64,000 nucleotides of DNA from Candidatus Freyarchaeum deiterrae. GTDB lineage: Archaea > Asgardarchaeota > Jordiarchaeia > Jordiarchaeales > Jordiarchaeaceae. The translations under genes were made by a program, and so were the position numbers. Positions 1 through 64,000 of this stretch are shown here, one piece after another (position 1 is the first letter of the stretch; each line of letters opens with the position of its first letter). The stretch lies in contig CP147778.1 in NCBI GenBank assembly GCA_037305845.1, forward strand, positions 2,848,001 through 2,912,000. The letters run 5' to 3'. The notes beneath the pieces were generated by a model. It was not told where the DNA came from. It searched no databases and saw only the letters and a program-made list of their open reading frames with translations.

Positions 1-275
1 AACATCCCTAAGTTGTAAGCAGAAATACCAGCAATGCTGAAGTACATCAAGAAGGCCACTATGCCGAACGTCACCAGTAACCGCAAAATTCCCACGGCGA
101 TTACTCCGGCGAGCGCCATTGCAACTCGGCGTTTCATGCTTTTGAGTTCTTGTTCCGGTTGCTCATATGTTCTGGCGCATGATTCACTGCAAAAGAAATA
201 CGTTCTGTCTCCTATCTTCCTTTTTATCGCCTTATCGGCTTCAACAGTCATTCCACAAACTGGATCTCTCGGCAT
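1..275 (-). CDS. Heavy-metal (probably Cu) P-type ATPase, N-terminal part with TRASH/YHS domain; runs off the left edge
   Basis: Not in the ORF track; hand translation from ATG at 275 gives MPRDPVCGMTVEADKAIKRKIGDRTYFFCSESCARTYEQPEQELKSMKRR followed by a hydrophobic TM segment. DPVCGM...YFFCSxxC is the TRASH/YHS motif; GAGG RBS upstream. The ATPase core is outside the window, so the ATPase call is inferred. Confidence 0.75.
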   Translation of the reverse strand, partial: MPRDPVCGMTVEADKAIKRKIGDRTYFFCSESCARTYEQPEQELKSMKRRVAMALAGVIAVGILRLLVTFGIVAFLMYFSIAGISAYNLGM

Positions 276-314
276 TTTATCATCCTCTTCTTTTTTTCAA
301 TTAATTTTTAGAAA

Positions 315-358
315 ATATCTCTATGCCATAGAGATATGTCTAATAAAGATATATCTTT
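315..358. promoter_or_regulatory. Two palindromes in the divergent promoter region, candidate operator of the PadR-TRASH regulator
   Basis: ATATCTCTATG-C-CATAGAGATAT (315-337, perfect 11-bp arms) and AAAGATATATCTTT (345-358). Confidence 0.5.
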
Positions 359-461
359 TAACATATATAAATATATCGTTTAAGTATATATCTTAAAAAG
401 TAATGTTTATATCCACGCACCTATAATTACATATTAGAAGACATGCTAGGAGGATACAAAA

Positions 462-929
462 ATGGTAACCGACGAAGAAGAATCTGAAAACATGGAAGAA
501 TATTTGTCAGACTTTAGCCGCTTCTACATCCTAACTTTTCTCTATGAGGGCCCAGTTCACGGCTACAGCATCATTAACCGATTCAAGAAAATATTAGGAA
601 AAACAATCAGCCCAAGTCTTGTCTACCCATTTCTTGAACAACTCGAAAAAAAGGGTTTAGTAAAGCATACACTGGAACCTGTAGGGGATAAACCCAAAAA
701 AGTCTTCGAACTCACCGAGGAAGGAAAAGAAGCCTGCACTCGCCTGTTCAAACGTTTCGCCAATCTTGTCTCCATAGCCATAGAGCCAAGCCTCGAAATT
801 TGCGCCCACTGTGGCACCAAGATCTACGAAGGAGGACATCGAGAAGTCATCAACGGAAAAGAAACAGCTTTCTGTTGCGTACACTGCGCCAACGCCTACA
901 AACAAGAAGCCGATGAGAAAAAACTCTAA
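462..929 (+). CDS. PadR-family wHTH regulator with C-terminal TRASH metal-binding domain
   Basis: GPVHGYSI...SLVYPFLEQLEKKGLV...FELTEEG PadR motif; C-terminal CAHCG...FCCVHC; AGGAGG RBS; divergent from the TRASH-ATPase gene. Confidence 0.85.
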   Translation: MVTDEEESENMEEYLSDFSRFYILTFLYEGPVHGYSIINRFKKILGKTISPSLVYPFLEQLEKKGLVKHTLEPVGDKPKKVFELTEEGKEACTRLFKRFANLVSIAIEPSLEICAHCGTKIYEGGHREVINGKETAFCCVHCANAYKQEADEKKL

Positions 930-1033
930 AAGATGGAAAGTGTGATGTGAGAAAATAATACGTGCCCCTTGTCTAAAGCGATGCGTCTGCTAAATGTTTC
1001 GGGAAGGGGTCATTCGAACGCAGATTTTTAAAA

Positions 1034-2191
1034 TTAAGCCTTGTCTAACGCGTGAGTTAAATCTTCTGTTAAATCTTCGATGTCTTCGACACCCACGGAT
1101 ATCCTTACCAAATTGTCCTTGATTCCGATTTTTTCTCTTTCTTTCTGAGGTATGCTGGCGTGTGTCATTGACGCTGGATGTTCGATCAAGGATTCAACTC
1201 CGCCTAGACTTTCTGCTAATGTAAAAATCCTAACCTCCTTCAGGAAGGCTTTAACATCCGTCTGATTGCCATCTATCTCAAAGGAAAGCATCCCTCCAAA
1301 CCCTGACATTTGCTTTTTCGCCAGTTCATGCTGTGGATGACTTTTTAGTCCTGGGTAATTTACTTTTTTAATCTTTGGATGAGATTCAAGATACGTTGCG
1401 ATTTTTTGCGCATTGAAGTTGTGTCTCTCCATTCTTATCGCCAAGGTTTTTATCCCTCTCAAAACTAGAAAACAGTCAAAGGGTGAAGGAACAGCGCCAA
1501 TTGCATTTTGGCTAAATTTTAGTTTGTGGTAGAGTTCCTCGTTGGAAAGCATTATGGCACCTCCGACCACATCGCTGTGTCCGCCAAGATACTTTGTGGT
1601 GCTGTGAAGTGCTACATCGGCTCCTAAATCCAGAGGGTTCTGAAAATAAGGGCTCATGAAGGTGTTGTCGACAACCGTCAAAATGTTTCTCCCCCCACCG
1701 ATTTCAGAAATCGCCTCTATATCGCATAATTTCATCAAAGGATTAGTTGGGGTCTCCAACCAGAACATTCTCGTGTTACTTTGGATGGCTTTTTCAACGT
1801 TTTTCGGATTTCTAGCATCCACATAAGTGAATTCCAATCCAAAATTGGAGAGAACCTGATTGAATAGTCTCCGCGTTCCTCCGTATAGATCATCGAACGC
1901 TACGATGTGGTCACCACTTTTCAACAAGGTCATCGCGAGCGTAGCCTCAGCCGCTAGACCAGAAGCAAAAGCCAAGCCGAATCTCGCGTTCTCTAAAACG
2001 GCTAATCGTTTTTCCAAGGCATGCCTAGTGGGATTTCCGCTCCTCGAATACTCATATCCACCAGTAGGTTTGTCTACTTCACTTCTGCCAAAAGTGGAAG
2101 ACATGTGGATAGGAATAACAACATCGCCACTACCGCCTTCTCTAAAATCTGGTTCCTCTCCAACATGGATGGCCTTTGTTGCAAACCTCAT
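1034..2191 (-). CDS. Cystathionine gamma-lyase/gamma-synthase family PLP enzyme
   Basis: YEYSRSGNPT, LETPTNP, VDNTF, HSTTKYLGGHSD (PLP Lys), AESLGGVESL; ATGA overlap with the upstream CBS gene. Confidence 0.93.
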   Translation of the reverse strand: MRFATKAIHVGEEPDFREGGSGDVVIPIHMSSTFGRSEVDKPTGGYEYSRSGNPTRHALEKRLAVLENARFGLAFASGLAAEATLAMTLLKSGDHIVAFDDLYGGTRRLFNQVLSNFGLEFTYVDARNPKNVEKAIQSNTRMFWLETPTNPLMKLCDIEAISEIGGGRNILTVVDNTFMSPYFQNPLDLGADVALHSTTKYLGGHSDVVGGAIMLSNEELYHKLKFSQNAIGAVPSPFDCFLVLRGIKTLAIRMERHNFNAQKIATYLESHPKIKKVNYPGLKSHPQHELAKKQMSGFGGMLSFEIDGNQTDVKAFLKEVRIFTLAESLGGVESLIEHPASMTHASIPQKEREKIGIKDNLVRISVGVEDIEDLTEDLTHALDKA

Positions 2192-3567
2192 TTAATAGCC
2201 TCTCTTTTCATGAAATAGTTTATCACGTCTATTGTGGCTATAATATCAACAATTTTATTGTTGTCAAGAACTAGAACTGCGTTCTTATCTTTTAACAGAG
2301 AAAACGGGTTAAGTATATTGTCCGTTTTTTTTACGGTTGGCAGAGGGTCGTCCATTACATCGCCAACCTTTTGTTCGCGCGATATTTCCTTGCTGGCCAA
2401 CTTCTTCATAATGCTGATTTCGCTCACACTTCCAACCTGAACACCGTCTGCGACGACAGGCAATTGGGATACGTCGTATTTGCTCAGAAGGACTATGGCA
2501 GTTCCTAGCGTGTCCTCTGGCTTCACCGACACAATAGTTTTAATCCTCTTTGATTTGTGTTTTAAGATATCCGCGACTAAAATTCTTTCCTCTACGCTTT
2601 CAAGGAATCCGTACTCTCTCATCCATTCGTCTGAGTAAATCTTACTCATGTAGTTCCTTCCCGTGTCTGGAAGAATAACCGCCAAAATTTGCCCCTTCTT
2701 CAAGTTCTTCGCTACTTGTAGAGCGGCGAATACTGCGGCTCCAGCAGAGCCCCCAGCGAAAATGCCTTCTTCCTTAGCCAGCCTTCTCGCGGTCAGGAAG
2801 GCATCTCGATCACTAACTACGATAATTTCATCTATCAATTTCAAATCCAGAGTGGATGGCATAAAGTCCTCGCCGATTCCCTCAACCTTGTATGTGTGAA
2901 TTTCTCCGGTTGTTCCATAGAATTCGTGATGAATCATTGAACCTTCTGGGTCTACGCCGATAACTCTGACATTTGGGTTCTTTTCTTTCAGATATTTTGC
3001 TGTTCCCGTAATGGTTCCTCCTGTGCCCGTGCTGGCCACCAAAACATCAACCTTGCCATCTGTTTGCTCCCAGATTTCTTTTCCAGTGGTTTTATAGTGA
3101 GCTTCGGGATTTGCGGGGTTAAAGTATTGATTAGGCATGAAGGCTCTTGGAGTTTCCTTGACTATTCTTTCTGCAACCTTTACATAATTAGTGGGATGAT
3201 CTGGGGGAACTGCGGTGGGGGTGACTATGACCTCCGCGCCGAAGGCTTTCAAAAGATCAATTTTTTCCCTGCTCATCTTATCTGGAATTGTAAAAATGAT
3301 TTTGTACCCTTTAGCAACAGCGGCCAATGCGAGTCCGATGCCTGTGTTTCCACCGGTTGGTTCAACGATAACGTACCCTGGCTCGATGAGCCCTTGGTTT
3401 TCCGCAGCTTCTATCATAGAGATTCCTATCCTGTCTTTGACGCTTCCGCCTGGGTTAAACATCTCCAGCTTTGCCAGAACGGTAGCCTCAATCCCTTCGG
3501 TGACCCTGTTAAGTTTCACCAGCGGGGTGTTGCCAACAGCTTCCAGAATATTGTTAAGATGTTTCAT
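2188..3567 (-). CDS. cbs: Cystathionine beta-synthase with C-terminal CBS domain pair
   Basis: NPGGSVKDR PLP Lys, GTGGT, VEGIGEDF, LPDTGRNY, then two CBS domains (VSQLPVV, IIATIDVI). Confidence 0.9.
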   Translation of the reverse strand: MKHLNNILEAVGNTPLVKLNRVTEGIEATVLAKLEMFNPGGSVKDRIGISMIEAAENQGLIEPGYVIVEPTGGNTGIGLALAAVAKGYKIIFTIPDKMSREKIDLLKAFGAEVIVTPTAVPPDHPTNYVKVAERIVKETPRAFMPNQYFNPANPEAHYKTTGKEIWEQTDGKVDVLVASTGTGGTITGTAKYLKEKNPNVRVIGVDPEGSMIHHEFYGTTGEIHTYKVEGIGEDFMPSTLDLKLIDEIIVVSDRDAFLTARRLAKEEGIFAGGSAGAAVFAALQVAKNLKKGQILAVILPDTGRNYMSKIYSDEWMREYGFLESVEERILVADILKHKSKRIKTIVSVKPEDTLGTAIVLLSKYDVSQLPVVADGVQVGSVSEISIMKKLASKEISREQKVGDVMDDPLPTVKKTDNILNPFSLLKDKNAVLVLDNNKIVDIIATIDVINYFMKREAIK

Positions 3568-3630
3568 TTCAGACCCTCATAATGACGACCGGTCTATTCT
3601 TTAATTTTATTCATAGTAAACTTTTATCTA

Positions 3631-3676
3631 TTCTTAACTATTGTTAAGTCAATTTGTTCTTAACTATTGTTAAGAA
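3631..3676. promoter_or_regulatory. Tandem palindromic operator upstream of the CBS-CGL operon
   Basis: TTCTTAACTATTGTTAAG at 3631-3648 and 3657-3674, 26 bp apart; each is CTTAAC-N4-GTTAAG. Confidence 0.65.
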
Positions 3677-3906
3677 ATCTTTTAAATTTTTGGGTGTGAA
3701 AACTGAAGCTCCTCCTCTAAATAGAATCATTACTACATTAAAGGAATCTTCTAAAACATAATTCTTTTAACAATGAGTTTATACGTTGAATTTGTATGAT
3801 TTAATCCAAAATAGCCGATTAAAGAAAATGAAGAGAATAAAAAGAAGTCAAAAAGCGAACGGGAAAGGTTGAACTCTTCAAGGTTGAAAACATTTGGTTC
3901 GCACCC

Positions 3907-5142
3907 TTATAATAGGGATTGAAAGTTGAAATCCTCTTTCAGAAGATCCGTTTTGTAAGCGCCCAATTCCGCATTCTTTAGTATGGTTTGTCTAATCTGC
4001 TGCTTCAACAGGGATCTATTCAAGTTCTTTCCAATAATTAATGCCCCTATTAATTTATTCTCCCGTAGGAGAAACTTCCTATATACGTTTTCGTGAAATG
4101 AGAGCCTCGAGAGTTCCTCAAAGCTTTGATCAGATCGGGTGACGCCAGCGGTCACGATATCGAGATCATAAACTCCCATCGAAAATAAATTTATTACCCC
4201 CTGAACCTCTCTTTCGGAGCCAGCCATATTATGAGCTACGATTTCTCCTTGTTCCTCGGCGTAGCTCCAACTGGGGTGAAGCCTAGGTTCTGATAGGATG
4301 GGGTCAAAGGTTTGGGTTACATCACCGGCGGCAAAGATGTTGGGTATACTGGTTCTCAGATATTGATCTGCTAGCACACCTCTCTCCGTTTTCACCCCGC
4401 TGCCTTCTAGGAAAGCTATGCTTGGACGTATCCCGACGGTTATAATAGCTAAGTCGCACGGAAGTTTTTGTCCATTCTTCAATACCACGGACTTGATCCT
4501 AGCATTTTCGCCCTCCAACTCGACAACTTCCTCGTTGAACCATAACTCTGTGCCCTCCCTCCTGAGCCGCTCTTCAATGATCTTTGAAGCTTTATTGTCA
4601 AGCGTTTCTGACCACAGGCGGTCCGCCTTTTCGACCACGGAAACATTAATACCGATTTTCCTTAGATGGGGAATCATCTTTAGTGCTATAGTTCCTCCAC
4701 CTATAACGGCCACGTTCTTGGCTTTCCTAGCTAGTCTAGTCACCCTTCTGGCATCATCAAGATTATAGAAGGTCGATACACCTTCTAGTTGAATTCCTCT
4801 CCATGGCGGGACGATGGGCTTTCCTCCCGTCGCGATAAGAAGAGAATCGTAATCCAGCGTCCGTCCGTCTGTTAATGTCACTTGATTCTGTTCACTGGAG
4901 ACTTTAAGTACTGTTCCCCCTACAAAGTTCACTCCCATTTTCTTGTAGAAATCCTTTCCTTTTTCGAACAGTTCTTCTTCACTCTTGTCTCCTGAGATCA
5001 GACGAGCGAGATGTTCCCTTCTATAGTAAGGGTATCCTTCATCGGATATTACTGTAATATCTTCTTTTCCGTCTAGCTTCCATAATGTTTCGGTTGCTGT
5101 GGCCCCCGCAGGACCACTTCCAATAATAAGATAACGCTTCAT
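3907..5142 (-). CDS. NAD(P)/FAD-dependent oxidoreductase (NirB N-terminal / rubredoxin-reductase-like)
   Basis: IIGSGPAG, LLIATGG, VIGGG, IFAAGD motifs. Confidence 0.88.
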   Translation of the reverse strand: MKRYLIIGSGPAGATATETLWKLDGKEDITVISDEGYPYYRREHLARLISGDKSEEELFEKGKDFYKKMGVNFVGGTVLKVSSEQNQVTLTDGRTLDYDSLLIATGGKPIVPPWRGIQLEGVSTFYNLDDARRVTRLARKAKNVAVIGGGTIALKMIPHLRKIGINVSVVEKADRLWSETLDNKASKIIEERLRREGTELWFNEEVVELEGENARIKSVVLKNGQKLPCDLAIITVGIRPSIAFLEGSGVKTERGVLADQYLRTSIPNIFAAGDVTQTFDPILSEPRLHPSWSYAEEQGEIVAHNMAGSEREVQGVINLFSMGVYDLDIVTAGVTRSDQSFEELSRLSFHENVYRKFLLRENKLIGALIIGKNLNRSLLKQQIRQTILKNAELGAYKTDLLKEDFNFQSLL

Positions 5143-5358
5143 TACGTAACCACCCTCCCATTACCTAATTATGGCAAGGTTATAGAACATATAAATCTAA
5201 CCTCTCAAATAAATCGGGTTAGAGTTAAAAGGATTACTTAAAGAGCTTGATGTTGACGTAATCGAGCTTGAGGATATTCTGGCTGAAGCTAAAAGGAATC
5301 TTATTATAAGATAAATTTTGATTTATCCTTTTTAGAACGGTTTTTGTCTTGTTCTGTG

Positions 5359-5492
5359 CTAAGGTTCTTTTTTAGGTAGGTTCTTTACAAGTGCTCTCAG
5401 TATTATTATCGCAGCCTTTTTGTCCAACGGTTCATTGTTGTTTCCACACTTCGGAGAAAAAATACAGGAAGGACGACCATCTTCACACTCAC
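5359..5492 (-). pseudogene. Displaced duplicate of the 3' end of the DUF1998 helicase gene
   Basis: 5365-5492 matches 6534-6661 with 10 mismatches in 128 bp; reads [43 protein letters not shown] with no start codon. Confidence 0.85.
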
Positions 5493-5764
5493 CGTTCTTA
5501 ATTTCATAACTCTGTTCGGAGAATATTTAGCGACACAAACCCGCCTAGTAGCCCAACGGGGAGTAGATTTAAAGGTCGCAGTCTACAGCTGGCTCTGCTT
5601 AACCGTCCTTCTGAGAATCCGAGGTGGGCAGACAGAGGCGAAAACCCAGCCAAAAAAGGAATAATTATGCCATACAAATACATATTGAAAATATTTATTA
5701 TTGCTAATACCCTAAAATAACATAGCTATATTGGCCAAAATGATGTCAAGTGAGGCTGTAAATA

Positions 5765-6475
5765 TTGTCGGGTTTGAAAGTTTCTGATTTCAAAATGTTT
5801 GAGAAGGCTCCCTATAAACTACGCGACTACAAGAACCACTTAGCAAGCCTTATAATGGGTATAAAAGAACAAGAAAAAACTTTTGGTTCCGCATTCGCCG
5901 GCAGATTCATAAAAAACGCTCTAAGGTTCATTGCTCAAAAAACCCAAGAGAAAACACCCGAAGATATTAAAAATCTAGACCAGTTGGCAGATTATATACT
6001 CTCAATCTCCGACAAACACCCAGACGCTTCCAACGCAATTTTGTATGCTCAGTGCAAGACCGAAATGGAGTTACAAGGTCAGTCTGGAGCAGGAACTCGG
6101 ATTGGGACGATAGGTTATCAGAGATCTAGCGGTATTGCGAAACCTTCCAGCGCTAAAGAGAGAAATGTTGATTTAGATCAGCTGATATCAAATCTTCGCA
6201 AGCTTGGGGTTGATATGAAGGTCGCTCCATTTGAATATGGATATAAAAAGAATGAAGATGAAAGTGTTGACATAATTTTGCCAGACTGTTACCTCAAGAG
6301 TGGGTGCCTAATGGCTCTCGATGAGGGCTTGTTAAAGCGGGCAGTCGGCGGGATGGACTGTGGTTACAGTAATGTTATGTGCCAGTTTTTAAAAATGTAT
6401 ACGGGCTATGAATGGGACTATAAACTATTAGAATTCGATAAACCCCACTGCATATTGAGAGTCTTCATGATCTAA
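5765..6475 (+). CDS. Hypothetical protein with Cys-containing V4R-like C-terminal domain
   Basis: 236-aa ORF; IILPDCYLKSGC...DCGY...PHCILRV pattern resembles V4R / NO-signalling-Golgi-transport ligand-binding fold. Confidence 0.55.
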   Translation: MSGLKVSDFKMFEKAPYKLRDYKNHLASLIMGIKEQEKTFGSAFAGRFIKNALRFIAQKTQEKTPEDIKNLDQLADYILSISDKHPDASNAILYAQCKTEMELQGQSGAGTRIGTIGYQRSSGIAKPSSAKERNVDLDQLISNLRKLGVDMKVAPFEYGYKKNEDESVDIILPDCYLKSGCLMALDEGLLKRAVGGMDCGYSNVMCQFLKMYTGYEWDYKLLEFDKPHCILRVFMI

Positions 6476-6524
6476 TCATTCATTCGGGAGACTTCAACAG
6501 AAAGAACAAACAAAACATTTTCCA

Positions 6525-8834
6525 TCATTCTTTTTCTTTTTTAGGTAGGTTCTTTACAAGTGCTCTCAGTATTATTATCGCAGCCTTTTTGTCCAAGGGT
6601 TCATTGTTGTTTCCGCACTTTGGAGAGTAAATGCAGGAAGGGCAGCCGTCTTCACACTCACAGCTCTCAATTAGTTCCAAGGTGTTGCTTGCCAATTCTT
6701 GGAAGAGCTGGTAGTTTTTTTCGCTTATCCCTATTCCCCCTTGGTAGCCATCGTAAATGAATATCGTTGCCTTTCCAGTGTTTGGATGCTCGTTTGTCGA
6801 AACTCCGCCAACATCTCTGCGGTCGCAGAGGGCGAAAAAGGGTGTCATAGCAATCATAGCATGCTCAACGGCATGTATTCCTCCCTCAAAATCCAAGTAT
6901 TTTTCTTTGACTTCTTCTACTACGTGGTCTGGGATTATAAACCAGAGTGCGGTTGTATCAAAGATAATTGGTGGGAGCTCTAGCGGTTCAATGTCCAGAA
7001 CTTCATCGTACTTCTTCAGAAAATACTTGTTATACCGCTTAGTGACTGTGACTTCACCCACTTTCACAGTAAAATCATTAAAGGTCTTTTCCTCAAATTC
7101 ACGGATTATCTGTATGTCAGACGTCTCCGCTGCCTCTGTGTAGTAATCGACATCCTCCTTCCTAACATAGGCAACATTATTATCCAAGTCTAAATCTTCA
7201 ACAAAGTATGTTTCACCCTGATGCAGAAAAATTGCCCCTCTATGAGCTTCAGAATAAGCCCGGCTGCGGTCTATAACCTCAAGAACCTTCCCTTCACAAA
7301 TCACCTTCACTTGATCACTGGAAATACTGTCTAAAGAAATCATGTCCACAGCTCGACGGGTTCCAGCGTATACAAATCCTTTAGGGCTCTTCATAATTAT
7401 TTTTTTGTCTTCAAGAATTTTCAGAGCTGATAAAAACGGGTTAGAATCTGCGTCCTCGTTTTTGACATTTTGGGATAAGAAATATTTAGAATCAGAATCC
7501 TTTAATGGAAGCTCCGCAGCAGCACACATCAAATGCCCGAGATTAATATACGGATTCTCAAGATCTATAATTGCGTGTTCATGAGGTTTTCCGAAGAATT
7601 TGTCCGGATGCTTCATGAAGTACTGGTCAAGCGGATTTTCAAAAGCTACCAGGGTAGCAAGAGCATCTTCAGTTCCTCTACCCGCTCTCCCTGCCTGTTG
7701 CCAGATGGATATCATAGTTCCCGGATAACCCGAAATTATTACCGCGTCCAGAGAACCAATATCTATACCCAGCTCCAAAGCGCTGGTGGACGCTACACCC
7801 AAAAGTTGCTTCTCCCTCAGCCTCTTTTCAATTTCTCTTCTCTCAGAGGGAAGATACCCCGCTCTATAAGACGTTATCCTCTCCTTCAGTTCAGGAATTT
7901 CTTCCCTAGTCCACCTAGCCATCAGCTCCGCCATTTTTCTTGAAACTGTGAAACAAAGAGTCTGAATGCCGTCTGCCACATGCTTGGCGAGCAGATTTTT
8001 CGTTTCCTGGTGTGGAGATTCTCGAACACCCTTGCCGATGAGCGGTGGATTCCAGAACACGAAATATTTCTTTCCGTGAGCTGATCCATCCTCAGAAACA
8101 ACTTCAAACTCTTTTCCGGTGAGTTTCGATGAGAGTTCCTCAGGATTCGCTATAGTGGCTGACGAGAGTATTATCTGTGGATTGGAACCATAGTGTTCAC
8201 ATATTCGAAGTAGACGCCTTATAAGCATAGCCATATTGGAGCCGAACACACCCCTATAGGTGTGCACCTCGTCCAGAACAATGAACGCCAAGTTGCTATA
8301 GAACCTCACCCATTTATTATGCCACGGCAAGTAAAGGTGAATCCCGTAAGGATTACTCATAACAATATTAGATTCCCGCCTAATTTTCGGACGAAGATTG
8401 GACGGTGTATCACCATCATATATATTCGCATTAATGTTAATCCCCGTTTCCAGCTCCATTTGCCTTAATACTTTAAGTTGGTCGTTGGTTAGAGCCTTCA
8501 AGGGATACAGATACAAGGCCGTAGCCTTGGGATTACCATAAATCCTTTCCAAAACTGGTAAATTGAAACACAGAGTTTTTCCCGAAGCAGTGGGTGTTGT
8601 AATGATAACGTTTTTGCCCTTCCTTACTTCGTTTATTGCTCTCGCCTGATGCGAGTAAAGTTTTATCCCCAATTTTTCCAGATAATTCTGCAACGGTTCT
8701 GGTAGTGGCTTGTCCAGCTTACCGTACTTAGCTTCTCTCGCGGGAATTACTTCCACATGCTCTATCTGACCGTTGTAGGAGACACCGTGCTGGATTTCAT
8801 TGATAAAGTCCGCAGGACTCACAGTCACTGTCAT
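6525..8834 (-). CDS. DEAD/DEAH-box helicase with DUF1998 Zn domain (MrfA/Hrq1/SftH family)
   Basis: TPTASGKT, DEVH, SAT, QQAGRAGR, C-terminal CECEDGCPSCIYSPKC. Confidence 0.93.
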   Translation of the reverse strand: MTVTVSPADFINEIQHGVSYNGQIEHVEVIPAREAKYGKLDKPLPEPLQNYLEKLGIKLYSHQARAINEVRKGKNVIITTPTASGKTLCFNLPVLERIYGNPKATALYLYPLKALTNDQLKVLRQMELETGININANIYDGDTPSNLRPKIRRESNIVMSNPYGIHLYLPWHNKWVRFYSNLAFIVLDEVHTYRGVFGSNMAMLIRRLLRICEHYGSNPQIILSSATIANPEELSSKLTGKEFEVVSEDGSAHGKKYFVFWNPPLIGKGVRESPHQETKNLLAKHVADGIQTLCFTVSRKMAELMARWTREEIPELKERITSYRAGYLPSERREIEKRLREKQLLGVASTSALELGIDIGSLDAVIISGYPGTMISIWQQAGRAGRGTEDALATLVAFENPLDQYFMKHPDKFFGKPHEHAIIDLENPYINLGHLMCAAAELPLKDSDSKYFLSQNVKNEDADSNPFLSALKILEDKKIIMKSPKGFVYAGTRRAVDMISLDSISSDQVKVICEGKVLEVIDRSRAYSEAHRGAIFLHQGETYFVEDLDLDNNVAYVRKEDVDYYTEAAETSDIQIIREFEEKTFNDFTVKVGEVTVTKRYNKYFLKKYDEVLDIEPLELPPIIFDTTALWFIIPDHVVEEVKEKYLDFEGGIHAVEHAMIAMTPFFALCDRRDVGGVSTNEHPNTGKATIFIYDGYQGGIGISEKNYQLFQELASNTLELIESCECEDGCPSCIYSPKCGNNNEPLDKKAAIIILRALVKNLPKKEKE

Positions 8835-9928
8835 TGTACAAGTGCCTCGCTTAACTTTGAAAATAATTGGGCTAGGCTGACGATGTCCTGCCTGTTGTGA
8901 TTAATTATAGCGACTAGCGGTCCAACATTCCCTGTTACAAGATACTCTCTGTAGAACTCGGGAACTAGAGCCCCTGGAACCTCATTCTCGCGTCTCAGCC
9001 CAAGTACGTATTCTTCTACGGTTTGGAGTTTGCAATTGGGAACTGTGTGACGCCACACTCTTCGAATAAAATGCAGGAGGTCGAAATGCGCCTTATCAAT
9101 ATTCTTGTCAAGTCCATAGTAATTGAGTCGCTGTTCTATGAAAGGAACGTCAAACGTCCTCCCGTTAAACGAGATAATCGCTCTGTACTGTTCCAAATCC
9201 TTGATAAATGCTTTTAACGCTGCATTCTCTTCTGAAACCTCTCTAACCAGATATTGGTTGACCTTTAGTTTCCCTTCGCAAGGGTGAGCTACTCCTAAGA
9301 GGATTATTGGTCTAGAAAAAAGACCCATGGTTTCAATATCTATAATTGCAAAATCCTCATCTCGATTCAGTCCCGCCAAACGGAAAGAAAAGGGATGCGA
9401 CTTGGGAATCCGTCTCCACATGACTTCCTGAACCGTTTTAAAGTGGTTCATGTCCAGTAAATCGAGAAACTCTCTAGCCAAACTCCTCCACTTGGGATGC
9501 CTAGTTAAATCAACAATAGTCTGATATCCCCTTCTCTTAAGCTCAGCTTCAGTTTTTTCGCCGATCCCGCGAAGAAACCTGAGATTAGAAATAATAGACT
9601 CCCGAGCCCCCTCAGAGGGATTATGAAAATTCGACTGGCAATCAGAACTAATCAAGTAACATTCTCCAACATCATTCGAAATAATCTCGCCCGGAACCGC
9701 CTTCTCCAGAGCCACCCCCTCATACTCCTCAAGTAGCTGTTTTTTTAGTCTTATTACCTCTAAATAGTAAGAATCCATAATCCAATTGGGAATGTATCCG
9801 GTTTCGAAATCCTCCTCTTCATCCTTCTCCAAGATATCATACTCATGCTTTTGATTGAGCATCCTCTCTAAACCTTTAGCTGCTTTGTCAAAACGCACTC
9901 CGGGTACCTCTTCTGGAAACAGTAACAA
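8831..9928 (-). CDS. RNase H-like 3'-5' exonuclease with HhH (YprB/MrfB-like); true start may be ATG 9862
   Basis: IDIETMG, SFNGRTFDVP, HFDLLH, HNRQD; LRGIGEKT HhH; ATGA-coupled to the helicase. Confidence 0.88.
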   Translation of the reverse strand: MLLFPEEVPGVRFDKAAKGLERMLNQKHEYDILEKDEEEDFETGYIPNWIMDSYYLEVIRLKKQLLEEYEGVALEKAVPGEIISNDVGECYLISSDCQSNFHNPSEGARESIISNLRFLRGIGEKTEAELKRRGYQTIVDLTRHPKWRSLAREFLDLLDMNHFKTVQEVMWRRIPKSHPFSFRLAGLNRDEDFAIIDIETMGLFSRPIILLGVAHPCEGKLKVNQYLVREVSEENAALKAFIKDLEQYRAIISFNGRTFDVPFIEQRLNYYGLDKNIDKAHFDLLHFIRRVWRHTVPNCKLQTVEEYVLGLRRENEVPGALVPEFYREYLVTGNVGPLVAIINHNRQDIVSLAQLFSKLSEALVQ

Positions 9929-10251
9929 GATAGATAGTTAAAACTTACGCTAAACCATGTAGTCTCAGATATCCCCAAAATTCTATACGAATAAACCCAT
10001 AAACGGCGGTTAATGAATTAAAGCATAATTGTTTGAAGGCATATTCCATTAAGTGGAATTAGCGGAGTATAATGCTAGTACCTAACATTGCAGTAAAGTA
10101 TATAACGTAGTAATACTACATAATCATTATATAAATAGAATCTGAAAGGGAAAGCGTAACCATTATTGAAAATGCGGCTTAGTTCATCTATCCGTTGATT
10201 AAGCCATTTAAAATTGAGCTTCTTAAAATTCGATATGAGGTGTATGAAGCA

Positions 10252-10716
10252 ATGACCGATGTAAACCCCTACCATAATGCCATGATTTTCGGTACAATGT
10301 TGTGCGCTTTGGATAAGATGGGAATAAAACCCACACTAATAGCACGCCAAACTTCCGCAGTGTTAGCTCCCATAATAGGCGGCCTCTCCAAACAGCTTTT
10401 GGGCAAAACACTCCCATCAAACATGGAAGAATTTTTACCGCAGCTACAAGAATCTTTAAAAACCTCTGGAATATTAAACCCCAAGTCTGAAATCTCTTAC
10501 TCTAACGGCGTTCTCTCCAGTAAAATAATTGACTGCATGTACCTAACCATGGCTGGCTTCGGAAAAAGCTTAGGATACAAAGCCTGCCCAATGTGTGCCG
10601 CCGCTCTTATTCTATCCTCCGCACTAAAAGCGATAAATATAGCTGAGGTTGTAGACGCCCAAGTAGAAAACAAGGAAGACACCTGCATCTTCAAACTAAA
10701 ATTGATGGAAAAATAA
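10252..10716 (+). CDS. V4R-like small Cys-containing protein, paralog of 24252 and 24766
   Basis: Start moved to ATG 10252 after GAGGTG RBS; DCMY...KACPMC...TCIFKL; clear similarity to two other ORFs in the window. Confidence 0.7.
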   Translation: MTDVNPYHNAMIFGTMLCALDKMGIKPTLIARQTSAVLAPIIGGLSKQLLGKTLPSNMEEFLPQLQESLKTSGILNPKSEISYSNGVLSSKIIDCMYLTMAGFGKSLGYKACPMCAAALILSSALKAINIAEVVDAQVENKEDTCIFKLKLMEK

Positions 10717-10979
10717 TCTGCACCGTGAAAAATAATAAATAAACTCTTTTTCCCTTTTTTCCCCATATTTTCGACTTTTAAAAACTTTCAAAAGAATCTA
10801 AAAATAATTATTTCAATAAACTCTACTAAGTGAATTTCACATTATAACTTCCGGTAAATCAAACTTATTCTAAAAAAATTATAAAATGCTCAATTCCAAA
10901 ATTTCTTTCTATGGAGAGTTCGCCGAATAAAGAAAGAATTTAAAAACAAAAAACTTCTTAATAGATTAATGATGAGACT

Positions 10980-11528
10980 ATGATACCGAACAGAGAACAG
11001 TGTATGGATCTATTAAGAACGTATAATGTGCCAAGGAACATTGTAAATCATAGTCTAATCGTTAGCAGAGTAGCGGTATTTCTCGCCACGGAACTGAACA
11101 AAAAGGGTTATAACCTTAACATTGACGAAATCGAGGCCGCAGCCCTTTTGCATGATATTAAAAAAATCGACAGCCTAAAAACAGGAACCGGGCACGCCCA
11201 AGAAGGATGGCTCCTACTGAATAAATTAGGTTATAACGAAGTTGCTGAAATAGTAAAGCAACACGTTTTTCTAGATCAGAATAACGACCCCCAAGAAATA
11301 AGAGAAGAGGAAGTGGTGAACTATTCCGATAAACGTGTGCGCCACTCCGAGGTAGTACCCCTAAAAGAAAGATTCGCTTATCTCAAGGAACGTTACGGCA
11401 AAGACGAGGAATCCCTGAGAGTAATAAACCGCCTAGAGAAGAGAGCTCGGGAACTGGAAAATAAAATCTTTTCAAATATCGATTTTAAACCCGAAGAAGT
11501 ATCGAGGCTCCTCAAAACTAGGGATTAA
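10980..11528 (+). CDS. HD-domain (HDIG-like) phosphohydrolase
   Basis: NHS...AALLHDIKK...GHAQEG...QH...YSDKR. Confidence 0.85.
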   Translation: MIPNREQCMDLLRTYNVPRNIVNHSLIVSRVAVFLATELNKKGYNLNIDEIEAAALLHDIKKIDSLKTGTGHAQEGWLLLNKLGYNEVAEIVKQHVFLDQNNDPQEIREEEVVNYSDKRVRHSEVVPLKERFAYLKERYGKDEESLRVINRLEKRARELENKIFSNIDFKPEEVSRLLKTRD

Positions 11529-11560
11529 CTCTGATTAAAAAATCCAATGTTCGTAATGAT

Positions 11561-12076
11561 TTAACTTTTACTGTTTTTCAAAATTTTTCTGAGAGCACTT
11601 ACTTTTGTCCCTACCTCTTCTTTGTAGGCTTCCAAAACAGCGTGTGGTGTAACTCTCTCCACCCCTTCAATTCTGGAAATGCCCTCAACGAGTCTCGTCG
11701 CTTCCTTTCTATCAGGGCACTTAGCCATGGCCGCGATTTCGAAATCTCCGGCAACATGATAAATATAGCATATACCCTCAAAATCCTCAGTTTTAGATAT
11801 TTCCTCTATGACTTTCCTAACTTCATAACCCGGACGTATTCGGATGAAGAAACAGATAGGGAAAAAGTTCAACCCAGCCTCTTTAGCTAATTTTTCGTAG
11901 TTCAGTTTGACCGAGTATCCGGAAATGATACCCATCTCCTCCATAGCCGTTATTCGCCTACTCACTGTTGAAACTCCTATATCGAGTTCCATAGCTATTT
12001 GTCTAAAAGATGTTCTAGCATCTCTCTCCAGTATGTCTAGGATTCTGAAATCCACATCATCTAAAGAGTTCATCAC
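11561..12076 (-). CDS. Lrp/AsnC family transcriptional regulator
   Basis: LDDVDFRILDILERDARTSF...STVSRRITAMEEMGII; YHVAGDFE RAM domain. Confidence 0.9.
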   Translation of the reverse strand: MMNSLDDVDFRILDILERDARTSFRQIAMELDIGVSTVSRRITAMEEMGIISGYSVKLNYEKLAKEAGLNFFPICFFIRIRPGYEVRKVIEEISKTEDFEGICYIYHVAGDFEIAAMAKCPDRKEATRLVEGISRIEGVERVTPHAVLEAYKEEVGTKVSALRKILKNSKS

Positions 12077-12517
12077 AAAGCCTTCCCTTTTACTTCATTT
12101 TTTATGCAGATTTTTTGGATTATCTGGTTAACATCTGATTTTATGTTAAGACATATTACTCCCGACATATATCTGTTTCGTTTATATGCTAAAAATGAAA
12201 CAAATATCCCAATTTTTCTAGAAATATTTATATACATTAAACTTAAACGTCTATATTGGATTACAAATGATTCAACGTGTAGGTTTCTCATAAAGGAACA
12301 ACTATCAGCTACTTAGAGTTGTGGTACAAACATCTTATGGACTGATCGCCTAATCAGAAAGCCCATAAAAAAATTCTGGAGGAGAAGGCGAAGGGAATTT
12401 AGAAACCAAACACATCGCCTGGGTTCTAAAAAAGAAAGGGGTATGCCCCACTATACGTTGAAGACAAATTATGCGTCTAAATTTAGGTAAAATAATAGAA
12501 GAAGGGTGAAATAAAAA

Positions 12518-12940
12518 ATGGACACAATGGCATTTATAGTTGGAAGCGACAAGTTTGAAAAACTGATGATGAGCATAATACTGTCAAGAACAGGAGTAGC
12601 AATGGACGTTGAGACTCACATGTTCTTTACATTCTGGGGACTAAATCTTCTCAGGAAGGGAAAAGCAGACAAGGCCAAAGTCCAAATGCCACCGGGAATG
12701 AGAAGCCTTGCCACATGGATGATGAAGCGGAAAATGATGAAATCAGGATTCAAGAAGCCATCAGAGATGCTCAGTGAACTAGCGCAAACAGGTAAAGTAC
12801 ATTTCCACGCGTGCTCAACAACACTAGAACTTTTCGGTCTTAAAAAAGAAGATTTGATACCCGAAGTGGAAGACATCGTCGGTGCCGCTACATTCCTAGA
12901 CATAGCGGCTGACGCAGACAAAGTGCTGGTTCTCTCATAA
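12518..12940 (+). CDS. DsrE/DsrF/DrsH-like sulfur-relay protein
   Basis: MFFTFWGLNLL, FHACSTT, IVGAATFL motifs. Confidence 0.88.
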   Translation: MDTMAFIVGSDKFEKLMMSIILSRTGVAMDVETHMFFTFWGLNLLRKGKADKAKVQMPPGMRSLATWMMKRKMMKSGFKKPSEMLSELAQTGKVHFHACSTTLELFGLKKEDLIPEVEDIVGAATFLDIAADADKVLVLS

Positions 12941-13065
12941 TCAAAATAAATTCGACTTCCCACTTCTACTTTCTATTTTTTTAAAACAATTTTGCGGAAA
13001 AACACGCAAAGCTTATTACAAAAACCGTTACTTTTTTTATTAGCATAAATTAGGAGTTGAGTGAT

Positions 13066-13251
13066 GTGAGTACTAAAAAGGATGAAAAAAGAAAGAAATC
13101 AAAAGACAGCTACGGGAAGAATTCTACTCACAGTGGTTATGATGGCTGTACTCCTGCAAGCGGGTGCGGTCCGAATTTTGAAATAGTACTAAATATTAAA
13201 GAAAGAAAAAAATCCGAAAAAAAGGAAGAAGAAGAAAAAGAAGAAGAATAG
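13066..13251 (+). CDS. Small charged hypothetical protein with a CxxxxxC core
   Basis: GGAG RBS upstream; K/E-rich termini around YDGCTPASGCGPNF; start uncertain (13057 or 13066). Confidence 0.4.
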   Translation: MSTKKDEKRKKSKDSYGKNSTHSGYDGCTPASGCGPNFEIVLNIKERKKSEKKEEEEKEEE

Positions 13252-13273
13252 AATAACCTATTTTTTGTTATTT

Positions 13274-13831
13274 TTATTGTGTAAAAGTGTTTTTGTAAGC
13301 GAATTTTTCGAGGGGCAATCTTTCTGGTCTTTTCATTTCACTAGCCTTTTGTTGATCCGAAAGAACTGGGCTTAGAGTTTCTGAATGTTTACCGACTATA
13401 ACTAATGTGATGTCTATCATATCATCTGGAATATTAAGCACCTTCTTCACCTGCGCCTCGTCATATCCCGCTATAGGATGCGCCACCAGTCCCAGCTCAG
13501 TCGCTCTCAGAATAATGAACGCCACAGCCATACCGGTGTCGAATAAATAATACTTCCTTGGCTCGATGATGCAATCCTGTTTCTCCTTACTGAAAACTGC
13601 TATAATCATGGAACTTGCCTTAGCCCATTCGTTGCCCTTAGATAAACAATTCTTCACATTATCCAGAGCTTTAGGCTCGTATACAAAAACGAACCGCCAG
13701 GGCTGATTATTAAAACAGGAGGGCGCAATCTGAGCGCTTTCAGCCAAATCCTGAACTAACTGTTCTGTTATTTTTACGGGCTTCAATGAGCGATATGCCC
13801 TTCTTTCATTCATCGCTTTTTTTACATCCAT
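13274..13831 (-). CDS. Nitroreductase family protein
   Basis: RRAYR, APSCFNNQPWRF, DTGMA, ATELGL; start set at MDVKK. Confidence 0.9.
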   Translation of the reverse strand: MDVKKAMNERRAYRSLKPVKITEQLVQDLAESAQIAPSCFNNQPWRFVFVYEPKALDNVKNCLSKGNEWAKASSMIIAVFSKEKQDCIIEPRKYYLFDTGMAVAFIILRATELGLVAHPIAGYDEAQVKKVLNIPDDMIDITLVIVGKHSETLSPVLSDQQKASEMKRPERLPLEKFAYKNTFTQ

Positions 13832-14054
13832 AAAACCTACTCCCAAAAATTTTTTCTAATATGCTCTATTTAAAAAGTCGACTTATAGAAAAGCTTTGTG
13901 GAACAATCTTACACAATTAGTATCCGATGGTCAAGTAGAATTTTTATGCCAATTCTTATACGATAAATTTTTTATACTTCATCTCTATTTAACTCAAAAA
14001 TAGTGTTAAACTAACAAAATAATTATAAATAATTCTCAAGGAGGAGGCTTGATT

Positions 14055-14603
14055 ATGGCAAAGACCAGCAGAAGAAGTAATATTATCATACTGTCAGCAA
14101 GCATAATCATTGCTGAGTTGGCGGGCATTATTGGTGCGTTATTCACGACTCCATCAATTCCGTTATGGTACTATTTTCTAATAAAGCCGTCTTTCAACCC
14201 CCCAAGCTTGCTTTTCGCCCCGGTTTGGACCATTCTATTTCTTCTAATGGGTATAGCAGCATACTATGTATGGAATGAAGGCTGGGAAAACAGAAATGTG
14301 AAAATCGCCATATCGGTATACGGCGTCCAACTGGTGCTAAATGTGCTTTGGTCATTCCTGTTCTTCGGAGCGCAATTACCATCCTATGGTTTCTTTGAGA
14401 TAGTAGCGCTCTGGATAGTAATCCTGCTTAATATTATAACGTTCTTCAGAATTTCTAGAAAAGCGGCCTATTTGCTAATCCCGTACATACTCTGGGTAAG
14501 TTTCGCAGCATTACTCAACTTTGCAGTATGGCAGCTCAATCCATGGCCTTACGGAAAATTAATTCTAGACGTCTTGTTTTTCGGAGGATTACCGGTACTC
14601 TGA
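14055..14603 (+). CDS. tspO: TspO/MBR tryptophan-rich sensory protein
   Basis: WY..LIKPSFNPP..LFAPVWT, QLVLNVLWSFLFF, LLIPYILWVSFA. Confidence 0.93.
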   Translation: MAKTSRRSNIIILSASIIIAELAGIIGALFTTPSIPLWYYFLIKPSFNPPSLLFAPVWTILFLLMGIAAYYVWNEGWENRNVKIAISVYGVQLVLNVLWSFLFFGAQLPSYGFFEIVALWIVILLNIITFFRISRKAAYLLIPYILWVSFAALLNFAVWQLNPWPYGKLILDVLFFGGLPVL

Positions 14604-14844
14604 AAGAGTAGCCAGTTGTGGAAAAATGTCCATTGGTAAAATAAATTAATAAAAATCCTAAATCCCGAGAGAGAATGCAGACAACACTTAATTTCCTTTT
14701 TTCTTTTTTGCGGATAGGTTTTGGTTCTTGCATATCCAATATCAATCTTTGACTTCTTGCACTCATGTTAGTATTTTGTCTTGCATAAAAATCTTCTTGG
14801 GTAATAATTATTGAAGGTTATGAAATTCATTTAAAAACTGTAAT

Positions 14845-15261
14845 TCAGTCCTCTATTCTGATTACTTTTAGATTATCGAAGTGCTTGTCAAAGGAGAATA
14901 TCTCCTTTATTCCCTTTCTTAACATTATTAAGTATGCTAGCATGTCATTTATGCTTATTTTTTTGTTTTTTGCTTCTAAGGTGGCTGAAATGTAGTCTTC
15001 TTTTGTGACTCCTTCTATTTGAATGTTTTTTGTTTTGTAAACTTCTTCGATAAAGTTTACTGAGAGGGTAAGATTTGCCGCGTCTTCTAGTATATTTGCG
15101 ACCTCGGAGAGGTGTACAACTGAGGTGACTACTTCCTCATTTTCAACTATTCTCTGATAAATCCCCTTGGCTTTGTTTTTGAGTTCCTTCTCCTCTTCTG
15201 TTAGATTTCTCTTAGGTTTGAGGATGGCATAGATAAACACATTAGAATCCACGAATCTCAT
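14845..15261 (-). CDS. vapC: PIN-domain toxin (VapC)
   Basis: FVDSNVFIY...E...IND...IFSFDKHFD; overlaps the upstream antitoxin by 4 nt. Confidence 0.9.
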   Translation of the reverse strand: MRFVDSNVFIYAILKPKRNLTEEEKELKNKAKGIYQRIVENEEVVTSVVHLSEVANILEDAANLTLSVNFIEEVYKTKNIQIEGVTKEDYISATLEAKNKKISINDMLAYLIMLRKGIKEIFSFDKHFDNLKVIRIED

Positions 15262-15503
15262 TTGAACTCCCTTCTTAGGCTCCCTCTTAACTTGTGATAG
15301 TCCAAAAATGATCCTTCAGGTACATCAACCTCAACCGAATCCACAAACCCTTTGAGGTCAGATTTTAATGGTAAAATCTCGATTCGGTCATCTAGAATAA
15401 CCACATAGACCTCGTCCACGTCCACCATGTACTTCTTCCTCCACGAAGATGGCAGCAGCAATCTTCCTTGGGAATCAACAGTTCTTCTCTCCACGTTTAC
15501 CAT
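15258..15503 (-). CDS. AbrB/MraZ-like DNA-binding antitoxin (VapB)
   Basis: RTVDSQGRLLLPSSWR swapped-hairpin motif, directly upstream of the PIN gene. Confidence 0.85.
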   Translation of the reverse strand: MVNVERRTVDSQGRLLLPSSWRKKYMVDVDEVYVVILDDRIEILPLKSDLKGFVDSVEVDVPEGSFLDYHKLRGSLRREFK

Positions 15504-15684
15504 ATAATCACCAATAATGATAATAATTAGGGAAAATATTTATAATTTTCCATAGAAGCTCTGAAATCCTAGAAAACCAAAAGAGAACCCCCAGAAACTT
15601 CGATTGACTCGCTTTTTATTATTAAAGAGGCGTCTTCCGCAAATTAGTTGAAGGTGTTGGTTTTGTACCCCGATTAATTTGTAA

Positions 15685-16374
15685 TTATTTTTGGGCGCAT
15701 ATTATTCCCATTAATGGGGATTTTATCTCTTCAATTCCTTCTACTATGAAACCCTCTTCTTCAAAGAAGCTCTTTAAATCATAAACATTGGCGGGGTGGT
15801 CTTCTCTCTTCTTCTCTTCTATCTTCTCTTCCAAAGATTTTTGGGAATCCATACTCCTACTCCATTCAGCGATAACTCGGAACTGCTCTTCCTCTTTCTC
15901 GGGGTACTTCCTGTTATCAAAAAACCACATGACATCTCCTAAGATTACTCTACCTCCGGGTTTCAAGAGATTATGCCACACTTTTATTGCTTCTTGTTTT
16001 TCCTCGTCATAAAGGTGGTGAAATGCCAGATTGCTAACGATTAAATTGACCTTTTGACCACAATTTGGTTCAGAAAAACTGCCGTATCCGAAGTCGATGT
16101 TTTTGACTTTGTTTTTCAAAGCCTTTTCTCTGGCAACCTGAAGCATCTTCTCAGAAATGTCCCTCGCAACTACTTTCTTCACTTTGGGAGCGAGTTTGAA
16201 GCTAATAGCACCTGTACCAGTACCCAGATCCAAGACGGTATCCGTGTTTTTAGGTCTCGCTAATTCGATAATCCTTTCAATCATAACCAAGTACACATCA
16301 ATAATCTTGGGCATGTATTCATCATAATACTGTGCCTCTTCGTCAAACTTTCTAGCAACACCCTTTTTGTTCAT
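15685..16374 (-). CDS. Class I SAM-dependent methyltransferase
   Basis: VLDLGTGTG, DISEKML, AFHHL, LKPGGRVILGD. Confidence 0.9.
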   Translation of the reverse strand: MNKKGVARKFDEEAQYYDEYMPKIIDVYLVMIERIIELARPKNTDTVLDLGTGTGAISFKLAPKVKKVVARDISEKMLQVAREKALKNKVKNIDFGYGSFSEPNCGQKVNLIVSNLAFHHLYDEEKQEAIKVWHNLLKPGGRVILGDVMWFFDNRKYPEKEEEQFRVIAEWSRSMDSQKSLEEKIEEKKREDHPANVYDLKSFFEEEGFIVEGIEEIKSPLMGIICAQK

Positions 16375-16609
16375 ATATTCACCCCAGGTACTTCACTTTC
16401 TTCAGTTTTCTATTTTTGCGTATAAGGGTTGGGTAAAGTTGATAAGTTTGGAGTCCGCTAACTGTGTAAAAGATTGTACCAGTATATTTTATTTGATGAC
16501 AGAATAGGTTCACAGAGATGAAGGCGAACCCTTATCAGCTTTTCTGTTTGGGTACAGAATGTGACATTTAAGTTACCTATTCTTGAATTGGAATATCGGA
16601 GGTTGTTTA

Positions 16610-17680
16610 ATGAGAGCTATCGTTACTACTCCACCTGAAAGAAATTCCGTACAGTTGATGGAGATACACAAACCAAAACCCGAGGAAAATGAAGCTTTAA
16701 TCAAAATTTTGAAGGCAGGAATTGATGTAACTGATAGGGAAATAAATGACGGCTATTACGGCACACCCCCAGAAGGATCTCCATACTTAATAATCAGCCA
16801 TGAAGCTGTCGGAATCGTAGAGGAAATAGGAGAAAAAGTAAAGAAGGTTTCAGTTGGTGACATTGTGGTGCCTACGGTTAGGAGACCCTGCATACAGAAC
16901 TGTTTAAACTGTAAAAAGGGCGAGACCGATATGTGCACAACAGGGAACTATTCTGAGCATGGAATTTTAAAGCTGCACGGATTCGCTTCCGATTACACAG
17001 TCACTGATGCGAATTACTTGATAAAAATTCCTGAAGCAGTGAGGGATGAGGCTGTATTTCTAGAGCCGTTAAGCATAGTCGAAAAAGGAATTTCCCAACT
17101 ACTTAAAATTCAAGAAAGAGTGGTTTGGAAACCAGAAGACGTCCTAGTTATAGGAGCTATGCCGCTGGGTTTACTAGCCACTATGATTCTTCGATTAAAG
17201 GGCTTTAATGTGCTCAATGCTTCAAGAACCCGTGTTGAGAGTACTAAGGCTAAAATTGTTAGAGAGGTGGGAGGCGAATACGTTGATGAGAGAGAAAATT
17301 CGCTTCAAACATTAGGAAAGAAATTTGACGTAGTTATTGAGGCATCTGGAGCAGCTTCAGCCGGCATAGAATCCTTTGAACTAATGAAGCCAAACGGTAT
17401 AATTTGCTTGTTAGGACTTTACCGAGAAATAGAAGAGTGCGAAGATTTCGGAAAAATCTTCCGAAATATGGTTTCGGGGAACCGCGTATCATTCGGTTCG
17501 TCGAACTCTAACAAAAAACACTTCGAAATGGGACTGAAAGATCTACTTGAAATAAAGAAAAAATATCCATCAGTAATGAGTGAAATGGTATCCCGAGAAC
17601 TTGAACCCGAAAAAGCAGCCTTAGCATTCAGAAGCGATTTCGAAGAAATAAAAACAATCATCAATTTCCAAAAAAAGTAA
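16610..17680 (+). CDS. gdh: Glucose 1-dehydrogenase-like Zn-dependent MDR enzyme
   Basis: ISHEAVG, VVPTVRRPC..CLNC....DMC, EPLSIVEKG; start MRAIV after GGAGG RBS. Confidence 0.8.
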   Translation: MRAIVTTPPERNSVQLMEIHKPKPEENEALIKILKAGIDVTDREINDGYYGTPPEGSPYLIISHEAVGIVEEIGEKVKKVSVGDIVVPTVRRPCIQNCLNCKKGETDMCTTGNYSEHGILKLHGFASDYTVTDANYLIKIPEAVRDEAVFLEPLSIVEKGISQLLKIQERVVWKPEDVLVIGAMPLGLLATMILRLKGFNVLNASRTRVESTKAKIVREVGGEYVDERENSLQTLGKKFDVVIEASGAASAGIESFELMKPNGIICLLGLYREIEECEDFGKIFRNMVSGNRVSFGSSNSNKKHFEMGLKDLLEIKKKYPSVMSEMVSRELEPEKAALAFRSDFEEIKTIINFQKK

Positions 17681-17746
17681 ATAAACACAAGCGCTATACA
17701 CACAATGCTCAGCAAGAGACAAAACTGATATTTTAGGAAGCATTTT

Positions 17747-18574
17747 TCATGTACTCGTATCTAAAAATCTTAAATGAACTATGTTAGCTATCTCATATTT
17801 ATCTATAAGGTTTAACATGCTAATTGTAGATTCCCCCCAAGAATCCTCTCTTTTTATACGGGAGAACATGGGATATTGTTCTAAAACTTCTATTCTTTTA
17901 TCCCATTTCCTAATTTTATTCCCAATATGATCTGCCGAGTGCAAAGATGCTGATTTCATGCCTGTATTTTTAATTACTTGGTTCGTAAAAATTTTACCCA
18001 ATTCGGATATAGTGTTAAATACCATTTCGCTACCGGGGAAATGATCTGCCATATTCGAAAAGAATTGTTTGACTACTTTTTCAGAGAAATATGACAATAC
18101 ACCTCCACAAAAGAAAATAATACCATCAGGAATTGGATTTACCTCCTTTACCCATTCCATATCAAATATTGATTGAGCAATACAAAGAGAGCGGTTAGTT
18201 TCTGGAATAAGCTGTTTTCTGATTTCGATTACATCTGGGAGGTCAACGTCATACCAATGGATTAAACCGTTATCAACCCGGTAAAAAGTAGTGTCCAATC
18301 CACAACCCAAATTTACCACAACTGCTTTTGGGTGTCCTAAAATAAAATTTTTTATAGTATCATCAAACATCTTAGCTCTAACCAGATTCATTAAATTACC
18401 ATAAGGAGGCAAATTTTTGTCCAGCCTCTCAAAATCATAATCCAAGTTTTCAACAATCTCAACGGCCATTGGATCATTCAATATAGAGTTACCTTCACGG
18501 CTGAGTTTCGCCCGACTCCATAAAGGCAATAATAATGTTTCCTGAACACTATCCAGACAGATTTTCATTTTCAT
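17747..18574 (-). CDS. Class I SAM-dependent methyltransferase (LCM/TcmP-like O-methyltransferase)
   Basis: ETLLLPLWSRA, VVNLGCGLDT, WYDVDLPDVI. Confidence 0.88.
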   Translation of the reverse strand: MKMKICLDSVQETLLLPLWSRAKLSREGNSILNDPMAVEIVENLDYDFERLDKNLPPYGNLMNLVRAKMFDDTIKNFILGHPKAVVVNLGCGLDTTFYRVDNGLIHWYDVDLPDVIEIRKQLIPETNRSLCIAQSIFDMEWVKEVNPIPDGIIFFCGGVLSYFSEKVVKQFFSNMADHFPGSEMVFNTISELGKIFTNQVIKNTGMKSASLHSADHIGNKIRKWDKRIEVLEQYPMFSRIKREDSWGESTISMLNLIDKYEIANIVHLRFLDTST

Positions 18575-18747
18575 ACCTTCTCATTATTACCCAATTACAC
18601 TTCAATTTTAATTATTAATTATTTCGATAAAAGATTTTCAATAATGGAAAAATAATATAATTGCCCCATTCAGTAACTTTAAATACGAAAGATTTTAAGA
18701 GGAGAAAATTGAAGATTAGTAACATTGCCTCTTAAAGGAGGGTTTAG

Positions 18748-19710
18748 ATGTTTAAAACCAGGATTACTGAACTTTTCAATATTAATTACCCCATTATTGG
18801 AGGAGCCATGCATCTTCTCTCGAGAGCCGAGCTTGTTGCAGCCATTTCAAACGCTGGCGGACTCGGAATTTTAGCATCCACAACTTTTGAGAACCCGGAA
18901 GATCTACGTAATGAGATTCAGAAAACGAGGAAGCTAACAAAAAAGCCCTTCGGCGTAAATCTAAACCTGTTTCCCTCCATGAGGCCAAGACCAGTTGAGA
19001 AGGATATCGACCTCTTTATCGATGAGGGGGTTGAAATAGTCGAGTCTTCGGGAACCAGCCCAGCGCCATACGTCCCCAGAATGAAAGAGGCTGGCATAAA
19101 GCTAATTCACAAGGTCGCGGGAGTCAAGTACGCAATGACCGCTGAGAAAGTTGGCTGCGACGCGGTGTCAGTTGTGGGCTTCGAGTGTGGAGGCCACCCC
19201 GGCCTCGATGATGTGACATCCCTCATAATGGTTCCTGAAACTGTAGAGTCTGTTCACATACCAGTGTGCGCTGGAGGCGGATTCTGCGATTCTAAGAGTT
19301 TCCTCGCAGCCCTTTCCCTCGGAGCTGAGGGAATAGTTATGGCAACCCGTTTCGTAGCCACTAAGGAATGCAATGTGCACCCCAAGATTAAAGAATGGAT
19401 AGTTAATGCCAAGGACAACGACACTACCATCATAGGGAAACCCTACAAACTCGCATCGAGAGTTATAAAGAACAAGCCAGCCTTAACAGCCCAGGAAATG
19501 GAAGCAAGAGGAGCCAGCCTTGAGGAAGTCCTGCCAATAATAAGCGGCCAGCAAGGAAAGAAAGCCTGGGAGGAAGGAGACATTGACGCTGGAATTCTTT
19601 CCCTAGGTATGAGTGTTGGAAGAATCGAAAAAATACTCACCGTAAAAGAAGTCATAGACGAGACCGTAAATGGGGCGAAGCAAATTCTTGAACGCTTAAA
19701 CAGGTATTGA
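18748..19710 (+). CDS. Nitronate monooxygenase / FabK-like FMN oxidoreductase
   Basis: YPIIGGAM, SNAGGLG, PFGVNL, GFECGGH, MATRF. Confidence 0.9.
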   Translation: MFKTRITELFNINYPIIGGAMHLLSRAELVAAISNAGGLGILASTTFENPEDLRNEIQKTRKLTKKPFGVNLNLFPSMRPRPVEKDIDLFIDEGVEIVESSGTSPAPYVPRMKEAGIKLIHKVAGVKYAMTAEKVGCDAVSVVGFECGGHPGLDDVTSLIMVPETVESVHIPVCAGGGFCDSKSFLAALSLGAEGIVMATRFVATKECNVHPKIKEWIVNAKDNDTTIIGKPYKLASRVIKNKPALTAQEMEARGASLEEVLPIISGQQGKKAWEEGDIDAGILSLGMSVGRIEKILTVKEVIDETVNGAKQILERLNRY

Positions 19711-19746
19711 AATAACTCCGCTTTGACTACGTGTATTGGTGGTACA

Positions 19747-20043
19747 ATGGAAGATTGGGACACGAGGAGGCAGAAAATAGTTAAACTATTGAGCACCAAC
19801 GAGCCAGTGAGTCTTGACGACTTGTGCCTGGAGCTTAAAGTCTTCGATAGAAAATTAATCCTTGAAGACCTACATCACATAGCTATCACTCTAAGGAAAA
19901 CTGATAGTAAACTGGTTATGGCACCTCCGACTTGTTTAAGGTGCGGATTTGTCTTCAAGGAGTTAAAGAAGCCAAAGATGCCCTCAAGATGCCCGAAGTG
20001 TAAGAGTGAAAGAATCACTCAGCCATTATTTCAAATCAGATAA
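19747..20043 (+). CDS. Archaeal HTH-Zn-ribbon transcriptional regulator (COG3357-like)
   Basis: TRRQKI...EDLHHIA...PPTCLRCGF...PSRCPKCKSERI. Confidence 0.88.
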   Translation: MEDWDTRRQKIVKLLSTNEPVSLDDLCLELKVFDRKLILEDLHHIAITLRKTDSKLVMAPPTCLRCGFVFKELKKPKMPSRCPKCKSERITQPLFQIR

Positions 20044-20158
20044 TGCTCCCAAATATGAGGATGTATTCTTAAATGTTTAACTTGCAAACAGAGTAAGTAT
20101 CGATTCAAGTTCAAAAAAATCTCTCTACTCGAAAATTGTGTTCTTCAATCTCTTGTAT

Positions 20159-22117
20159 TTATATTTCCATTTCTTCTTTGTATTCCTGGTCAATTCTTGA
20201 GATTTTTTGAAGCTTCTTTTTTAGTTCTCCCCTTCCCTGTTTCATTATTAGTTTTATTTCATGTATCTGAAGAATATCCGTCCTTGTTAATATACCAATA
20301 ATCTTTTTCGGTTTCTTGCGATCCACTACGATCAATCTATCTCTCCGGTTTTCAAGCATTTTATCTAACGCTTCGTGCAGAGTTTGTTCCGGGAATATTG
20401 CAACCACATTTATATTAGCAATTTCTTCCACCTTTCTTGTCTCATGTTTTTCCGCAATCTCTCTATATAATGTGTCAGCATCGATAACGCCTATTAAATT
20501 CCCCTTATTCAAAACTGGGAAACCGTGATGTTGATATTTGCTTATCATCTCTTGCACTTGGAAAACCTGCATGTCGGAAGACACCGTAACCGGTTTGGAC
20601 ATAACATCACCCACCCGAACTCGGTCAAGAATATCCGCGCGTCTCTCTTCCACTAGTTCAATGCCTTTTTTCAGAAGGGGTTCCGTATAAAGATCTCCTC
20701 TCATAATGAAACGGCTTATTAGGTAAGCTGTTATGCAAGCAATCATAAGCGGCAAAATCATAGTATAGTTTAGAGTAATCTCAGTAACCAAAACTATACC
20801 AGTTAAGGGAGCCCTGGCCGCTGAGGCTATAAGCGCAGCCATACCCACCAACGCGTAAGTCATGGGCTGAAAAACATAAGCGGGTCCAATGTACTGGGCA
20901 ATCGGACCTATTAAACTTCCAATATACGTCAAAAAGGGGGTTAAGGGTCCAAAAGTGTTGCCGAAAAGCAGCCATTGAAGACCAACTCCATAGGCTCCCC
21001 CAAACATTGCTCCAATAAATAACATGGGGGCGAATGCTCCTCCGCTTCCCCCGCTTCCTAATGTTATAGAGGTACCTATAATTTTTAACACACCAAGTAT
21101 AAGGAACAGGACTATGGTTACGGGAATAAAAAGAAGGTTATTAATTACCTGGTAGCCTCCTCCCATTATCTGGGGAAAGAAAAATATAATGAATCCCACC
21201 ATCAGTCCTCCAATTCCCGGTTTCAAATACTTTGACACCTTTAAGCTTCCGAATAACTTGTGCACGTAGTGGAATACCTTTACCCAAGCGACGCTCAGTA
21301 AACCGAAGGCTACCCCCAGAGCAAAGAACAGCAAATACTCGTACGGATTCACAACCGCAAAGCTCCTGAGTTTGAGCACGGGTTCCGCCCCGAGAAGCCC
21401 TTGGGCAATAGTGGTTGAGACAAAGGAGGACAGTACCACTGGGATCAACGCTATTGCTTCCATTCCTCCGTAAACTATCTCTAAACCGAAGAAAACTCCT
21501 CCCAAGGGTGCCTTGAAAACGGCACTTATGCCAGCCGCCGCTCCACAAACCACCAAGAGTTTAACTGAGTAATCATCCATTTTAAAAAGTCTCCCAACCG
21601 CCGAACCGGTTCCTCCACTTATCTGAACCATTGGTCCCTCGTATCCCGCACTTCCCCCAGAGCCAATTGTAATCGCAGACGCCAACATCTTTACCAAGGG
21701 TACTCTGGCACGTATCCTTCCCTTATTTCTAACTATGGCCTCAATAACCTCAGAAACTCCATGGCCCTCACTCTCAGGAGCAAGTTTGTAAATAATAACA
21801 GCAACCATAAGACCTCCCAAAGCGGGCATAACGATTATAATTGGTGCCCAAGAAATTGTCGGGTAACTCGACAGAATATCAGTGAAAAAATTTATCAAAA
21901 ACAGGAAAGCAGCAGCAGCCACACCACCCAGCGCACCAACAATAATCGAAGCGAGTATAAGCTTAAGATGCCTTCGGGATAGAAACGTGGAGCGGAATCC
22001 CTCAAAGCCATTTCTTGAATTAGAAGTAACTGACTCTCTGGCTCCACCACTCCACCAACTCCTACGCTTCCGCTTCCCAGGATTTCCCGTCTTCCCTTTT
22101 CTAGGCGTCTTTTTCAC
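20159..22117 (-). CDS. ClC chloride channel/antiporter with C-terminal CBS pair
   Basis: GHGVSE, GGSAGYEGP, GGSGGAFAP signatures; CBS domains; start uncertain. Confidence 0.92.
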   Translation of the reverse strand: MKKTPRKGKTGNPGKRKRRSWWSGGARESVTSNSRNGFEGFRSTFLSRRHLKLILASIIVGALGGVAAAAFLFLINFFTDILSSYPTISWAPIIIVMPALGGLMVAVIIYKLAPESEGHGVSEVIEAIVRNKGRIRARVPLVKMLASAITIGSGGSAGYEGPMVQISGGTGSAVGRLFKMDDYSVKLLVVCGAAAGISAVFKAPLGGVFFGLEIVYGGMEAIALIPVVLSSFVSTTIAQGLLGAEPVLKLRSFAVVNPYEYLLFFALGVAFGLLSVAWVKVFHYVHKLFGSLKVSKYLKPGIGGLMVGFIIFFFPQIMGGGYQVINNLLFIPVTIVLFLILGVLKIIGTSITLGSGGSGGAFAPMLFIGAMFGGAYGVGLQWLLFGNTFGPLTPFLTYIGSLIGPIAQYIGPAYVFQPMTYALVGMAALIASAARAPLTGIVLVTEITLNYTMILPLMIACITAYLISRFIMRGDLYTEPLLKKGIELVEERRADILDRVRVGDVMSKPVTVSSDMQVFQVQEMISKYQHHGFPVLNKGNLIGVIDADTLYREIAEKHETRKVEEIANINVVAIFPEQTLHEALDKMLENRRDRLIVVDRKKPKKIIGILTRTDILQIHEIKLIMKQGRGELKKKLQKISRIDQEYKEEMEI

Positions 22118-22613
22118 CTTACTTAATTCTGCTTTTTGAACGATACCTTTTAAATTAAAATGTTTCGCTTAGATTTCACTTTCACAATTTGCTTTCTATC
22201 CTATCTAATCGAGACTTTGCATACTTAAATCTAACACTTTTTATAATCTTACTAGAATTTTTCTTTTGGAAAGCGTTAAATTCGATTTTTCAGCTCCGCG
22301 TTGTTCGGTGACCTGTTTTGATAGCAAAGCCATTCTTCGAAGCAAACTCAGTTGTGCTAGTCCGAGTCTCTCCCAACGAGGACAAACTAGGATTTAACAT
22401 ACACAATTATTACCACAATTCCAATTACCCTTAAGAGAGTTAACTATGTGAATCCCATGGCATACTTCTTTACCGATTCATTTGGCTTTTTACAAATATT
22501 TATATTGTAACATGTCCCTTGCTTATCCTTTTGGAAGCTTTTATTAGAAAGTTAAGCGAATATATACTTACAAAAAAATTATGCCATAAGAGTGAGTTTC
22601 GGAGAAATCGGTC

Positions 22614-23408
22614 ATGGTCAAAAAATTTACAGCTTTTAAAGTTCTCATCGGTCTAATAATTTTGGGCATAATAGCCATACCAGTAACCGCTGCACTCTCT
22701 CTTGCCCAGTTCAAGTACTACCAAAACCCCATAGACTCTCTAACTCCCGGCGTAATAGATAACAGCACTGGAATAATAACAAAGAGTTTCACAATTTATG
22801 CGTACAACCCAGGATATTTTGACATAAACAGCTTAATAATAGGTACCACAGTTCTCAACAATTCACTCTACGCGTATAATGAACCATACTTCATGATATG
22901 GGGCGTCCCCAAAGGGGGTATGATACCCATAAACGTTGCCATGCGTGTAAACACCACCACTTTAAACGCAACAGGAACTATAGGCAACTTTTTGAACACT
23001 ACATCCTTCCTAGGACAAATCATTTTAGATGCCAGATACGCGTACTCGCTGACAGGTATTTCAACCATGCAAATAACCCAACTGGGACCCATGTCACCTA
23101 TGTACAACCTTTCAGTTCCCGTGGGAGTCATAGAGGCTAACACTTCAAGGGCTAATGTAACTTTCGTTTTCGGTAATTTTCTCCAAGGATATCCCTTGCA
23201 TATAGATGCAAGTCTCAGTAATGGAACTACACAAGCTACGGGTAGTGGAGATTTCACTGTACTATCAGCTGGGATATTGTCACCCTCCGTATTCAATGAT
23301 TTCATAGAGTTAGAATCCGCTGGCACCTTAGTTTCAGGAAGTTATAGTGTTACTCTAACTGTGACGTCTCCGTTTAAATACACCCAGGTTCTAAGCGTGA
23401 CTCTTTAG
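22614..23408 (+). CDS. Membrane-anchored or secreted hypothetical protein
   Basis: N-terminal hydrophobic helix, then a beta-rich Asn/Thr-rich region with NxS/T sequons. Confidence 0.7.
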   Translation: MVKKFTAFKVLIGLIILGIIAIPVTAALSLAQFKYYQNPIDSLTPGVIDNSTGIITKSFTIYAYNPGYFDINSLIIGTTVLNNSLYAYNEPYFMIWGVPKGGMIPINVAMRVNTTTLNATGTIGNFLNTTSFLGQIILDARYAYSLTGISTMQITQLGPMSPMYNLSVPVGVIEANTSRANVTFVFGNFLQGYPLHIDASLSNGTTQATGSGDFTVLSAGILSPSVFNDFIELESAGTLVSGSYSVTLTVTSPFKYTQVLSVTL

Positions 23409-23437
23409 TTTTGTTTATGTGAATGGAGGTTTGATTA

Positions 23438-24025
23438 TTGGAACCACGCACAAAGGCTATTCTTAGAGGTTTGATACTTGGAATTATTGTATTCATGATA
23501 CTGATGATAGTTCCTCTTCTAATCTATAACTTCGCCACGGGGTTAATCAGGGACGTATTTATTCTCTACACTTTCGGACCACCGCAATACCAGAATTGGA
23601 TATCCTCCCTATCCGCACCCGCACTACCACTTGTATACATTAATTTTGGCACAATTTATCTCCTAGGATTACCTATTTCATTAGCTGTTTTCTTTTGGGG
23701 CCTTTTCAAAAGTGAAACTGTGGGACGTGCCCTGAGCGGTCTAACATTAGTGCTACTTGGGGCGCTATGGTTTCTAGTGGGTTTCGGATCCCTCGGCGTC
23801 ACAACTACTCTATTGTTTAGTCAAATCCCTCTAATCGCGATTGATCCGACTGCTATTCCCCCTATTGTAATCACTTATCTTAGTTACACGGCTCCATTGA
23901 TTGTCAATATTCAGGGTGTCATTAATCTCGTAATAGTAATTATACTCCTTAACGGCTTGGTCTACGTGGTAGAATTCGGGATAGGTGCAAAAAACAAGGA
24001 CTACTGGAGATACTGGGGCAAGTAG
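23438..24025 (+). CDS. Multi-pass membrane hypothetical protein
   Basis: About 4 hydrophobic helices; GGAGG RBS; co-directional with the upstream gene. Confidence 0.7.
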   Translation: MEPRTKAILRGLILGIIVFMILMIVPLLIYNFATGLIRDVFILYTFGPPQYQNWISSLSAPALPLVYINFGTIYLLGLPISLAVFFWGLFKSETVGRALSGLTLVLLGALWFLVGFGSLGVTTTLLFSQIPLIAIDPTAIPPIVITYLSYTAPLIVNIQGVINLVIVIILLNGLVYVVEFGIGAKNKDYWRYWGK

Positions 24026-24251
24026 GAATCATAAACAAAAATCGACAAAATGTAACCCAAAATATCCTCTAAAGTTTGCAGTTAATAATTCCTCAAACTC
24101 TTCTACTTTTTTATTTTTTCCTGTTCTGAAATAAATACTGTCACTTTTTGGGTATGGTTCGCTATGGTTCTAACTTGGAGTTTTTTAAAAAATCGAATAT
24201 TTTTAAAAAGAGAAAAAAGAGAATTTTATTAATTTGTTTTCTGGGCATGTC

Positions 24252-24713
24252 CTATTTGACTAGTCCCACTTTAACTAGACATATGTTATCCTTGTTTTCT
24301 ATTTGGACATTTGAAATGTCCACACCTAGTCCACCGAGTCGACCCGACAGGATAAGGTTTACCACGCACAGGGGGCAAGCAGCGTAGCCTTGGGCTTTTC
24401 CGAAGTTAGCCAAGTCTTGGTACATGCAGTTGACAAATTTCATATTTATGGTATTATCCGCGGCGCTTATTTCCGATTTCTCCGGGTCTGCGAATCTGCC
24501 TTTTACCAAGGCTTCTTTAACATGTTTTATGAAACTGTTCATGTCTTTTGAGGGTTCTTCGTTGTAAATCTTTTTTGCGAGGTCAGCTATTATGGGCGAT
24601 AATACTCTGTTTGTTTGTCGCGCAACAAGCTCAGGTTTTATTCCCATCTTATCCAGAGAAGTCAATAAAGTGCCGAAAGCTATAGCGTTATATAAAGAAT
24701 TAACTTTTACCAT
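24252..24713 (-). CDS. V4R-like small Cys-containing protein
   Basis: NSLYNAIAFGT...DKMG...NCMY...GYAACPLC...ICLVKV. Confidence 0.7.
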   Translation of the reverse strand: MVKVNSLYNAIAFGTLLTSLDKMGIKPELVARQTNRVLSPIIADLAKKIYNEEPSKDMNSFIKHVKEALVKGRFADPEKSEISAADNTINMKFVNCMYQDLANFGKAQGYAACPLCVVNLILSGRLGGLGVDISNVQIENKDNICLVKVGLVK

Positions 24714-24765
24714 ACGCTTTACACGCTCACTTTTTTGCTATTTATTTTTGGACTCATATTAATTT

Positions 24766-25227
24766 TTAATCAACTGATACTTTAAGCTTACAAACGTTTT
24801 CTTTGTTTTCTACTTTGCTATCTGCAACTTCACCGATACCTTGGGCACCAATAAAGCTTATAACCATAAGATTTACAATGCATATGGGGCATGCGGGGTA
24901 TCCCTGAGATTTTCCGAAGTTGGCCATATCATTGAACATGCAATTGGTTAGTTTCATGTAGAGAGTATTATTGGAGACACTAGCTTCGGTTCCTTTTGGA
25001 TCTGCGAATTGGGCTGTTTCCATAATTTTATCCCAGCTCGATATAAACTCTTTCAAGTTTTTTGCATCCGTTTGGGTACTAATCTGTTTTCCTAATTCTT
25101 TCATCATAGGGGCCAATACTCTACTTGCTTGACGTGCAACCAACGATGGGTTTACTCCCATCTTATCCAGAGCAGTTAATACCGTGCCAAAAGCTATAGC
25201 ATTATACAAAGAATTTAATTCTGTCAT
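24766..25227 (-). CDS. V4R-like small Cys-containing protein, tandem paralog
   Basis: Same motifs and same 153-aa length as 24252..24713. Confidence 0.7.
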   Translation of the reverse strand: MTELNSLYNAIAFGTVLTALDKMGVNPSLVARQASRVLAPMMKELGKQISTQTDAKNLKEFISSWDKIMETAQFADPKGTEASVSNNTLYMKLTNCMFNDMANFGKSQGYPACPICIVNLMVISFIGAQGIGEVADSKVENKENVCKLKVSVD

Positions 25228-25574
25228 ATGCTTTTCACTCTCACTTTTTAAAAGGTCCTACTTTCTCTTTCACCCAAAAAGGTTTGAGACGATGGATGTA
25301 AGTGGTTTCGACTATGTTTTAATATTTGACGCTTTCTAAAATCGAATACCCACTTGCTATAAGTTAGTTATATTAATTATAGACTATTATATTTTTCCAT
25401 CATATAAAATGTGTGCATACATTACAATCTCATCTGTTGTAAAATTAAATTTTCCAATCTAGGCATAATTCCTAAAAAGGGAAAGAAATAATCTTAGAGC
25501 AAAAATTATTACGGAAAATATTTTTAAAGACATATAACTAGAATCAAACGATGATTAACGAGAAGTGAAATAGT

Positions 25575-26738
25575 ATGAAAAAAGTAGCAGTAGTAGGAAT
25601 AGGATCCACAAAATATGGAAAATCGGACAAAACATGCGTAGAAATGTTCGCAGAAGCAGGAATAGACGCCATGCACGACGCCAACGTCGCAGCGAAAGAC
25701 GTCGAAGCCTTATACCTAGGAAATGTACTTGGCGACTACGAAGAAGACTCCAGCAACATAGCACCGTTCTGCGCGGCGGAAATAGGACTAAAAAACGTAC
25801 CAGCAACCAAATTCGAAACCGCCTGCTCAAGTGCCACAGCAGCGTTCAGAGACGCCTACACCGCGGTAGCCTCCGGTCTCACCAACATAGTGATGGCAGG
25901 AGGTACGGAGAGAGCACTGGCAATGGGAACCCCTCTCGCCACAAAAACTTTCGCCATGGCGACAGAAACCAGATATGAACAAAAATCCGGACTCACGTTC
26001 CCAGGAGTATTCGCAATGATGGCGCACGCTTACGCCAAAAAATACAACCTAACCGTAGACAAACTAAAAGAAATAATGGCAATGGTAGCAGTCAAAAACC
26101 ACCACAACGGATCCATGAATCCCAAAGCCCACCTTCAAAAAGAAATAACTCTTGATAAAGCAATAGCTGCCCCAATGGTAGCCGAGCCGCTGAATCTGTA
26201 CTCATGTTGCCCCTTCAGTGATGGTGCTTCAGCCTGCATTTTGGCTTCGGAGGACGTAGCCAAGAAGCTTACTGACACCCCAATCTGGGTAGCTGGTACC
26301 GGCATGGGTTCCTGTGGGCCTTCATACATGCAGAAGGATGTCACTCGAGTAATTGCCCGTGAGGCGGCTTCAAGGATGGCTTATAAACAGGCTAAGCTTG
26401 AGCCTAAGGACATCGACGTTTGTGAACTTCATGATTGTTTCACTATTGCTGAGATTGCTGCTACGGAAGGACTGGGATTCTTTAAGTTCGGTGAGGGCTG
26501 GAAGGGCGTTGAAGAAGGGGAAACTAGCCTTGACGGCAGAATACCCATCAATACATCCGGCGGATTAAAGTCTAAAGGACATCCAATAGGAGCCACTGGT
26601 GTGGGTCAGGTTTACGAGATAGTGAATCAGCTCCGTGGAGCGAATGGCCCAAGGCAGGTAGACGGTGCGGAGATTGGCTACATCGACACTCTGGGCGGCG
26701 ACCTAGCGGTGGTCGTAAACGTTATCCTGAGAAGGTGA
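25575..26738 (+). CDS. Thiolase (archaeal acetyl-CoA C-acetyltransferase / SCP-x type)
   Basis: ETACSS catalytic Cys, ELHDCF, KGHPIGATG. Confidence 0.92.
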   Translation: MKKVAVVGIGSTKYGKSDKTCVEMFAEAGIDAMHDANVAAKDVEALYLGNVLGDYEEDSSNIAPFCAAEIGLKNVPATKFETACSSATAAFRDAYTAVASGLTNIVMAGGTERALAMGTPLATKTFAMATETRYEQKSGLTFPGVFAMMAHAYAKKYNLTVDKLKEIMAMVAVKNHHNGSMNPKAHLQKEITLDKAIAAPMVAEPLNLYSCCPFSDGASACILASEDVAKKLTDTPIWVAGTGMGSCGPSYMQKDVTRVIAREAASRMAYKQAKLEPKDIDVCELHDCFTIAEIAATEGLGFFKFGEGWKGVEEGETSLDGRIPINTSGGLKSKGHPIGATGVGQVYEIVNQLRGANGPRQVDGAEIGYIDTLGGDLAVVVNVILRR

Positions 26739-27130
26739 TTATGATGAAGATGTCAGTTTATCCTTTAACTTACGAAAAATGGGCTGAGGCCTTTAAACAA
26801 GGTAAACTTTTGGGTTTGAAGTGTAAAAGCTGTGGTGCGGTGTTCAGTCCACCGAGCATGGTCTGTCGAGAGTGTGGCAGTGAAGAAGTTGAGGTAACCG
26901 AGGTTAAAGATAAAGGCGTAATCGATACCTACACAGTCATTCACGTAGCACCACTGGGTTACGAGAAGGACGCCCCATACATTGTTGCCCGTGCCAAGAT
27001 GGACGAGGGCTTCATTATGGTCGGAAGAATAATAGACACGGCGCCGGAAGAAGTCTCGATAGGCACAAAGATTAGAGTTGGCTTCGCTGAGAGACCGAAT
27101 GGATTAATGATAACGTTCAAACCCGAGTAA
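26735..27130 (+). CDS. DUF35 Zn-ribbon/OB-fold thiolase partner
   Basis: LLGLKCKSCG...PP..VCRECGS, GVIDTYTVIH, APYIVA; overlaps the thiolase stop. Confidence 0.9.
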   Translation: MIMMKMSVYPLTYEKWAEAFKQGKLLGLKCKSCGAVFSPPSMVCRECGSEEVEVTEVKDKGVIDTYTVIHVAPLGYEKDAPYIVARAKMDEGFIMVGRIIDTAPEEVSIGTKIRVGFAERPNGLMITFKPE

Positions 27131-27482
27131 TTTTCTCCAAAATCCACCTTTTTTTTATTTTTAATTATTTATGCACATCTTACGAATTCAAGTTAGAGAA
27201 GCTGAATTTTACCTTTAGACTAAATAACCGCTTTAAGTCAACTCGACCCAAAATTAATAATCATTAGGGCATAAAATGCTCCAATAAATATACACTAAAT
27301 TTATTTCTGTCAAAACTTTTAAAAATTAAAATTGCACTTATTTTGGAGAGAATGTAGGAAAAATAACAAATTTATATATCCCGATAATCATGCGGCAAAA
27401 TTAATTGATTATCACTCTAAAAAGGGGCAGAAACGGATTTACTCACTGTGGCTAAATTAGCATTATAAAAGGGGAGTTAAGC

Positions 27483-30116
27483 ATGGAGCAGTATTCACAG
27501 ACGTTTTGGAGCGTTCCCGCCGCTGATTTGCTTCAGCCGCTTCAAACAACGCCTCAGGGCTTGAAGAGCGAGGAAGCTGAGCAGAGGCTCAAAATCTATG
27601 GACCAAATCGCCTCAAACCCAAAAAGAAAACGACCTCCCTATCGCTCTTCCTTGCACAGTTCAAGAGTCCCCTCATCCTTATCCTTCTTTTTGCAGCGGG
27701 ATTGTCATTCTTCCTGACTGACCCACTGGACGCCACTATCATCTTGATAATTATTTTTGTAAGCAGCCTCCTCGGATTCTGGCAGGAGCGTGGTGCAACA
27801 AATGCAATTGCGAAACTACTCGCTATTGTAATGTTAAAAGCGACGCTGCTGCGTGATGGAAGCGAAAAAGAAATCCCCTTCGAAGACATCGTTCCCGGAG
27901 ATGTTGTAATCCTCAATGCTGGTGACGGTGTTCCCGGAGACTGTCTGATTCTTGAATCCAAAGACCTCTTCGTCAACGAAGCAACCTTAACTGGTGAAAC
28001 CTATCCCGTAGAAAAATCGGTTGGAGTGCTGCCGCTTGATCAACCCCTCAGTCAGCGGACGAACACACTTTTTATGGGAACCAATGTAGTCAGTGGAACA
28101 GCAAAGGCGGTGGTTGTAAACACCGCAACAAAAACTGAATTCGGTAAGGTTTCCGACCGGCTGAGATTCAGACCCCCCGAAACGGAATTTGAACACGGCG
28201 TTAGGCGATTTGGATATTTCCTAATCCAAGTTACGCTGTTGCTAGTGATTGCTATATTCGTTGTAAATATTTTTACGTTCTTTATCAATAATCAGAATCA
28301 ATTAGCTGCCAATGTTTTTGCGTTACTGACGAATTTGCAGTCTCCGTTGTCGATAGTCTTTCAATTTTACAGTTCCACTCTTTCTACAAGAAGCCAGATT
28401 TTGAACTTCTTTCTCTTTGCCTTAACACTAGCTGTTGGATTAACTCCCCAACTTTTGCCAGCGATTATCAGCGTCAATCTTTCCCACGGCGCCAGACGCA
28501 TGGCAAAAAGCAAGGTGATTGTAAAACGGCTTTCCTCTATTGAAAACTTCGGTAGCATGAATGTGCTTTGTTCCGATAAAACTGGCACCCTGACCAAAGG
28601 TACGGTGCAATTACATTCCACACTTGATGTAGAAGGAAACGAAAGTGAAAAAGTTCTTCTCTATGCTTATATCAATTCTTTTTACGAGACGGGGTTCGCT
28701 AACCCTATTGATCAAGCGATCTGCGCCCACCACCATATTGATATGTCAGGCTACCAGAAACTGGACGAAGTGCCCTACGATTTTATTCGTAAGCGATTAA
28801 GCATCTTAGTATCGAAAAGTAACACTCATCTAATGGTGACGAAGGGTGCCTTAGAGAATGTGGTAGAGGTCTGTTCGTCTGCGGAAACTTCCAATGGAAA
28901 AATCGTGGATATAAAAAAGATGAAGGAGCAGATCCAAGAAAGCTTTAAGGAACTCAGCGAACAGGGCTTTCGCACGTTAGGCGTCGCTTACCGAGATGTA
29001 GGCTCTAGCTCGCTTATCACTAAAGACCATGAAGCCGATATGACGTTTTTAGGACTCCTAGTTTTTGAAGATCCACTCAAGCCTGGAATTACCAAGACTC
29101 TCAAAAAACTGGAGGCCCTCGGTATTTCAATGAAAATCATAACTGGAGACAATCGCTTGGTTGCTACAAATTTAAGCGAAAAGATAGGATTACCCTGTAC
29201 GCGAATAATAACAGGACCAGAACTTAGGCAAATGAGCGATGAAGCTCTTCTAGGACAGGTTAATGATGTGGTTGTTTTCGCAGAGGTTGAGCCAAACCAA
29301 AAAGAACGCATAATCATCGCTCTAAGAAAGGCCGGAAATGTAGTAGGCTATATAGGAGATGGAATCAATGATGCCTCGGCGCTCCACGCTTCCGATGTTA
29401 GCATTTCCGTTGAGAGCGCTGTAGATGTTGCCAAAGAGGCTGCTGACATTGTGCTGCTCGAAAAAGATCTAAATGTCCTCGTGCAGGGTGTGAGAGAAGG
29501 AAGATCGACCTTCGCCAACACGATAAAGTATGTATTCATGGCGGCGGGTAGCAATTTCGGGAACATGTTCAGCATGGCAGGGGCATCCCTGTTTCTGACC
29601 TTCCTCCCTCTGCTACCCGAGCAGATTCTTCTCCTCAATTTAGCAACTGATCTTCCAGAGATGAACATTGCCACGGATAATGTTGACCCTGAGACCGTTA
29701 ACAAACCTAGACGCTGGGATATCAGTTTCATCCGAAAGTTTATGATAGTGTTCGGACCTCTCAGTTCCGTTTTCGACTATCTCACATTCGGTGTTCTTCT
29801 ATTAATCCTTGGTGCTTCACCGAGTGAGTTCAGAACCGGTTGGTTTTTGGAATCTATTATTTCAGCTACATTGATAGTGCTTGTCGTCCGAACCCGAAGG
29901 CCTTTCTATAAGAGTAGGCCTGGGAAGGGTCTATTAATAACAACTATAGCAGTTATCATCGTGTCACTGATTATACCCTACACCCCAATAGGAACTATCT
30001 TCGGTTTTGAGCCGCTGCCAATGGAGTTCCTTATATTAATGGGAATAATTATAGTAATCTACATTGCTTCGGCGGAAATCGTGAAGAGGGCCTTTTACAA
30101 AAGGATAAAATATTAA
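27483..30116 (+). CDS. mgtA: Magnesium-translocating P-type ATPase
   Basis: TGET, AVGLTPQLLP, CSDKTGTLT, PYDFIRKR, GDGIND, SNFGNMFS, FRTGWFLES. Confidence 0.92.
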   Translation: MEQYSQTFWSVPAADLLQPLQTTPQGLKSEEAEQRLKIYGPNRLKPKKKTTSLSLFLAQFKSPLILILLFAAGLSFFLTDPLDATIILIIIFVSSLLGFWQERGATNAIAKLLAIVMLKATLLRDGSEKEIPFEDIVPGDVVILNAGDGVPGDCLILESKDLFVNEATLTGETYPVEKSVGVLPLDQPLSQRTNTLFMGTNVVSGTAKAVVVNTATKTEFGKVSDRLRFRPPETEFEHGVRRFGYFLIQVTLLLVIAIFVVNIFTFFINNQNQLAANVFALLTNLQSPLSIVFQFYSSTLSTRSQILNFFLFALTLAVGLTPQLLPAIISVNLSHGARRMAKSKVIVKRLSSIENFGSMNVLCSDKTGTLTKGTVQLHSTLDVEGNESEKVLLYAYINSFYETGFANPIDQAICAHHHIDMSGYQKLDEVPYDFIRKRLSILVSKSNTHLMVTKGALENVVEVCSSAETSNGKIVDIKKMKEQIQESFKELSEQGFRTLGVAYRDVGSSSLITKDHEADMTFLGLLVFEDPLKPGITKTLKKLEALGISMKIITGDNRLVATNLSEKIGLPCTRIITGPELRQMSDEALLGQVNDVVVFAEVEPNQKERIIIALRKAGNVVGYIGDGINDASALHASDVSISVESAVDVAKEAADIVLLEKDLNVLVQGVREGRSTFANTIKYVFMAAGSNFGNMFSMAGASLFLTFLPLLPEQILLLNLATDLPEMNIATDNVDPETVNKPRRWDISFIRKFMIVFGPLSSVFDYLTFGVLLLILGASPSEFRTGWFLESIISATLIVLVVRTRRPFYKSRPGKGLLITTIAVIIVSLIIPYTPIGTIFGFEPLPMEFLILMGIIIVIYIASAEIVKRAFYKRIKY

Positions 30117-30204
30117 AGAAAGCGAACATGGAAGAAACAAAACGCAGTCTCCCTCTGTTGCCTGATAGCAATGTTTAAAGGCTCGAAAATCTCTTGAAAT
30201 TTTC

Positions 30205-31014
30205 ATGAAAACTATAGAGACTAAGGATGAAGATGTTACGATAAAATGTTCCGACGGCGCGGACATGCGCGCTTTTGTTTCGAGACCCAAGAAAACTGGA
30301 CAGTATCCAGGCATCATCGTTATCCACGAAATCTGGGGCCTTAATGACCAGATCAGGGGAGTCGCGCGACGCTACGCGCAACAGGGTTATGTTGCTTTAG
30401 CCCCCCACCTGTTCAGCAGATACGGCGAAACCCTTTCCGAGAAGAACATACAAAGCGCCATGAAGCCTATCTTTACCATACCCCGAGAGAAGCGAAGTGA
30501 TCCCACAACACTTCAAAGCATCATGGGAAGCATGTCTGATTCAGATAAAAAAGTGGTACAGATTCTGTTTGCGGGAAGACAGACGCTTGAGCCTAAACTG
30601 GTGGAGGATATAGGCAGCTGCCACAAATACCTTTCCAGTTCGAGTTTCGTGAAGCACGATAGGCTAGGCATTACCGGTTTTTGCATGGGAGGCGGCCTCG
30701 CCTTCCAAGTTTCCACAATGCTTCCATTCAGCGCGTCAGTCATCTTCTATGGTGCGAATCCGAAACCCATTGAATCGGTCTCAAAAATCAGCGGACCAGT
30801 ACTCGAGTTTTACGCCGGGGAGGACGAAATGCTCGCCGCGGGGATTCCAGCCATCACTGAGGCTATGGTAAAGTACAAGAAGACGTTTGCAATGAAACTC
30901 TACAAGGGAGTTCAGCACGCTTTCTTCAATGAGACGAGCTCAGTCTATAACAAAGAAGCAGCCGAAGATGCGTGGCAGATGGCTATCGCGTTCTTTAACA
31001 GGTACCTCCTGTAA
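30205..31014 (+). CDS. Dienelactone hydrolase family protein
   Basis: IHEIWGL, GFCMGG nucleophile motif, HAFFN. Confidence 0.92.
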   Translation: MKTIETKDEDVTIKCSDGADMRAFVSRPKKTGQYPGIIVIHEIWGLNDQIRGVARRYAQQGYVALAPHLFSRYGETLSEKNIQSAMKPIFTIPREKRSDPTTLQSIMGSMSDSDKKVVQILFAGRQTLEPKLVEDIGSCHKYLSSSSFVKHDRLGITGFCMGGGLAFQVSTMLPFSASVIFYGANPKPIESVSKISGPVLEFYAGEDEMLAAGIPAITEAMVKYKKTFAMKLYKGVQHAFFNETSSVYNKEAAEDAWQMAIAFFNRYLL

Positions 31015-31247
31015 TTCCGAGGAATTAAACCAAGCACAATGCTGGAGTGAAAGGTCAATGCCCAAAAATGTTAAGGAAGTTGAAATTAACACTGAAGACA
31101 TGGGTCTAATTTGGTCCTGTTTCGTCAATTGGGTCAACACGCTCGAGAAAACAAGGATTTCTTCTCACAAGCCTGCAAATCGCGAAAAATAGACTGAAAA
31201 TAAACTAAATGCCCAGAATTTAGGCTTTATTCACTTTTTCTGACTAG

Positions 31248-32420
31248 TTAAAGACGATGAATTTTTCCACCTTTAATTAAATATTTATCATTCATTAAAC
31301 CAAGATTTTGGCCAATTCTTTTACCTAGAAGTTCCATTGCGCGATTTGTGACTTCAACGATTCTATGTGGTGGTTGTTCCCCGATTGCCATCTGAGCTAG
31401 TTCAGTCATATAGTATGCTTCGATGTTTTTTTCTGCGGCATTCTTCGATAGTGCGAAGACACAGCCTGTGCAGATGAAGGCCATTGCGTCTGCTCCCGCT
31501 TCTTCAGCTTCAGATACTCTTTTGTTTGCTATTCTTTCCGCTGCTTCTCTATTTTTGAACGAAACGGGAGCGCCGCAGCAAAGAGATTTTTTCCGGTTGT
31601 GTTTCATCTCCACTACTTCCGCTCCCATAATCTCGAGAAGCTCCCTTGGGCTCTCATAAATTTTCCTGTCCAAACTTCTCCAGGGACAGGGATCATGGAA
31701 AGTTATTCTTTGGTCGATTTTGTTTGTGAATTCTAGTTCGCCTTTGTGATATTTTTCGATGAGGTATTCGATAATGCTTTGGCTTTCGATATTGTACTCT
31801 TCGATTATTTTTGGGTAAACGTCTCTAATCATTAGGTCACAGCCCGGACAGAATGAGACGAGCTTTTCCACACCTAGTTCATTAAATTCCTTCAGCAATT
31901 TCTCCCCCTTTATTTTTGCTTCCCCCTCGCCAAAAAGACTGTTCACGTATCCTCCGCAGCAGTATTTCATTCCACCCACTAAGGGTAAACTCTCCAATAA
32001 TTTCGTTTTGACCAAGTCCGTATAAGTATATGATAGGCTGCAGCCGATGTAAAACATGCTTTTATTTTTTGGTGGATTCATGTATTTTTTTAGGTTCTCC
32101 TCTTTTTCCTCGGTTTCCAATTCTAATCCAACGGACATTAAATTCACTGGTACGTCCTCAGACATTAATAACAGGCTTCTTACTCCCTCTTTGCGGTTTT
32201 TTATCAATTTTATTTCTTTTACAAGCTCGGCCGGGTTCGAACGTGTCGGGCAAATAACGTTGCAATACAAGCAGCCGCCACAATTCTTAATTATTTGCTC
32301 AGAAGTTTTCGTTTCAATCATTCTGGAAATTTCTTCCTTAGCCTCCTCTATTGGCAGTTGCAAAAATGGACACTGCGAGAGACAAATGCCACACCGATTA
32401 CAAGATTCAGCATCAAACAT
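31248..32420 (-). CDS. Fe-S oxidoreductase with ferredoxin-like and CCG domains (HdrD/GlpC-like)
   Basis: CNRCGICLSQCP, CGGCLYCNVICP, CCGG, FHDPC, CCGA; start set at MFDAESC. Confidence 0.88.
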   Translation of the reverse strand: MFDAESCNRCGICLSQCPFLQLPIEEAKEEISRMIETKTSEQIIKNCGGCLYCNVICPTRSNPAELVKEIKLIKNRKEGVRSLLLMSEDVPVNLMSVGLELETEEKEENLKKYMNPPKNKSMFYIGCSLSYTYTDLVKTKLLESLPLVGGMKYCCGGYVNSLFGEGEAKIKGEKLLKEFNELGVEKLVSFCPGCDLMIRDVYPKIIEEYNIESQSIIEYLIEKYHKGELEFTNKIDQRITFHDPCPWRSLDRKIYESPRELLEIMGAEVVEMKHNRKKSLCCGAPVSFKNREAAERIANKRVSEAEEAGADAMAFICTGCVFALSKNAAEKNIEAYYMTELAQMAIGEQPPHRIVEVTNRAMELLGKRIGQNLGLMNDKYLIKGGKIHRL

Positions 32421-32755
32421 TTTTGTTTCCCTCCAAATTCTCCCAAAATCTTTGAAAACGCCTCGTTTACTTTTTCGGCTAAACAATCTTTAATGATAAT
32501 ATCATCTTAAAAAACTTGTCCTCCTTGTAAATATAATTTTTTTAATAAAATTGGAGCGTTGCAGAATGATTTTTAGTTATATTTCGTCTCCCTTACTTTA
32601 GTTCCAATAAATGTCGGCGAGTCCCTTTAGCTAAGAAAATTTTTTTCTAGACTTATTTAGGCATAGAAATGCTTTTATTTTGATGCAATCCACTCTAATA
32701 TGTTTTCCCTGCCTCACGCCTAGGCATCCCTAAAATCTTTGTGAAGTGATTTTAG

Positions 32756-33220
32756 ATGGAAGATAAACATGTTTACGCGTTCTCCGGCACTATTTTTAAA
32801 AATGTGATCGCTCGCCTCGAAGAAACCATGGGCGCTGACACGATTAGAGCAGTTTTTCGCCTCGTTGGTACGAACCTGGGAAAGAATGCCTTAGAAAGAA
32901 TAAAGGATAACAAAAATATTTCCAAGTGCACTCTCGGAGAATTCGCAAAAATTTTCGTAGATGAAGTTATAGCCCCGGTCACAGGAAGCGATGGTGTAAC
33001 TCTAAAGAATTCCTCCCCCAACGAGGTAGAAATAGATATACTTGTTTGCCCCTTCCAGAAATTGGGTTTTGATGTATCAAACAAGTTCTGCTGTACATAC
33101 ACTGAAGGACTAATAGGAAGATTTTTCGAAGAAAAGCTCGGAAAGGATTCCCAACTAAGAATAAAATCTTTAAAAAGCAATGGGGACAACAAGTGCTCAT
33201 TCCAAATATCCAAACTATAA
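32756..33220 (+). CDS. V4R / methanogen-output-domain-like protein
   Basis: RLVGTNLG...ILVCPF...CCTYTEGLIG...GDNKCSFQI. Confidence 0.7.
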   Translation: MEDKHVYAFSGTIFKNVIARLEETMGADTIRAVFRLVGTNLGKNALERIKDNKNISKCTLGEFAKIFVDEVIAPVTGSDGVTLKNSSPNEVEIDILVCPFQKLGFDVSNKFCCTYTEGLIGRFFEEKLGKDSQLRIKSLKSNGDNKCSFQISKL

Positions 33221-33485
33221 TCCCACTTTTTTTTAAAATACAGATATGCGAAAAAGAAAGAGTAGAAACACATGGAATTCACAAATCTGATAAGTTATAC
33301 TTGTAATACTATTTAACCCATTAGATACTACTATCTACCCTTGGTGACTATCAAGCATCTAAAAATCACATAGAAAAGCGGAGAGACGATTGGTAATTCG
33401 ATTATAGCATCCAATTTATATGTTAATTTTTTATAAGGGTGATGTCGACAATTAATTGTATTGTTGAGAAAAGGAAGGGAAATCG

Positions 33486-34187
33486 TTGGCGGCTGATCAT
33501 AAATTCCATGTATTGGTTTCGGATTTAGATGGGACTCTCACCTCCCTCGATAGCAGGTTGTATCTTCCCGCCGTTGAAGTAATAAGGAAACTGGAGAATC
33601 AGGGCATTCATGTGATTCTCTGTTCGGGCAACATAACATGCTCCCTGTTAACTCTGGAATTTTATTTCGGAATAAGCGGGCCAATAATCGCAGAGAACGG
33701 AGGAGTGGTTATGAAACGCGGATGGGAAAAGCCCATTATACTAGGTTCAAAGGAACACCCCCTCAAAGCGTTGAGCATGCTTAAAGAAACTTTCGGAGAT
33801 AAAATAGAGGAGACGGGAGACCAATTCTACCGGTTCACAGACGTCGCCATTAGAAGAACAATTGACCTAGAGACCATAACAAAAACTTTAGAAAATAAAA
33901 GAGAAAAAATTAAGGTTTTAGATTCCGGCTATGCGATTCATCTATGCGATGCTCAGGTTAGTAAAGCTATAGGTGTGAGGAAAGCGGTTGAAACACTCGG
34001 TTACCAGTCGAAGGACGCACTCGGGATAGGTGATGGACAAAACGACATAGAACTACTTCAGGAAGTAGGATACGGGATAGCTCTAAACCACGCTCCAAAA
34101 GTTCTCAAAGATGCAGCAGACTACGTAACTAAGAATTCATACGGCGAAGGGTTTGTAGAAGCAATGGAGACCTTTTTTGATATATAA
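33486..34187 (+). CDS. Phosphoglycolate phosphatase (archaeal TA0175-type HAD)
   Basis: DLDGTLT, CSGN, IAENGG, SKA, GDGQND. Confidence 0.9.
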   Translation: MAADHKFHVLVSDLDGTLTSLDSRLYLPAVEVIRKLENQGIHVILCSGNITCSLLTLEFYFGISGPIIAENGGVVMKRGWEKPIILGSKEHPLKALSMLKETFGDKIEETGDQFYRFTDVAIRRTIDLETITKTLENKREKIKVLDSGYAIHLCDAQVSKAIGVRKAVETLGYQSKDALGIGDGQNDIELLQEVGYGIALNHAPKVLKDAADYVTKNSYGEGFVEAMETFFDI

Positions 34188-34323
34188 GAATAAAAATTAT
34201 CTTATGAAATAATATCATGTTTATGTTAACAGAAAAGCTATGACTCCATAAAAACCACAAAAATCAAAATAGGAGCAATTTTCCTCTGAACCTGAACAAT
34301 CGGAATCGTAGAAAGTTTTAAAC

Positions 34324-34827
34324 TCAGTAGGGAAACCAATCACTAGCACCTTCAAGTTTCTTGCTGAAAGCAGGCCATAACATCAGCGCGGCGTATATTA
34401 CGCTGAATGATGTGAATCCAAGAACCACAATTTCCATAGGTGTTGAGGAATAAGCTGGTCCTGGGTTTAGGGCGAATCCAAGCATCTCTGGGATTAAAAG
34501 AATTGGTAAGAGCCAACCGAGTATTCTTATCGGTCCTTTTTTTGCCAAGAGGAGTGCCCCAACAAAAACTATTGCAATACCAGAAATCAAAGATAAGTAA
34601 CAGAATGCAAACGAAATCGTCTGTAAGATACCAAAACCTACGTTACTTAGAAAAATGATTAGATCAACTCCCCGGAAACCACTGTATACCAAGAAGAGAA
34701 AGTTGGAAAGGTAATCAGCGCCATTTGTAAACAGAAGGTAGTAGTGAACTACCAACGCAAATGTCGATATACCACCAGCCACGGACGCTGTAAAACCAGC
34801 ATTTTTAACCCAATCCACTTTTCTCAT
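34324..34827 (-). CDS. Membrane hypothetical protein
   Basis: About 4 TM helices; AGGAG RBS. Confidence 0.65.
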   Translation of the reverse strand: MRKVDWVKNAGFTASVAGGISTFALVVHYYLLFTNGADYLSNFLFLVYSGFRGVDLIIFLSNVGFGILQTISFAFCYLSLISGIAIVFVGALLLAKKGPIRILGWLLPILLIPEMLGFALNPGPAYSSTPMEIVVLGFTSFSVIYAALMLWPAFSKKLEGASDWFPY

Positions 34828-34858
34828 ACTGGAATAATCTCCTTCATGATAAACAGTT

Positions 34859-35644
34859 TTATTTCTTTTTTTTGCTTATTGGGCAACTGGTCATGCAGTC
34901 AAAACAGTTGTAGATCATTCCCGTTGTCAATACTTGCAGTATCTTCCAAGCCTCGGGGCTTCTTGCAAATTCTTGAATTTCTTTCCAGCCTGCATTCCTT
35001 TTCGCGAGTTCATTTACAGCAGCTACGAATCCTGGAATGAAGTACTTTAGGATGTTTGGTGCACATTTAAACACGTTCACTTCTCCTTGCGTGGAAATAG
35101 CTCCAACGGGGCAGGCTTTAACACAGGCTGCACACTTTTCTCTCTTGCACATCTTTTCCTTAAAAGGGTCGTCTGGTGTGAGATCCGCGTTAGTTATGAG
35201 GGCTCCTAATCTGACTCTTGGACCGTATTCGGGCGTTATCACGAGTCTGTTCAATCCTATTTCTCCCAAGCCCGCACACTGAGCCGCGTGTCTGAGAGAG
35301 ACTTCTCCCTTTAACCCCGAAGTTTCCCTGCTCATTTCAACTGGAAGGAAGGCTGGTATGGAGACCGCTTTAAGCCCCTTTCTAGTTAATAATTTTGCTA
35401 AGCCGTAAAGAATCCTATCAATCTCGTGATAAAGTTGATTAACGTTGTACTGCATTATCTGAAGATTTTCGGAATCTAAAACTGGTCCAAAGTGCTCCAG
35501 CGCAATTACCACCAGCGCTTTTGCATCAGGCATTATCTCGAAAAGGTTCCCTCTACCTTCAACCATCCTATCCGCTGAGCAAATTCCAACAAGATCAGCA
35601 CCCGTTTCGAGTGCAAAATTCTTAACTTCATCTGTAAGAGCCAT
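34859..35644 (-). CDS. Epoxyqueuosine reductase / reductive-dehalogenase-like 4Fe-4S protein
   Basis: GADLVGI, RHAAQCAGLGEIG, PEYGPRVRL, CxxxxCxxCxxxCP, CFDCMTSCP. Confidence 0.85.
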   Translation of the reverse strand: MALTDEVKNFALETGADLVGICSADRMVEGRGNLFEIMPDAKALVVIALEHFGPVLDSENLQIMQYNVNQLYHEIDRILYGLAKLLTRKGLKAVSIPAFLPVEMSRETSGLKGEVSLRHAAQCAGLGEIGLNRLVITPEYGPRVRLGALITNADLTPDDPFKEKMCKREKCAACVKACPVGAISTQGEVNVFKCAPNILKYFIPGFVAAVNELAKRNAGWKEIQEFARSPEAWKILQVLTTGMIYNCFDCMTSCPISKKKK

Positions 35645-35855
35645 ATCAAGTCACCATTCTCTGAATAAGTAGATACTCATTTACCTTTTAAAAACAGTTA
35701 GCTAATAGAATTCCGTGAGTATGGATAAAATTAACAAAAGTTATAGTATAAAATTAAAAAAGGTTTTTAAACCTAAAAAAGGTGGCCGCATAAAAATCCC
35801 CAATAAATAGAAAGTAGTTTATTTTTGTTAAAAAAAAAGAAAAAAATTGAAGAGT

Positions 35856-36452
35856 TTAAAGTATGCCCCGGTTTTCGACTTTACGTCTCCAGAATATCCC
35901 CCATCCCCAGAGAACGAGTGATGCAGCTAGTGATCCGATGCCAATGAAGCTTCCTAAGAATACAGAAAGATCTTGAAATGGCGTTTTGAAACTAGACTCA
36001 ATAGTTAACGCTAGGGGATTTGCTACTATGAAATAATAAGCTAACGACCCGTAGATTATAGCTGCGACTCCTATAACCACTCCAACGATAGAAACTATTA
36101 TGAACCGTGTAGCGTACCATTCGATTCTGTTGTAGACTTGGTCTGCTATTTTATTAGGCTTACTTTTCAATCTTTTTCCTTCACTGCGCAGCCAGTATAA
36201 ACCCCAAAGCGTTAGGAAACCTCCAATGGCAATCGAAGCTAAACCAACGAATAACGCTATAAATATCGCAATACCTGATGCCAAGGGTACAGTAGTACTA
36301 TAAATAATGGAAGTACCGTAGACCAAGTAGGTAATAACTGCATAGACCAAGCTTATGGCTCCGATAGCTACTAGAATAACACTAGCAATAATGTACTTAG
36401 ACGCTATTGATATGATTGAGGCACTAGCCCCCAAATCTATTTCTTTAGCCAT
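35856..36452 (-). CDS. 4-TM membrane protein with internal duplication
   Basis: Start set at MAKEIDL after GGTGGAGG RBS; two similar halves ending LWGLYWLR and WGWGIFWRR. Confidence 0.7.
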   Translation of the reverse strand: MAKEIDLGASASIISIASKYIIASVILVAIGAISLVYAVITYLVYGTSIIYSTTVPLASGIAIFIALFVGLASIAIGGFLTLWGLYWLRSEGKRLKSKPNKIADQVYNRIEWYATRFIIVSIVGVVIGVAAIIYGSLAYYFIVANPLALTIESSFKTPFQDLSVFLGSFIGIGSLAASLVLWGWGIFWRRKVENRGIL

Positions 36453-36669
36453 TATTAACCCTCCACCTGAAAGGCTTATTGTTGTATAAGTTAAGCGGCT
36501 TTTACATTTAAATAACTTGGGAATTAGGCAATTATGAAACCAGAGATTTTTAATCATACTTTCCTTTCTAATGATTTCTTGGAGAATTGAATAAAACACC
36601 TCAATCAAATCTTCTAGGGTAAGCAGGAAAAAATCGATGATTGAAAATTAGTTACGCAGCAGAAATTTT

Positions 36670-36897
36670 CTACTCATAAGCGAACTCCTCTGCGTAAATT
36701 ATGTACGTTGGTCTACCCCATTGTTTAAAGTCTTTTTTAATTATTTTTCCCTGCAGGATTACTTCGTCACCTTTACTGAAATTACCTTGCTTGTTAGAGC
36801 GAACCAGGATTTCTTTTGGAATTCCTTTAATTCCAATATTTTCTTCTAATTTTATGGCGAAATAAACACCATATAAATCTCCGTTGAAGAGAACTCT
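36670..36897 (-). pseudogene. Orphan truncated OB-like module, remnant of a further array paralog
   Basis: In frame behind the TAA of 36898..38427: RVLFNGDLYGVYFAIKLEENIGIKGIPKEILVRSNKQGNFSKGDEVILQGKIIKKDFKQWGRPTYIIYAEEFAYE*. Confidence 0.85.
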
Positions 36898-38427
36898 TTA
36901 ACTGCCAATTTGAAGTGACTCGTTATAGCAATGGTCTGCAAGAATTAGATACATTGGTTTTTTCCAATATCCTAGATTTGCTTTAATTATTTTTCCCTGT
37001 AGAATTACTTTATCGCCTTTCCTGAAATAACCTGCTCTTTCGGAGCAAACTAGAATTTGATGGGGAATTCCTTCAATGCCAATATTTCCTTCTAATCTCA
37101 TAGGAAAATAAGCTTCAACAAAACTTCCATTTCCTCTAGCTCTTGTCCTTGAGTCTCCCGTTACTGAACCTCGAATCATACCCCTGTATAATACTCGTCT
37201 CCTATCCGCTAACCCCATCTGGCTAAACTGAAGTGACTCGTTATAGCAATGGTCTGCAAGAATTAGATACATCGGTCTGTTCCAGGGTCTAGTTTCTGTT
37301 TCAAATATTTCCCCTGTCAAAATTACCCCATCACCTGTTGCAAAATAACCAAAGTCAAGAGTATCAACTAAAATTTTATCAGGAACTTCTTCAAAACCCT
37401 CTTCTAATTTCATGGTAAAATAAGTTCTCAGAAAACGCCCCTCACTACCACCAGCGCTCATTATCGATTCTTCGGTTACTGAGCCTCGAATCAGGCCTCC
37501 ATGTAATACTCGCATTCTCCTGAAATCTTTAGCCTCGCCAATCTGGAGTGATTCGTTATAGAACTGGTCTGCCTCAATTATATACATCGGTCTGTTCCAA
37601 CGTCTAAGATTCATTTCAAGTATTCGTCCTTGTAAAATTACTTTGTCACCTTTCCCGAAATAACCGTGCTTTTTACAGTGAACCAGAATTTCACTAGGAA
37701 CTCCTCCAATTCCAATATTTTCTTCCAATCTTATAACAAAATAATTTCCGTAAAACTCATTTCCTAAAAGCCCTGCTCTTGATTCTTTCGTTACTGAGCC
37801 TCGAATCATGCCTTTGAATACTAGTTTTCCTGTTGTTAGCCCTCCATCTCCGATCTGGAGTGATTCGTTATAGTAATGGTCTGCAACAATGTCAAACATC
37901 GGTCTACTCCATCGACTAAGATTTGTTTTGAATAGTTTCCCCTGTAAAACTACTTCGTCACCTTTGTCGAAGTAACCGAACTTGGAAGTGAGAACCAGAA
38001 TTTCTTCGGGAACGCCTTCAAAACCTTCTTCTTGTCTCATAGCAAAACAAACTTCAGAAAAATCATAAAGTGGAGAAGAAGAGTTAGTAGAAGGAGGGTT
38101 TAAAAAGTTTATAGGCGGGTATGTTGCTACAAACACTGAAGTGTGAATCAGCATTGATCCTTTCGTTACCAAACCTCTAATTGTACCTTCATACAGTACT
38201 GGTGTACTCGCTCCGCTCACGGCCGGCGGGCTGGGAGTAGGTATTATTTCGTAAACCGTTGGGTTCTCATCCTCTTTAATAACTGCTTCTTCCGAAGAGA
38301 CGTCTTCATCGTAAACGTAGTTCGGGTCGATAGGCTCGCCGCAGTGTGGACAAAACAGGGCACCATTCGGAACTTGTACGCCGCAGTAAGCGCACCACTT
38401 TGTTTCGGGAACCCTTTTCCTACTCAT
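36898..38427 (-). CDS. Zn-ribbon + 4x OB-fold-like repeat protein (array 1)
   Basis: CAYCG..CPHCGEP; four modules GxIRGxVT...F.M.LEE...EILV...GYF..GD.V.L.G...W.RPM..I.ADH.YNESLQ. Confidence 0.85.
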   Translation of the reverse strand: MSRKRVPETKWCAYCGVQVPNGALFCPHCGEPIDPNYVYDEDVSSEEAVIKEDENPTVYEIIPTPSPPAVSGASTPVLYEGTIRGLVTKGSMLIHTSVFVATYPPINFLNPPSTNSSSPLYDFSEVCFAMRQEEGFEGVPEEILVLTSKFGYFDKGDEVVLQGKLFKTNLSRWSRPMFDIVADHYYNESLQIGDGGLTTGKLVFKGMIRGSVTKESRAGLLGNEFYGNYFVIRLEENIGIGGVPSEILVHCKKHGYFGKGDKVILQGRILEMNLRRWNRPMYIIEADQFYNESLQIGEAKDFRRMRVLHGGLIRGSVTEESIMSAGGSEGRFLRTYFTMKLEEGFEEVPDKILVDTLDFGYFATGDGVILTGEIFETETRPWNRPMYLILADHCYNESLQFSQMGLADRRRVLYRGMIRGSVTGDSRTRARGNGSFVEAYFPMRLEGNIGIEGIPHQILVCSERAGYFRKGDKVILQGKIIKANLGYWKKPMYLILADHCYNESLQIGS

Positions 38428-38555
38428 CTTTTATCCCTCTATTATAAATAGTACCCTCGTTCTGTTAATTATTCTTTTTGATGAATGCAAAAAAACAAAG
38501 AGACTAAAAATTTTCACTATTCAGAAGCAGCAGAATAAATTCAATGAAGGATTCT
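38428..38555 (-). repeat. Conserved cassette spacer (operator/BRE-TATA/RBS)
   Basis: Minus strand TTTTTGCATTCATCAAAAAGAATAATTAACAGAA...AATAGAGGGATAAAAG-ATG. Confidence 0.8.
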
Positions 38556-40076
38556 TTAATTGCCAATTTGAAGCGATTCTTCATAGTAATGCTCTGCAAC
38601 AATTAGATACATCGGTTTTTTCCAATGTTTAAGATTTGTTTCAAGTATTTCCCCTTGCAAAATTACTTTATCTCCTATCCCGAAATAACCTACCTTTTTA
38701 GATTCAACTAGAATTTCGTCAGGAAGTCCTTTGATTCCAATATTCTCTTCTAATTTCATGGCAAAATAAGTTCCAGCAAAATCTCCATTTTCTGAGGTTT
38801 TTGTCTTTGATTCTCTCGTTACTGTACCTCGAATCGTACCTCTGAATACTTGTTTCCCTGACATCAACATTACAACGTCAATCTGAAGCGATTCATTATA
38901 GAAATGTTTTGCACTAATAAGATACATCGGTTTTTTCCAATGTTTAAGATTTGTTTCAAGTATTTCCCCTTCCAAAATTACTTTGTCACCTTTTCCGAAA
39001 TAACCGAAGTGGAAAGTTTGAACTAAAATTTCATCAGGAATTTCTGCAAAATTCTCTTCTAATTTCATGGCAAAATAAGTTCCAGCAAAAGCCGCTCCAT
39101 CAGCTCTTATTACTGATTCCCTTGTTACTGTACCTCGAATCATGCCTCTATGTAAAACTCGTTTACTCCTCATAGATTCAGCCTCGCCAATCTTGAGTGA
39201 TTCGTTGTAGAAATGGTCTGCTTGAACGATATACGACGGTCTTTCCCATTTTTTAAGAACTTTTTCAGTTATTTCTCCTTGTAAAATTACTTTGTCACCT
39301 TTTCCGAAATAACCCTGCTTGTGACAGTGAACCAAAATTTCATCAGGAATTCCTCCAATTCCAATACTTTCTTCCAATCGTATAACAAAATAATTTCCGT
39401 AAAACCTATCATTTCCTAAAAACCCAGTTCTTGATTCTTTCGTTACTGAACCTCTAATCATGCCTTTGAATAATCGTTTTCCTTCCGTCAGACCACCATC
39501 ACCAATTCGGAGTGATTCGTTATAGTAATGGTCCGCAACAATTAGATACATCGGTCCACTCCAATAACTAAGATATGTTTTGAATAGTTTCCCTTGTAAA
39601 ATTACTTCGTCCCCTTTTCCGAAATAACCAAAATTGGAAGAGAGAACAAGAATTTCATCGGGCCCGCCTTCCAAATTCTCTTCTAGTCTCACAACAAAAC
39701 AAACCTCAGAAAAAACTTGGTACAGAGGAGGGGCTACAAAAGTAGAATTTGCAAAGTTTATATTGGGATACGGGCCTATCAACACTGAAGTATGAATTGG
39801 CATTAATCCTTTAGTTACCAAACCTCGAATAGTACCTTCATACAATATCTGTGTGCTAGTTTCGCTTACGGTCGGCGGCCTAGAAATGGGAGTTATTTCG
39901 CCAACCCTCTGATTCTCGCCCTCATTAGTGACTATGTCTTTCACAGTGATTCTTTTATCGTAAGTTTGACTCAGGTTGAAGGGCTCACCGCAACGCGGAC
40001 AGAACGTGGCACCAATTGGAGCTTGGGTGCCGCAGTAAGCGCATTGCTTTACTCCAATAAACTTTTTCCCACTCAT
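38556..40076 (-). CDS. Zn-ribbon + 4x OB-fold-like repeat protein (array 1)
   Basis: CAYCG..CPRCGEP plus four modules. Confidence 0.85.
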   Translation of the reverse strand: MSGKKFIGVKQCAYCGTQAPIGATFCPRCGEPFNLSQTYDKRITVKDIVTNEGENQRVGEITPISRPPTVSETSTQILYEGTIRGLVTKGLMPIHTSVLIGPYPNINFANSTFVAPPLYQVFSEVCFVVRLEENLEGGPDEILVLSSNFGYFGKGDEVILQGKLFKTYLSYWSGPMYLIVADHYYNESLRIGDGGLTEGKRLFKGMIRGSVTKESRTGFLGNDRFYGNYFVIRLEESIGIGGIPDEILVHCHKQGYFGKGDKVILQGEITEKVLKKWERPSYIVQADHFYNESLKIGEAESMRSKRVLHRGMIRGTVTRESVIRADGAAFAGTYFAMKLEENFAEIPDEILVQTFHFGYFGKGDKVILEGEILETNLKHWKKPMYLISAKHFYNESLQIDVVMLMSGKQVFRGTIRGTVTRESKTKTSENGDFAGTYFAMKLEENIGIKGLPDEILVESKKVGYFGIGDKVILQGEILETNLKHWKKPMYLIVAEHYYEESLQIGN

Positions 40077-40204
40077 CTTTCAATCCTCTATTACGAATAG
40101 TAACCTCATTCAGTTAATTATTCTTTTTGAAGGATGCAAAAAACGAAGAAATGAACAATTTTCACCATTCAGAAGTATAATGATAAATTCAATAGAGAAT
40201 TTTT
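40077..40204 (-). repeat. Conserved cassette spacer
   Basis: Minus strand TTTTTGCATCCTTCAAAAAGAATAATTAACTGAA...AATAGAGGATTGAAAG-ATG. Confidence 0.8.
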
Positions 40205-41773
40205 TTAATCGCCAATTTGAAGTGACTCGTTATAGTACTGGTCTGCAATGATTAGATACATTGGCCTTTCCCAATGTCTAAAATTTGCTTTAAGTATTCT
40301 TCCCTGCAAAACTACTTCGTCACCTTTCCCGAAATAACCTATCCTTTCAGAGCGAACCAGAATTTCATCAGGAATTCCTGCAATTCCAATATTTCCTTCT
40401 AATTTCATGACAAAATAAACTTCAGTGGTGGTGTAATCACCCATACCAGGGGTAGAATGGTTTACAATCCTTGATCTTGAGTCTCTCGTAACCAAACCTC
40501 GAATTATACCTTTATATAATATCTGTTTTCTATTCACAAACCTCATATCGCTAAACTGTAGCGATTCATTAAAATAATGGTCAGCGATAATAGCATACAT
40601 TGTCCTGCCCCATCGATTAAGTGGCATTTTGAAGATTTTTCCCTGTAAAATTACTTCATCGCCTTTACCGAAATAGCCAAAGCTGCGAGTTTGGACTAAA
40701 ATTTTATCAGGAATTTCTTCAAAATCTTCTTCTAGTTTCATGACAAAAAGGGTTCTTTCAACAAAAAGCGTCATCTTAACGCCAGGACTTATTACTGATT
40801 CTTTCGCTACTGAACCTCGAATCTTACCTTCATATAATATTTTTTCGTAATCCATTGGTCCTTTATCGCCAATTTGGAGTGATTCATTATAGAAACGATC
40901 TGCATGAATGGCATATGATGGTTTACCCCATCGTCTAAGATTTGCTCCAAATATTCCTCCTTCTAAAATTACTCTATCGCCTATCCCAAAATAACCTACC
41001 TTATCGTAGCGAACCAGAATTTCGTCAGGCCCCCCTACAACATTTTCCTCTAGTTTCATGGCGAAACAAACTCCAGAAGTGACGTAAGTACCAAGTAGAG
41101 GGTTATTATGTACTGCAATTCTTGATTTTGAGTCTCTCCTTACTGAGCCTCGAATAACCCCTCTAAATAATGTTTGCTTTTTCTTCATCGATTGTTCATC
41201 GCCGGCCTGCAGTGATTCATTATAGTAGTGGTCCGCAATGATGGCGTACATTGGCTTATTCCAGTTTCTAAGATTTATTCTAAATATTCTTCCCTGTAAA
41301 GTTACTTTGTCACCTAATCCGAAATAACCAAATTTGGAGGTCTGAACCAGAACCTCGTTGGGGATTCCCTCAAAACCCTCTTCCAACCTCATAACAAACT
41401 TAGCCCCAGAAAAGCCGACATAAGGGATCGGAAGGGGCTCATAAAGATTTGAACCGTTAAAGAAGTTTGAGGTTCCCACCAACGGAGATGGAATCGTATC
41501 TGATTCTCCCGTTACCGAACCTCGCATCATACCCTCATATAATACCCTTACGCCTGTTTCAAGCACGGTAGGCGGACTGGGAGTTGGGATTATTTCGTCA
41601 ACCCTTAGATTCTCATCCTCTTTAATGACTGCTTCTTCCGGAGGGATGCTTTCATCGTAAACGTAATTGGGGTCAATAGGCTCACCGCAACGTGGACAGT
41701 ATAAAGCCCCATTTGGAATCTGGTAGCCATACGAAGCGCAACACCCCTTTTTAGGCTCCCTTTTTTCGCTCAT
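40205..41773 (-). CDS. Zn-ribbon (degenerate, CCASY) + 4x OB-fold-like repeat protein (array 1)
   Basis: CCASYG..CPRCGEP plus four modules. Confidence 0.85.
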   Translation of the reverse strand: MSEKREPKKGCCASYGYQIPNGALYCPRCGEPIDPNYVYDESIPPEEAVIKEDENLRVDEIIPTPSPPTVLETGVRVLYEGMMRGSVTGESDTIPSPLVGTSNFFNGSNLYEPLPIPYVGFSGAKFVMRLEEGFEGIPNEVLVQTSKFGYFGLGDKVTLQGRIFRINLRNWNKPMYAIIADHYYNESLQAGDEQSMKKKQTLFRGVIRGSVRRDSKSRIAVHNNPLLGTYVTSGVCFAMKLEENVVGGPDEILVRYDKVGYFGIGDRVILEGGIFGANLRRWGKPSYAIHADRFYNESLQIGDKGPMDYEKILYEGKIRGSVAKESVISPGVKMTLFVERTLFVMKLEEDFEEIPDKILVQTRSFGYFGKGDEVILQGKIFKMPLNRWGRTMYAIIADHYFNESLQFSDMRFVNRKQILYKGIIRGLVTRDSRSRIVNHSTPGMGDYTTTEVYFVMKLEGNIGIAGIPDEILVRSERIGYFGKGDEVVLQGRILKANFRHWERPMYLIIADQYYNESLQIGD

Positions 41774-41886
41774 CTTTCAACCCTCTATTGTGAATAGTCA
41801 CTAGTTCTATTAATTATTCTTTCGATTAATGCAAAGCACCGTAGAGATGAATAATTTCTCCTTTTTTCAACTGTATCGAAACAAAT
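41774..41886 (-). repeat. Conserved cassette spacer
   Basis: Minus strand CTTTGCATTAATCGAAAGAATAATTAATAGAA...AATAGAGGGTTGAAAG-ATG. Confidence 0.8.
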
Positions 41887-41927
41887 TCAATGGGGATATC
41901 TTCCATCGCCAATTGAAATGATTCATT
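41887..41927 (-). pseudogene. 3'-end remnant of a lost array paralog
   Basis: Minus strand AATGAATCATTTCA-ATTGGCGATGGAAGATATCCCCATTGA resembles the NESLQIGDG...H* tails of 54584 and 56557, with a 1-nt deletion. Confidence 0.7.
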
Positions 41928-41993
41928 AAGACGAGTTAATAAAAAGACGAGGGTATTAATTAAATTGTAAAAACTTGTTTCTTTCCGTGAGTT

Positions 41994-43049
41994 TTATTCG
42001 TATTGTTCTTTGAAGTAGGGAATTATTTTTTTACTCCACAGTTCGTATTGGCTTTTTCGGTGTTTTGTTGGTACCAGAAGTATGCATACGAAGTATTGGT
42101 TTCCTGCTTTGTAGAGTTTATCGAGTCTTTCGATGCAATTTTCCGGAGTACCGTAAATGAAGCGTTCCTCAACGGCTTCAAAGGGTATTTTCTTGGCGAA
42201 ATTCATAACCTTCTTTATTGACTCAGGGCTGTAGGTGAATTTATTAAGTCCGAACTCTTCTGGAATATGTATTCCTTTCTTATTCAGGGTCTGTGGCCAA
42301 AAGGCTGAAAGCATTTTTGCTGGTAATTCTATGGGGTTCGCTCCCTCCTCTTCCTCCTCCTTCTTCGATACGTATGCGTATATGGTATTTGCCTTCGTGA
42401 TTGTTTCAGGGTCTCTACCAATTTTCTTGGCGTGATTTTCTATTTCTTTCCAGAACTTTTTGTACTCGTCTGGAGTCAGTGCCTGAGGTAACCAGCCATC
42501 TCCTAGTTCTGCGGTTATCTCCCTTGTTTTGGGCGAGTTAGCTGCAATCCAGAAGGGTGGGTGTGGCTGTTGAAAAGGCAGGGGGAGCAGAAAAGCGTTT
42601 TTTAGTTTATAGAATTCGCCGTCATAGTTGATTGTGCCGCCGGAGAAAATTTTTTTGACAATTTCTATTGTTTCTCTCATTAGGCTTACTGGTTTATCCC
42701 ACATAATTTCGAAGGGCTTGATAGAAGTAGACTCCCCTGCCCCAATTCCTACTATTAGTCTCCCATTTGAAACGTGGTCTAATGTAACAATACTCTGAGC
42801 TAATGATGCAGGGTGTCTTCTAGCCGCGTTAACAACACTTATCCCCATGTTCAGTTTCGTCCTAGAGGCTATCCCCGCTAACGTTGTAAAAGGCTCCATT
42901 GCATCCCAAACTTTGATTCCGATACCTAACAGGTGATCCCCCACCCAAACAGATTCGAAGCCATTATTATTCGCGTAGGATACGGCATCATAAATATCGG
43001 ATAGAGGCGCATTGGGTAAATGCGCACCAAACTGTGGGGCTGGCGGCAT
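41994..43049 (-). CDS. LLM-class (F420/flavin-dependent) oxidoreductase
   Basis: GFESVWVGDH, RRHPA, LDHVSNGRLIVGIGAGE, LGDGWLP. Confidence 0.9.
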   Translation of the reverse strand: MPPAPQFGAHLPNAPLSDIYDAVSYANNNGFESVWVGDHLLGIGIKVWDAMEPFTTLAGIASRTKLNMGISVVNAARRHPASLAQSIVTLDHVSNGRLIVGIGAGESTSIKPFEIMWDKPVSLMRETIEIVKKIFSGGTINYDGEFYKLKNAFLLPLPFQQPHPPFWIAANSPKTREITAELGDGWLPQALTPDEYKKFWKEIENHAKKIGRDPETITKANTIYAYVSKKEEEEEGANPIELPAKMLSAFWPQTLNKKGIHIPEEFGLNKFTYSPESIKKVMNFAKKIPFEAVEERFIYGTPENCIERLDKLYKAGNQYFVCILLVPTKHRKSQYELWSKKIIPYFKEQYE

Positions 43050-43337
43050 AAATACTACCTGAAAATATTTTTAAAACTACGACTCTCTCTCTTTATAAAT
43101 CTATTTTTAAGTATCTTCTCTCCACAAGAAGGCTCTGTAAAGAAGCGTGAAGATAAGAGATTTTCATAGATGAAGCTCTCGCCTATGGGCGGACATCCAA
43201 AACTGTTACCTTGGGAAATGCAACCAAAAATTAGGATAAGATTCAAATCAGGATTAAATTGCTTAAAGCTAATAATCCACATTGTAATACGTGTGATGGG
43301 CATCAAATCTCAGAGTAAGGGCAGCCAAACTGTTCCC

Positions 43338-43613
43338 TTATTCTCTTATTTTTTTTCTTTTTTTGACTTTATAATAGTCTTCTGAATTTATCACTGCGTA
43401 TCCTTCATTCATCTTCGGTAAAACCTTTATAGTTCCTTTCCTTTTCGTAGGACTACAAGCGCCCACAGTACAGACGTAAACTAGTATTCTGTTCACGTTT
43501 TTTGTTCTGGGATCAAGATATTCCAGAGAGGAAATACTGCAATTCTCACAATCTAAACATGATTTTAACGCGGTTTCCTTTTTTTTACTCGTATCCGTCA
43601 CCTCACTCGCCAA
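43338..43613 (-). CDS. Small Cys-rich hypothetical protein
   Basis: CLDCENC...VCTVGAC, basic C-terminus; TTG start; hairpin just downstream. Confidence 0.45.
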   Translation of the reverse strand: MASEVTDTSKKKETALKSCLDCENCSISSLEYLDPRTKNVNRILVYVCTVGACSPTKRKGTIKVLPKMNEGYAVINSEDYYKVKKRKKIRE

Positions 43614-43884
43614 TTTATCTAATGGCTTCGGGCTAATAATATGTAGTCATTATCGAAGTAAAATGTTTTACGGTGTAATGTAAAATAGGCAATTGTATAG
43701 TAATAGTTAGGTAAGAGAGTAATTCAAGAAGTAGAAAAAATTTTGAAGACCAATCCCATTATGTGCCTTTCATAAACTAGATGAACATCTTGGAAAATGA
43801 AAATGTAGAGTGAAGAAGGCAAGGTACTGTATTCTAGCCATAATAGACATTTTGAACACTTTGCCTTTCAAGATTGGAGGTATA

Positions 43885-44925
43885 TCATAACTCTTTGAAG
43901 TAGGGAATTATCTTATCGCGGTAAATTTCAAACACCTTGTTGGGGTCAGGTCCTCGATTGAGAAAAGCAAAGTGTTTGACTCCCGCCTTAATGAAGGCTT
44001 CTATCTGGTCCATAACTTGGTCTACGGTGCCTATCACATTGAAATCCTGCGGCATACAGTCTGGAACTTTATCAAGGTTTTGAACCAGCTTCATAAGATC
44101 CTCGTTTGAGGGTGTAAACTTTTGAATAACCAACTCTTTCGGTATGTCGATGTTATACTCTTCCTTTAACTTATCTGGGAAAAGCAGAATTCCTCCTTTC
44201 ATGAATTCAACTCTCTTACAGGCGGTCTCAAAGTCGTCGGCAATCGCGGTCATACAATTGTAGCAGATATCAATCTGATCCATGCTTCTGCCGGCTTTCT
44301 TAGCACCCTGCTCTACGTCCTTAATGTGTTTGGCAATCAGATTCGGGGTCTCGTAGAACGGGAACCATCCATCAGCAATCTCTCCGGTAAGAGTTCTGGA
44401 TACTGGTCCATTCCCAGCAATGTAAATCGGAATAGTATCCTGAATGGGTTTAATCTGTAGAAATGCATCCTTAAGTTTGAAGAATTCGCCCCAATAATTC
44501 ACTGTTTTCTCTTTCCAAAGAAGACGCATAACCTCGACGAACTCTCTCATCTTTGAAACCGGTTTACAGGCATCGATGTTGAACATGGCGAAATTCATAG
44601 CCTCACCCGCACCCACACCAAACATCGCCCTACCGTTGGAAACCACATCCAGAGTCGCCAGAATATGCGCCATAACCGCAGGATGCCTACGATGGGGGTC
44701 AGAAACCGCAGTACACAATGTAACCCGGCTGGTGTTCAAAGCCATAGTCGTCAAAAATACAAAGGCATCATAAACCAGGCCTTGGGGAGGAATCGTGGTA
44801 AGGTGATCCGCATACCACAAACTATCAAAACCACACTGCTCAGCCTTCTTAGCACCCTCAATCGCGAGTTCCAACCTATACGTAGGAACAGGAATCGAGA
44901 AACCAAACTTGACTCCCATAGACAT
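43885..44925 (-). CDS. LLM-class (F420/flavin-dependent) oxidoreductase
   Basis: GFDSLWYADH, DPHRRHPA, LDVVSNGRAMFGVGAGE, IADGWFP. Confidence 0.9.
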   Translation of the reverse strand: MSMGVKFGFSIPVPTYRLELAIEGAKKAEQCGFDSLWYADHLTTIPPQGLVYDAFVFLTTMALNTSRVTLCTAVSDPHRRHPAVMAHILATLDVVSNGRAMFGVGAGEAMNFAMFNIDACKPVSKMREFVEVMRLLWKEKTVNYWGEFFKLKDAFLQIKPIQDTIPIYIAGNGPVSRTLTGEIADGWFPFYETPNLIAKHIKDVEQGAKKAGRSMDQIDICYNCMTAIADDFETACKRVEFMKGGILLFPDKLKEEYNIDIPKELVIQKFTPSNEDLMKLVQNLDKVPDCMPQDFNVIGTVDQVMDQIEAFIKAGVKHFAFLNRGPDPNKVFEIYRDKIIPYFKEL

Positions 44926-45028
44926 CTCTCCAAAATCTTAAGGGTATTCCCTCATTAAACGCCCAAATATAAAAATATTCGCACTGCTTACCTTCCTCCC
45001 TTATCTAGGATTGGGCAATTCCCATGAG

Positions 45029-45880
45029 CTACTGGTTTGCTAATTGTTGCTTCTTTTTTTTCCTTTTTTCTTGCTTTTCTGTAACGAACTGTATCACTTT
45101 GTTTGCTAGCTCTGAGCGATCCTTGCTTTTTCTCTTAATTAGACTTGGTGCGAACTCTCGAATGATTTTTAAATGTTCTTTGGGTGGGTAACTTATTTTT
45201 TCGAGTTTCGGTGCTACCTTCAAGTCCCAGGGAACATTCTTCTTTATATCCTCTACCGTTACGCCTGGAACGCAGCCCTTAAGATATAACTCTTTGGTTT
45301 TTTTATCAAATCCGAAAACACCCTGAGAACTTATCAGTAGACTCGGACCTGTTTCCGGTGGAAAGCAAGCTTTCTCTCGCGAATTTCCTCCTGCTAAATA
45401 TCCCGGAGAGGAGCAATAATCAAGCTTCTCCACGAATTCTCCGCCTTTCAGTGTGATTACAGTTTTTTTAGCGAATGCAATGAAATCCGCTGCGCCTCCC
45501 GCGCCCGGAAGCCTCAACTTGAGATTTTCAGAATCTCCTAATATTGTTGAGTTAATGTTACCATACTTGTCCACTTGCGCTGCCCCTAGGAAACATGTGT
45601 CCACGTATCCTCTGAAAAGTATCGTTGAGAAAGTGTCCACCAAATCACAAGCGAAGCTGAAGCCCTTCGTGGTGGTGCTCTCTGCTACGTGAAAGGCTAC
45701 TTTGTAGGGCATAAAATCTATGATTCCCGCTTCAGTCATCAGTATACAGTCTGGTGCATGGGTCATCTTAGCCAACAAACCCGCAGCTAACGGAATACCC
45801 TGACCTAGGAGAACTCGGTCTCCATTTTGGATTTCTTTAGCCGCAAGAGATACTATAAACTCTATAATTTCGCATTCCAT
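45029..45880 (-). CDS. CoA-transferase beta subunit (glutaconate CoA-transferase-like)
   Basis: GQGIP, MTEAG (catalytic Glu), FLGAAQVDKYGNINST, RLPGAGGA. Confidence 0.9.
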   Translation of the reverse strand: MECEIIEFIVSLAAKEIQNGDRVLLGQGIPLAAGLLAKMTHAPDCILMTEAGIIDFMPYKVAFHVAESTTTKGFSFACDLVDTFSTILFRGYVDTCFLGAAQVDKYGNINSTILGDSENLKLRLPGAGGAADFIAFAKKTVITLKGGEFVEKLDYCSSPGYLAGGNSREKACFPPETGPSLLISSQGVFGFDKKTKELYLKGCVPGVTVEDIKKNVPWDLKVAPKLEKISYPPKEHLKIIREFAPSLIKRKSKDRSELANKVIQFVTEKQEKRKKKKQQLANQ

Positions 45881-45958
45881 TTCTCTTCCCTCAAAAAAAT
45901 TTTTGGAAACTTCCTATTACTGTACTTGTTTTATTAAAACATCTCACTCAAATAACTT

Positions 45959-46930
45959 TCATAGAGTATCTTTGGTAAAAGATGAGCCGTAATTGGCAGG
46001 GGCACTATAGTAGGGTTTGGCTTTCAATCTCTGTAAATACTTCAATCCAAACCTTACAATGTACTGTTCAATGTACTCTTCTCTATTCTCCAAATTGTAT
46101 ATCCAATCCTGGATAAATGCTTGCAAACTAGCAGGGTTCGCATCCATAGCAAAGAACATCCCTCTAAATAGGGTATCCTGATCATAGTATCCCTGAACCT
46201 CCGCAGGATGCGCTCCCCACGGTTCTAATACAACCGCATTAACACGAAAACTCGGAATAACCGTGAGATGTGGACTGCTACTAACAATCTCATGATCCAC
46301 TATTTCCTCCGCTGATACAATGATTTTTTTACTAGCCAAACAAGACCACTTGGTGGTTCCTAAAGCTCCCCAGAGCTGGGCGTTACCGTAAACATCTACC
46401 CTCTGAACATGAGTGATAGCCACATCGGGATTAACCCCTGGAACCAGAAGAACTTTATTCCCGGTAAAGGGGCAGTCTATCTCCTTAAACTTATTTTCCC
46501 CCATAAAGCTTCTCTGGTTAAATACATCAGTGCATTTAAGAGTTATAGGAACCTGAGTGAACGTTTGCCCCATAGCGCCAGCCATTAACATGGCCGTAAT
46601 TGAATAATTTGTGTGGTCTTCCACCTCTATCCTCTTTTCCTTCAAAGCTCTATCTAATTCACTTGGGTAATTAGATCCTCCGACCCTGTAGCAATATGCG
46701 GTTACTATCCGCTTCAAACACCCACCGCCGATCAGAATATCAGCCTCATCTATCAATGATGTGCTCCAAAGAGTTAGGTCTCTCTTCTTCTGCCTAACAA
46801 TTTCGTGTATCAGAGCTAGGGGTGATGACTGGAGAAAGTTACCCAAACAGACGCTTTCGCCGTCGCTGATAAATTTCTTAACCGCCTCAGAAGAAGTCAT
46901 TACCTTATCATGAACTTCTTTTTCAGTCAT
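45959..46930 (-). CDS. CoA-transferase alpha subunit
   Basis: EAVKKFISDG, PLALIHEIVRQ, PDVAITHVQRVDVYGN, EPWGAHP; start set at MTEKEV. Confidence 0.9.
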   Translation of the reverse strand: MTEKEVHDKVMTSSEAVKKFISDGESVCLGNFLQSSPLALIHEIVRQKKRDLTLWSTSLIDEADILIGGGCLKRIVTAYCYRVGGSNYPSELDRALKEKRIEVEDHTNYSITAMLMAGAMGQTFTQVPITLKCTDVFNQRSFMGENKFKEIDCPFTGNKVLLVPGVNPDVAITHVQRVDVYGNAQLWGALGTTKWSCLASKKIIVSAEEIVDHEIVSSSPHLTVIPSFRVNAVVLEPWGAHPAEVQGYYDQDTLFRGMFFAMDANPASLQAFIQDWIYNLENREEYIEQYIVRFGLKYLQRLKAKPYYSAPANYGSSFTKDTL

Positions 46931-47186
46931 GAAATTATCTCCAAACCGTATTAAAACAAAAGAGGTTTGCAAAGATAATAAATTTATCCTCGACACTTCG
47001 CAATCTCCTCTGTATAAACTGAACACAGCCATAGATTTTCAATACAGAACAAATTCAAAACCTAATTTACCACCAATCAGATTAACGCGTAGAATGTTTA
47101 CTGGTAACGATTTAATTTTTAAAAGAAATGTTCCATATTTATGTTACAGGAATTTGTTTGTGTGTTTGGTTGGTTGTTTGGTTGGC

Positions 47187-47215
47187 TTTTTTGCATTTAC
47201 CAAAAGGTTTAATAA
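47187..47215 (+). promoter_or_regulatory. Array-type operator/BRE followed by a TATA box, upstream of a membrane protein gene
   Basis: TTTTTTGCATTTACCAAAAG (47187-47206) is identical to 55528-55547; followed by GTTTAATAA. Confidence 0.55.
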
Positions 47216-47302
47216 ACTACAATCATTAGTTTCTATAAACTACATTATGTAGTTTTATCATATTAGCCTCAAAAGCACGAAAAACAAAGAGGAGAATTGA
47301 AT

Positions 47303-48037
47303 ATGGGAAGAGAATACAAAATCGCGCTTATCGGAACCATACTCACCCTAATTTCATTCATCATAATCGGAATAGTGCTAGTAATCGCTTCCGCTGCCTC
47401 CAATTCGACAACTAGTCTACTCGGAATAGCTTACGTCTCCCTAGCTCAAATACCCTTACCCATAATAGGAACACTTCCACTATTACCATATGAAACTATA
47501 CTCGCCATGGCATTAACCGATGTCTCTGTTCGTAGCAGTGTCACTTCTGCATACTTGGTCTTAGGAATTATAGGCTCCCTACCCTTCGCCGTCGGCGGAG
47601 TAATGACTGGATACGGATTCTACGGATTACACAAACAAGAGGAGAGCACACTCAGTCTAATCACATCCATCTTAATGATGGTCGGCTTCGGAGCCCTCGC
47701 GGTCATAGTGCCCCTAGGGCTCCTCCCTCAGACCGAGATTGCCCCTTGGACATTCCTAATCAACAACTACTTCTCAGTACTTGTACCCCTAACACAAACT
47801 ACCATAGGCCGGGGATTTGGCATCGCTGTAGCATTAACGGTATTAATATTCGTAGTTGACTACATTTTACTCGGCGCTACTGAGATTGTGATTCGTGAGA
47901 AGACGCCTAAACGAGACTTGATGATATCAGCAGGCATTCTGACCATCCTTGGTGCAATACTGCCAGTGATCGGATTTGCATTACTTTTTGTAGCCTACGT
48001 ACTGCTTGCCGCAGTTTTCAATGAGTTCAGAAAATAA
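47303..48037 (+). CDS. Multi-pass membrane hypothetical protein (about 6 TM)
   Basis: Multiple hydrophobic helices; GAGGAG RBS; start 47297 or 47303. Confidence 0.75.
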   Translation: MGREYKIALIGTILTLISFIIIGIVLVIASAASNSTTSLLGIAYVSLAQIPLPIIGTLPLLPYETILAMALTDVSVRSSVTSAYLVLGIIGSLPFAVGGVMTGYGFYGLHKQEESTLSLITSILMMVGFGALAVIVPLGLLPQTEIAPWTFLINNYFSVLVPLTQTTIGRGFGIAVALTVLIFVVDYILLGATEIVIREKTPKRDLMISAGILTILGAILPVIGFALLFVAYVLLAAVFNEFRK

Positions 48038-48257
48038 AACACAAACCTTCCCTTTATTTTTTTTAAATCTTTTTAAATTAGAAAATTTGGATTTGGTACT
48101 TTAAGTGAGTTAAGCCAATTAGTACAAATCATACTTAATAAAGTTGGAAAAATTGTCCCAAAATACTTTTTTTAGAATAGGTTAGTGTTGTAGATAACTT
48201 TATAGCTTGTGTAAAAATACTGTTTAATCTTGGAAGCGTTTTTAGTGTCGGGATTTT

Positions 48258-49184
48258 ATGGTTGGTCTGGTTCCAAGAGAGCTTCTTGAGCATCCATCGA
48301 AACTCAAACCTCAAGATATTAATGATGGCTTGGTGAAGGTCGGTTATTTGCCAAACCAGAAGATTGTTACCACTCTTTTTCTTGCTTTTCAGCTCGATAA
48401 ACCAATTCTGGTGGAAGGACCTGCGGGTTGCGGTAAAACCTATCTGGGTGTTTGCACATCGAAACTGTTCGGTTTCCCCTTGATCCGGCTTCAGTGTTAC
48501 GAGGGAATCCTGCCCGAACAGTCAATCTATGAGTGGAACTATCATAAGCAACTCTTGAAGATCCAGATGAACCATCTTAAAGACGATAATGGATGCGAAA
48601 AGTCGATATTCTCCGAGGAGTACCTTCTGGAACGTCCCTTGTTAACAGCTCTAAAATCTCCAGAGGCTGTGCTTCTCATAGACGAGATAGATAAGGCTGA
48701 CGAGCAATTCGAAGCCTTCCTTCTGGAATTGTTGGGAGAGCGGCAGATTACTATTCCTGAGCTGGGAACTGTGAGAGCTCCTGAAAACCAAAAGCTCATT
48801 ACTGTCCTAACTTCGAACAGTTCAAGAGAACTATCTGAACCGCTCAAAAGGCGCTGTCTGCATCTTTACTTAGATTATCCTCCGAAGGAGCTTGAGAAGA
48901 GAATTATTCTGCTTAACTGCCCCCAGATGTACGATGAATTTGTGGATAATATTTTGGATTTTGTAGAGAATCTCAGAAATATGAAACTCCAAAAAACTCC
49001 CTCTATAGCCGAGTCCATAGACTTTGCCAGATCCCTCCTCGCCATAGGAAAGAATGACTTAAACCCTGATACTGTTAACTCTCTTCTGTCAACCCTTCTT
49101 AAGGCTAAAAGCGACGTCGACATGGTGAAGCGAAAGGGCATCGAAAACCTTCTCGGTACTGGGAGTAATGACCAAAAAGGGTAA
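48258..49184 (+). CDS. MoxR-family AAA+ ATPase (CoxD-like)
   Basis: LVEGPAGCGKT, IRLQCYEG, YEWNY, LLIDEIDKAD, TSN..RELSEPLKRRC. Confidence 0.92.
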   Translation: MVGLVPRELLEHPSKLKPQDINDGLVKVGYLPNQKIVTTLFLAFQLDKPILVEGPAGCGKTYLGVCTSKLFGFPLIRLQCYEGILPEQSIYEWNYHKQLLKIQMNHLKDDNGCEKSIFSEEYLLERPLLTALKSPEAVLLIDEIDKADEQFEAFLLELLGERQITIPELGTVRAPENQKLITVLTSNSSRELSEPLKRRCLHLYLDYPPKELEKRIILLNCPQMYDEFVDNILDFVENLRNMKLQKTPSIAESIDFARSLLAIGKNDLNPDTVNSLLSTLLKAKSDVDMVKRKGIENLLGTGSNDQKG

Positions 49185-49195
49185 GGTCTTTAGCG

Positions 49196-50698
49196 ATGAT
49201 TGAGGGCTTTGTAAGGCTTCTCCGAGAAAGAAACATTAGAGTAGGATTAGCGGAAACCATAGACGCCTGCAAAGCTTTTTCACTCTTGGAAGTAGATAAG
49301 GAGACAGTTAGAGAAGGTCTAGCTGCCTGCCTCATAAAAGAAGAAATGGACAGACCGGATTTCGACCACATTTTCAACCTCTATTTCTGCAACCAAATAC
49401 CGGAAAGCAAAAAGCCCCAACAACCAACCCCAACCCCGAAAGAATCTGAACTCACTAAGAGAAGTAGACAGGAACAGGGAACAGAGGGTTTGCGTCAGGA
49501 GGAAGATGCTCAGCAACCCCAGGCTCAGCAACTCGACCAGCAGAGGCAGCAGCAGGGAGTACTGGCAAGGTATGGAGGCATCAAAGGTATAGGAAAGGCA
49601 ATCGACGAGAATGATCTGGAAGGGGCTGCGAATCAACTCTCGGAAAGAATTCTCAGCCAGGCCCGAGACCCCGACGCCTTTGCCAAGCTGCTCAAAAACA
49701 TTATAGAGTACATGAAACTTTATGCGGGTTGGGCGGTGGAAGACACCGCAACTTTTGAGGATTACATGGAGAGAATTAAAGAGGTTCTAAACAAAACCCA
49801 GAGAAAGTACCTCGAATTATTCCGAGAAGAATACCCCCTGGAAGACCTCATCTCCAAGCTTGTGAAACTAGATTATTCGAACATAGAAGAGTTGGACTTC
49901 AACAAGTATGCCGGAGACCTAGTCTTTCTGGTTAACAACGTGGATAAAATAGAGAAGACCATAAAGAAACTGGCACAACAGCTAGCATCCAAGCTTTCAC
50001 GAAGAGAGAAGCTAGCGGATAGGGGCAAGATAAACATCCGCAAATCCATTCGCAAATCCCTGGAATATGGCGGCGTAATGGTGAAGCTGGATTTCAAGAG
50101 GAGGAAGGTTCAAAAACCGGAAATCATGCTGCTCTGCGATGTTTCCGGAAGCTGCGAGTGGATATCCGGATTCTTCATAACCCTGATGCTGGGAATCAAA
50201 AAGGCTTTCAGCGAAGTTAAGGGTTACATCTTCACAGACCACTGCTGGACGGTAACCAAAGCCTTGGAAACGGGCATGGCTGAGAGACTATTCCAAGAAA
50301 TAAGCCACTGGTGGGACCTCTACCGGGGAGGCGCAAGCAGCAACATGGAAACCGCGTTCGAAGACTTCCTTAAGAAAACCCAGAGCGACTTAACCAAGAA
50401 AACCACCATTATAATTCTCAGCGATTGCAGAGACTATCTTGGAAGAAGAGAAGTATACGGCAGCACCAGAGGGCGACCCCGCTCAGCCGAAAAAATAGGC
50501 AAACTGGTAAAAGCGTCAAAAAGACTAATGATTCTTAACCCAGAGGACCCCAAGTTCTGGAATACCGGCGACTCCGTGGTAGACTACTACATTCAGGCAG
50601 GGGCAGAGTGCTACCCCGTTAAAAACCTTCAGGAACTTGCCAACATGGTGATTCTAGCAGCGAAAAAAGACTTAAATCCCTACACCTATACAAAATAA
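49196..50698 (+). CDS. vWA domain protein (CoxE-like)
   Basis: GFVRLLR..., Q-rich linker, INIRKSIR, LCDVSGS MIDAS, IILSD, LNPE. Confidence 0.9.
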   Translation: MIEGFVRLLRERNIRVGLAETIDACKAFSLLEVDKETVREGLAACLIKEEMDRPDFDHIFNLYFCNQIPESKKPQQPTPTPKESELTKRSRQEQGTEGLRQEEDAQQPQAQQLDQQRQQQGVLARYGGIKGIGKAIDENDLEGAANQLSERILSQARDPDAFAKLLKNIIEYMKLYAGWAVEDTATFEDYMERIKEVLNKTQRKYLELFREEYPLEDLISKLVKLDYSNIEELDFNKYAGDLVFLVNNVDKIEKTIKKLAQQLASKLSRREKLADRGKINIRKSIRKSLEYGGVMVKLDFKRRKVQKPEIMLLCDVSGSCEWISGFFITLMLGIKKAFSEVKGYIFTDHCWTVTKALETGMAERLFQEISHWWDLYRGGASSNMETAFEDFLKKTQSDLTKKTTIIILSDCRDYLGRREVYGSTRGRPRSAEKIGKLVKASKRLMILNPEDPKFWNTGDSVVDYYIQAGAECYPVKNLQELANMVILAAKKDLNPYTYTK

Positions 50699-50732
50699 GT
50701 TCAATACTATTTCTCAAAATGGGTGAACTAAT

Positions 50733-51257
50733 ATGGATATTTTTGAGGCAATAAAAAATAGGAGAAGCATCAGAGACTATAATCCGAGCAAAAAGGTGCC
50801 CAAGGACGCGATAGAGAAAATAGTTGACGCTGCAAGATGGGCTCCCTCAGCCGGCAACCAACAGCCAATAGAGGTTGTGGCGGTTTCAGAGAAAGAAAAA
50901 AGAGAGAAGCTGGTCGCAGCATCTGGAAACGCTCCCTACCTCAAAGACTCTCCAGTGGCTCTGGTAGTATGTGTCAATCATAATAAGTACGCTAAGGGAT
51001 ACGCTAACGCCGTCTCATTTTTTATGCCCATGGACGCATCAGCTGCAATGCAGAACATGATGCTCGCAGCCTACGCACAAGGCCTAGGAACCTGCTGGGA
51101 TTCCGTTCTCAACAAAAGTGTGATAAGAGAACTACTGAACATCCCCGAATACGTAGAACCGTTCAGCATCCTAGCACTAGGCTACCCGTCAAAGATACCC
51201 GAAAAACCACCTACCAGAAGAAAAATCGAAGAAATGATCCACTGGGACACCTACTAA
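50733..51257 (+). CDS. Nitroreductase family protein
   Basis: RRSIR, WAPSAGNQQP, QNMMLAAYAQGLGTCW. Confidence 0.92.
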   Translation: MDIFEAIKNRRSIRDYNPSKKVPKDAIEKIVDAARWAPSAGNQQPIEVVAVSEKEKREKLVAASGNAPYLKDSPVALVVCVNHNKYAKGYANAVSFFMPMDASAAMQNMMLAAYAQGLGTCWDSVLNKSVIRELLNIPEYVEPFSILALGYPSKIPEKPPTRRKIEEMIHWDTY

Positions 51258-51393
51258 AAGCAGCAGCATAAACAGCCGAAAAACAGGCAAACTTCACACG
51301 TTTCTTTTTATTATCTATTTTTGTCTCGACAAGATTTCTCAAATAGCTAAGCATTAAAACATGATTGTAACATTATTAATTTGAGGTTGAGCC

Positions 51394-52512
51394 ATGACCA
51401 CATTCATTCCCACTAATTCCAAGAGCATAATCCTCAAAAGAAATTTTGCCGACGGCTGGTTCCTCGAGAAATACGCCATGAACATTTACCGCGGATGCCA
51501 ACACGCCTGCGAATACTGCGACGGTAGATCCCAAAAATACTATCTAGACTTGGATATCGCAAACAAAATCTACGTCAAGGTCAACGCCCCGGAGCTAGTG
51601 AAAAAAGGGCTGAAAAACAAAGAGAAAGGAATAGTAGCCGTTGGAGGTGGAATAGGCGACTCCTACCAACCAGCAGAGAAAAAGTACGAATTAACAAGAA
51701 AAGTGCTAGAAGTTCTAAGAGAATTAGAATTTCCAGCCTTCATTTTAACCAAATCCAGCCTAGTAGATAGAGACATCGATTTACTCGAAAAAATAAATGA
51801 GCAAAGTCTAGCTCTGGTCGCCCTAACCATCACGACCCTAGATGATGATGTCTGGAAAACCTGGGAGCCACGAGCATCTCCCCCAGAAGAAAGATTTGGC
51901 ACAATTGGAAAATTTTCAAGAGCTGGTGTTCCAACAGGAGTGGTAATGATGCCCCTTCTGCCATTCATCTCCGATACTGCAGACTCCATAGAACAACTGG
52001 TCTCCCGAGCCAAAGAGGAGGGAGCGAGTTTTGTTCTCGTATCAGGTTTAACTCTGAGAGACCGACAGAGAGACTACTACTACCAAAAACTGAAAGAAAA
52101 GTATCCCGACCTCATCCCAAAATACAACCAAATTTACGGTGAGAGCGGATACTCACCAAGTCAAGAATACATGGAAAAATTGAACGGAATAGTTCTGCAA
52201 GTTTGCAGAAAGTATGAAATGCCGCCCCGAATCCCCCACAAATTTTTCCACGGAAAAATCGGAATAAAAGACGAAATCTCACACGTACTATCCCAAATAG
52301 GGTACCTAATGGAACTGACCGGAAAAAGAGGAAGCTCGTACAGAAAAGCAGCCAACCAAGTTTTCAAAACCACAGAAGATATAACCAAACTCTCAAAGGA
52401 AGGAAGAATCACCGAAATTTCTGGAGTAGGCGAAAAAATAGGAAAAGTAATAGACGAAATAATACAAACCAGCGAAAGCGAACACTATCTGAAATTAATG
52501 AAACTCAAGTAG
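51394..52512 (+). CDS. SplB/Rv2578c-like radical SAM protein fused to a PolX-type 8-kDa HhH domain
   Basis: YRGCQHACEYC, DSYQPAE, LTKS..V.RDID, WEPRASPP; C-terminal YRKAA...ISGVGEKIGKVIDEII. Confidence 0.88.
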   Translation: MTTFIPTNSKSIILKRNFADGWFLEKYAMNIYRGCQHACEYCDGRSQKYYLDLDIANKIYVKVNAPELVKKGLKNKEKGIVAVGGGIGDSYQPAEKKYELTRKVLEVLRELEFPAFILTKSSLVDRDIDLLEKINEQSLALVALTITTLDDDVWKTWEPRASPPEERFGTIGKFSRAGVPTGVVMMPLLPFISDTADSIEQLVSRAKEEGASFVLVSGLTLRDRQRDYYYQKLKEKYPDLIPKYNQIYGESGYSPSQEYMEKLNGIVLQVCRKYEMPPRIPHKFFHGKIGIKDEISHVLSQIGYLMELTGKRGSSYRKAANQVFKTTEDITKLSKEGRITEISGVGEKIGKVIDEIIQTSESEHYLKLMKLK

Positions 52513-52570
52513 AGTGCATCAGAAAATTGAAAAGAGCTTCAAAATCAAAAAGTAGCATATATCTAATCGC

Positions 52571-52685
52571 TTTTATTCCATACTTTGAAGTTGAGTAGGA
52601 ACTCATCAACCTCTACGTTGTTTTTGCATTTAACAAAAAGAATAACTAATAGAACGCGGGACTATTCGTTATAGAGGGTTAAAAT
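52571..52685 (+). repeat. Conserved cassette spacer
   Basis: TTTTTGCATTTAACAAAAAGAATAACTAATAGAA...ATAGAGGGTTAAAAT-ATG. Confidence 0.8.
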
Positions 52686-53543
52686 ATGAGTAGGAAAAAG
52701 GTTACCGGAATAAAGGTGTGCGCTTCCTGTGGTACCGAGACGCCGAGTGATGCCTTGTATTGCCCGCATTGCGTTGAGCCTATCGACCCAAGTTACTTGT
52801 ACGGTGAAAATCTCTTTTCAGAAGGTTCCTCCGTTGAAGGGAGAGAAGTGACCAGAGAAGAACTATCTATAAAACCTGGTTCTCAGAATATGTCGGGAAT
52901 ATTCCCATACCTAATACCATATCAAACATTATATGAAGGTGTGATTCAAGGGCTAGTAACTGGAGAATTAATGACAAATTTAGATAGAAATGAACATTAT
53001 AATGGAAGTTATTTTACTATTAAATTGGAAGAAGACTTTGAGGGAGTTCCTAAAGAAATCCTAGTTTCAGTCAGACTAAATTACCTACGAATAGGCGATA
53101 AAGTAACTTTACAAGGGAAAATAATCAAAGAAGTTCTTAAAAAATGGAGAAAACCAAATTATCTAATTCTCGCAGACCGCGTCTATAATGAATCCCTTAA
53201 TATTGGCACTGAAGTATTAATGGTTTCAAAACAAGTGATATATAAAGGCATAATTCGAGGTTTGGTAACAGAAGGCTCAAGATTGTTAATGACAAGACCT
53301 TCTTTTAATTTGGGGTCTTCTTTTTTGATGAAACTAGATGAAAATATGGGAATTGCAGAGATTCCTGATGAACTTCTAGTTCAAACTAGTAGGGGTTATT
53401 TCAGAAAAGGCGATAAAGTAATTCTGGAAGGAAAAATATTTAGAATTACTCTTAAAAAAATAGAAAGACCAACGTATGCAATTAAAGTAGACCATTTCTA
53501 TAATGAATCGCTTCAGATTGGCGATGGGGGAATTGTCAATTGA
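52686..53543 (+). CDS. Zn-ribbon + 2x OB-fold-like repeat protein (array 2)
   Basis: CASCG..CPHC plus two modules. Confidence 0.85.
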   Translation: MSRKKVTGIKVCASCGTETPSDALYCPHCVEPIDPSYLYGENLFSEGSSVEGREVTREELSIKPGSQNMSGIFPYLIPYQTLYEGVIQGLVTGELMTNLDRNEHYNGSYFTIKLEEDFEGVPKEILVSVRLNYLRIGDKVTLQGKIIKEVLKKWRKPNYLILADRVYNESLNIGTEVLMVSKQVIYKGIIRGLVTEGSRLLMTRPSFNLGSSFLMKLDENMGIAEIPDELLVQTSRGYFRKGDKVILEGKIFRITLKKIERPTYAIKVDHFYNESLQIGDGGIVN

Positions 53544-53655
53544 ATTTATTCAGATAAATTTGAATCTAGGAATAATTCATATCTATGGTGTTTTTGCATG
53601 CACCGAAAAGAATAATTGGAAAGATTATGTTTTAATTAAAATAGAGGGTTGAAAG
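53544..53655 (+). repeat. Conserved cassette spacer
   Basis: TTTTTGCATGCACCGAAAAGAATAATT...AATAGAGGGTTGAAAG-ATG. Confidence 0.75.
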
Positions 53656-54474
53656 ATGAGCGAGAATAGGAAAAAGACCAAAAGAAGTTACCAAAAACCC
53701 GCGGTTCCCACTGTTTTAAGCACGGCCAGCGGTGACGCAACACAAACATTATTATATGAAGGTACTTTCCGAGGTCTGGTAACTGGTGAATCGGTCGATA
53801 TTCCAACCAATATGATAGGAGCCCAAAAAATTGATACTGGAGTCACCCTTTCGAGTTCTTCGAATTTAAATATCTTCACTCCTAACACTTGGCACGGCGG
53901 AGCTCAAGCCAAGTTTGTCATGAAACTGGAAGAAAACATTGAGGGAGTTCCTGATGAAATTCTAGTCCAAACCACCCAGTTTGGTCACTTCGGTAAAAAC
54001 GATAAAGTAATTCTGGAAGGAAAAGTATTCAGGATAAATTTTAAACATTGGGATAAACTATTCTACTCCCTTATTGCAGAACATTACTATAACGAATCAC
54101 TACAGATTGGCGATGAAGGATTCCGGGAAAATGAACAAGAAGTATACAAAGGCACTATCCGAGGTTCGGTGAATAAAGAATCAAGAACGCATATTAACGT
54201 GTATTATAAATCAAAACCTCACCATCCTCACAGTCGTCCAGCTCCCTCTTCTCCTCACTATTCTTTTGGGGATATTTATTTTACCATGAACTTAGAAAAA
54301 ATTGGAATCGCAGGGGTTCCGGATGAAATTCTAGTTAAATTAACAAAACCGTACGAATTCATAAAAGGCGATAAGTTAGTTTTGCAAGGAAAAGTAGTTA
54401 AAAGAAATCTTAAACATTGGAATAGACCGATGTATATTATTTTTGCAGAAAATTACGACAAAGAATCTCCATAG
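53656..54474 (+). CDS. 2x OB-fold-like repeat protein lacking the Zn ribbon (array 2)
   Basis: Two modules; N-terminus has no CxxC pairs. Confidence 0.85.
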   Translation: MSENRKKTKRSYQKPAVPTVLSTASGDATQTLLYEGTFRGLVTGESVDIPTNMIGAQKIDTGVTLSSSSNLNIFTPNTWHGGAQAKFVMKLEENIEGVPDEILVQTTQFGHFGKNDKVILEGKVFRINFKHWDKLFYSLIAEHYYNESLQIGDEGFRENEQEVYKGTIRGSVNKESRTHINVYYKSKPHHPHSRPAPSSPHYSFGDIYFTMNLEKIGIAGVPDEILVKLTKPYEFIKGDKLVLQGKVVKRNLKHWNRPMYIIFAENYDKESP

Positions 54475-54583
54475 ATTGGATACCTTGAATCGTAAAAAAT
54501 TATTTATCCCTTATGTGTTTATGCGTTTACCGAAATGGGTAATTAATATGATGATGGTACTAATCATGATTGAGGGTTGAAAG
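54475..54583 (+). repeat. Conserved cassette spacer, diverged copy
   Basis: TTTATGCGTTTACCGAAATGGGTAATTAATA...GTACTA...TTGAGGGTTGAAAG-ATG. Confidence 0.65.
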
Positions 54584-55480
54584 ATGAGCAGAAAAAATGT
54601 TTCCGAAGCAAATGAGTGCGTTCACTGCGGTAAACCGGTTCCGAGTGGTGCCGAGTTCTGTCCAAATTGCGGTGAGCCCGTCGAGGAGAATTCGATGCAT
54701 GATGAAAGCACATCTTCAGAAGAAGAGATGGCGCCCGTTGAGAAAAAGGAAGAGACCGGTAAAAGTTATGACTTGTCCGCTAACCCCTTTGTTCCAAAAC
54801 AGGACAGCAGTCAGGTTCCAAAAAAGCCCAGCATCAAGGGAGAACAAGTATCGTATAATGGTACTATTCGAGGTTCAGTAACACAAGAATCAAAAAATTT
54901 TCTTAACACTCCAGGAGAAGTTTTTTTTCAGGGAGTTCGTTTTTCCATAAAATTAGAAGAAAATGTTGGAATCGAAGAAATTCTTAATGAACTTACAGTC
55001 TTCAATTTCACGTTTGTATTTATGGGGATAGGTGACAAAGTAATTCTACAAGGAAGAGTAATTAAAAATTTTGATGAATCGGGTAGAGCAGGGTATTACA
55101 TTAGTGCAGACCATTTTTATAACGAATCACTTCAGATTGGCGATGAAGGATTTAGGCAAAAAACGTATACATTATACGAAGGTGTGACCCAAGGTTTAGT
55201 AACAAGGGAGCCAAAAATAAGTGTCGATCCAGGAAACTTTTTTTTAAATATTCAGTTTCCCGTGAAATTAGTCGAAAATACCGGAATTAAAGAAGTTCCC
55301 ACCGAAATCCTAGTTCAAACCAAAAAGCCGGGTTACTTTAGAATAGGTGATAAAGTAATTCTACAAGGAAAAATACTTAGAAAAGACCTCAAACAATGGG
55401 GCAAACCAATGTACGTATTCGAAGCAGACCACTTCTATAACGAATCACTCCAGATCGGCGACGGAGAAATTATCCGTTGA
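54584..55480 (+). CDS. Zn-ribbon + 2x OB-fold-like repeat protein (array 2)
   Basis: CVHCG..CPNCGEP plus two modules. Confidence 0.85.
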   Translation: MSRKNVSEANECVHCGKPVPSGAEFCPNCGEPVEENSMHDESTSSEEEMAPVEKKEETGKSYDLSANPFVPKQDSSQVPKKPSIKGEQVSYNGTIRGSVTQESKNFLNTPGEVFFQGVRFSIKLEENVGIEEILNELTVFNFTFVFMGIGDKVILQGRVIKNFDESGRAGYYISADHFYNESLQIGDEGFRQKTYTLYEGVTQGLVTREPKISVDPGNFFLNIQFPVKLVENTGIKEVPTEILVQTKKPGYFRIGDKVILQGKILRKDLKQWGKPMYVFEADHFYNESLQIGDGEIIR

Positions 55481-55593
55481 ATTTGTTTTAATACTTTTGA
55501 GTGGAGGAATTTATTCATCGCTTCGGTTTTTTTGCATTTACCAAAAGAATAATTAATAGAAAGAGCCCTCTATCTGTAGTAGAGGGTTGAAAG
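55481..55593 (+). repeat. Conserved cassette spacer
   Basis: TTTTTGCATTTACCAAAAGAATAATTAATAGAA...GTAGAGGGTTGAAAG-ATG. Confidence 0.8.
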
Positions 55594-56445
55594 ATGAGTA
55601 CAAAAAAGGAGCTTTGCGCTTATTGCGGCACACAAGTTCCAAGTGGTGCCCTGTACTGTCCACACTGCGGTGAACCTACTGACACAAGTTCCGAGTATGA
55701 TGAAGAAATCTCTTCTGAAGGGGCATTTTTTGGGGAGGAGAAAGAGACTGGCAAAGGTGAAGAAATAACTTCCGTTCCCATTATTTCAAGCACACCTAGC
55801 GAGCGTGGAACACGAGTATTATATAAAGGTATGATTCGAGGTTCAGTAGCAAGTGAATCAACACTGAAGCTTTCACCCGAAGGGCGTAGTGTGAATCTTC
55901 GTGAAGTTTATTTTGTTATGAAATTAGAGGAAAAAATTGGAATTGAAGGAATCCCCGAAGAAATTCTGGTTCTCACTCGAAATTTTGGTTACTTCGGGAT
56001 TGGTGATAGAGTAATTTTGCAGGGAAAAATACTTAAAACAGTCCTTAAAAAATGGGAAAGACCAATGTATACCATTCTCGCATACGATTTCTATAATGAA
56101 TCACTCCAGATCGGCGATGAAAAATTAATGAGGGGAAAACAAGTATTATATGAAGGTACGATTCGAGGTTTAGTAACGAAAGGATCAATAATAAATGTTT
56201 CAGGACATTTGCGGTTTTTTGTAACTTATTTCGCCATAAAATTAGAAGAAAATATTGGAATTCCAGGACTTCCAGACGAAATTCTAGTTCGCTATGACAG
56301 CCAAGGCTATTTTAGGACAGGGGATAGAGTAATTTTGCAGGGAAAAATACTTAAAACAGTTCTTAAAAAATGGGAAAGACCAATGTATGCCATACAGGCA
56401 GGACGTTTCTATAACGAAACACTTCAAGTTGGAAATAGGTTCTGA
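55594..56445 (+). CDS. Zn-ribbon + 2x OB-fold-like repeat protein (array 2)
   Basis: CAYCG..CPHCGEP plus two modules. Confidence 0.85.
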   Translation: MSTKKELCAYCGTQVPSGALYCPHCGEPTDTSSEYDEEISSEGAFFGEEKETGKGEEITSVPIISSTPSERGTRVLYKGMIRGSVASESTLKLSPEGRSVNLREVYFVMKLEEKIGIEGIPEEILVLTRNFGYFGIGDRVILQGKILKTVLKKWERPMYTILAYDFYNESLQIGDEKLMRGKQVLYEGTIRGLVTKGSIINVSGHLRFFVTYFAIKLEENIGIPGLPDEILVRYDSQGYFRTGDRVILQGKILKTVLKKWERPMYAIQAGRFYNETLQVGNRF

Positions 56446-56556
56446 ATTTATCAGGATACTTGGAATGAGGAAATCATTCATTCTTTCTGCGTTTTGCATT
56501 TATCAAAAAGAATAACTAATAGAAAGAGGGTACTACTCATAATAGAGGGTTAAACT
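56446..56556 (+). repeat. Conserved cassette spacer
   Basis: TTTTGCATTTATCAAAAAGAATAACTAATAGAA...GTACTA...AATAGAGGGTTAAACT-ATG. Confidence 0.8.
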
Positions 56557-57423
56557 ATGAGTATAATAAAGGATCTTTGCGCTTACTGCGGCACCCAAGT
56601 TCCAAGCGGCGCCCTGTACTGTCCACGTTGCGGCGAGCCCATTGACCCAAGTTCTTCATATGACGAAGGCAACTCCTCTGAAAGAGCACTAGAGGAGGAA
56701 GCGGAAGAGACTGGTCAAAGTTATAAATTTGCCCCAAATCCATTTGTTCCAGACATGTCTAGCATCGAGATAACCAAAGTATTATACGAAGGCATGATTC
56801 GAGGCTCAGTAACAGGCGAATCAACAGTGAGGCCTATATATAACTGGTTGGGTAAGCGTTATATGGATTTTCGCGCAGTTTTTTTTGTTATGAGATTAGA
56901 AGAAAGCTTTGAACGAATTCCTAATGAAATTTTAGTTAAAACTTACGACTTTGGCTATTTTGGTGTAGGCGATAAAATAATTTTACAAGGAAAAATACTT
57001 AAAACAATTCTTAAACAATGGGGCAGAACAATATACCTAATTAAGGCAGACCATTTCTATAATGAAACACTTCAAATTGGAGATACGATATTCGGGATAA
57101 GAACACAAGAATTGTATAAGGGTATTATTCGAGGTTCAGTAACCAAAGAACAAAGAATAGATATTGATAACAATAGGAACTTATTTCAAACATATTTTTT
57201 CATGAAATTAGTAGGAGATATTGGAGTCGCAGGACTTCCCGACGAAATTCTAGTTCGCTATTGCAAGGCGGGTTATTTCAGGATAGGTGATAAAGTAATT
57301 TTACAAGGAAAAATATTTAAAACAATTCTTGAACGATGGGGCAAACCAATGTACGTAATTGAAGCAAATCATTTCTATAACGAATCACTCCAGATTGGCG
57401 ATGGAGAACTTCTTATCCATTAA
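56557..57423 (+). CDS. Zn-ribbon + 2x OB-fold-like repeat protein (array 2)
   Basis: CAYCG..CPRCGEP plus two modules. Confidence 0.85.
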   Translation: MSIIKDLCAYCGTQVPSGALYCPRCGEPIDPSSSYDEGNSSERALEEEAEETGQSYKFAPNPFVPDMSSIEITKVLYEGMIRGSVTGESTVRPIYNWLGKRYMDFRAVFFVMRLEESFERIPNEILVKTYDFGYFGVGDKIILQGKILKTILKQWGRTIYLIKADHFYNETLQIGDTIFGIRTQELYKGIIRGSVTKEQRIDIDNNRNLFQTYFFMKLVGDIGVAGLPDEILVRYCKAGYFRIGDKVILQGKIFKTILERWGKPMYVIEANHFYNESLQIGDGELLIH

Positions 57424-57538
57424 TTTTATTCTGATACTTTTGAAATTTGGGAAATTATTCATCTCTACGGTGTTTTTGCAGTTATAAAAAAGAATAATAA
57501 ATAGAACAGGGATATTGCTCGCAATAGAGGGTTGAAAA
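57424..57538 (+). repeat. Conserved cassette spacer
   Basis: TTTTTGCAGTTATAAAAAAGAATAATAAATAGAA...AATAGAGGGTTGAAAA-ATG. Confidence 0.8.
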
Positions 57539-58405
57539 ATGAGTGTAAAAAAGGGATTATGCGTTTACTGTGGCAACAAAGTTCCAAGTGATGCCCAATT
57601 CTGTCCACACTGCGGTGAACCTACCGACACGAGTTCCGAGTATGATGAAGAAATCTCTTCCGGAGAAACATTTGTTGGGGAGGAGAAAGAGACTAGCAAA
57701 AGTGAAGAAATAACTCCTGTTCCCACTATTTCAAGAGAGCCCAGTGGCCATGGAACACGAGAAATCTATAAAGGTACGATTAGAGGTTTAGTGGCGGGTG
57801 AATCAACACTTTCATTCACTTTAAAAGGGAATTTCGTGAATCCTAGCGAAGTTTATTTTGTTATGAAATTAGAGGATAGATTTGGAATTGCAGGAATTCC
57901 CGACGAAATTCTGGTTCAAACTTTAAACTTCGGTTATTTCGGGATGGGCGATAAAGTAGTTTTGCAAGGAAAAATACTTGAAACAGTTCTTAAAAAATGG
58001 GAAAGACCAATGTATACTATTCTTGCGCGCGATTTCTATAATGAATCACTTCAGGTTGGAGTAGAGGGATTAATGGGGAAAAAACAAAAAATATATGAGG
58101 GTACGATTCGAGGTTTGGTAACGAAAGGATCAATAATAAGTGTAGCAGGTGGAGGCATTAGTCGTTTTTTTGCAACTTATTTCGCCATAAACTTGAAAGA
58201 AAACAGTGGAATTGCAGGAATCCCCGACGAAATTCTAGTTCGCTATAACAAGAAAGGTCATTTCAGGATAGGTGATAAAGTAATTTTACAGGGAAGAATA
58301 GTTAAAGGGGATATTAGAAGCTGGAGTAGACCAATGTATCTAATTGAAGCAAACCATTTCTATAATGAATCACTCCAGTTTGGCGATTTGGGATTTAAAT
58401 ATTGA
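57539..58405 (+). CDS. Zn-ribbon + 2x OB-fold-like repeat protein (array 2)
   Basis: CVYCG..CPHCGEP plus two modules. Confidence 0.85.
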   Translation: MSVKKGLCVYCGNKVPSDAQFCPHCGEPTDTSSEYDEEISSGETFVGEEKETSKSEEITPVPTISREPSGHGTREIYKGTIRGLVAGESTLSFTLKGNFVNPSEVYFVMKLEDRFGIAGIPDEILVQTLNFGYFGMGDKVVLQGKILETVLKKWERPMYTILARDFYNESLQVGVEGLMGKKQKIYEGTIRGLVTKGSIISVAGGGISRFFATYFAINLKENSGIAGIPDEILVRYNKKGHFRIGDKVILQGRIVKGDIRSWSRPMYLIEANHFYNESLQFGDLGFKY

Positions 58406-58470
58406 GCTTATTCTGCACTAAAAAAAGGATTATTGGAGGTGGGTGTTAAAATTTTTTTCTTTTCTTTCTT

Positions 58471-59721
58471 TTACTCATATACTTTTTCTGCTATTTTGTG
58501 GGCTTCTATGGCGTCGAGTTCTATGTCTCTCTCCTTTTCCAGTTTGCCTCCCATGAGCTTCCGGTAGGCTTCGTGTTGGACAATCAGCTGCATGATTTCG
58601 TTTGAGCCGGTCCATATAACCCCAAGCCTTGCATCCCTCAGAGCCCTTTCAAGTGGATAAACCTGAGTGTATCCGATTCCGCCCACTATCTGCATGGCGT
58701 CGTTTATCACTTCCCATCCCATCTGGGTTGCGTACATCTTCGCTTCGGAGACCAGTCTCCTCGTCTCGGAGGAGTCGGGATTCGCGTCCGCCTGTTTAGC
58801 CGCCGTGAAAACCAGCGCCCGGGCTGCATCAAGTTTGGTTAGGCAATCCGCTATCTTGAAACTCACACCCTGGAACATTCTTATCGGGGCCCCGAAAGCC
58901 TTCCTCATACTCGCATACTTCATAGCCAGTTCCAGCGCCGCCCTCATACCCAGGCTACCTGCGGCGGAGGTCAGTCTTTCAGGAAGCATCATACGGTTAA
59001 AGATATCTTTACCTCGGTTTTCGCCCAGCAGAAGGTTCTCCGAAGGCACCTCCGCACCCTTAAGCTGTATCCGAGCGGTTCCCATACCCCTGAAACCCAA
59101 CAAACCGTAACTCTCCGCGATCTCTACTCCCATTTTCTTCTCCACAAGAAAGGCTGAGATTGCTTTCTCTCCAGGCACCTTTGGATCAGGATTTGTTCTC
59201 GCATAGAGCAGGAATAGGTCCGCGGCTTTTGCACCCGCTATGAAACGCTTTTCTCCAGTTAGGTAGTAGACGTCTCCGTCTTTTTCCGCAACTGTAGTTG
59301 TTCCGAAGAAATCCGAGCCTCCCCTGGGCTCCGTCAATCCCTCCGCTGAGACCATGTCCCCTTTCAGTATTGGAGCCAGATACTTTTTCTTGTGTTTCTC
59401 TATTCCGAAAGCGTTTATCGCTTCACCCACAATTATGGGCATGGAGTATGAGCATCCTAGTCCGTTTCCGAAGACCCCTATTTCCTCAAGCGCCAAGCAG
59501 TCTGCCACCCAGTCTAATTCCCGACCACCGTACTTTTTAGGAAACCTCAGTCCCAGAAGGTTTCTCCTTCCAGCTTCACGGTAAAAATCGAAGGGGTAGT
59601 CAACCTGTTCAGCGTCCATTGCTCTTAATAAGTCTGGATTGACCTGTTTCACAAAGTCTTTGACTTCGTCCCTAAGCTTAAGATGCGCCTCATCAAGGAA
59701 AATGTCGTTTTCCAGAACCAA
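58471..59721 (-). CDS. Acyl-CoA dehydrogenase
   Basis: LTEPRGGSD, LTGEKRFI, RKAFG, QIVGGIGY, RDAR...WTGSNEI. Confidence 0.93.
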   Translation of the reverse strand: MVLENDIFLDEAHLKLRDEVKDFVKQVNPDLLRAMDAEQVDYPFDFYREAGRRNLLGLRFPKKYGGRELDWVADCLALEEIGVFGNGLGCSYSMPIIVGEAINAFGIEKHKKKYLAPILKGDMVSAEGLTEPRGGSDFFGTTTVAEKDGDVYYLTGEKRFIAGAKAADLFLLYARTNPDPKVPGEKAISAFLVEKKMGVEIAESYGLLGFRGMGTARIQLKGAEVPSENLLLGENRGKDIFNRMMLPERLTSAAGSLGMRAALELAMKYASMRKAFGAPIRMFQGVSFKIADCLTKLDAARALVFTAAKQADANPDSSETRRLVSEAKMYATQMGWEVINDAMQIVGGIGYTQVYPLERALRDARLGVIWTGSNEIMQLIVQHEAYRKLMGGKLEKERDIELDAIEAHKIAEKVYE

Positions 59722-59963
59722 ATTAAAACCTCCAAAACAAAATTAGACCTTTTCTAATCCTCTCATAAACAAAAACTAATACTTAAAGATGATTAATCAA
59801 CCATGCAAACAGGGCTTGGACAAAATTAGTTCAACTCCTTTTTCTTAAAAGACGTTCACAACCCGAGTTTGAACCACGCTCCTAACACAAATCTCAACAC
59901 CCCCTCAATATAATAAGCAAGGCGTTCCTGAACGCTTTCACAGATAAGATAGAGTGCGTCTGT

Positions 59964-60043
59964 CTTCACCCAGTCAGAATGGATTTAAACATGTTCCAGT
60001 GAAATGGGTTTTTGAAGAAATAGAAACTAATTTAGCTAAGCCT
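59964..60043 (+). repeat. ~80-bp dispersed repeat, copy 1 (copy 2 at 62937-63019; degenerate inverted copy at 59812-59886)
   Basis: Shares GAATGGATTTAAACA and AAGAAATAGAAA.TAATTT...AAGCCT with 62937-63019. Confidence 0.6.
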
Positions 60044-60304
60044 ACTCAGCCTGATTATTCAACGATTATTCTTTTTGCATTCAGCCTAATTGAGCTAATC
60101 GGAAACAGAAACCGGATAAAAAGAAAAGTATTTCACTCACCAAGAAGAAAACCAGAAACCAGAACAGAATCGTAACTCACAAAGACCGTATAACTTCTTG
60201 GTTTTTCTGGTGCTGATTGGGACACCAATAATATTTAAATAAAAAAAGAGAAGCCGAAGGCAAAACCCCCGAACAAACGGATTAGCACCCTCGAGCCCCT
60301 ATTT

Positions 60305-62434
60305 TTAAGCTTTCACTCTACGGAAGTAGTACACCAAACCAACAGCAAGCACCACACCTACTACACAAGCAACACCCACAGCAGCGTAAACCATCGGACT
60401 GGTGCCTCCCTGCGTTCCAGCCAACGACAGCAGTATCAGAGATAGTGCTGGTTGCCACGAAGCCACGGTGAAGGACACTGAAGCGGTGGCGTTGTTACCC
60501 GCAAGGTCCCAGGCCCTAACATCAACAATGTGTAGGCCGTCGGACAAGTTGCTGAACGTGTAGCTGGTACTCGTTCCCATGTTGATCCAGGAGCCGTTGT
60601 CAATCCTGACATCGCAGTAGCTTATACCCGTACCACCAGTGTCGCTGCCGGTCCAGTTCACCGTAACACTACCAGTATTAAACGTCATACTATTGCTAGG
60701 AGAGGTTATGGCAACCGTGGGCGGAGTGGTGTCCACGATGAAGGACACTGAGGCGGTGGCGTTGTTACCCGCAAGGTCGAAGACCCTAACATCCACAGTG
60801 TGAGAACCGTCTGAGAGACCGGTGAAATTGTGGCTGGTACTCGTACCCACACTGGTCCAGTTTCCGCCGTCGATTCTGACCGCGTAGTGATCTACTATCG
60901 AGGGGACGCTAACAGTCCAAGTGGTGGTTATGATACTGCCGGTGTTAAACAGCGTACCATTGGTGGGTGAGGTGATGCTCACTGTGGGCGCGGTGGTGTC
61001 CACGGTGAATGTTTCCTGGTGGGATGTAGACATGTCGACTGTCCTAGGGTTGCTTCCTGCGATGGGGATCCCCTGATAGTACACGGTAACAGTGGTGGTG
61101 TTCGTAATCGTGGTATCGTTTGTTATGAATGTCCGGTAGGCGACAGCAATCCAGGGGGTGACACCATTAGAGTCGGTTTGAGGGTCTGAGCCACCAAAGT
61201 AAGACGAGCGATACACACTTGTTCCATCGGTCACAACATTAACTTCCGCACCCGAAATAGGGAAGCCCAGAACATCGGTGACGTTCACACGCAGATAGTA
61301 GGCCTCCACGCTACCCGTAAAATCATTATTAATACTGCCACTAATCCAAGAGTACCCTCCAGATTTACTGTTTAAAGCGGTGTTACCCGTAAGATTGTTG
61401 TTCGAGCTGTATTGTAGGTAGAAGCCGTAGTTGTTGTTTGTGGCGTTGTTACCATTAAGATTATTATTGTTACATCTATCACTTAGGAAGAAGCCGTTGC
61501 CGGTGTTGTTGTTTGCTGTGTTACCCGAAAGAGTATTATTATTCGAGGTTTGGTACAGGATGAAGCCGTATTGATAGTTGTTGTTTGCGGTGTTACCCGT
61601 AAGATTATTGTTCGAGCTGAAGTCTAGGCTGAAGCCCCAGTTGTTGTTGGTTGCGGTGTTACCCGTAAGAGTATTGTAGTTCGAGAATCTATATAGCCAG
61701 AAGCCTCTGACGTTGTTGTTGTTTGCTATGTTACCCGTAAGATTATTGTTCGAGCTGGAGTCTAGCCAGAAGCCCTGGCCGTTGTTGTTTGCTGTGTTAC
61801 CCGAAAGAATATTGCTCGAGCTGGAGGCTAGATAGAAGCCGTACCAGGGGTTGTTGTTTGCGGTGTTATTTGTAAGATTGTTGTTCGAACTGGAGGCTAG
61901 CCAGAAGCCTCTGTCGCCTTCGCTGTTTGCGGTGTTATTTGTAAGATTGTTGTTCGAACTGGAGACTAGGTAGAAGCCAAGGTCGTTGTTGGTTGCGGTG
62001 TTATTTGTAAGATTGTTGTAAGAGCTGGAGACTAGGTAAAAGCCGTATTGCCACCCTGTGACTGTGACGTTAAAGATGGTTACGTTGTTCCTCCCACTTA
62101 GGTAGAAGCCGTACTCGGTTCCGTTAGCGGGGCCCTGCACTGTGGATCCGTTTCCGTCTATCACTATGTTGTCCGCCAGCACATTTATCGTTTCAGTGTA
62201 GACGCCTCCGTTCAATGTTCTGCTGGAATCTATGTCCATCTTTGGTAGAATGATGGCGTTGTTAGGACTTGGCGAGACGCCCAGCAGGTAGGCGTTGATG
62301 AGCGGACAAGTGTTTTGGTTCTGGTTTTGAATTGCGGTGGCTGTGATGATAGTTGCTGTGAGGAGAACTGCTGCTAAGACTGCTGCTATCTTTAGTGCTT
62401 TTTTATTTGCTCTGATGTTTCTCATGTTTTTCAC
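60305..62434 (-). CDS. Cell-surface protein: signal helix, NosD/PbH1 beta-helix repeats, two Ig-like (Big) domains, C-terminal TM anchor
   Basis: 22-aa GFxLxxSSNNNLTxNTANNN repeats; DTTxPTVxITSP...DGxHxVDVRxxDLAGN twice; VLAVGLVYYFRR anchor. Confidence 0.9.
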   Translation of the reverse strand: MKNMRNIRANKKALKIAAVLAAVLLTATIITATAIQNQNQNTCPLINAYLLGVSPSPNNAIILPKMDIDSSRTLNGGVYTETINVLADNIVIDGNGSTVQGPANGTEYGFYLSGRNNVTIFNVTVTGWQYGFYLVSSSYNNLTNNTATNNDLGFYLVSSSNNNLTNNTANSEGDRGFWLASSSNNNLTNNTANNNPWYGFYLASSSSNILSGNTANNNGQGFWLDSSSNNNLTGNIANNNNVRGFWLYRFSNYNTLTGNTATNNNWGFSLDFSSNNNLTGNTANNNYQYGFILYQTSNNNTLSGNTANNNTGNGFFLSDRCNNNNLNGNNATNNNYGFYLQYSSNNNLTGNTALNSKSGGYSWISGSINNDFTGSVEAYYLRVNVTDVLGFPISGAEVNVVTDGTSVYRSSYFGGSDPQTDSNGVTPWIAVAYRTFITNDTTITNTTTVTVYYQGIPIAGSNPRTVDMSTSHQETFTVDTTAPTVSITSPTNGTLFNTGSIITTTWTVSVPSIVDHYAVRIDGGNWTSVGTSTSHNFTGLSDGSHTVDVRVFDLAGNNATASVSFIVDTTPPTVAITSPSNSMTFNTGSVTVNWTGSDTGGTGISYCDVRIDNGSWINMGTSTSYTFSNLSDGLHIVDVRAWDLAGNNATASVSFTVASWQPALSLILLSLAGTQGGTSPMVYAAVGVACVVGVVLAVGLVYYFRRVKA

Positions 62435-62936
62435 TCAGTTTTTTATGGTTAGTTTTTTTGTTGTAGAAACAGTAAAGTTTCCACGTAGGGCAAGGCTCCA
62501 ATTTTTGGAGACCTTGTTTCCCCTTCTTCTTCTTGTTGCCTGTACACAGCGCAGAAAGAGGGGGATTAGCTGTTTCAGTTAGTTTATTCCTCTTCTCCCC
62601 TCTTCTCTTCTCCCGTTTCACCCGTATCGTTAACGGTTTCTAGTTAGTTAGCTATTCAACGCTCTTTTTGAATGATTTATGTAAGTCCTTTATATGCTAG
62701 TGTTATATTTTTTATATATTTTTGAACATTGTAATAAATGTTGTTATTGGGGAGGGACACGTGTTCTCATCGTTTAACTGGCTGCATTGAAGAAGGAACA
62801 GCCTGGTTGAAACTCCCCCTTATCTAATCCTAGTGATCTTACTTTGCTCTCTACATGCCGTAGTACTTCTTTCTGTTTATCCGTATAGGCAGTCTACGGT
62901 CGGCTTGGCTTGGATGGGATGATAGTGGGTGTGGGG

Positions 62937-63019
62937 CTTCATCCAGTTAGAGGAATGGATTTAAACACGTACCGCGGAAGCGGTTTTTAAAGAAATAGAA
63001 ATTAATTTTGTCAAAGCCT
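62937..63019 (+). repeat. ~80-bp dispersed repeat, copy 2
   Basis: Similar to 59964-60043. Confidence 0.6.
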
Positions 63020-63283
63020 GCAAACAGAATTTACACAAATACTTCTTGTGAAAAAGGGGCTTGTTTTAGTTCCGAAGCTTGATTTTTTGAGAAAGGAGCG
63101 CTGTTAGGGTTAGCTGTGATTTTTCCGAAGAACAGATTACGCTTCTTTCGGTCTATCTTGGTGTTTTTAGTATCGTTGATTGGAACATGTTCGTTCACCT
63201 TTTCTTTTCTTTCTATTCTTTTCGTGTGTAAACAAAATATTTATTAGAAATATTCGCAAAACTAACATGGAAGTGATTAGTAA

Positions 63284-64000
63284 ATGACGCATTTTTCTTT
63301 TAGTTTTTCTCTTGTAGACCCTAATGGCAAAGAATTGAGTAGCGGAGAATGTGAAGCCGACCTTGAGGAAGACAGTCTTTCTATTCAACCAGAATCTGGT
63401 GATGCTTTGTTCATCTCACTTCGTGACATTCTTGAGATTTCGGCGGGAGATTATAAGATTAATCTTTTACTAAGCTCAAACGAGAAACTTAACCTTCTCA
63501 AACTCGGCCACAGTTATGAGGATTTCTTGAGAATTTTAAACGAGCAGCGAAATAATCTCATACTGAAAGATATGCTGGTTACTGAAAAACTTGCGAAGAA
63601 GTCCGATGTAGAAGCGAATTACACCTACACCGATGAAAACAACCAAAAGAAGCAGGAAGGAAAATGTACTCTTCGCTTGTACGAAACATCTCTGGTAGTG
63701 ATGCCTGAGAAGGCGGAGCTTATGAGAATTCCCATCAGTGATATTTCAGGATTTTCAAAGAAGGATTATTCACTTGTTGTTAATACAGAACTCGGAGAAA
63801 AACTGGTTTTCTCAATGATGGGAGCCCAGTTGGATCCCTTTACGAAAGCGTTGTCCGACGCAGACAATAAGCTCCAGCTCAAAGTGCAGTCTCTGCTAAA
63901 AGAGATTCTGCCAGAAATGGATCCGGCAACTATCAAAAAAGTATCCAAATTCATGAAAGAAGGAAGATTGGCTAAAAGAAGCGACATAGAATCGGTTTCC
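63284..64000 (+). CDS. Hypothetical protein with two tandem PH-like repeats; runs off the right edge
   Basis: Not in the ORF track; 239 open codons from ATG 63284 (MTHFSFSFSLVDPNGKELSSGECEADLEEDSLSIQPE...); GGAAGTGA RBS; visible internal repeat. Confidence 0.75.
   Translation, partial: MTHFSFSFSLVDPNGKELSSGECEADLEEDSLSIQPESGDALFISLRDILEISAGDYKINLLLSSNEKLNLLKLGHSYEDFLRILNEQRNNLILKDMLVTEKLAKKSDVEANYTYTDENNQKKQEGKCTLRLYETSLVVMPEKAELMRIPISDISGFSKKDYSLVVNTELGEKLVFSMMGAQLDPFTKALSDADNKLQLKVQSLLKEILPEMDPATIKKVSKFMKEGRLAKRSDIESVS

What the first reader, a model, noticed from the sequence alone, without database searches (positions are those of the whole stretch)
36670..58405. Two divergent tandem arrays of nine Zn-ribbon/OB-repeat proteins: a candidate diversified intracellular binding repertoire
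Seen: three genes with 4 modules (36898-41773, minus) and six with 2 modules (52686-58405, plus), 24 modules in all, plus an orphan module at 36670-36897. Architecture is a CxxC-x10-CxxC ribbon (degenerate in 40205, absent in 53656), an acidic/Pro linker, then modules with consensus LYxGxIRG(S/L)VTxES-[variable]-F(A/V)MKLEE..G(I/V)PDEILVxxxxGYFGxGDKVILQGKI..xxL.xWxRPMYxIxADHFYNESLQIGD. There is no signal peptide or TM, so the proteins are cytoplasmic. Established: GDxVxxxGx followed by a final beta strand is a typical OB-fold beta4/beta5 signature, and OB folds bind nucleic acids, sugars or proteins through variable loops. Inference: a constant scaffold with variable loops, repeated as separately promoted cassettes with gains and losses, resembles antibody-like, NLR-like or immunity-gene arrays. 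Possible roles are sensors or decoys against mobile elements, or a panel of ssDNA/RNA binders. I do not recognise a named family or system for it.
Basis: partly seen in the sequence, partly recalled or inferred. Interest (0 to 1): 0.9.

Follow-up and report, generated by a model that had tools for sequence, protein, structure and literature searches.

The report
Diversifying OB-fold binder arrays in Asgard
A soil Asgard archaeon carries nine neighbouring genes built from repeats of a small barrel domain whose core stays constant while its surface loops change fast and differ between related species, which suggests a natural repertoire of binding proteins whose targets are still unknown.

Summary
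Observation confirmed: nine genes, 24 modules and a partial orphan module in the complete Freyarchaeum genome, plus a tenth, HEAT-fused paralog elsewhere. The module is an OB fold (pLDDT 90; Z about 9 to RPA/SSB/PriB) from an unnamed family found only in Asgard archaea (13 of 400 genomes). Both arrays are absent at the syntenic sites of a congener and differ in content in two related metagenome loci. Likely orthologs diverge about five times faster than flanking proteins at similar dS. Core omega is 0.10. Positive selection at exposed beta2/beta3/beta5/L45 sites survives a coarse recombination control, though single-tree tests are inflated. Models suggest a compact four-module unit (1x4 or 2x2) in which conserved surface residues pack module to module, leaving variable loops exposed. 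Best reading (0.5): a birth-death repertoire of cytoplasmic binders for varying, probably foreign, macromolecules. No ligand, expression, effector domain, defence-island context or within-population variation was shown. It is not SSB/RPA, not a known defence system and not a DGR. The scan noted a sister array in another Asgard genome before (e1-5470080).

The parts
36670..36897 (-). Orphan partial OB module, in frame behind the stop of g1; remnant of a deleted paralog
   Evidence: ends like the third module of homolog P0009
36898..38427 (-). g1: zinc ribbon, acidic/Pro linker, 4 OB modules (509 aa)
38428..38541 (-). Conserved upstream cassette of g1 (promoter-like, with ribosome-binding site)
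38556..40076 (-). g2: zinc ribbon, linker, 4 OB modules (506 aa); modelled as a compact four-module unit
40077..40189 (-). Conserved upstream cassette of g2
40205..41773 (-). g3: degenerate zinc ribbon, linker, 4 OB modules (522 aa)
41774..41887 (-). Conserved upstream cassette of g3, preceded by a stump of a module 3' end
41994..52512 (.). Resident metabolic block between the arrays (LLM oxidoreductases, CoA transferase, AAA/vWA, nitroreductase, radical SAM-HhH); not part of the family, syntenic in a congener that lacks both arrays
52572..52684 (+). Conserved upstream cassette of g4
52686..53543 (+). g4: zinc ribbon, linker, 2 OB modules (285 aa)
53656..54474 (+). g5: no zinc ribbon, 2 OB modules with long loops, truncated C-terminal tail (272 aa)
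54584..55480 (+). g6: zinc ribbon, linker, 2 OB modules (298 aa)
55594..56445 (+). g7: zinc ribbon, linker, 2 OB modules (283 aa); modelled, predicted homodimer
56557..57423 (+). g8: zinc ribbon, linker, 2 OB modules (288 aa)
57539..58405 (+). g9: zinc ribbon, linker, 2 OB modules (288 aa)
53543..57537 (+). Conserved upstream cassettes of g5-g9 at 53543-53655, 54475-54583, 55480-55593, 56445-56554, 57424-57537

Best explanation
The genes are a lineage-specific, birth-death repertoire of cytoplasmic binding proteins built on one OB-fold scaffold. Shown from sequence: each gene is a self-contained cassette (upstream element, zinc ribbon, linker, 2 or 4 modules) that is duplicated, deleted, moved and shuffled by recombination; the barrel core and the ribbon are under purifying selection; a few exposed positions and the beta1-beta2 hairpin change at or above the neutral rate. 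Predicted: the working unit is four modules (one 4-module chain or two 2-module chains) packed face-to-back, probably as a closed pseudo-four-fold ring. Inferred: the four variable hairpins and the variable rim residues form a composite binding surface that differs in each paralog and recognises changing, probably foreign, macromolecules (more likely proteins than generic ssDNA). With no catalytic domain, the proteins would act by sequestering the target or by passing it on through the zinc ribbon. The ligand and any downstream partner are not known.
For: Fold: AF2 pLDDT 89.8, pTM 0.83; Z 9.4, rmsd 2.5, 79 aligned to an archaeal RPA domain, SSB/PriB tied at Z about 9. Turnover: both array sites are empty in congener G007; radical SAM abuts LplA with no module in G007-G010; G006 holds only short, partly broken single modules; loci L002, L003 and L101 carry arrays of other content at the same sites. 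Rate: likely orthologs g3/B524 dN 0.28, dS 0.53, against dN 0.04-0.09 at dS 0.24-0.61 for flanking enzyme genes. Selection: with the indel loops removed and a separate tree per third of the module, M1a/M2a LRT 30.8 and M8a/M8 19.9, at sites equivalent to g7 A214, R233, K259, A266, Q268; neutral simulations through the separate-tree pipeline gave at most 2.1 in 6 runs; R233, A266 and Q268 recur in two disjoint sequence sets. Tree-free pairs: core omega 0.10, hairpin 1.33 (p 0.011); ribbon omega 0.29. The same positions are the most variable in distant Asgard relatives. Assembly: 4-module model pTM 0.81; homodimer of the 2-module g7 scored 0.46 against a best control of 0.00, a mark reached by 20 of 30 solved homodimers and 1 of 23 single chains, runs agreeing in at least 87% of contacts, partner pLDDT at least 81. 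Conserved exposed residues (P227, E229, L231, W260, P263, G238, Y239, Y273, L277, G280) lie in that interface. OB folds use one adaptable face for proteins, nucleic acids, sugars and small molecules (PMC3896448).
Against: No ligand or phenotype was tested. No effector domain, no PADLOC match for the modules, and metabolic rather than defence neighbours. Array 1 DNA is 100% identical in five other assemblies from 2021-2024 runs, possibly the same site, so diversification is slow, not a within-population switch. Single-tree site tests are inflated by recombination (neutral simulations LRT 6-35 against 38 observed), and conversion tracts exist (52 and 44 identical bases between adjacent modules), so finer-scale conversion could explain part of the signal. 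The a-priori face class gives omega 0.79, not above 1, and with the 11 best-supported pairs the five selected sites are not significant (omega 1.49, p 0.07). Three of the five selected sites (214, 259, 266) lie in the predicted self-interface. The ring geometry is inferred from a contact list, not seen.
Confidence: 0.5

Rival explanations
1. A panel of single-stranded nucleic-acid binders derived from an SSB/RPA-like ancestor, with variable loops giving sequence or structure preference (host RNA regulation, or sensing of foreign DNA/RNA in the manner of HIN-200 or POT1 tandem OB domains).
For: All best structural matches are nucleic-acid-binding OB domains. The 1/2/4 module counts recall the four-OB unit of SSB. 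A conserved Trp flanked by basic residues sits in L45, and zinc ribbons accompany OB folds in RPA and MCM (own knowledge).
Against: Sequence identity to those structures is 10-20% and no solved chain matches the module-module arrangement. Module net charge ranges from -7 to +7. The conserved Trp and the conserved face residues lie in the predicted self-interface. The genome has separate RPA-like genes.
Confidence: 0.2
2. A largely neutral expansion: a small, stable, dispensable domain fell behind a self-contained promoter-ribbon cassette and was amplified by unequal recombination. The core is conserved only to keep the protein folded, and surfaces drift.
For: Absent from four of five congeners and decayed in the fifth. 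Stumps, an orphan module, an empty cassette and chimeric fusions are common. Face omega 0.79 and linker omega 0.74. Recombination can mimic positive selection.
Against: All nine reading frames are intact at synonymous distances of 0.45-1.6 between paralogs, with core omega 0.10. The selection signal persists with separate segment trees and recurs at the same sites in two sequence sets. An independent expansion occurred in a distant MCR-encoding Asgard genome.
Confidence: 0.2
3. The variable residues tune self-assembly (which modules and paralogs pair with which) or shape small-molecule pockets at subunit junctions, rather than recognising foreign macromolecules.
For: Positions 214, 259, 266 and part of the hairpin lie in the predicted inter-chain interface. 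Odd and even modules carry different signatures near the interface. Neighbours are metabolic genes.
Against: R233, D235, S236 and Q268 and the long module-1 loops (pLDDT under 50) are not among the listed contacts. Neighbourhoods are not conserved across the family.
Confidence: 0.1

Closest known systems
Bacterial SSB / PriB (PF00436) and archaeal RPA OB domains (PDB 3e0e, 2k5v, 5wqv, 6bhx)
   Same: Five-stranded OB barrel, Z about 9, rmsd 2.4-2.9 over 80-90 residues; a four-OB unit reached by 1, 2 or 4 domains per chain.
   Different: No Pfam membership, no helix between beta3 and beta4 in the model, no acidic C-terminal tail, a different predicted inter-module packing, variable rather than conserved face, dispensable and lineage-restricted.
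Nematode F-box and MATH-BTB substrate-adaptor families (as summarised in PMC4334554)
   Same: Constant small N-terminal module, positively selected binding domain, birth-death turnover; the genome encodes three E2 enzymes and the nearest ribbon relatives in the genome precede RING-like domains.
   Different: Unrelated domains; no evidence that the ribbon binds a ligase; only ten genes. An evolutionary analogy, not homology.
OBodies, engineered binders on the AspRS OB domain (PMC3896448)
   Same: Constant OB scaffold with variable sheet face and loop.
   Different: Artificial monomers; here natural, tandem, with part of the face predicted to be used for self-assembly.
Staphylococcal superantigen-like (SSL) gene array and AB5 toxin B subunits (own knowledge, not tested)
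   Same: Tandem paralogs with a diversified OB domain (SSL); cyclic OB oligomers with sites at subunit junctions (AB5).
   Different: Those are secreted and act on animal hosts; these are cytoplasmic archaeal proteins with no sequence link, and neither appeared among the top structural matches.
HIN-200 and POT1 tandem OB nucleic-acid sensors (PDB 4l5t, 3rnu, 8sh0)
   Same: Two tandem OB domains behind a small N-terminal module; listed in the fold search.
   Different: Matches cover one domain at a time (whole-model TM about 0.25-0.3, rmsd 16-17); no shared inter-domain geometry.

Membership tests
SSB/PriB (PF00436) | OB fold | tested here: met
   Z 9.0-9.4, rmsd 2.4-3.3, 79-89 aligned
SSB/PriB (PF00436) | Sequence match to the family profile | tested here: not met
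   No window gene hits PF00436 at E up to 1; 2 of 75 family members at best E 0.025
SSB/PriB (PF00436) | Acidic C-terminal interaction tail (SSB) | tested here: not met
   Proteins end within about 10 residues of the last module
SSB/PriB (PF00436) | SSB-type dimer/tetramer geometry | tested here: inconclusive
   Predicted dimer is face-to-back; two-OB SSB chains align over one domain only; no direct superposition of assemblies was possible
SSB/PriB (PF00436) | Binds ssDNA | not testable with these tools
   Needs EMSA
Archaeal RPA | Conserved, near-universal replication gene | tested here: not met
   13 of 400 phylum genomes, absent in 4 of 5 congeners; separate RPA-like genes exist in this genome
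Known prokaryotic defence systems (PADLOC) | Profile match and system gene context | tested here: not met
   No match for OB-only members; only generic HEAT hits for the fused paralog; metabolic neighbours
Diversity-generating retroelement target | Reverse transcriptase and template repeat in the genome | tested here: not met
   No RVT_1 match in the complete genome; array DNA matches elsewhere are only the diverged paralogs at 64-79% identity
Substrate-adaptor repertoire (F-box/MATH-BTB-like, analogy) | Constant adaptor module under purifying selection | tested here: met
   Ribbon omega 0.29, although lost or degenerate in some members
Substrate-adaptor repertoire (F-box/MATH-BTB-like, analogy) | Positive selection in the binding domain and birth-death turnover | tested here: met
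   with the caveats
Substrate-adaptor repertoire (F-box/MATH-BTB-like, analogy) | Adaptor module binds a ubiquitin-ligase scaffold | not tested
   Only the presence of three E2 genes and ribbon-RING-like proteins was shown

The most novel reading that the evidence does not exclude
An Asgard-specific, antibody-like intracellular recognition repertoire: four OB modules close into a ring whose four hypervariable hairpins bind foreign proteins, and the zinc ribbon hands the bound target to the archaeon's ubiquitin/RING or CDC48 machinery, an archaeal parallel to eukaryotic substrate-adaptor immunity.
Probability: 0.12. Interest if true: 0.9.

Novelty: new variant of a known kind. Interest (0 to 1): 0.6.

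Why it matters
Diversified intracellular binder families under positive selection are a hallmark of eukaryotic immunity and, to my knowledge, are little documented in Asgard archaea; my paper searches found no description of this family. Here the family is small, soluble, confidently modelled and comes with natural variants, so its ligand can be sought directly. A four-module OB assembly with variable loops would also be a natural counterpart of engineered OB binders. If the ligand is a host molecule or nothing, it remains an undescribed Asgard OB family with repeated lineage-specific expansion.

Tried and rejected
Pfam, NCBIfam, PHROGs, PADLOC and PDB sequence searches named only the zinc ribbon and the HEAT repeats. 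No relative was found in phage records or IMG/VR contigs. No solved chain matched more than one module in arrangement; this absence is not proof of a new assembly. A functional link to the LplA-like gene that sits inside arrays in L002, L003 and L060 was considered and rejected: that gene is the resident neighbour of the radical SAM gene in congeners with no array, and this genome lacks it. The single-tree positive-selection result (LRT 164 with loops, 38 without) was not relied on, because simulations with recombination gave up to 35. A DGR mechanism was rejected. Expression could not be assessed: no RNA holder listed, and the published RPKM table is held only in part, without these genes in the held rows. 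Five paper searches found no description of the family (and the reading); the OB family noted in 10.64898/2026.10.28.762692 carries PF21473, which these modules do not hit.
Full report
SOURCE. The window is bases 2,848,001-2,912,000 of a single 3,576,204-base contig at 40.7% GC. The same length is listed for the curated complete Freyarchaeia genome of PMC11291895, and a gene in its supplement (2860518-2860940) matches the ORF at window 12518-12940. The organism is the soil Asgard archaeon Freyarchaeum deiterrae.

OBSERVATION. The nine ORFs are at the stated coordinates and contain 24 modules. I call them g1-g3 (minus, four modules each) and g4-g9 (plus, two each). A module HMM finds only these, the orphan and one more gene in the genome. 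That tenth gene encodes HEAT repeats, the same zinc ribbon and two modules. The orphan is a partial module in frame behind the g1 stop, lacking the first strand; it ends like the last module of homolog P0009, so it is best read as the stump of a deleted gene. A conserved ~115-base upstream element precedes all nine genes and occurs at only two other places: before a broken ribbon/RING-like remnant behind the tenth gene, and before a gene that joins the same ribbon and linker to an 84%-identical copy of the N-domain of the adjacent CDC48. Its promoter role is inferred from sequence only. No segment looks like a membrane helix.

FOLD AND ASSEMBLY. The two modules of g7 model at pLDDT 89.8, pTM 0.83, each as five strands with a long beta1-beta2 hairpin and no helix after beta3. 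Best matches are OB domains of archaeal RPA (Z 9.4, rmsd 2.5, 79 aligned) and SSB/PriB (Z about 9) at 10-20% identity. Matches cover one module at a time. The four modules of g2 model at pTM 0.81, with only the long module-1 loop disordered, so the model places them in a fixed arrangement. Two copies of the g7 module pair scored 0.46 against a best control of 0.00; that mark was reached by 20 of 30 solved homodimers and 1 of 23 single chains, the runs agree in at least 87% of contacts and partner pLDDT is at least 81. This supports binding and does not show it. In that model the beta2-beta3-beta5 face of module 1 packs on the GYF motif and C-terminal tail of module 2 of the other chain, the hairpin stems pair, and equivalent Glu/Gly positions meet near the axis. 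I infer a closed four-module ring reached as 1x4 or 2x2, which would explain the module counts and why exposed residues such as L231, W260, Y239 and L277 (g7 numbering) are conserved. The geometry was read from a contact list; I could not inspect coordinates.

DISTRIBUTION. Close homologs are confined to Freyarchaeota/Jordarchaeaceae. A full HMMER scan of 1.84 billion representatives gave 81 hits, mostly stand-alone 100-residue or 200-residue proteins; those with names are from Helarchaeota, Hodarchaeota or unclassified Promethearchaeota. Thirteen of 400 phylum genomes have a match. Most have a single copy, including a length-stable 119-residue branch. One MCR-encoding genome, G127, has at least 12 modules, among them a five-gene cluster; this appears to be the array described in the scan's earlier finding e1-5470080. 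Neighbours are not conserved across the family.

TURNOVER. In congener G007 the metabolic block is syntenic but both array sites are empty, and G007-G010 have the radical SAM gene next to LplA with no module. G006 keeps only short single modules, some broken. Two metagenome loci at about 88% nucleotide identity carry arrays at the same sites with other content: 1+4+2 modules in L002, 4+2+2+4 in L003, two 4-module genes and an empty cassette in L101, and a ribbon-less 4-module gene at a further site in L102. Homolog P0012 has the two g7-type modules in reverse order. Identical tracts of 52 and 44 bases join adjacent modules of g2 and g1, against a median of 15, consistent with gene conversion. 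Within the species, five assemblies from 2021-2024 runs are 100% identical over the parts of array 1 that they cover; they may come from one site and contigs drop rare variants.

SELECTION. g3 and its likely ortholog B524 differ by dN 0.28 and dS 0.53; flanking enzyme genes show dN 0.04-0.09 at dS 0.24-0.61. Over 45 modules, one-ratio omega is 0.47. Site models on one tree favour positive selection (LRT 164 with loops, 38 without), but neutral data simulated with recombination gave 6-35 on one tree, so I did not rely on this. With a separate tree for each third of the module the signal stays (M1a/M2a 30.8, M8a/M8 19.9) at A214 (beta2), R233 (beta3), K259 (L45), A266 and Q268 (beta5); neutral runs through that pipeline gave at most 2.1 in six replicates. 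R233, A266 and Q268 recur when this genome and the two metagenome loci are analysed apart. Tree-free pairs give omega 0.10 for the core, 0.79 for the a-priori face, 1.33 for the hairpin and 1.24 for the start of L34. The five sites, chosen post hoc, give 1.98 over 22 pairs but 1.49 (p 0.07) over the 11 best-supported pairs. The ribbon is at 0.29 and the linker at 0.74. Positive selection is therefore likely at a few exposed sites, not proven; conversion within segments and loop misalignment remain possible.

HOW IT MOST LIKELY WORKS. OB folds use one adaptable face for many ligand types (PMC3896448). A constrained scaffold, variable exposed sites, self-contained cassettes, rapid gain and loss, and a second expansion in another Asgard lineage fit a repertoire of binders that tracks changing targets (0.5). 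I favour macromolecular, probably foreign protein, targets because module charge varies from -7 to +7 and the conserved aromatics are accounted for by self-assembly, but this is inference. There is no catalytic domain, so the action would be sequestration or hand-over. The ribbon's nearest relatives in the genome precede RING-like domains and the genome has three E2 genes, which recalls the F-box/MATH-BTB pattern (PMC4334554); this link is speculative. Rivals are nucleic-acid binders (0.2), neutral expansion (0.2) and tuning of self-assembly or small-molecule pockets (0.1).

COMPARISON AND VERDICT. It works structurally like SSB/RPA OB domains but fails the membership tests for SSB, RPA, known defence systems and DGR targets. 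No library or paper that I searched names the family. I rate it a new variant of a known kind (diversified OB binder array), interest 0.6: real, well supported in structure and evolution, testable, but without ligand, expression data or phenotype.

Noticed in passing
G000:C1:313150-315096 (minus), locus L001:10151-12091: Tenth paralog: HEAT repeats fused to the zinc ribbon and two OB modules, followed by the array's upstream cassette and a frameshifted ribbon/RING-like remnant (312761-313030).
   Followed up: partly
G000:C1:2249290-2250012 (minus): The array's upstream cassette, ribbon and linker are fused to an 84%-identical copy of the N-domain of the adjacent CDC48 gene; a possible dominant adaptor or a recent chimera.
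   Followed up: partly
G000 genome-wide (e.g. 141999-145130, 364655-368650, 3009695-3013444, 3418874-3419659): At least nine ORFs end in a near-identical RING-like motif, several preceded by a zinc ribbon related to the array's; the genome has three E2 genes.
   Followed up: partly
window 47187-47206: A 20-base piece of the array's upstream element recurs exactly, once, upstream of the membrane-protein gene 47297-48037.
   Followed up: partly
window 47297-48037 and 35856-36608: Two membrane-protein genes beside the arrays also evolve fast (57% and 61% identity, omega 0.43 and 0.37, against about 90% and 0.1 for neighbouring enzymes).
   Followed up: partly
L060:6431-10573 (G127): Five-gene, nine-module cluster of the same OB family in an MCR-encoding Asgard genome, also interrupted by an LplA-like gene; further single copies are scattered, one close to the mcr genes (L065:5305-5607).
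   Followed up: partly
G000:C1:2911284-2913841, starting at window 63284; L002:14397-16948; L004:1087-3604: Conserved three-gene run just beyond array 2 (485-aa unknown protein, 116-aa multi-zinc-ribbon protein, 235-aa double-zinc-ribbon protein).
   Followed up: no
L095:7145-8319 (G007) and L079, L080: The radical SAM-HhH gene next to the empty array site is frameshifted in three congeneric assemblies; decay or sequencing error.
   Followed up: no
window 60305-62434: Secreted beta-helix repeat surface protein with higher GC than its flanks, near array 2.
   Followed up: no
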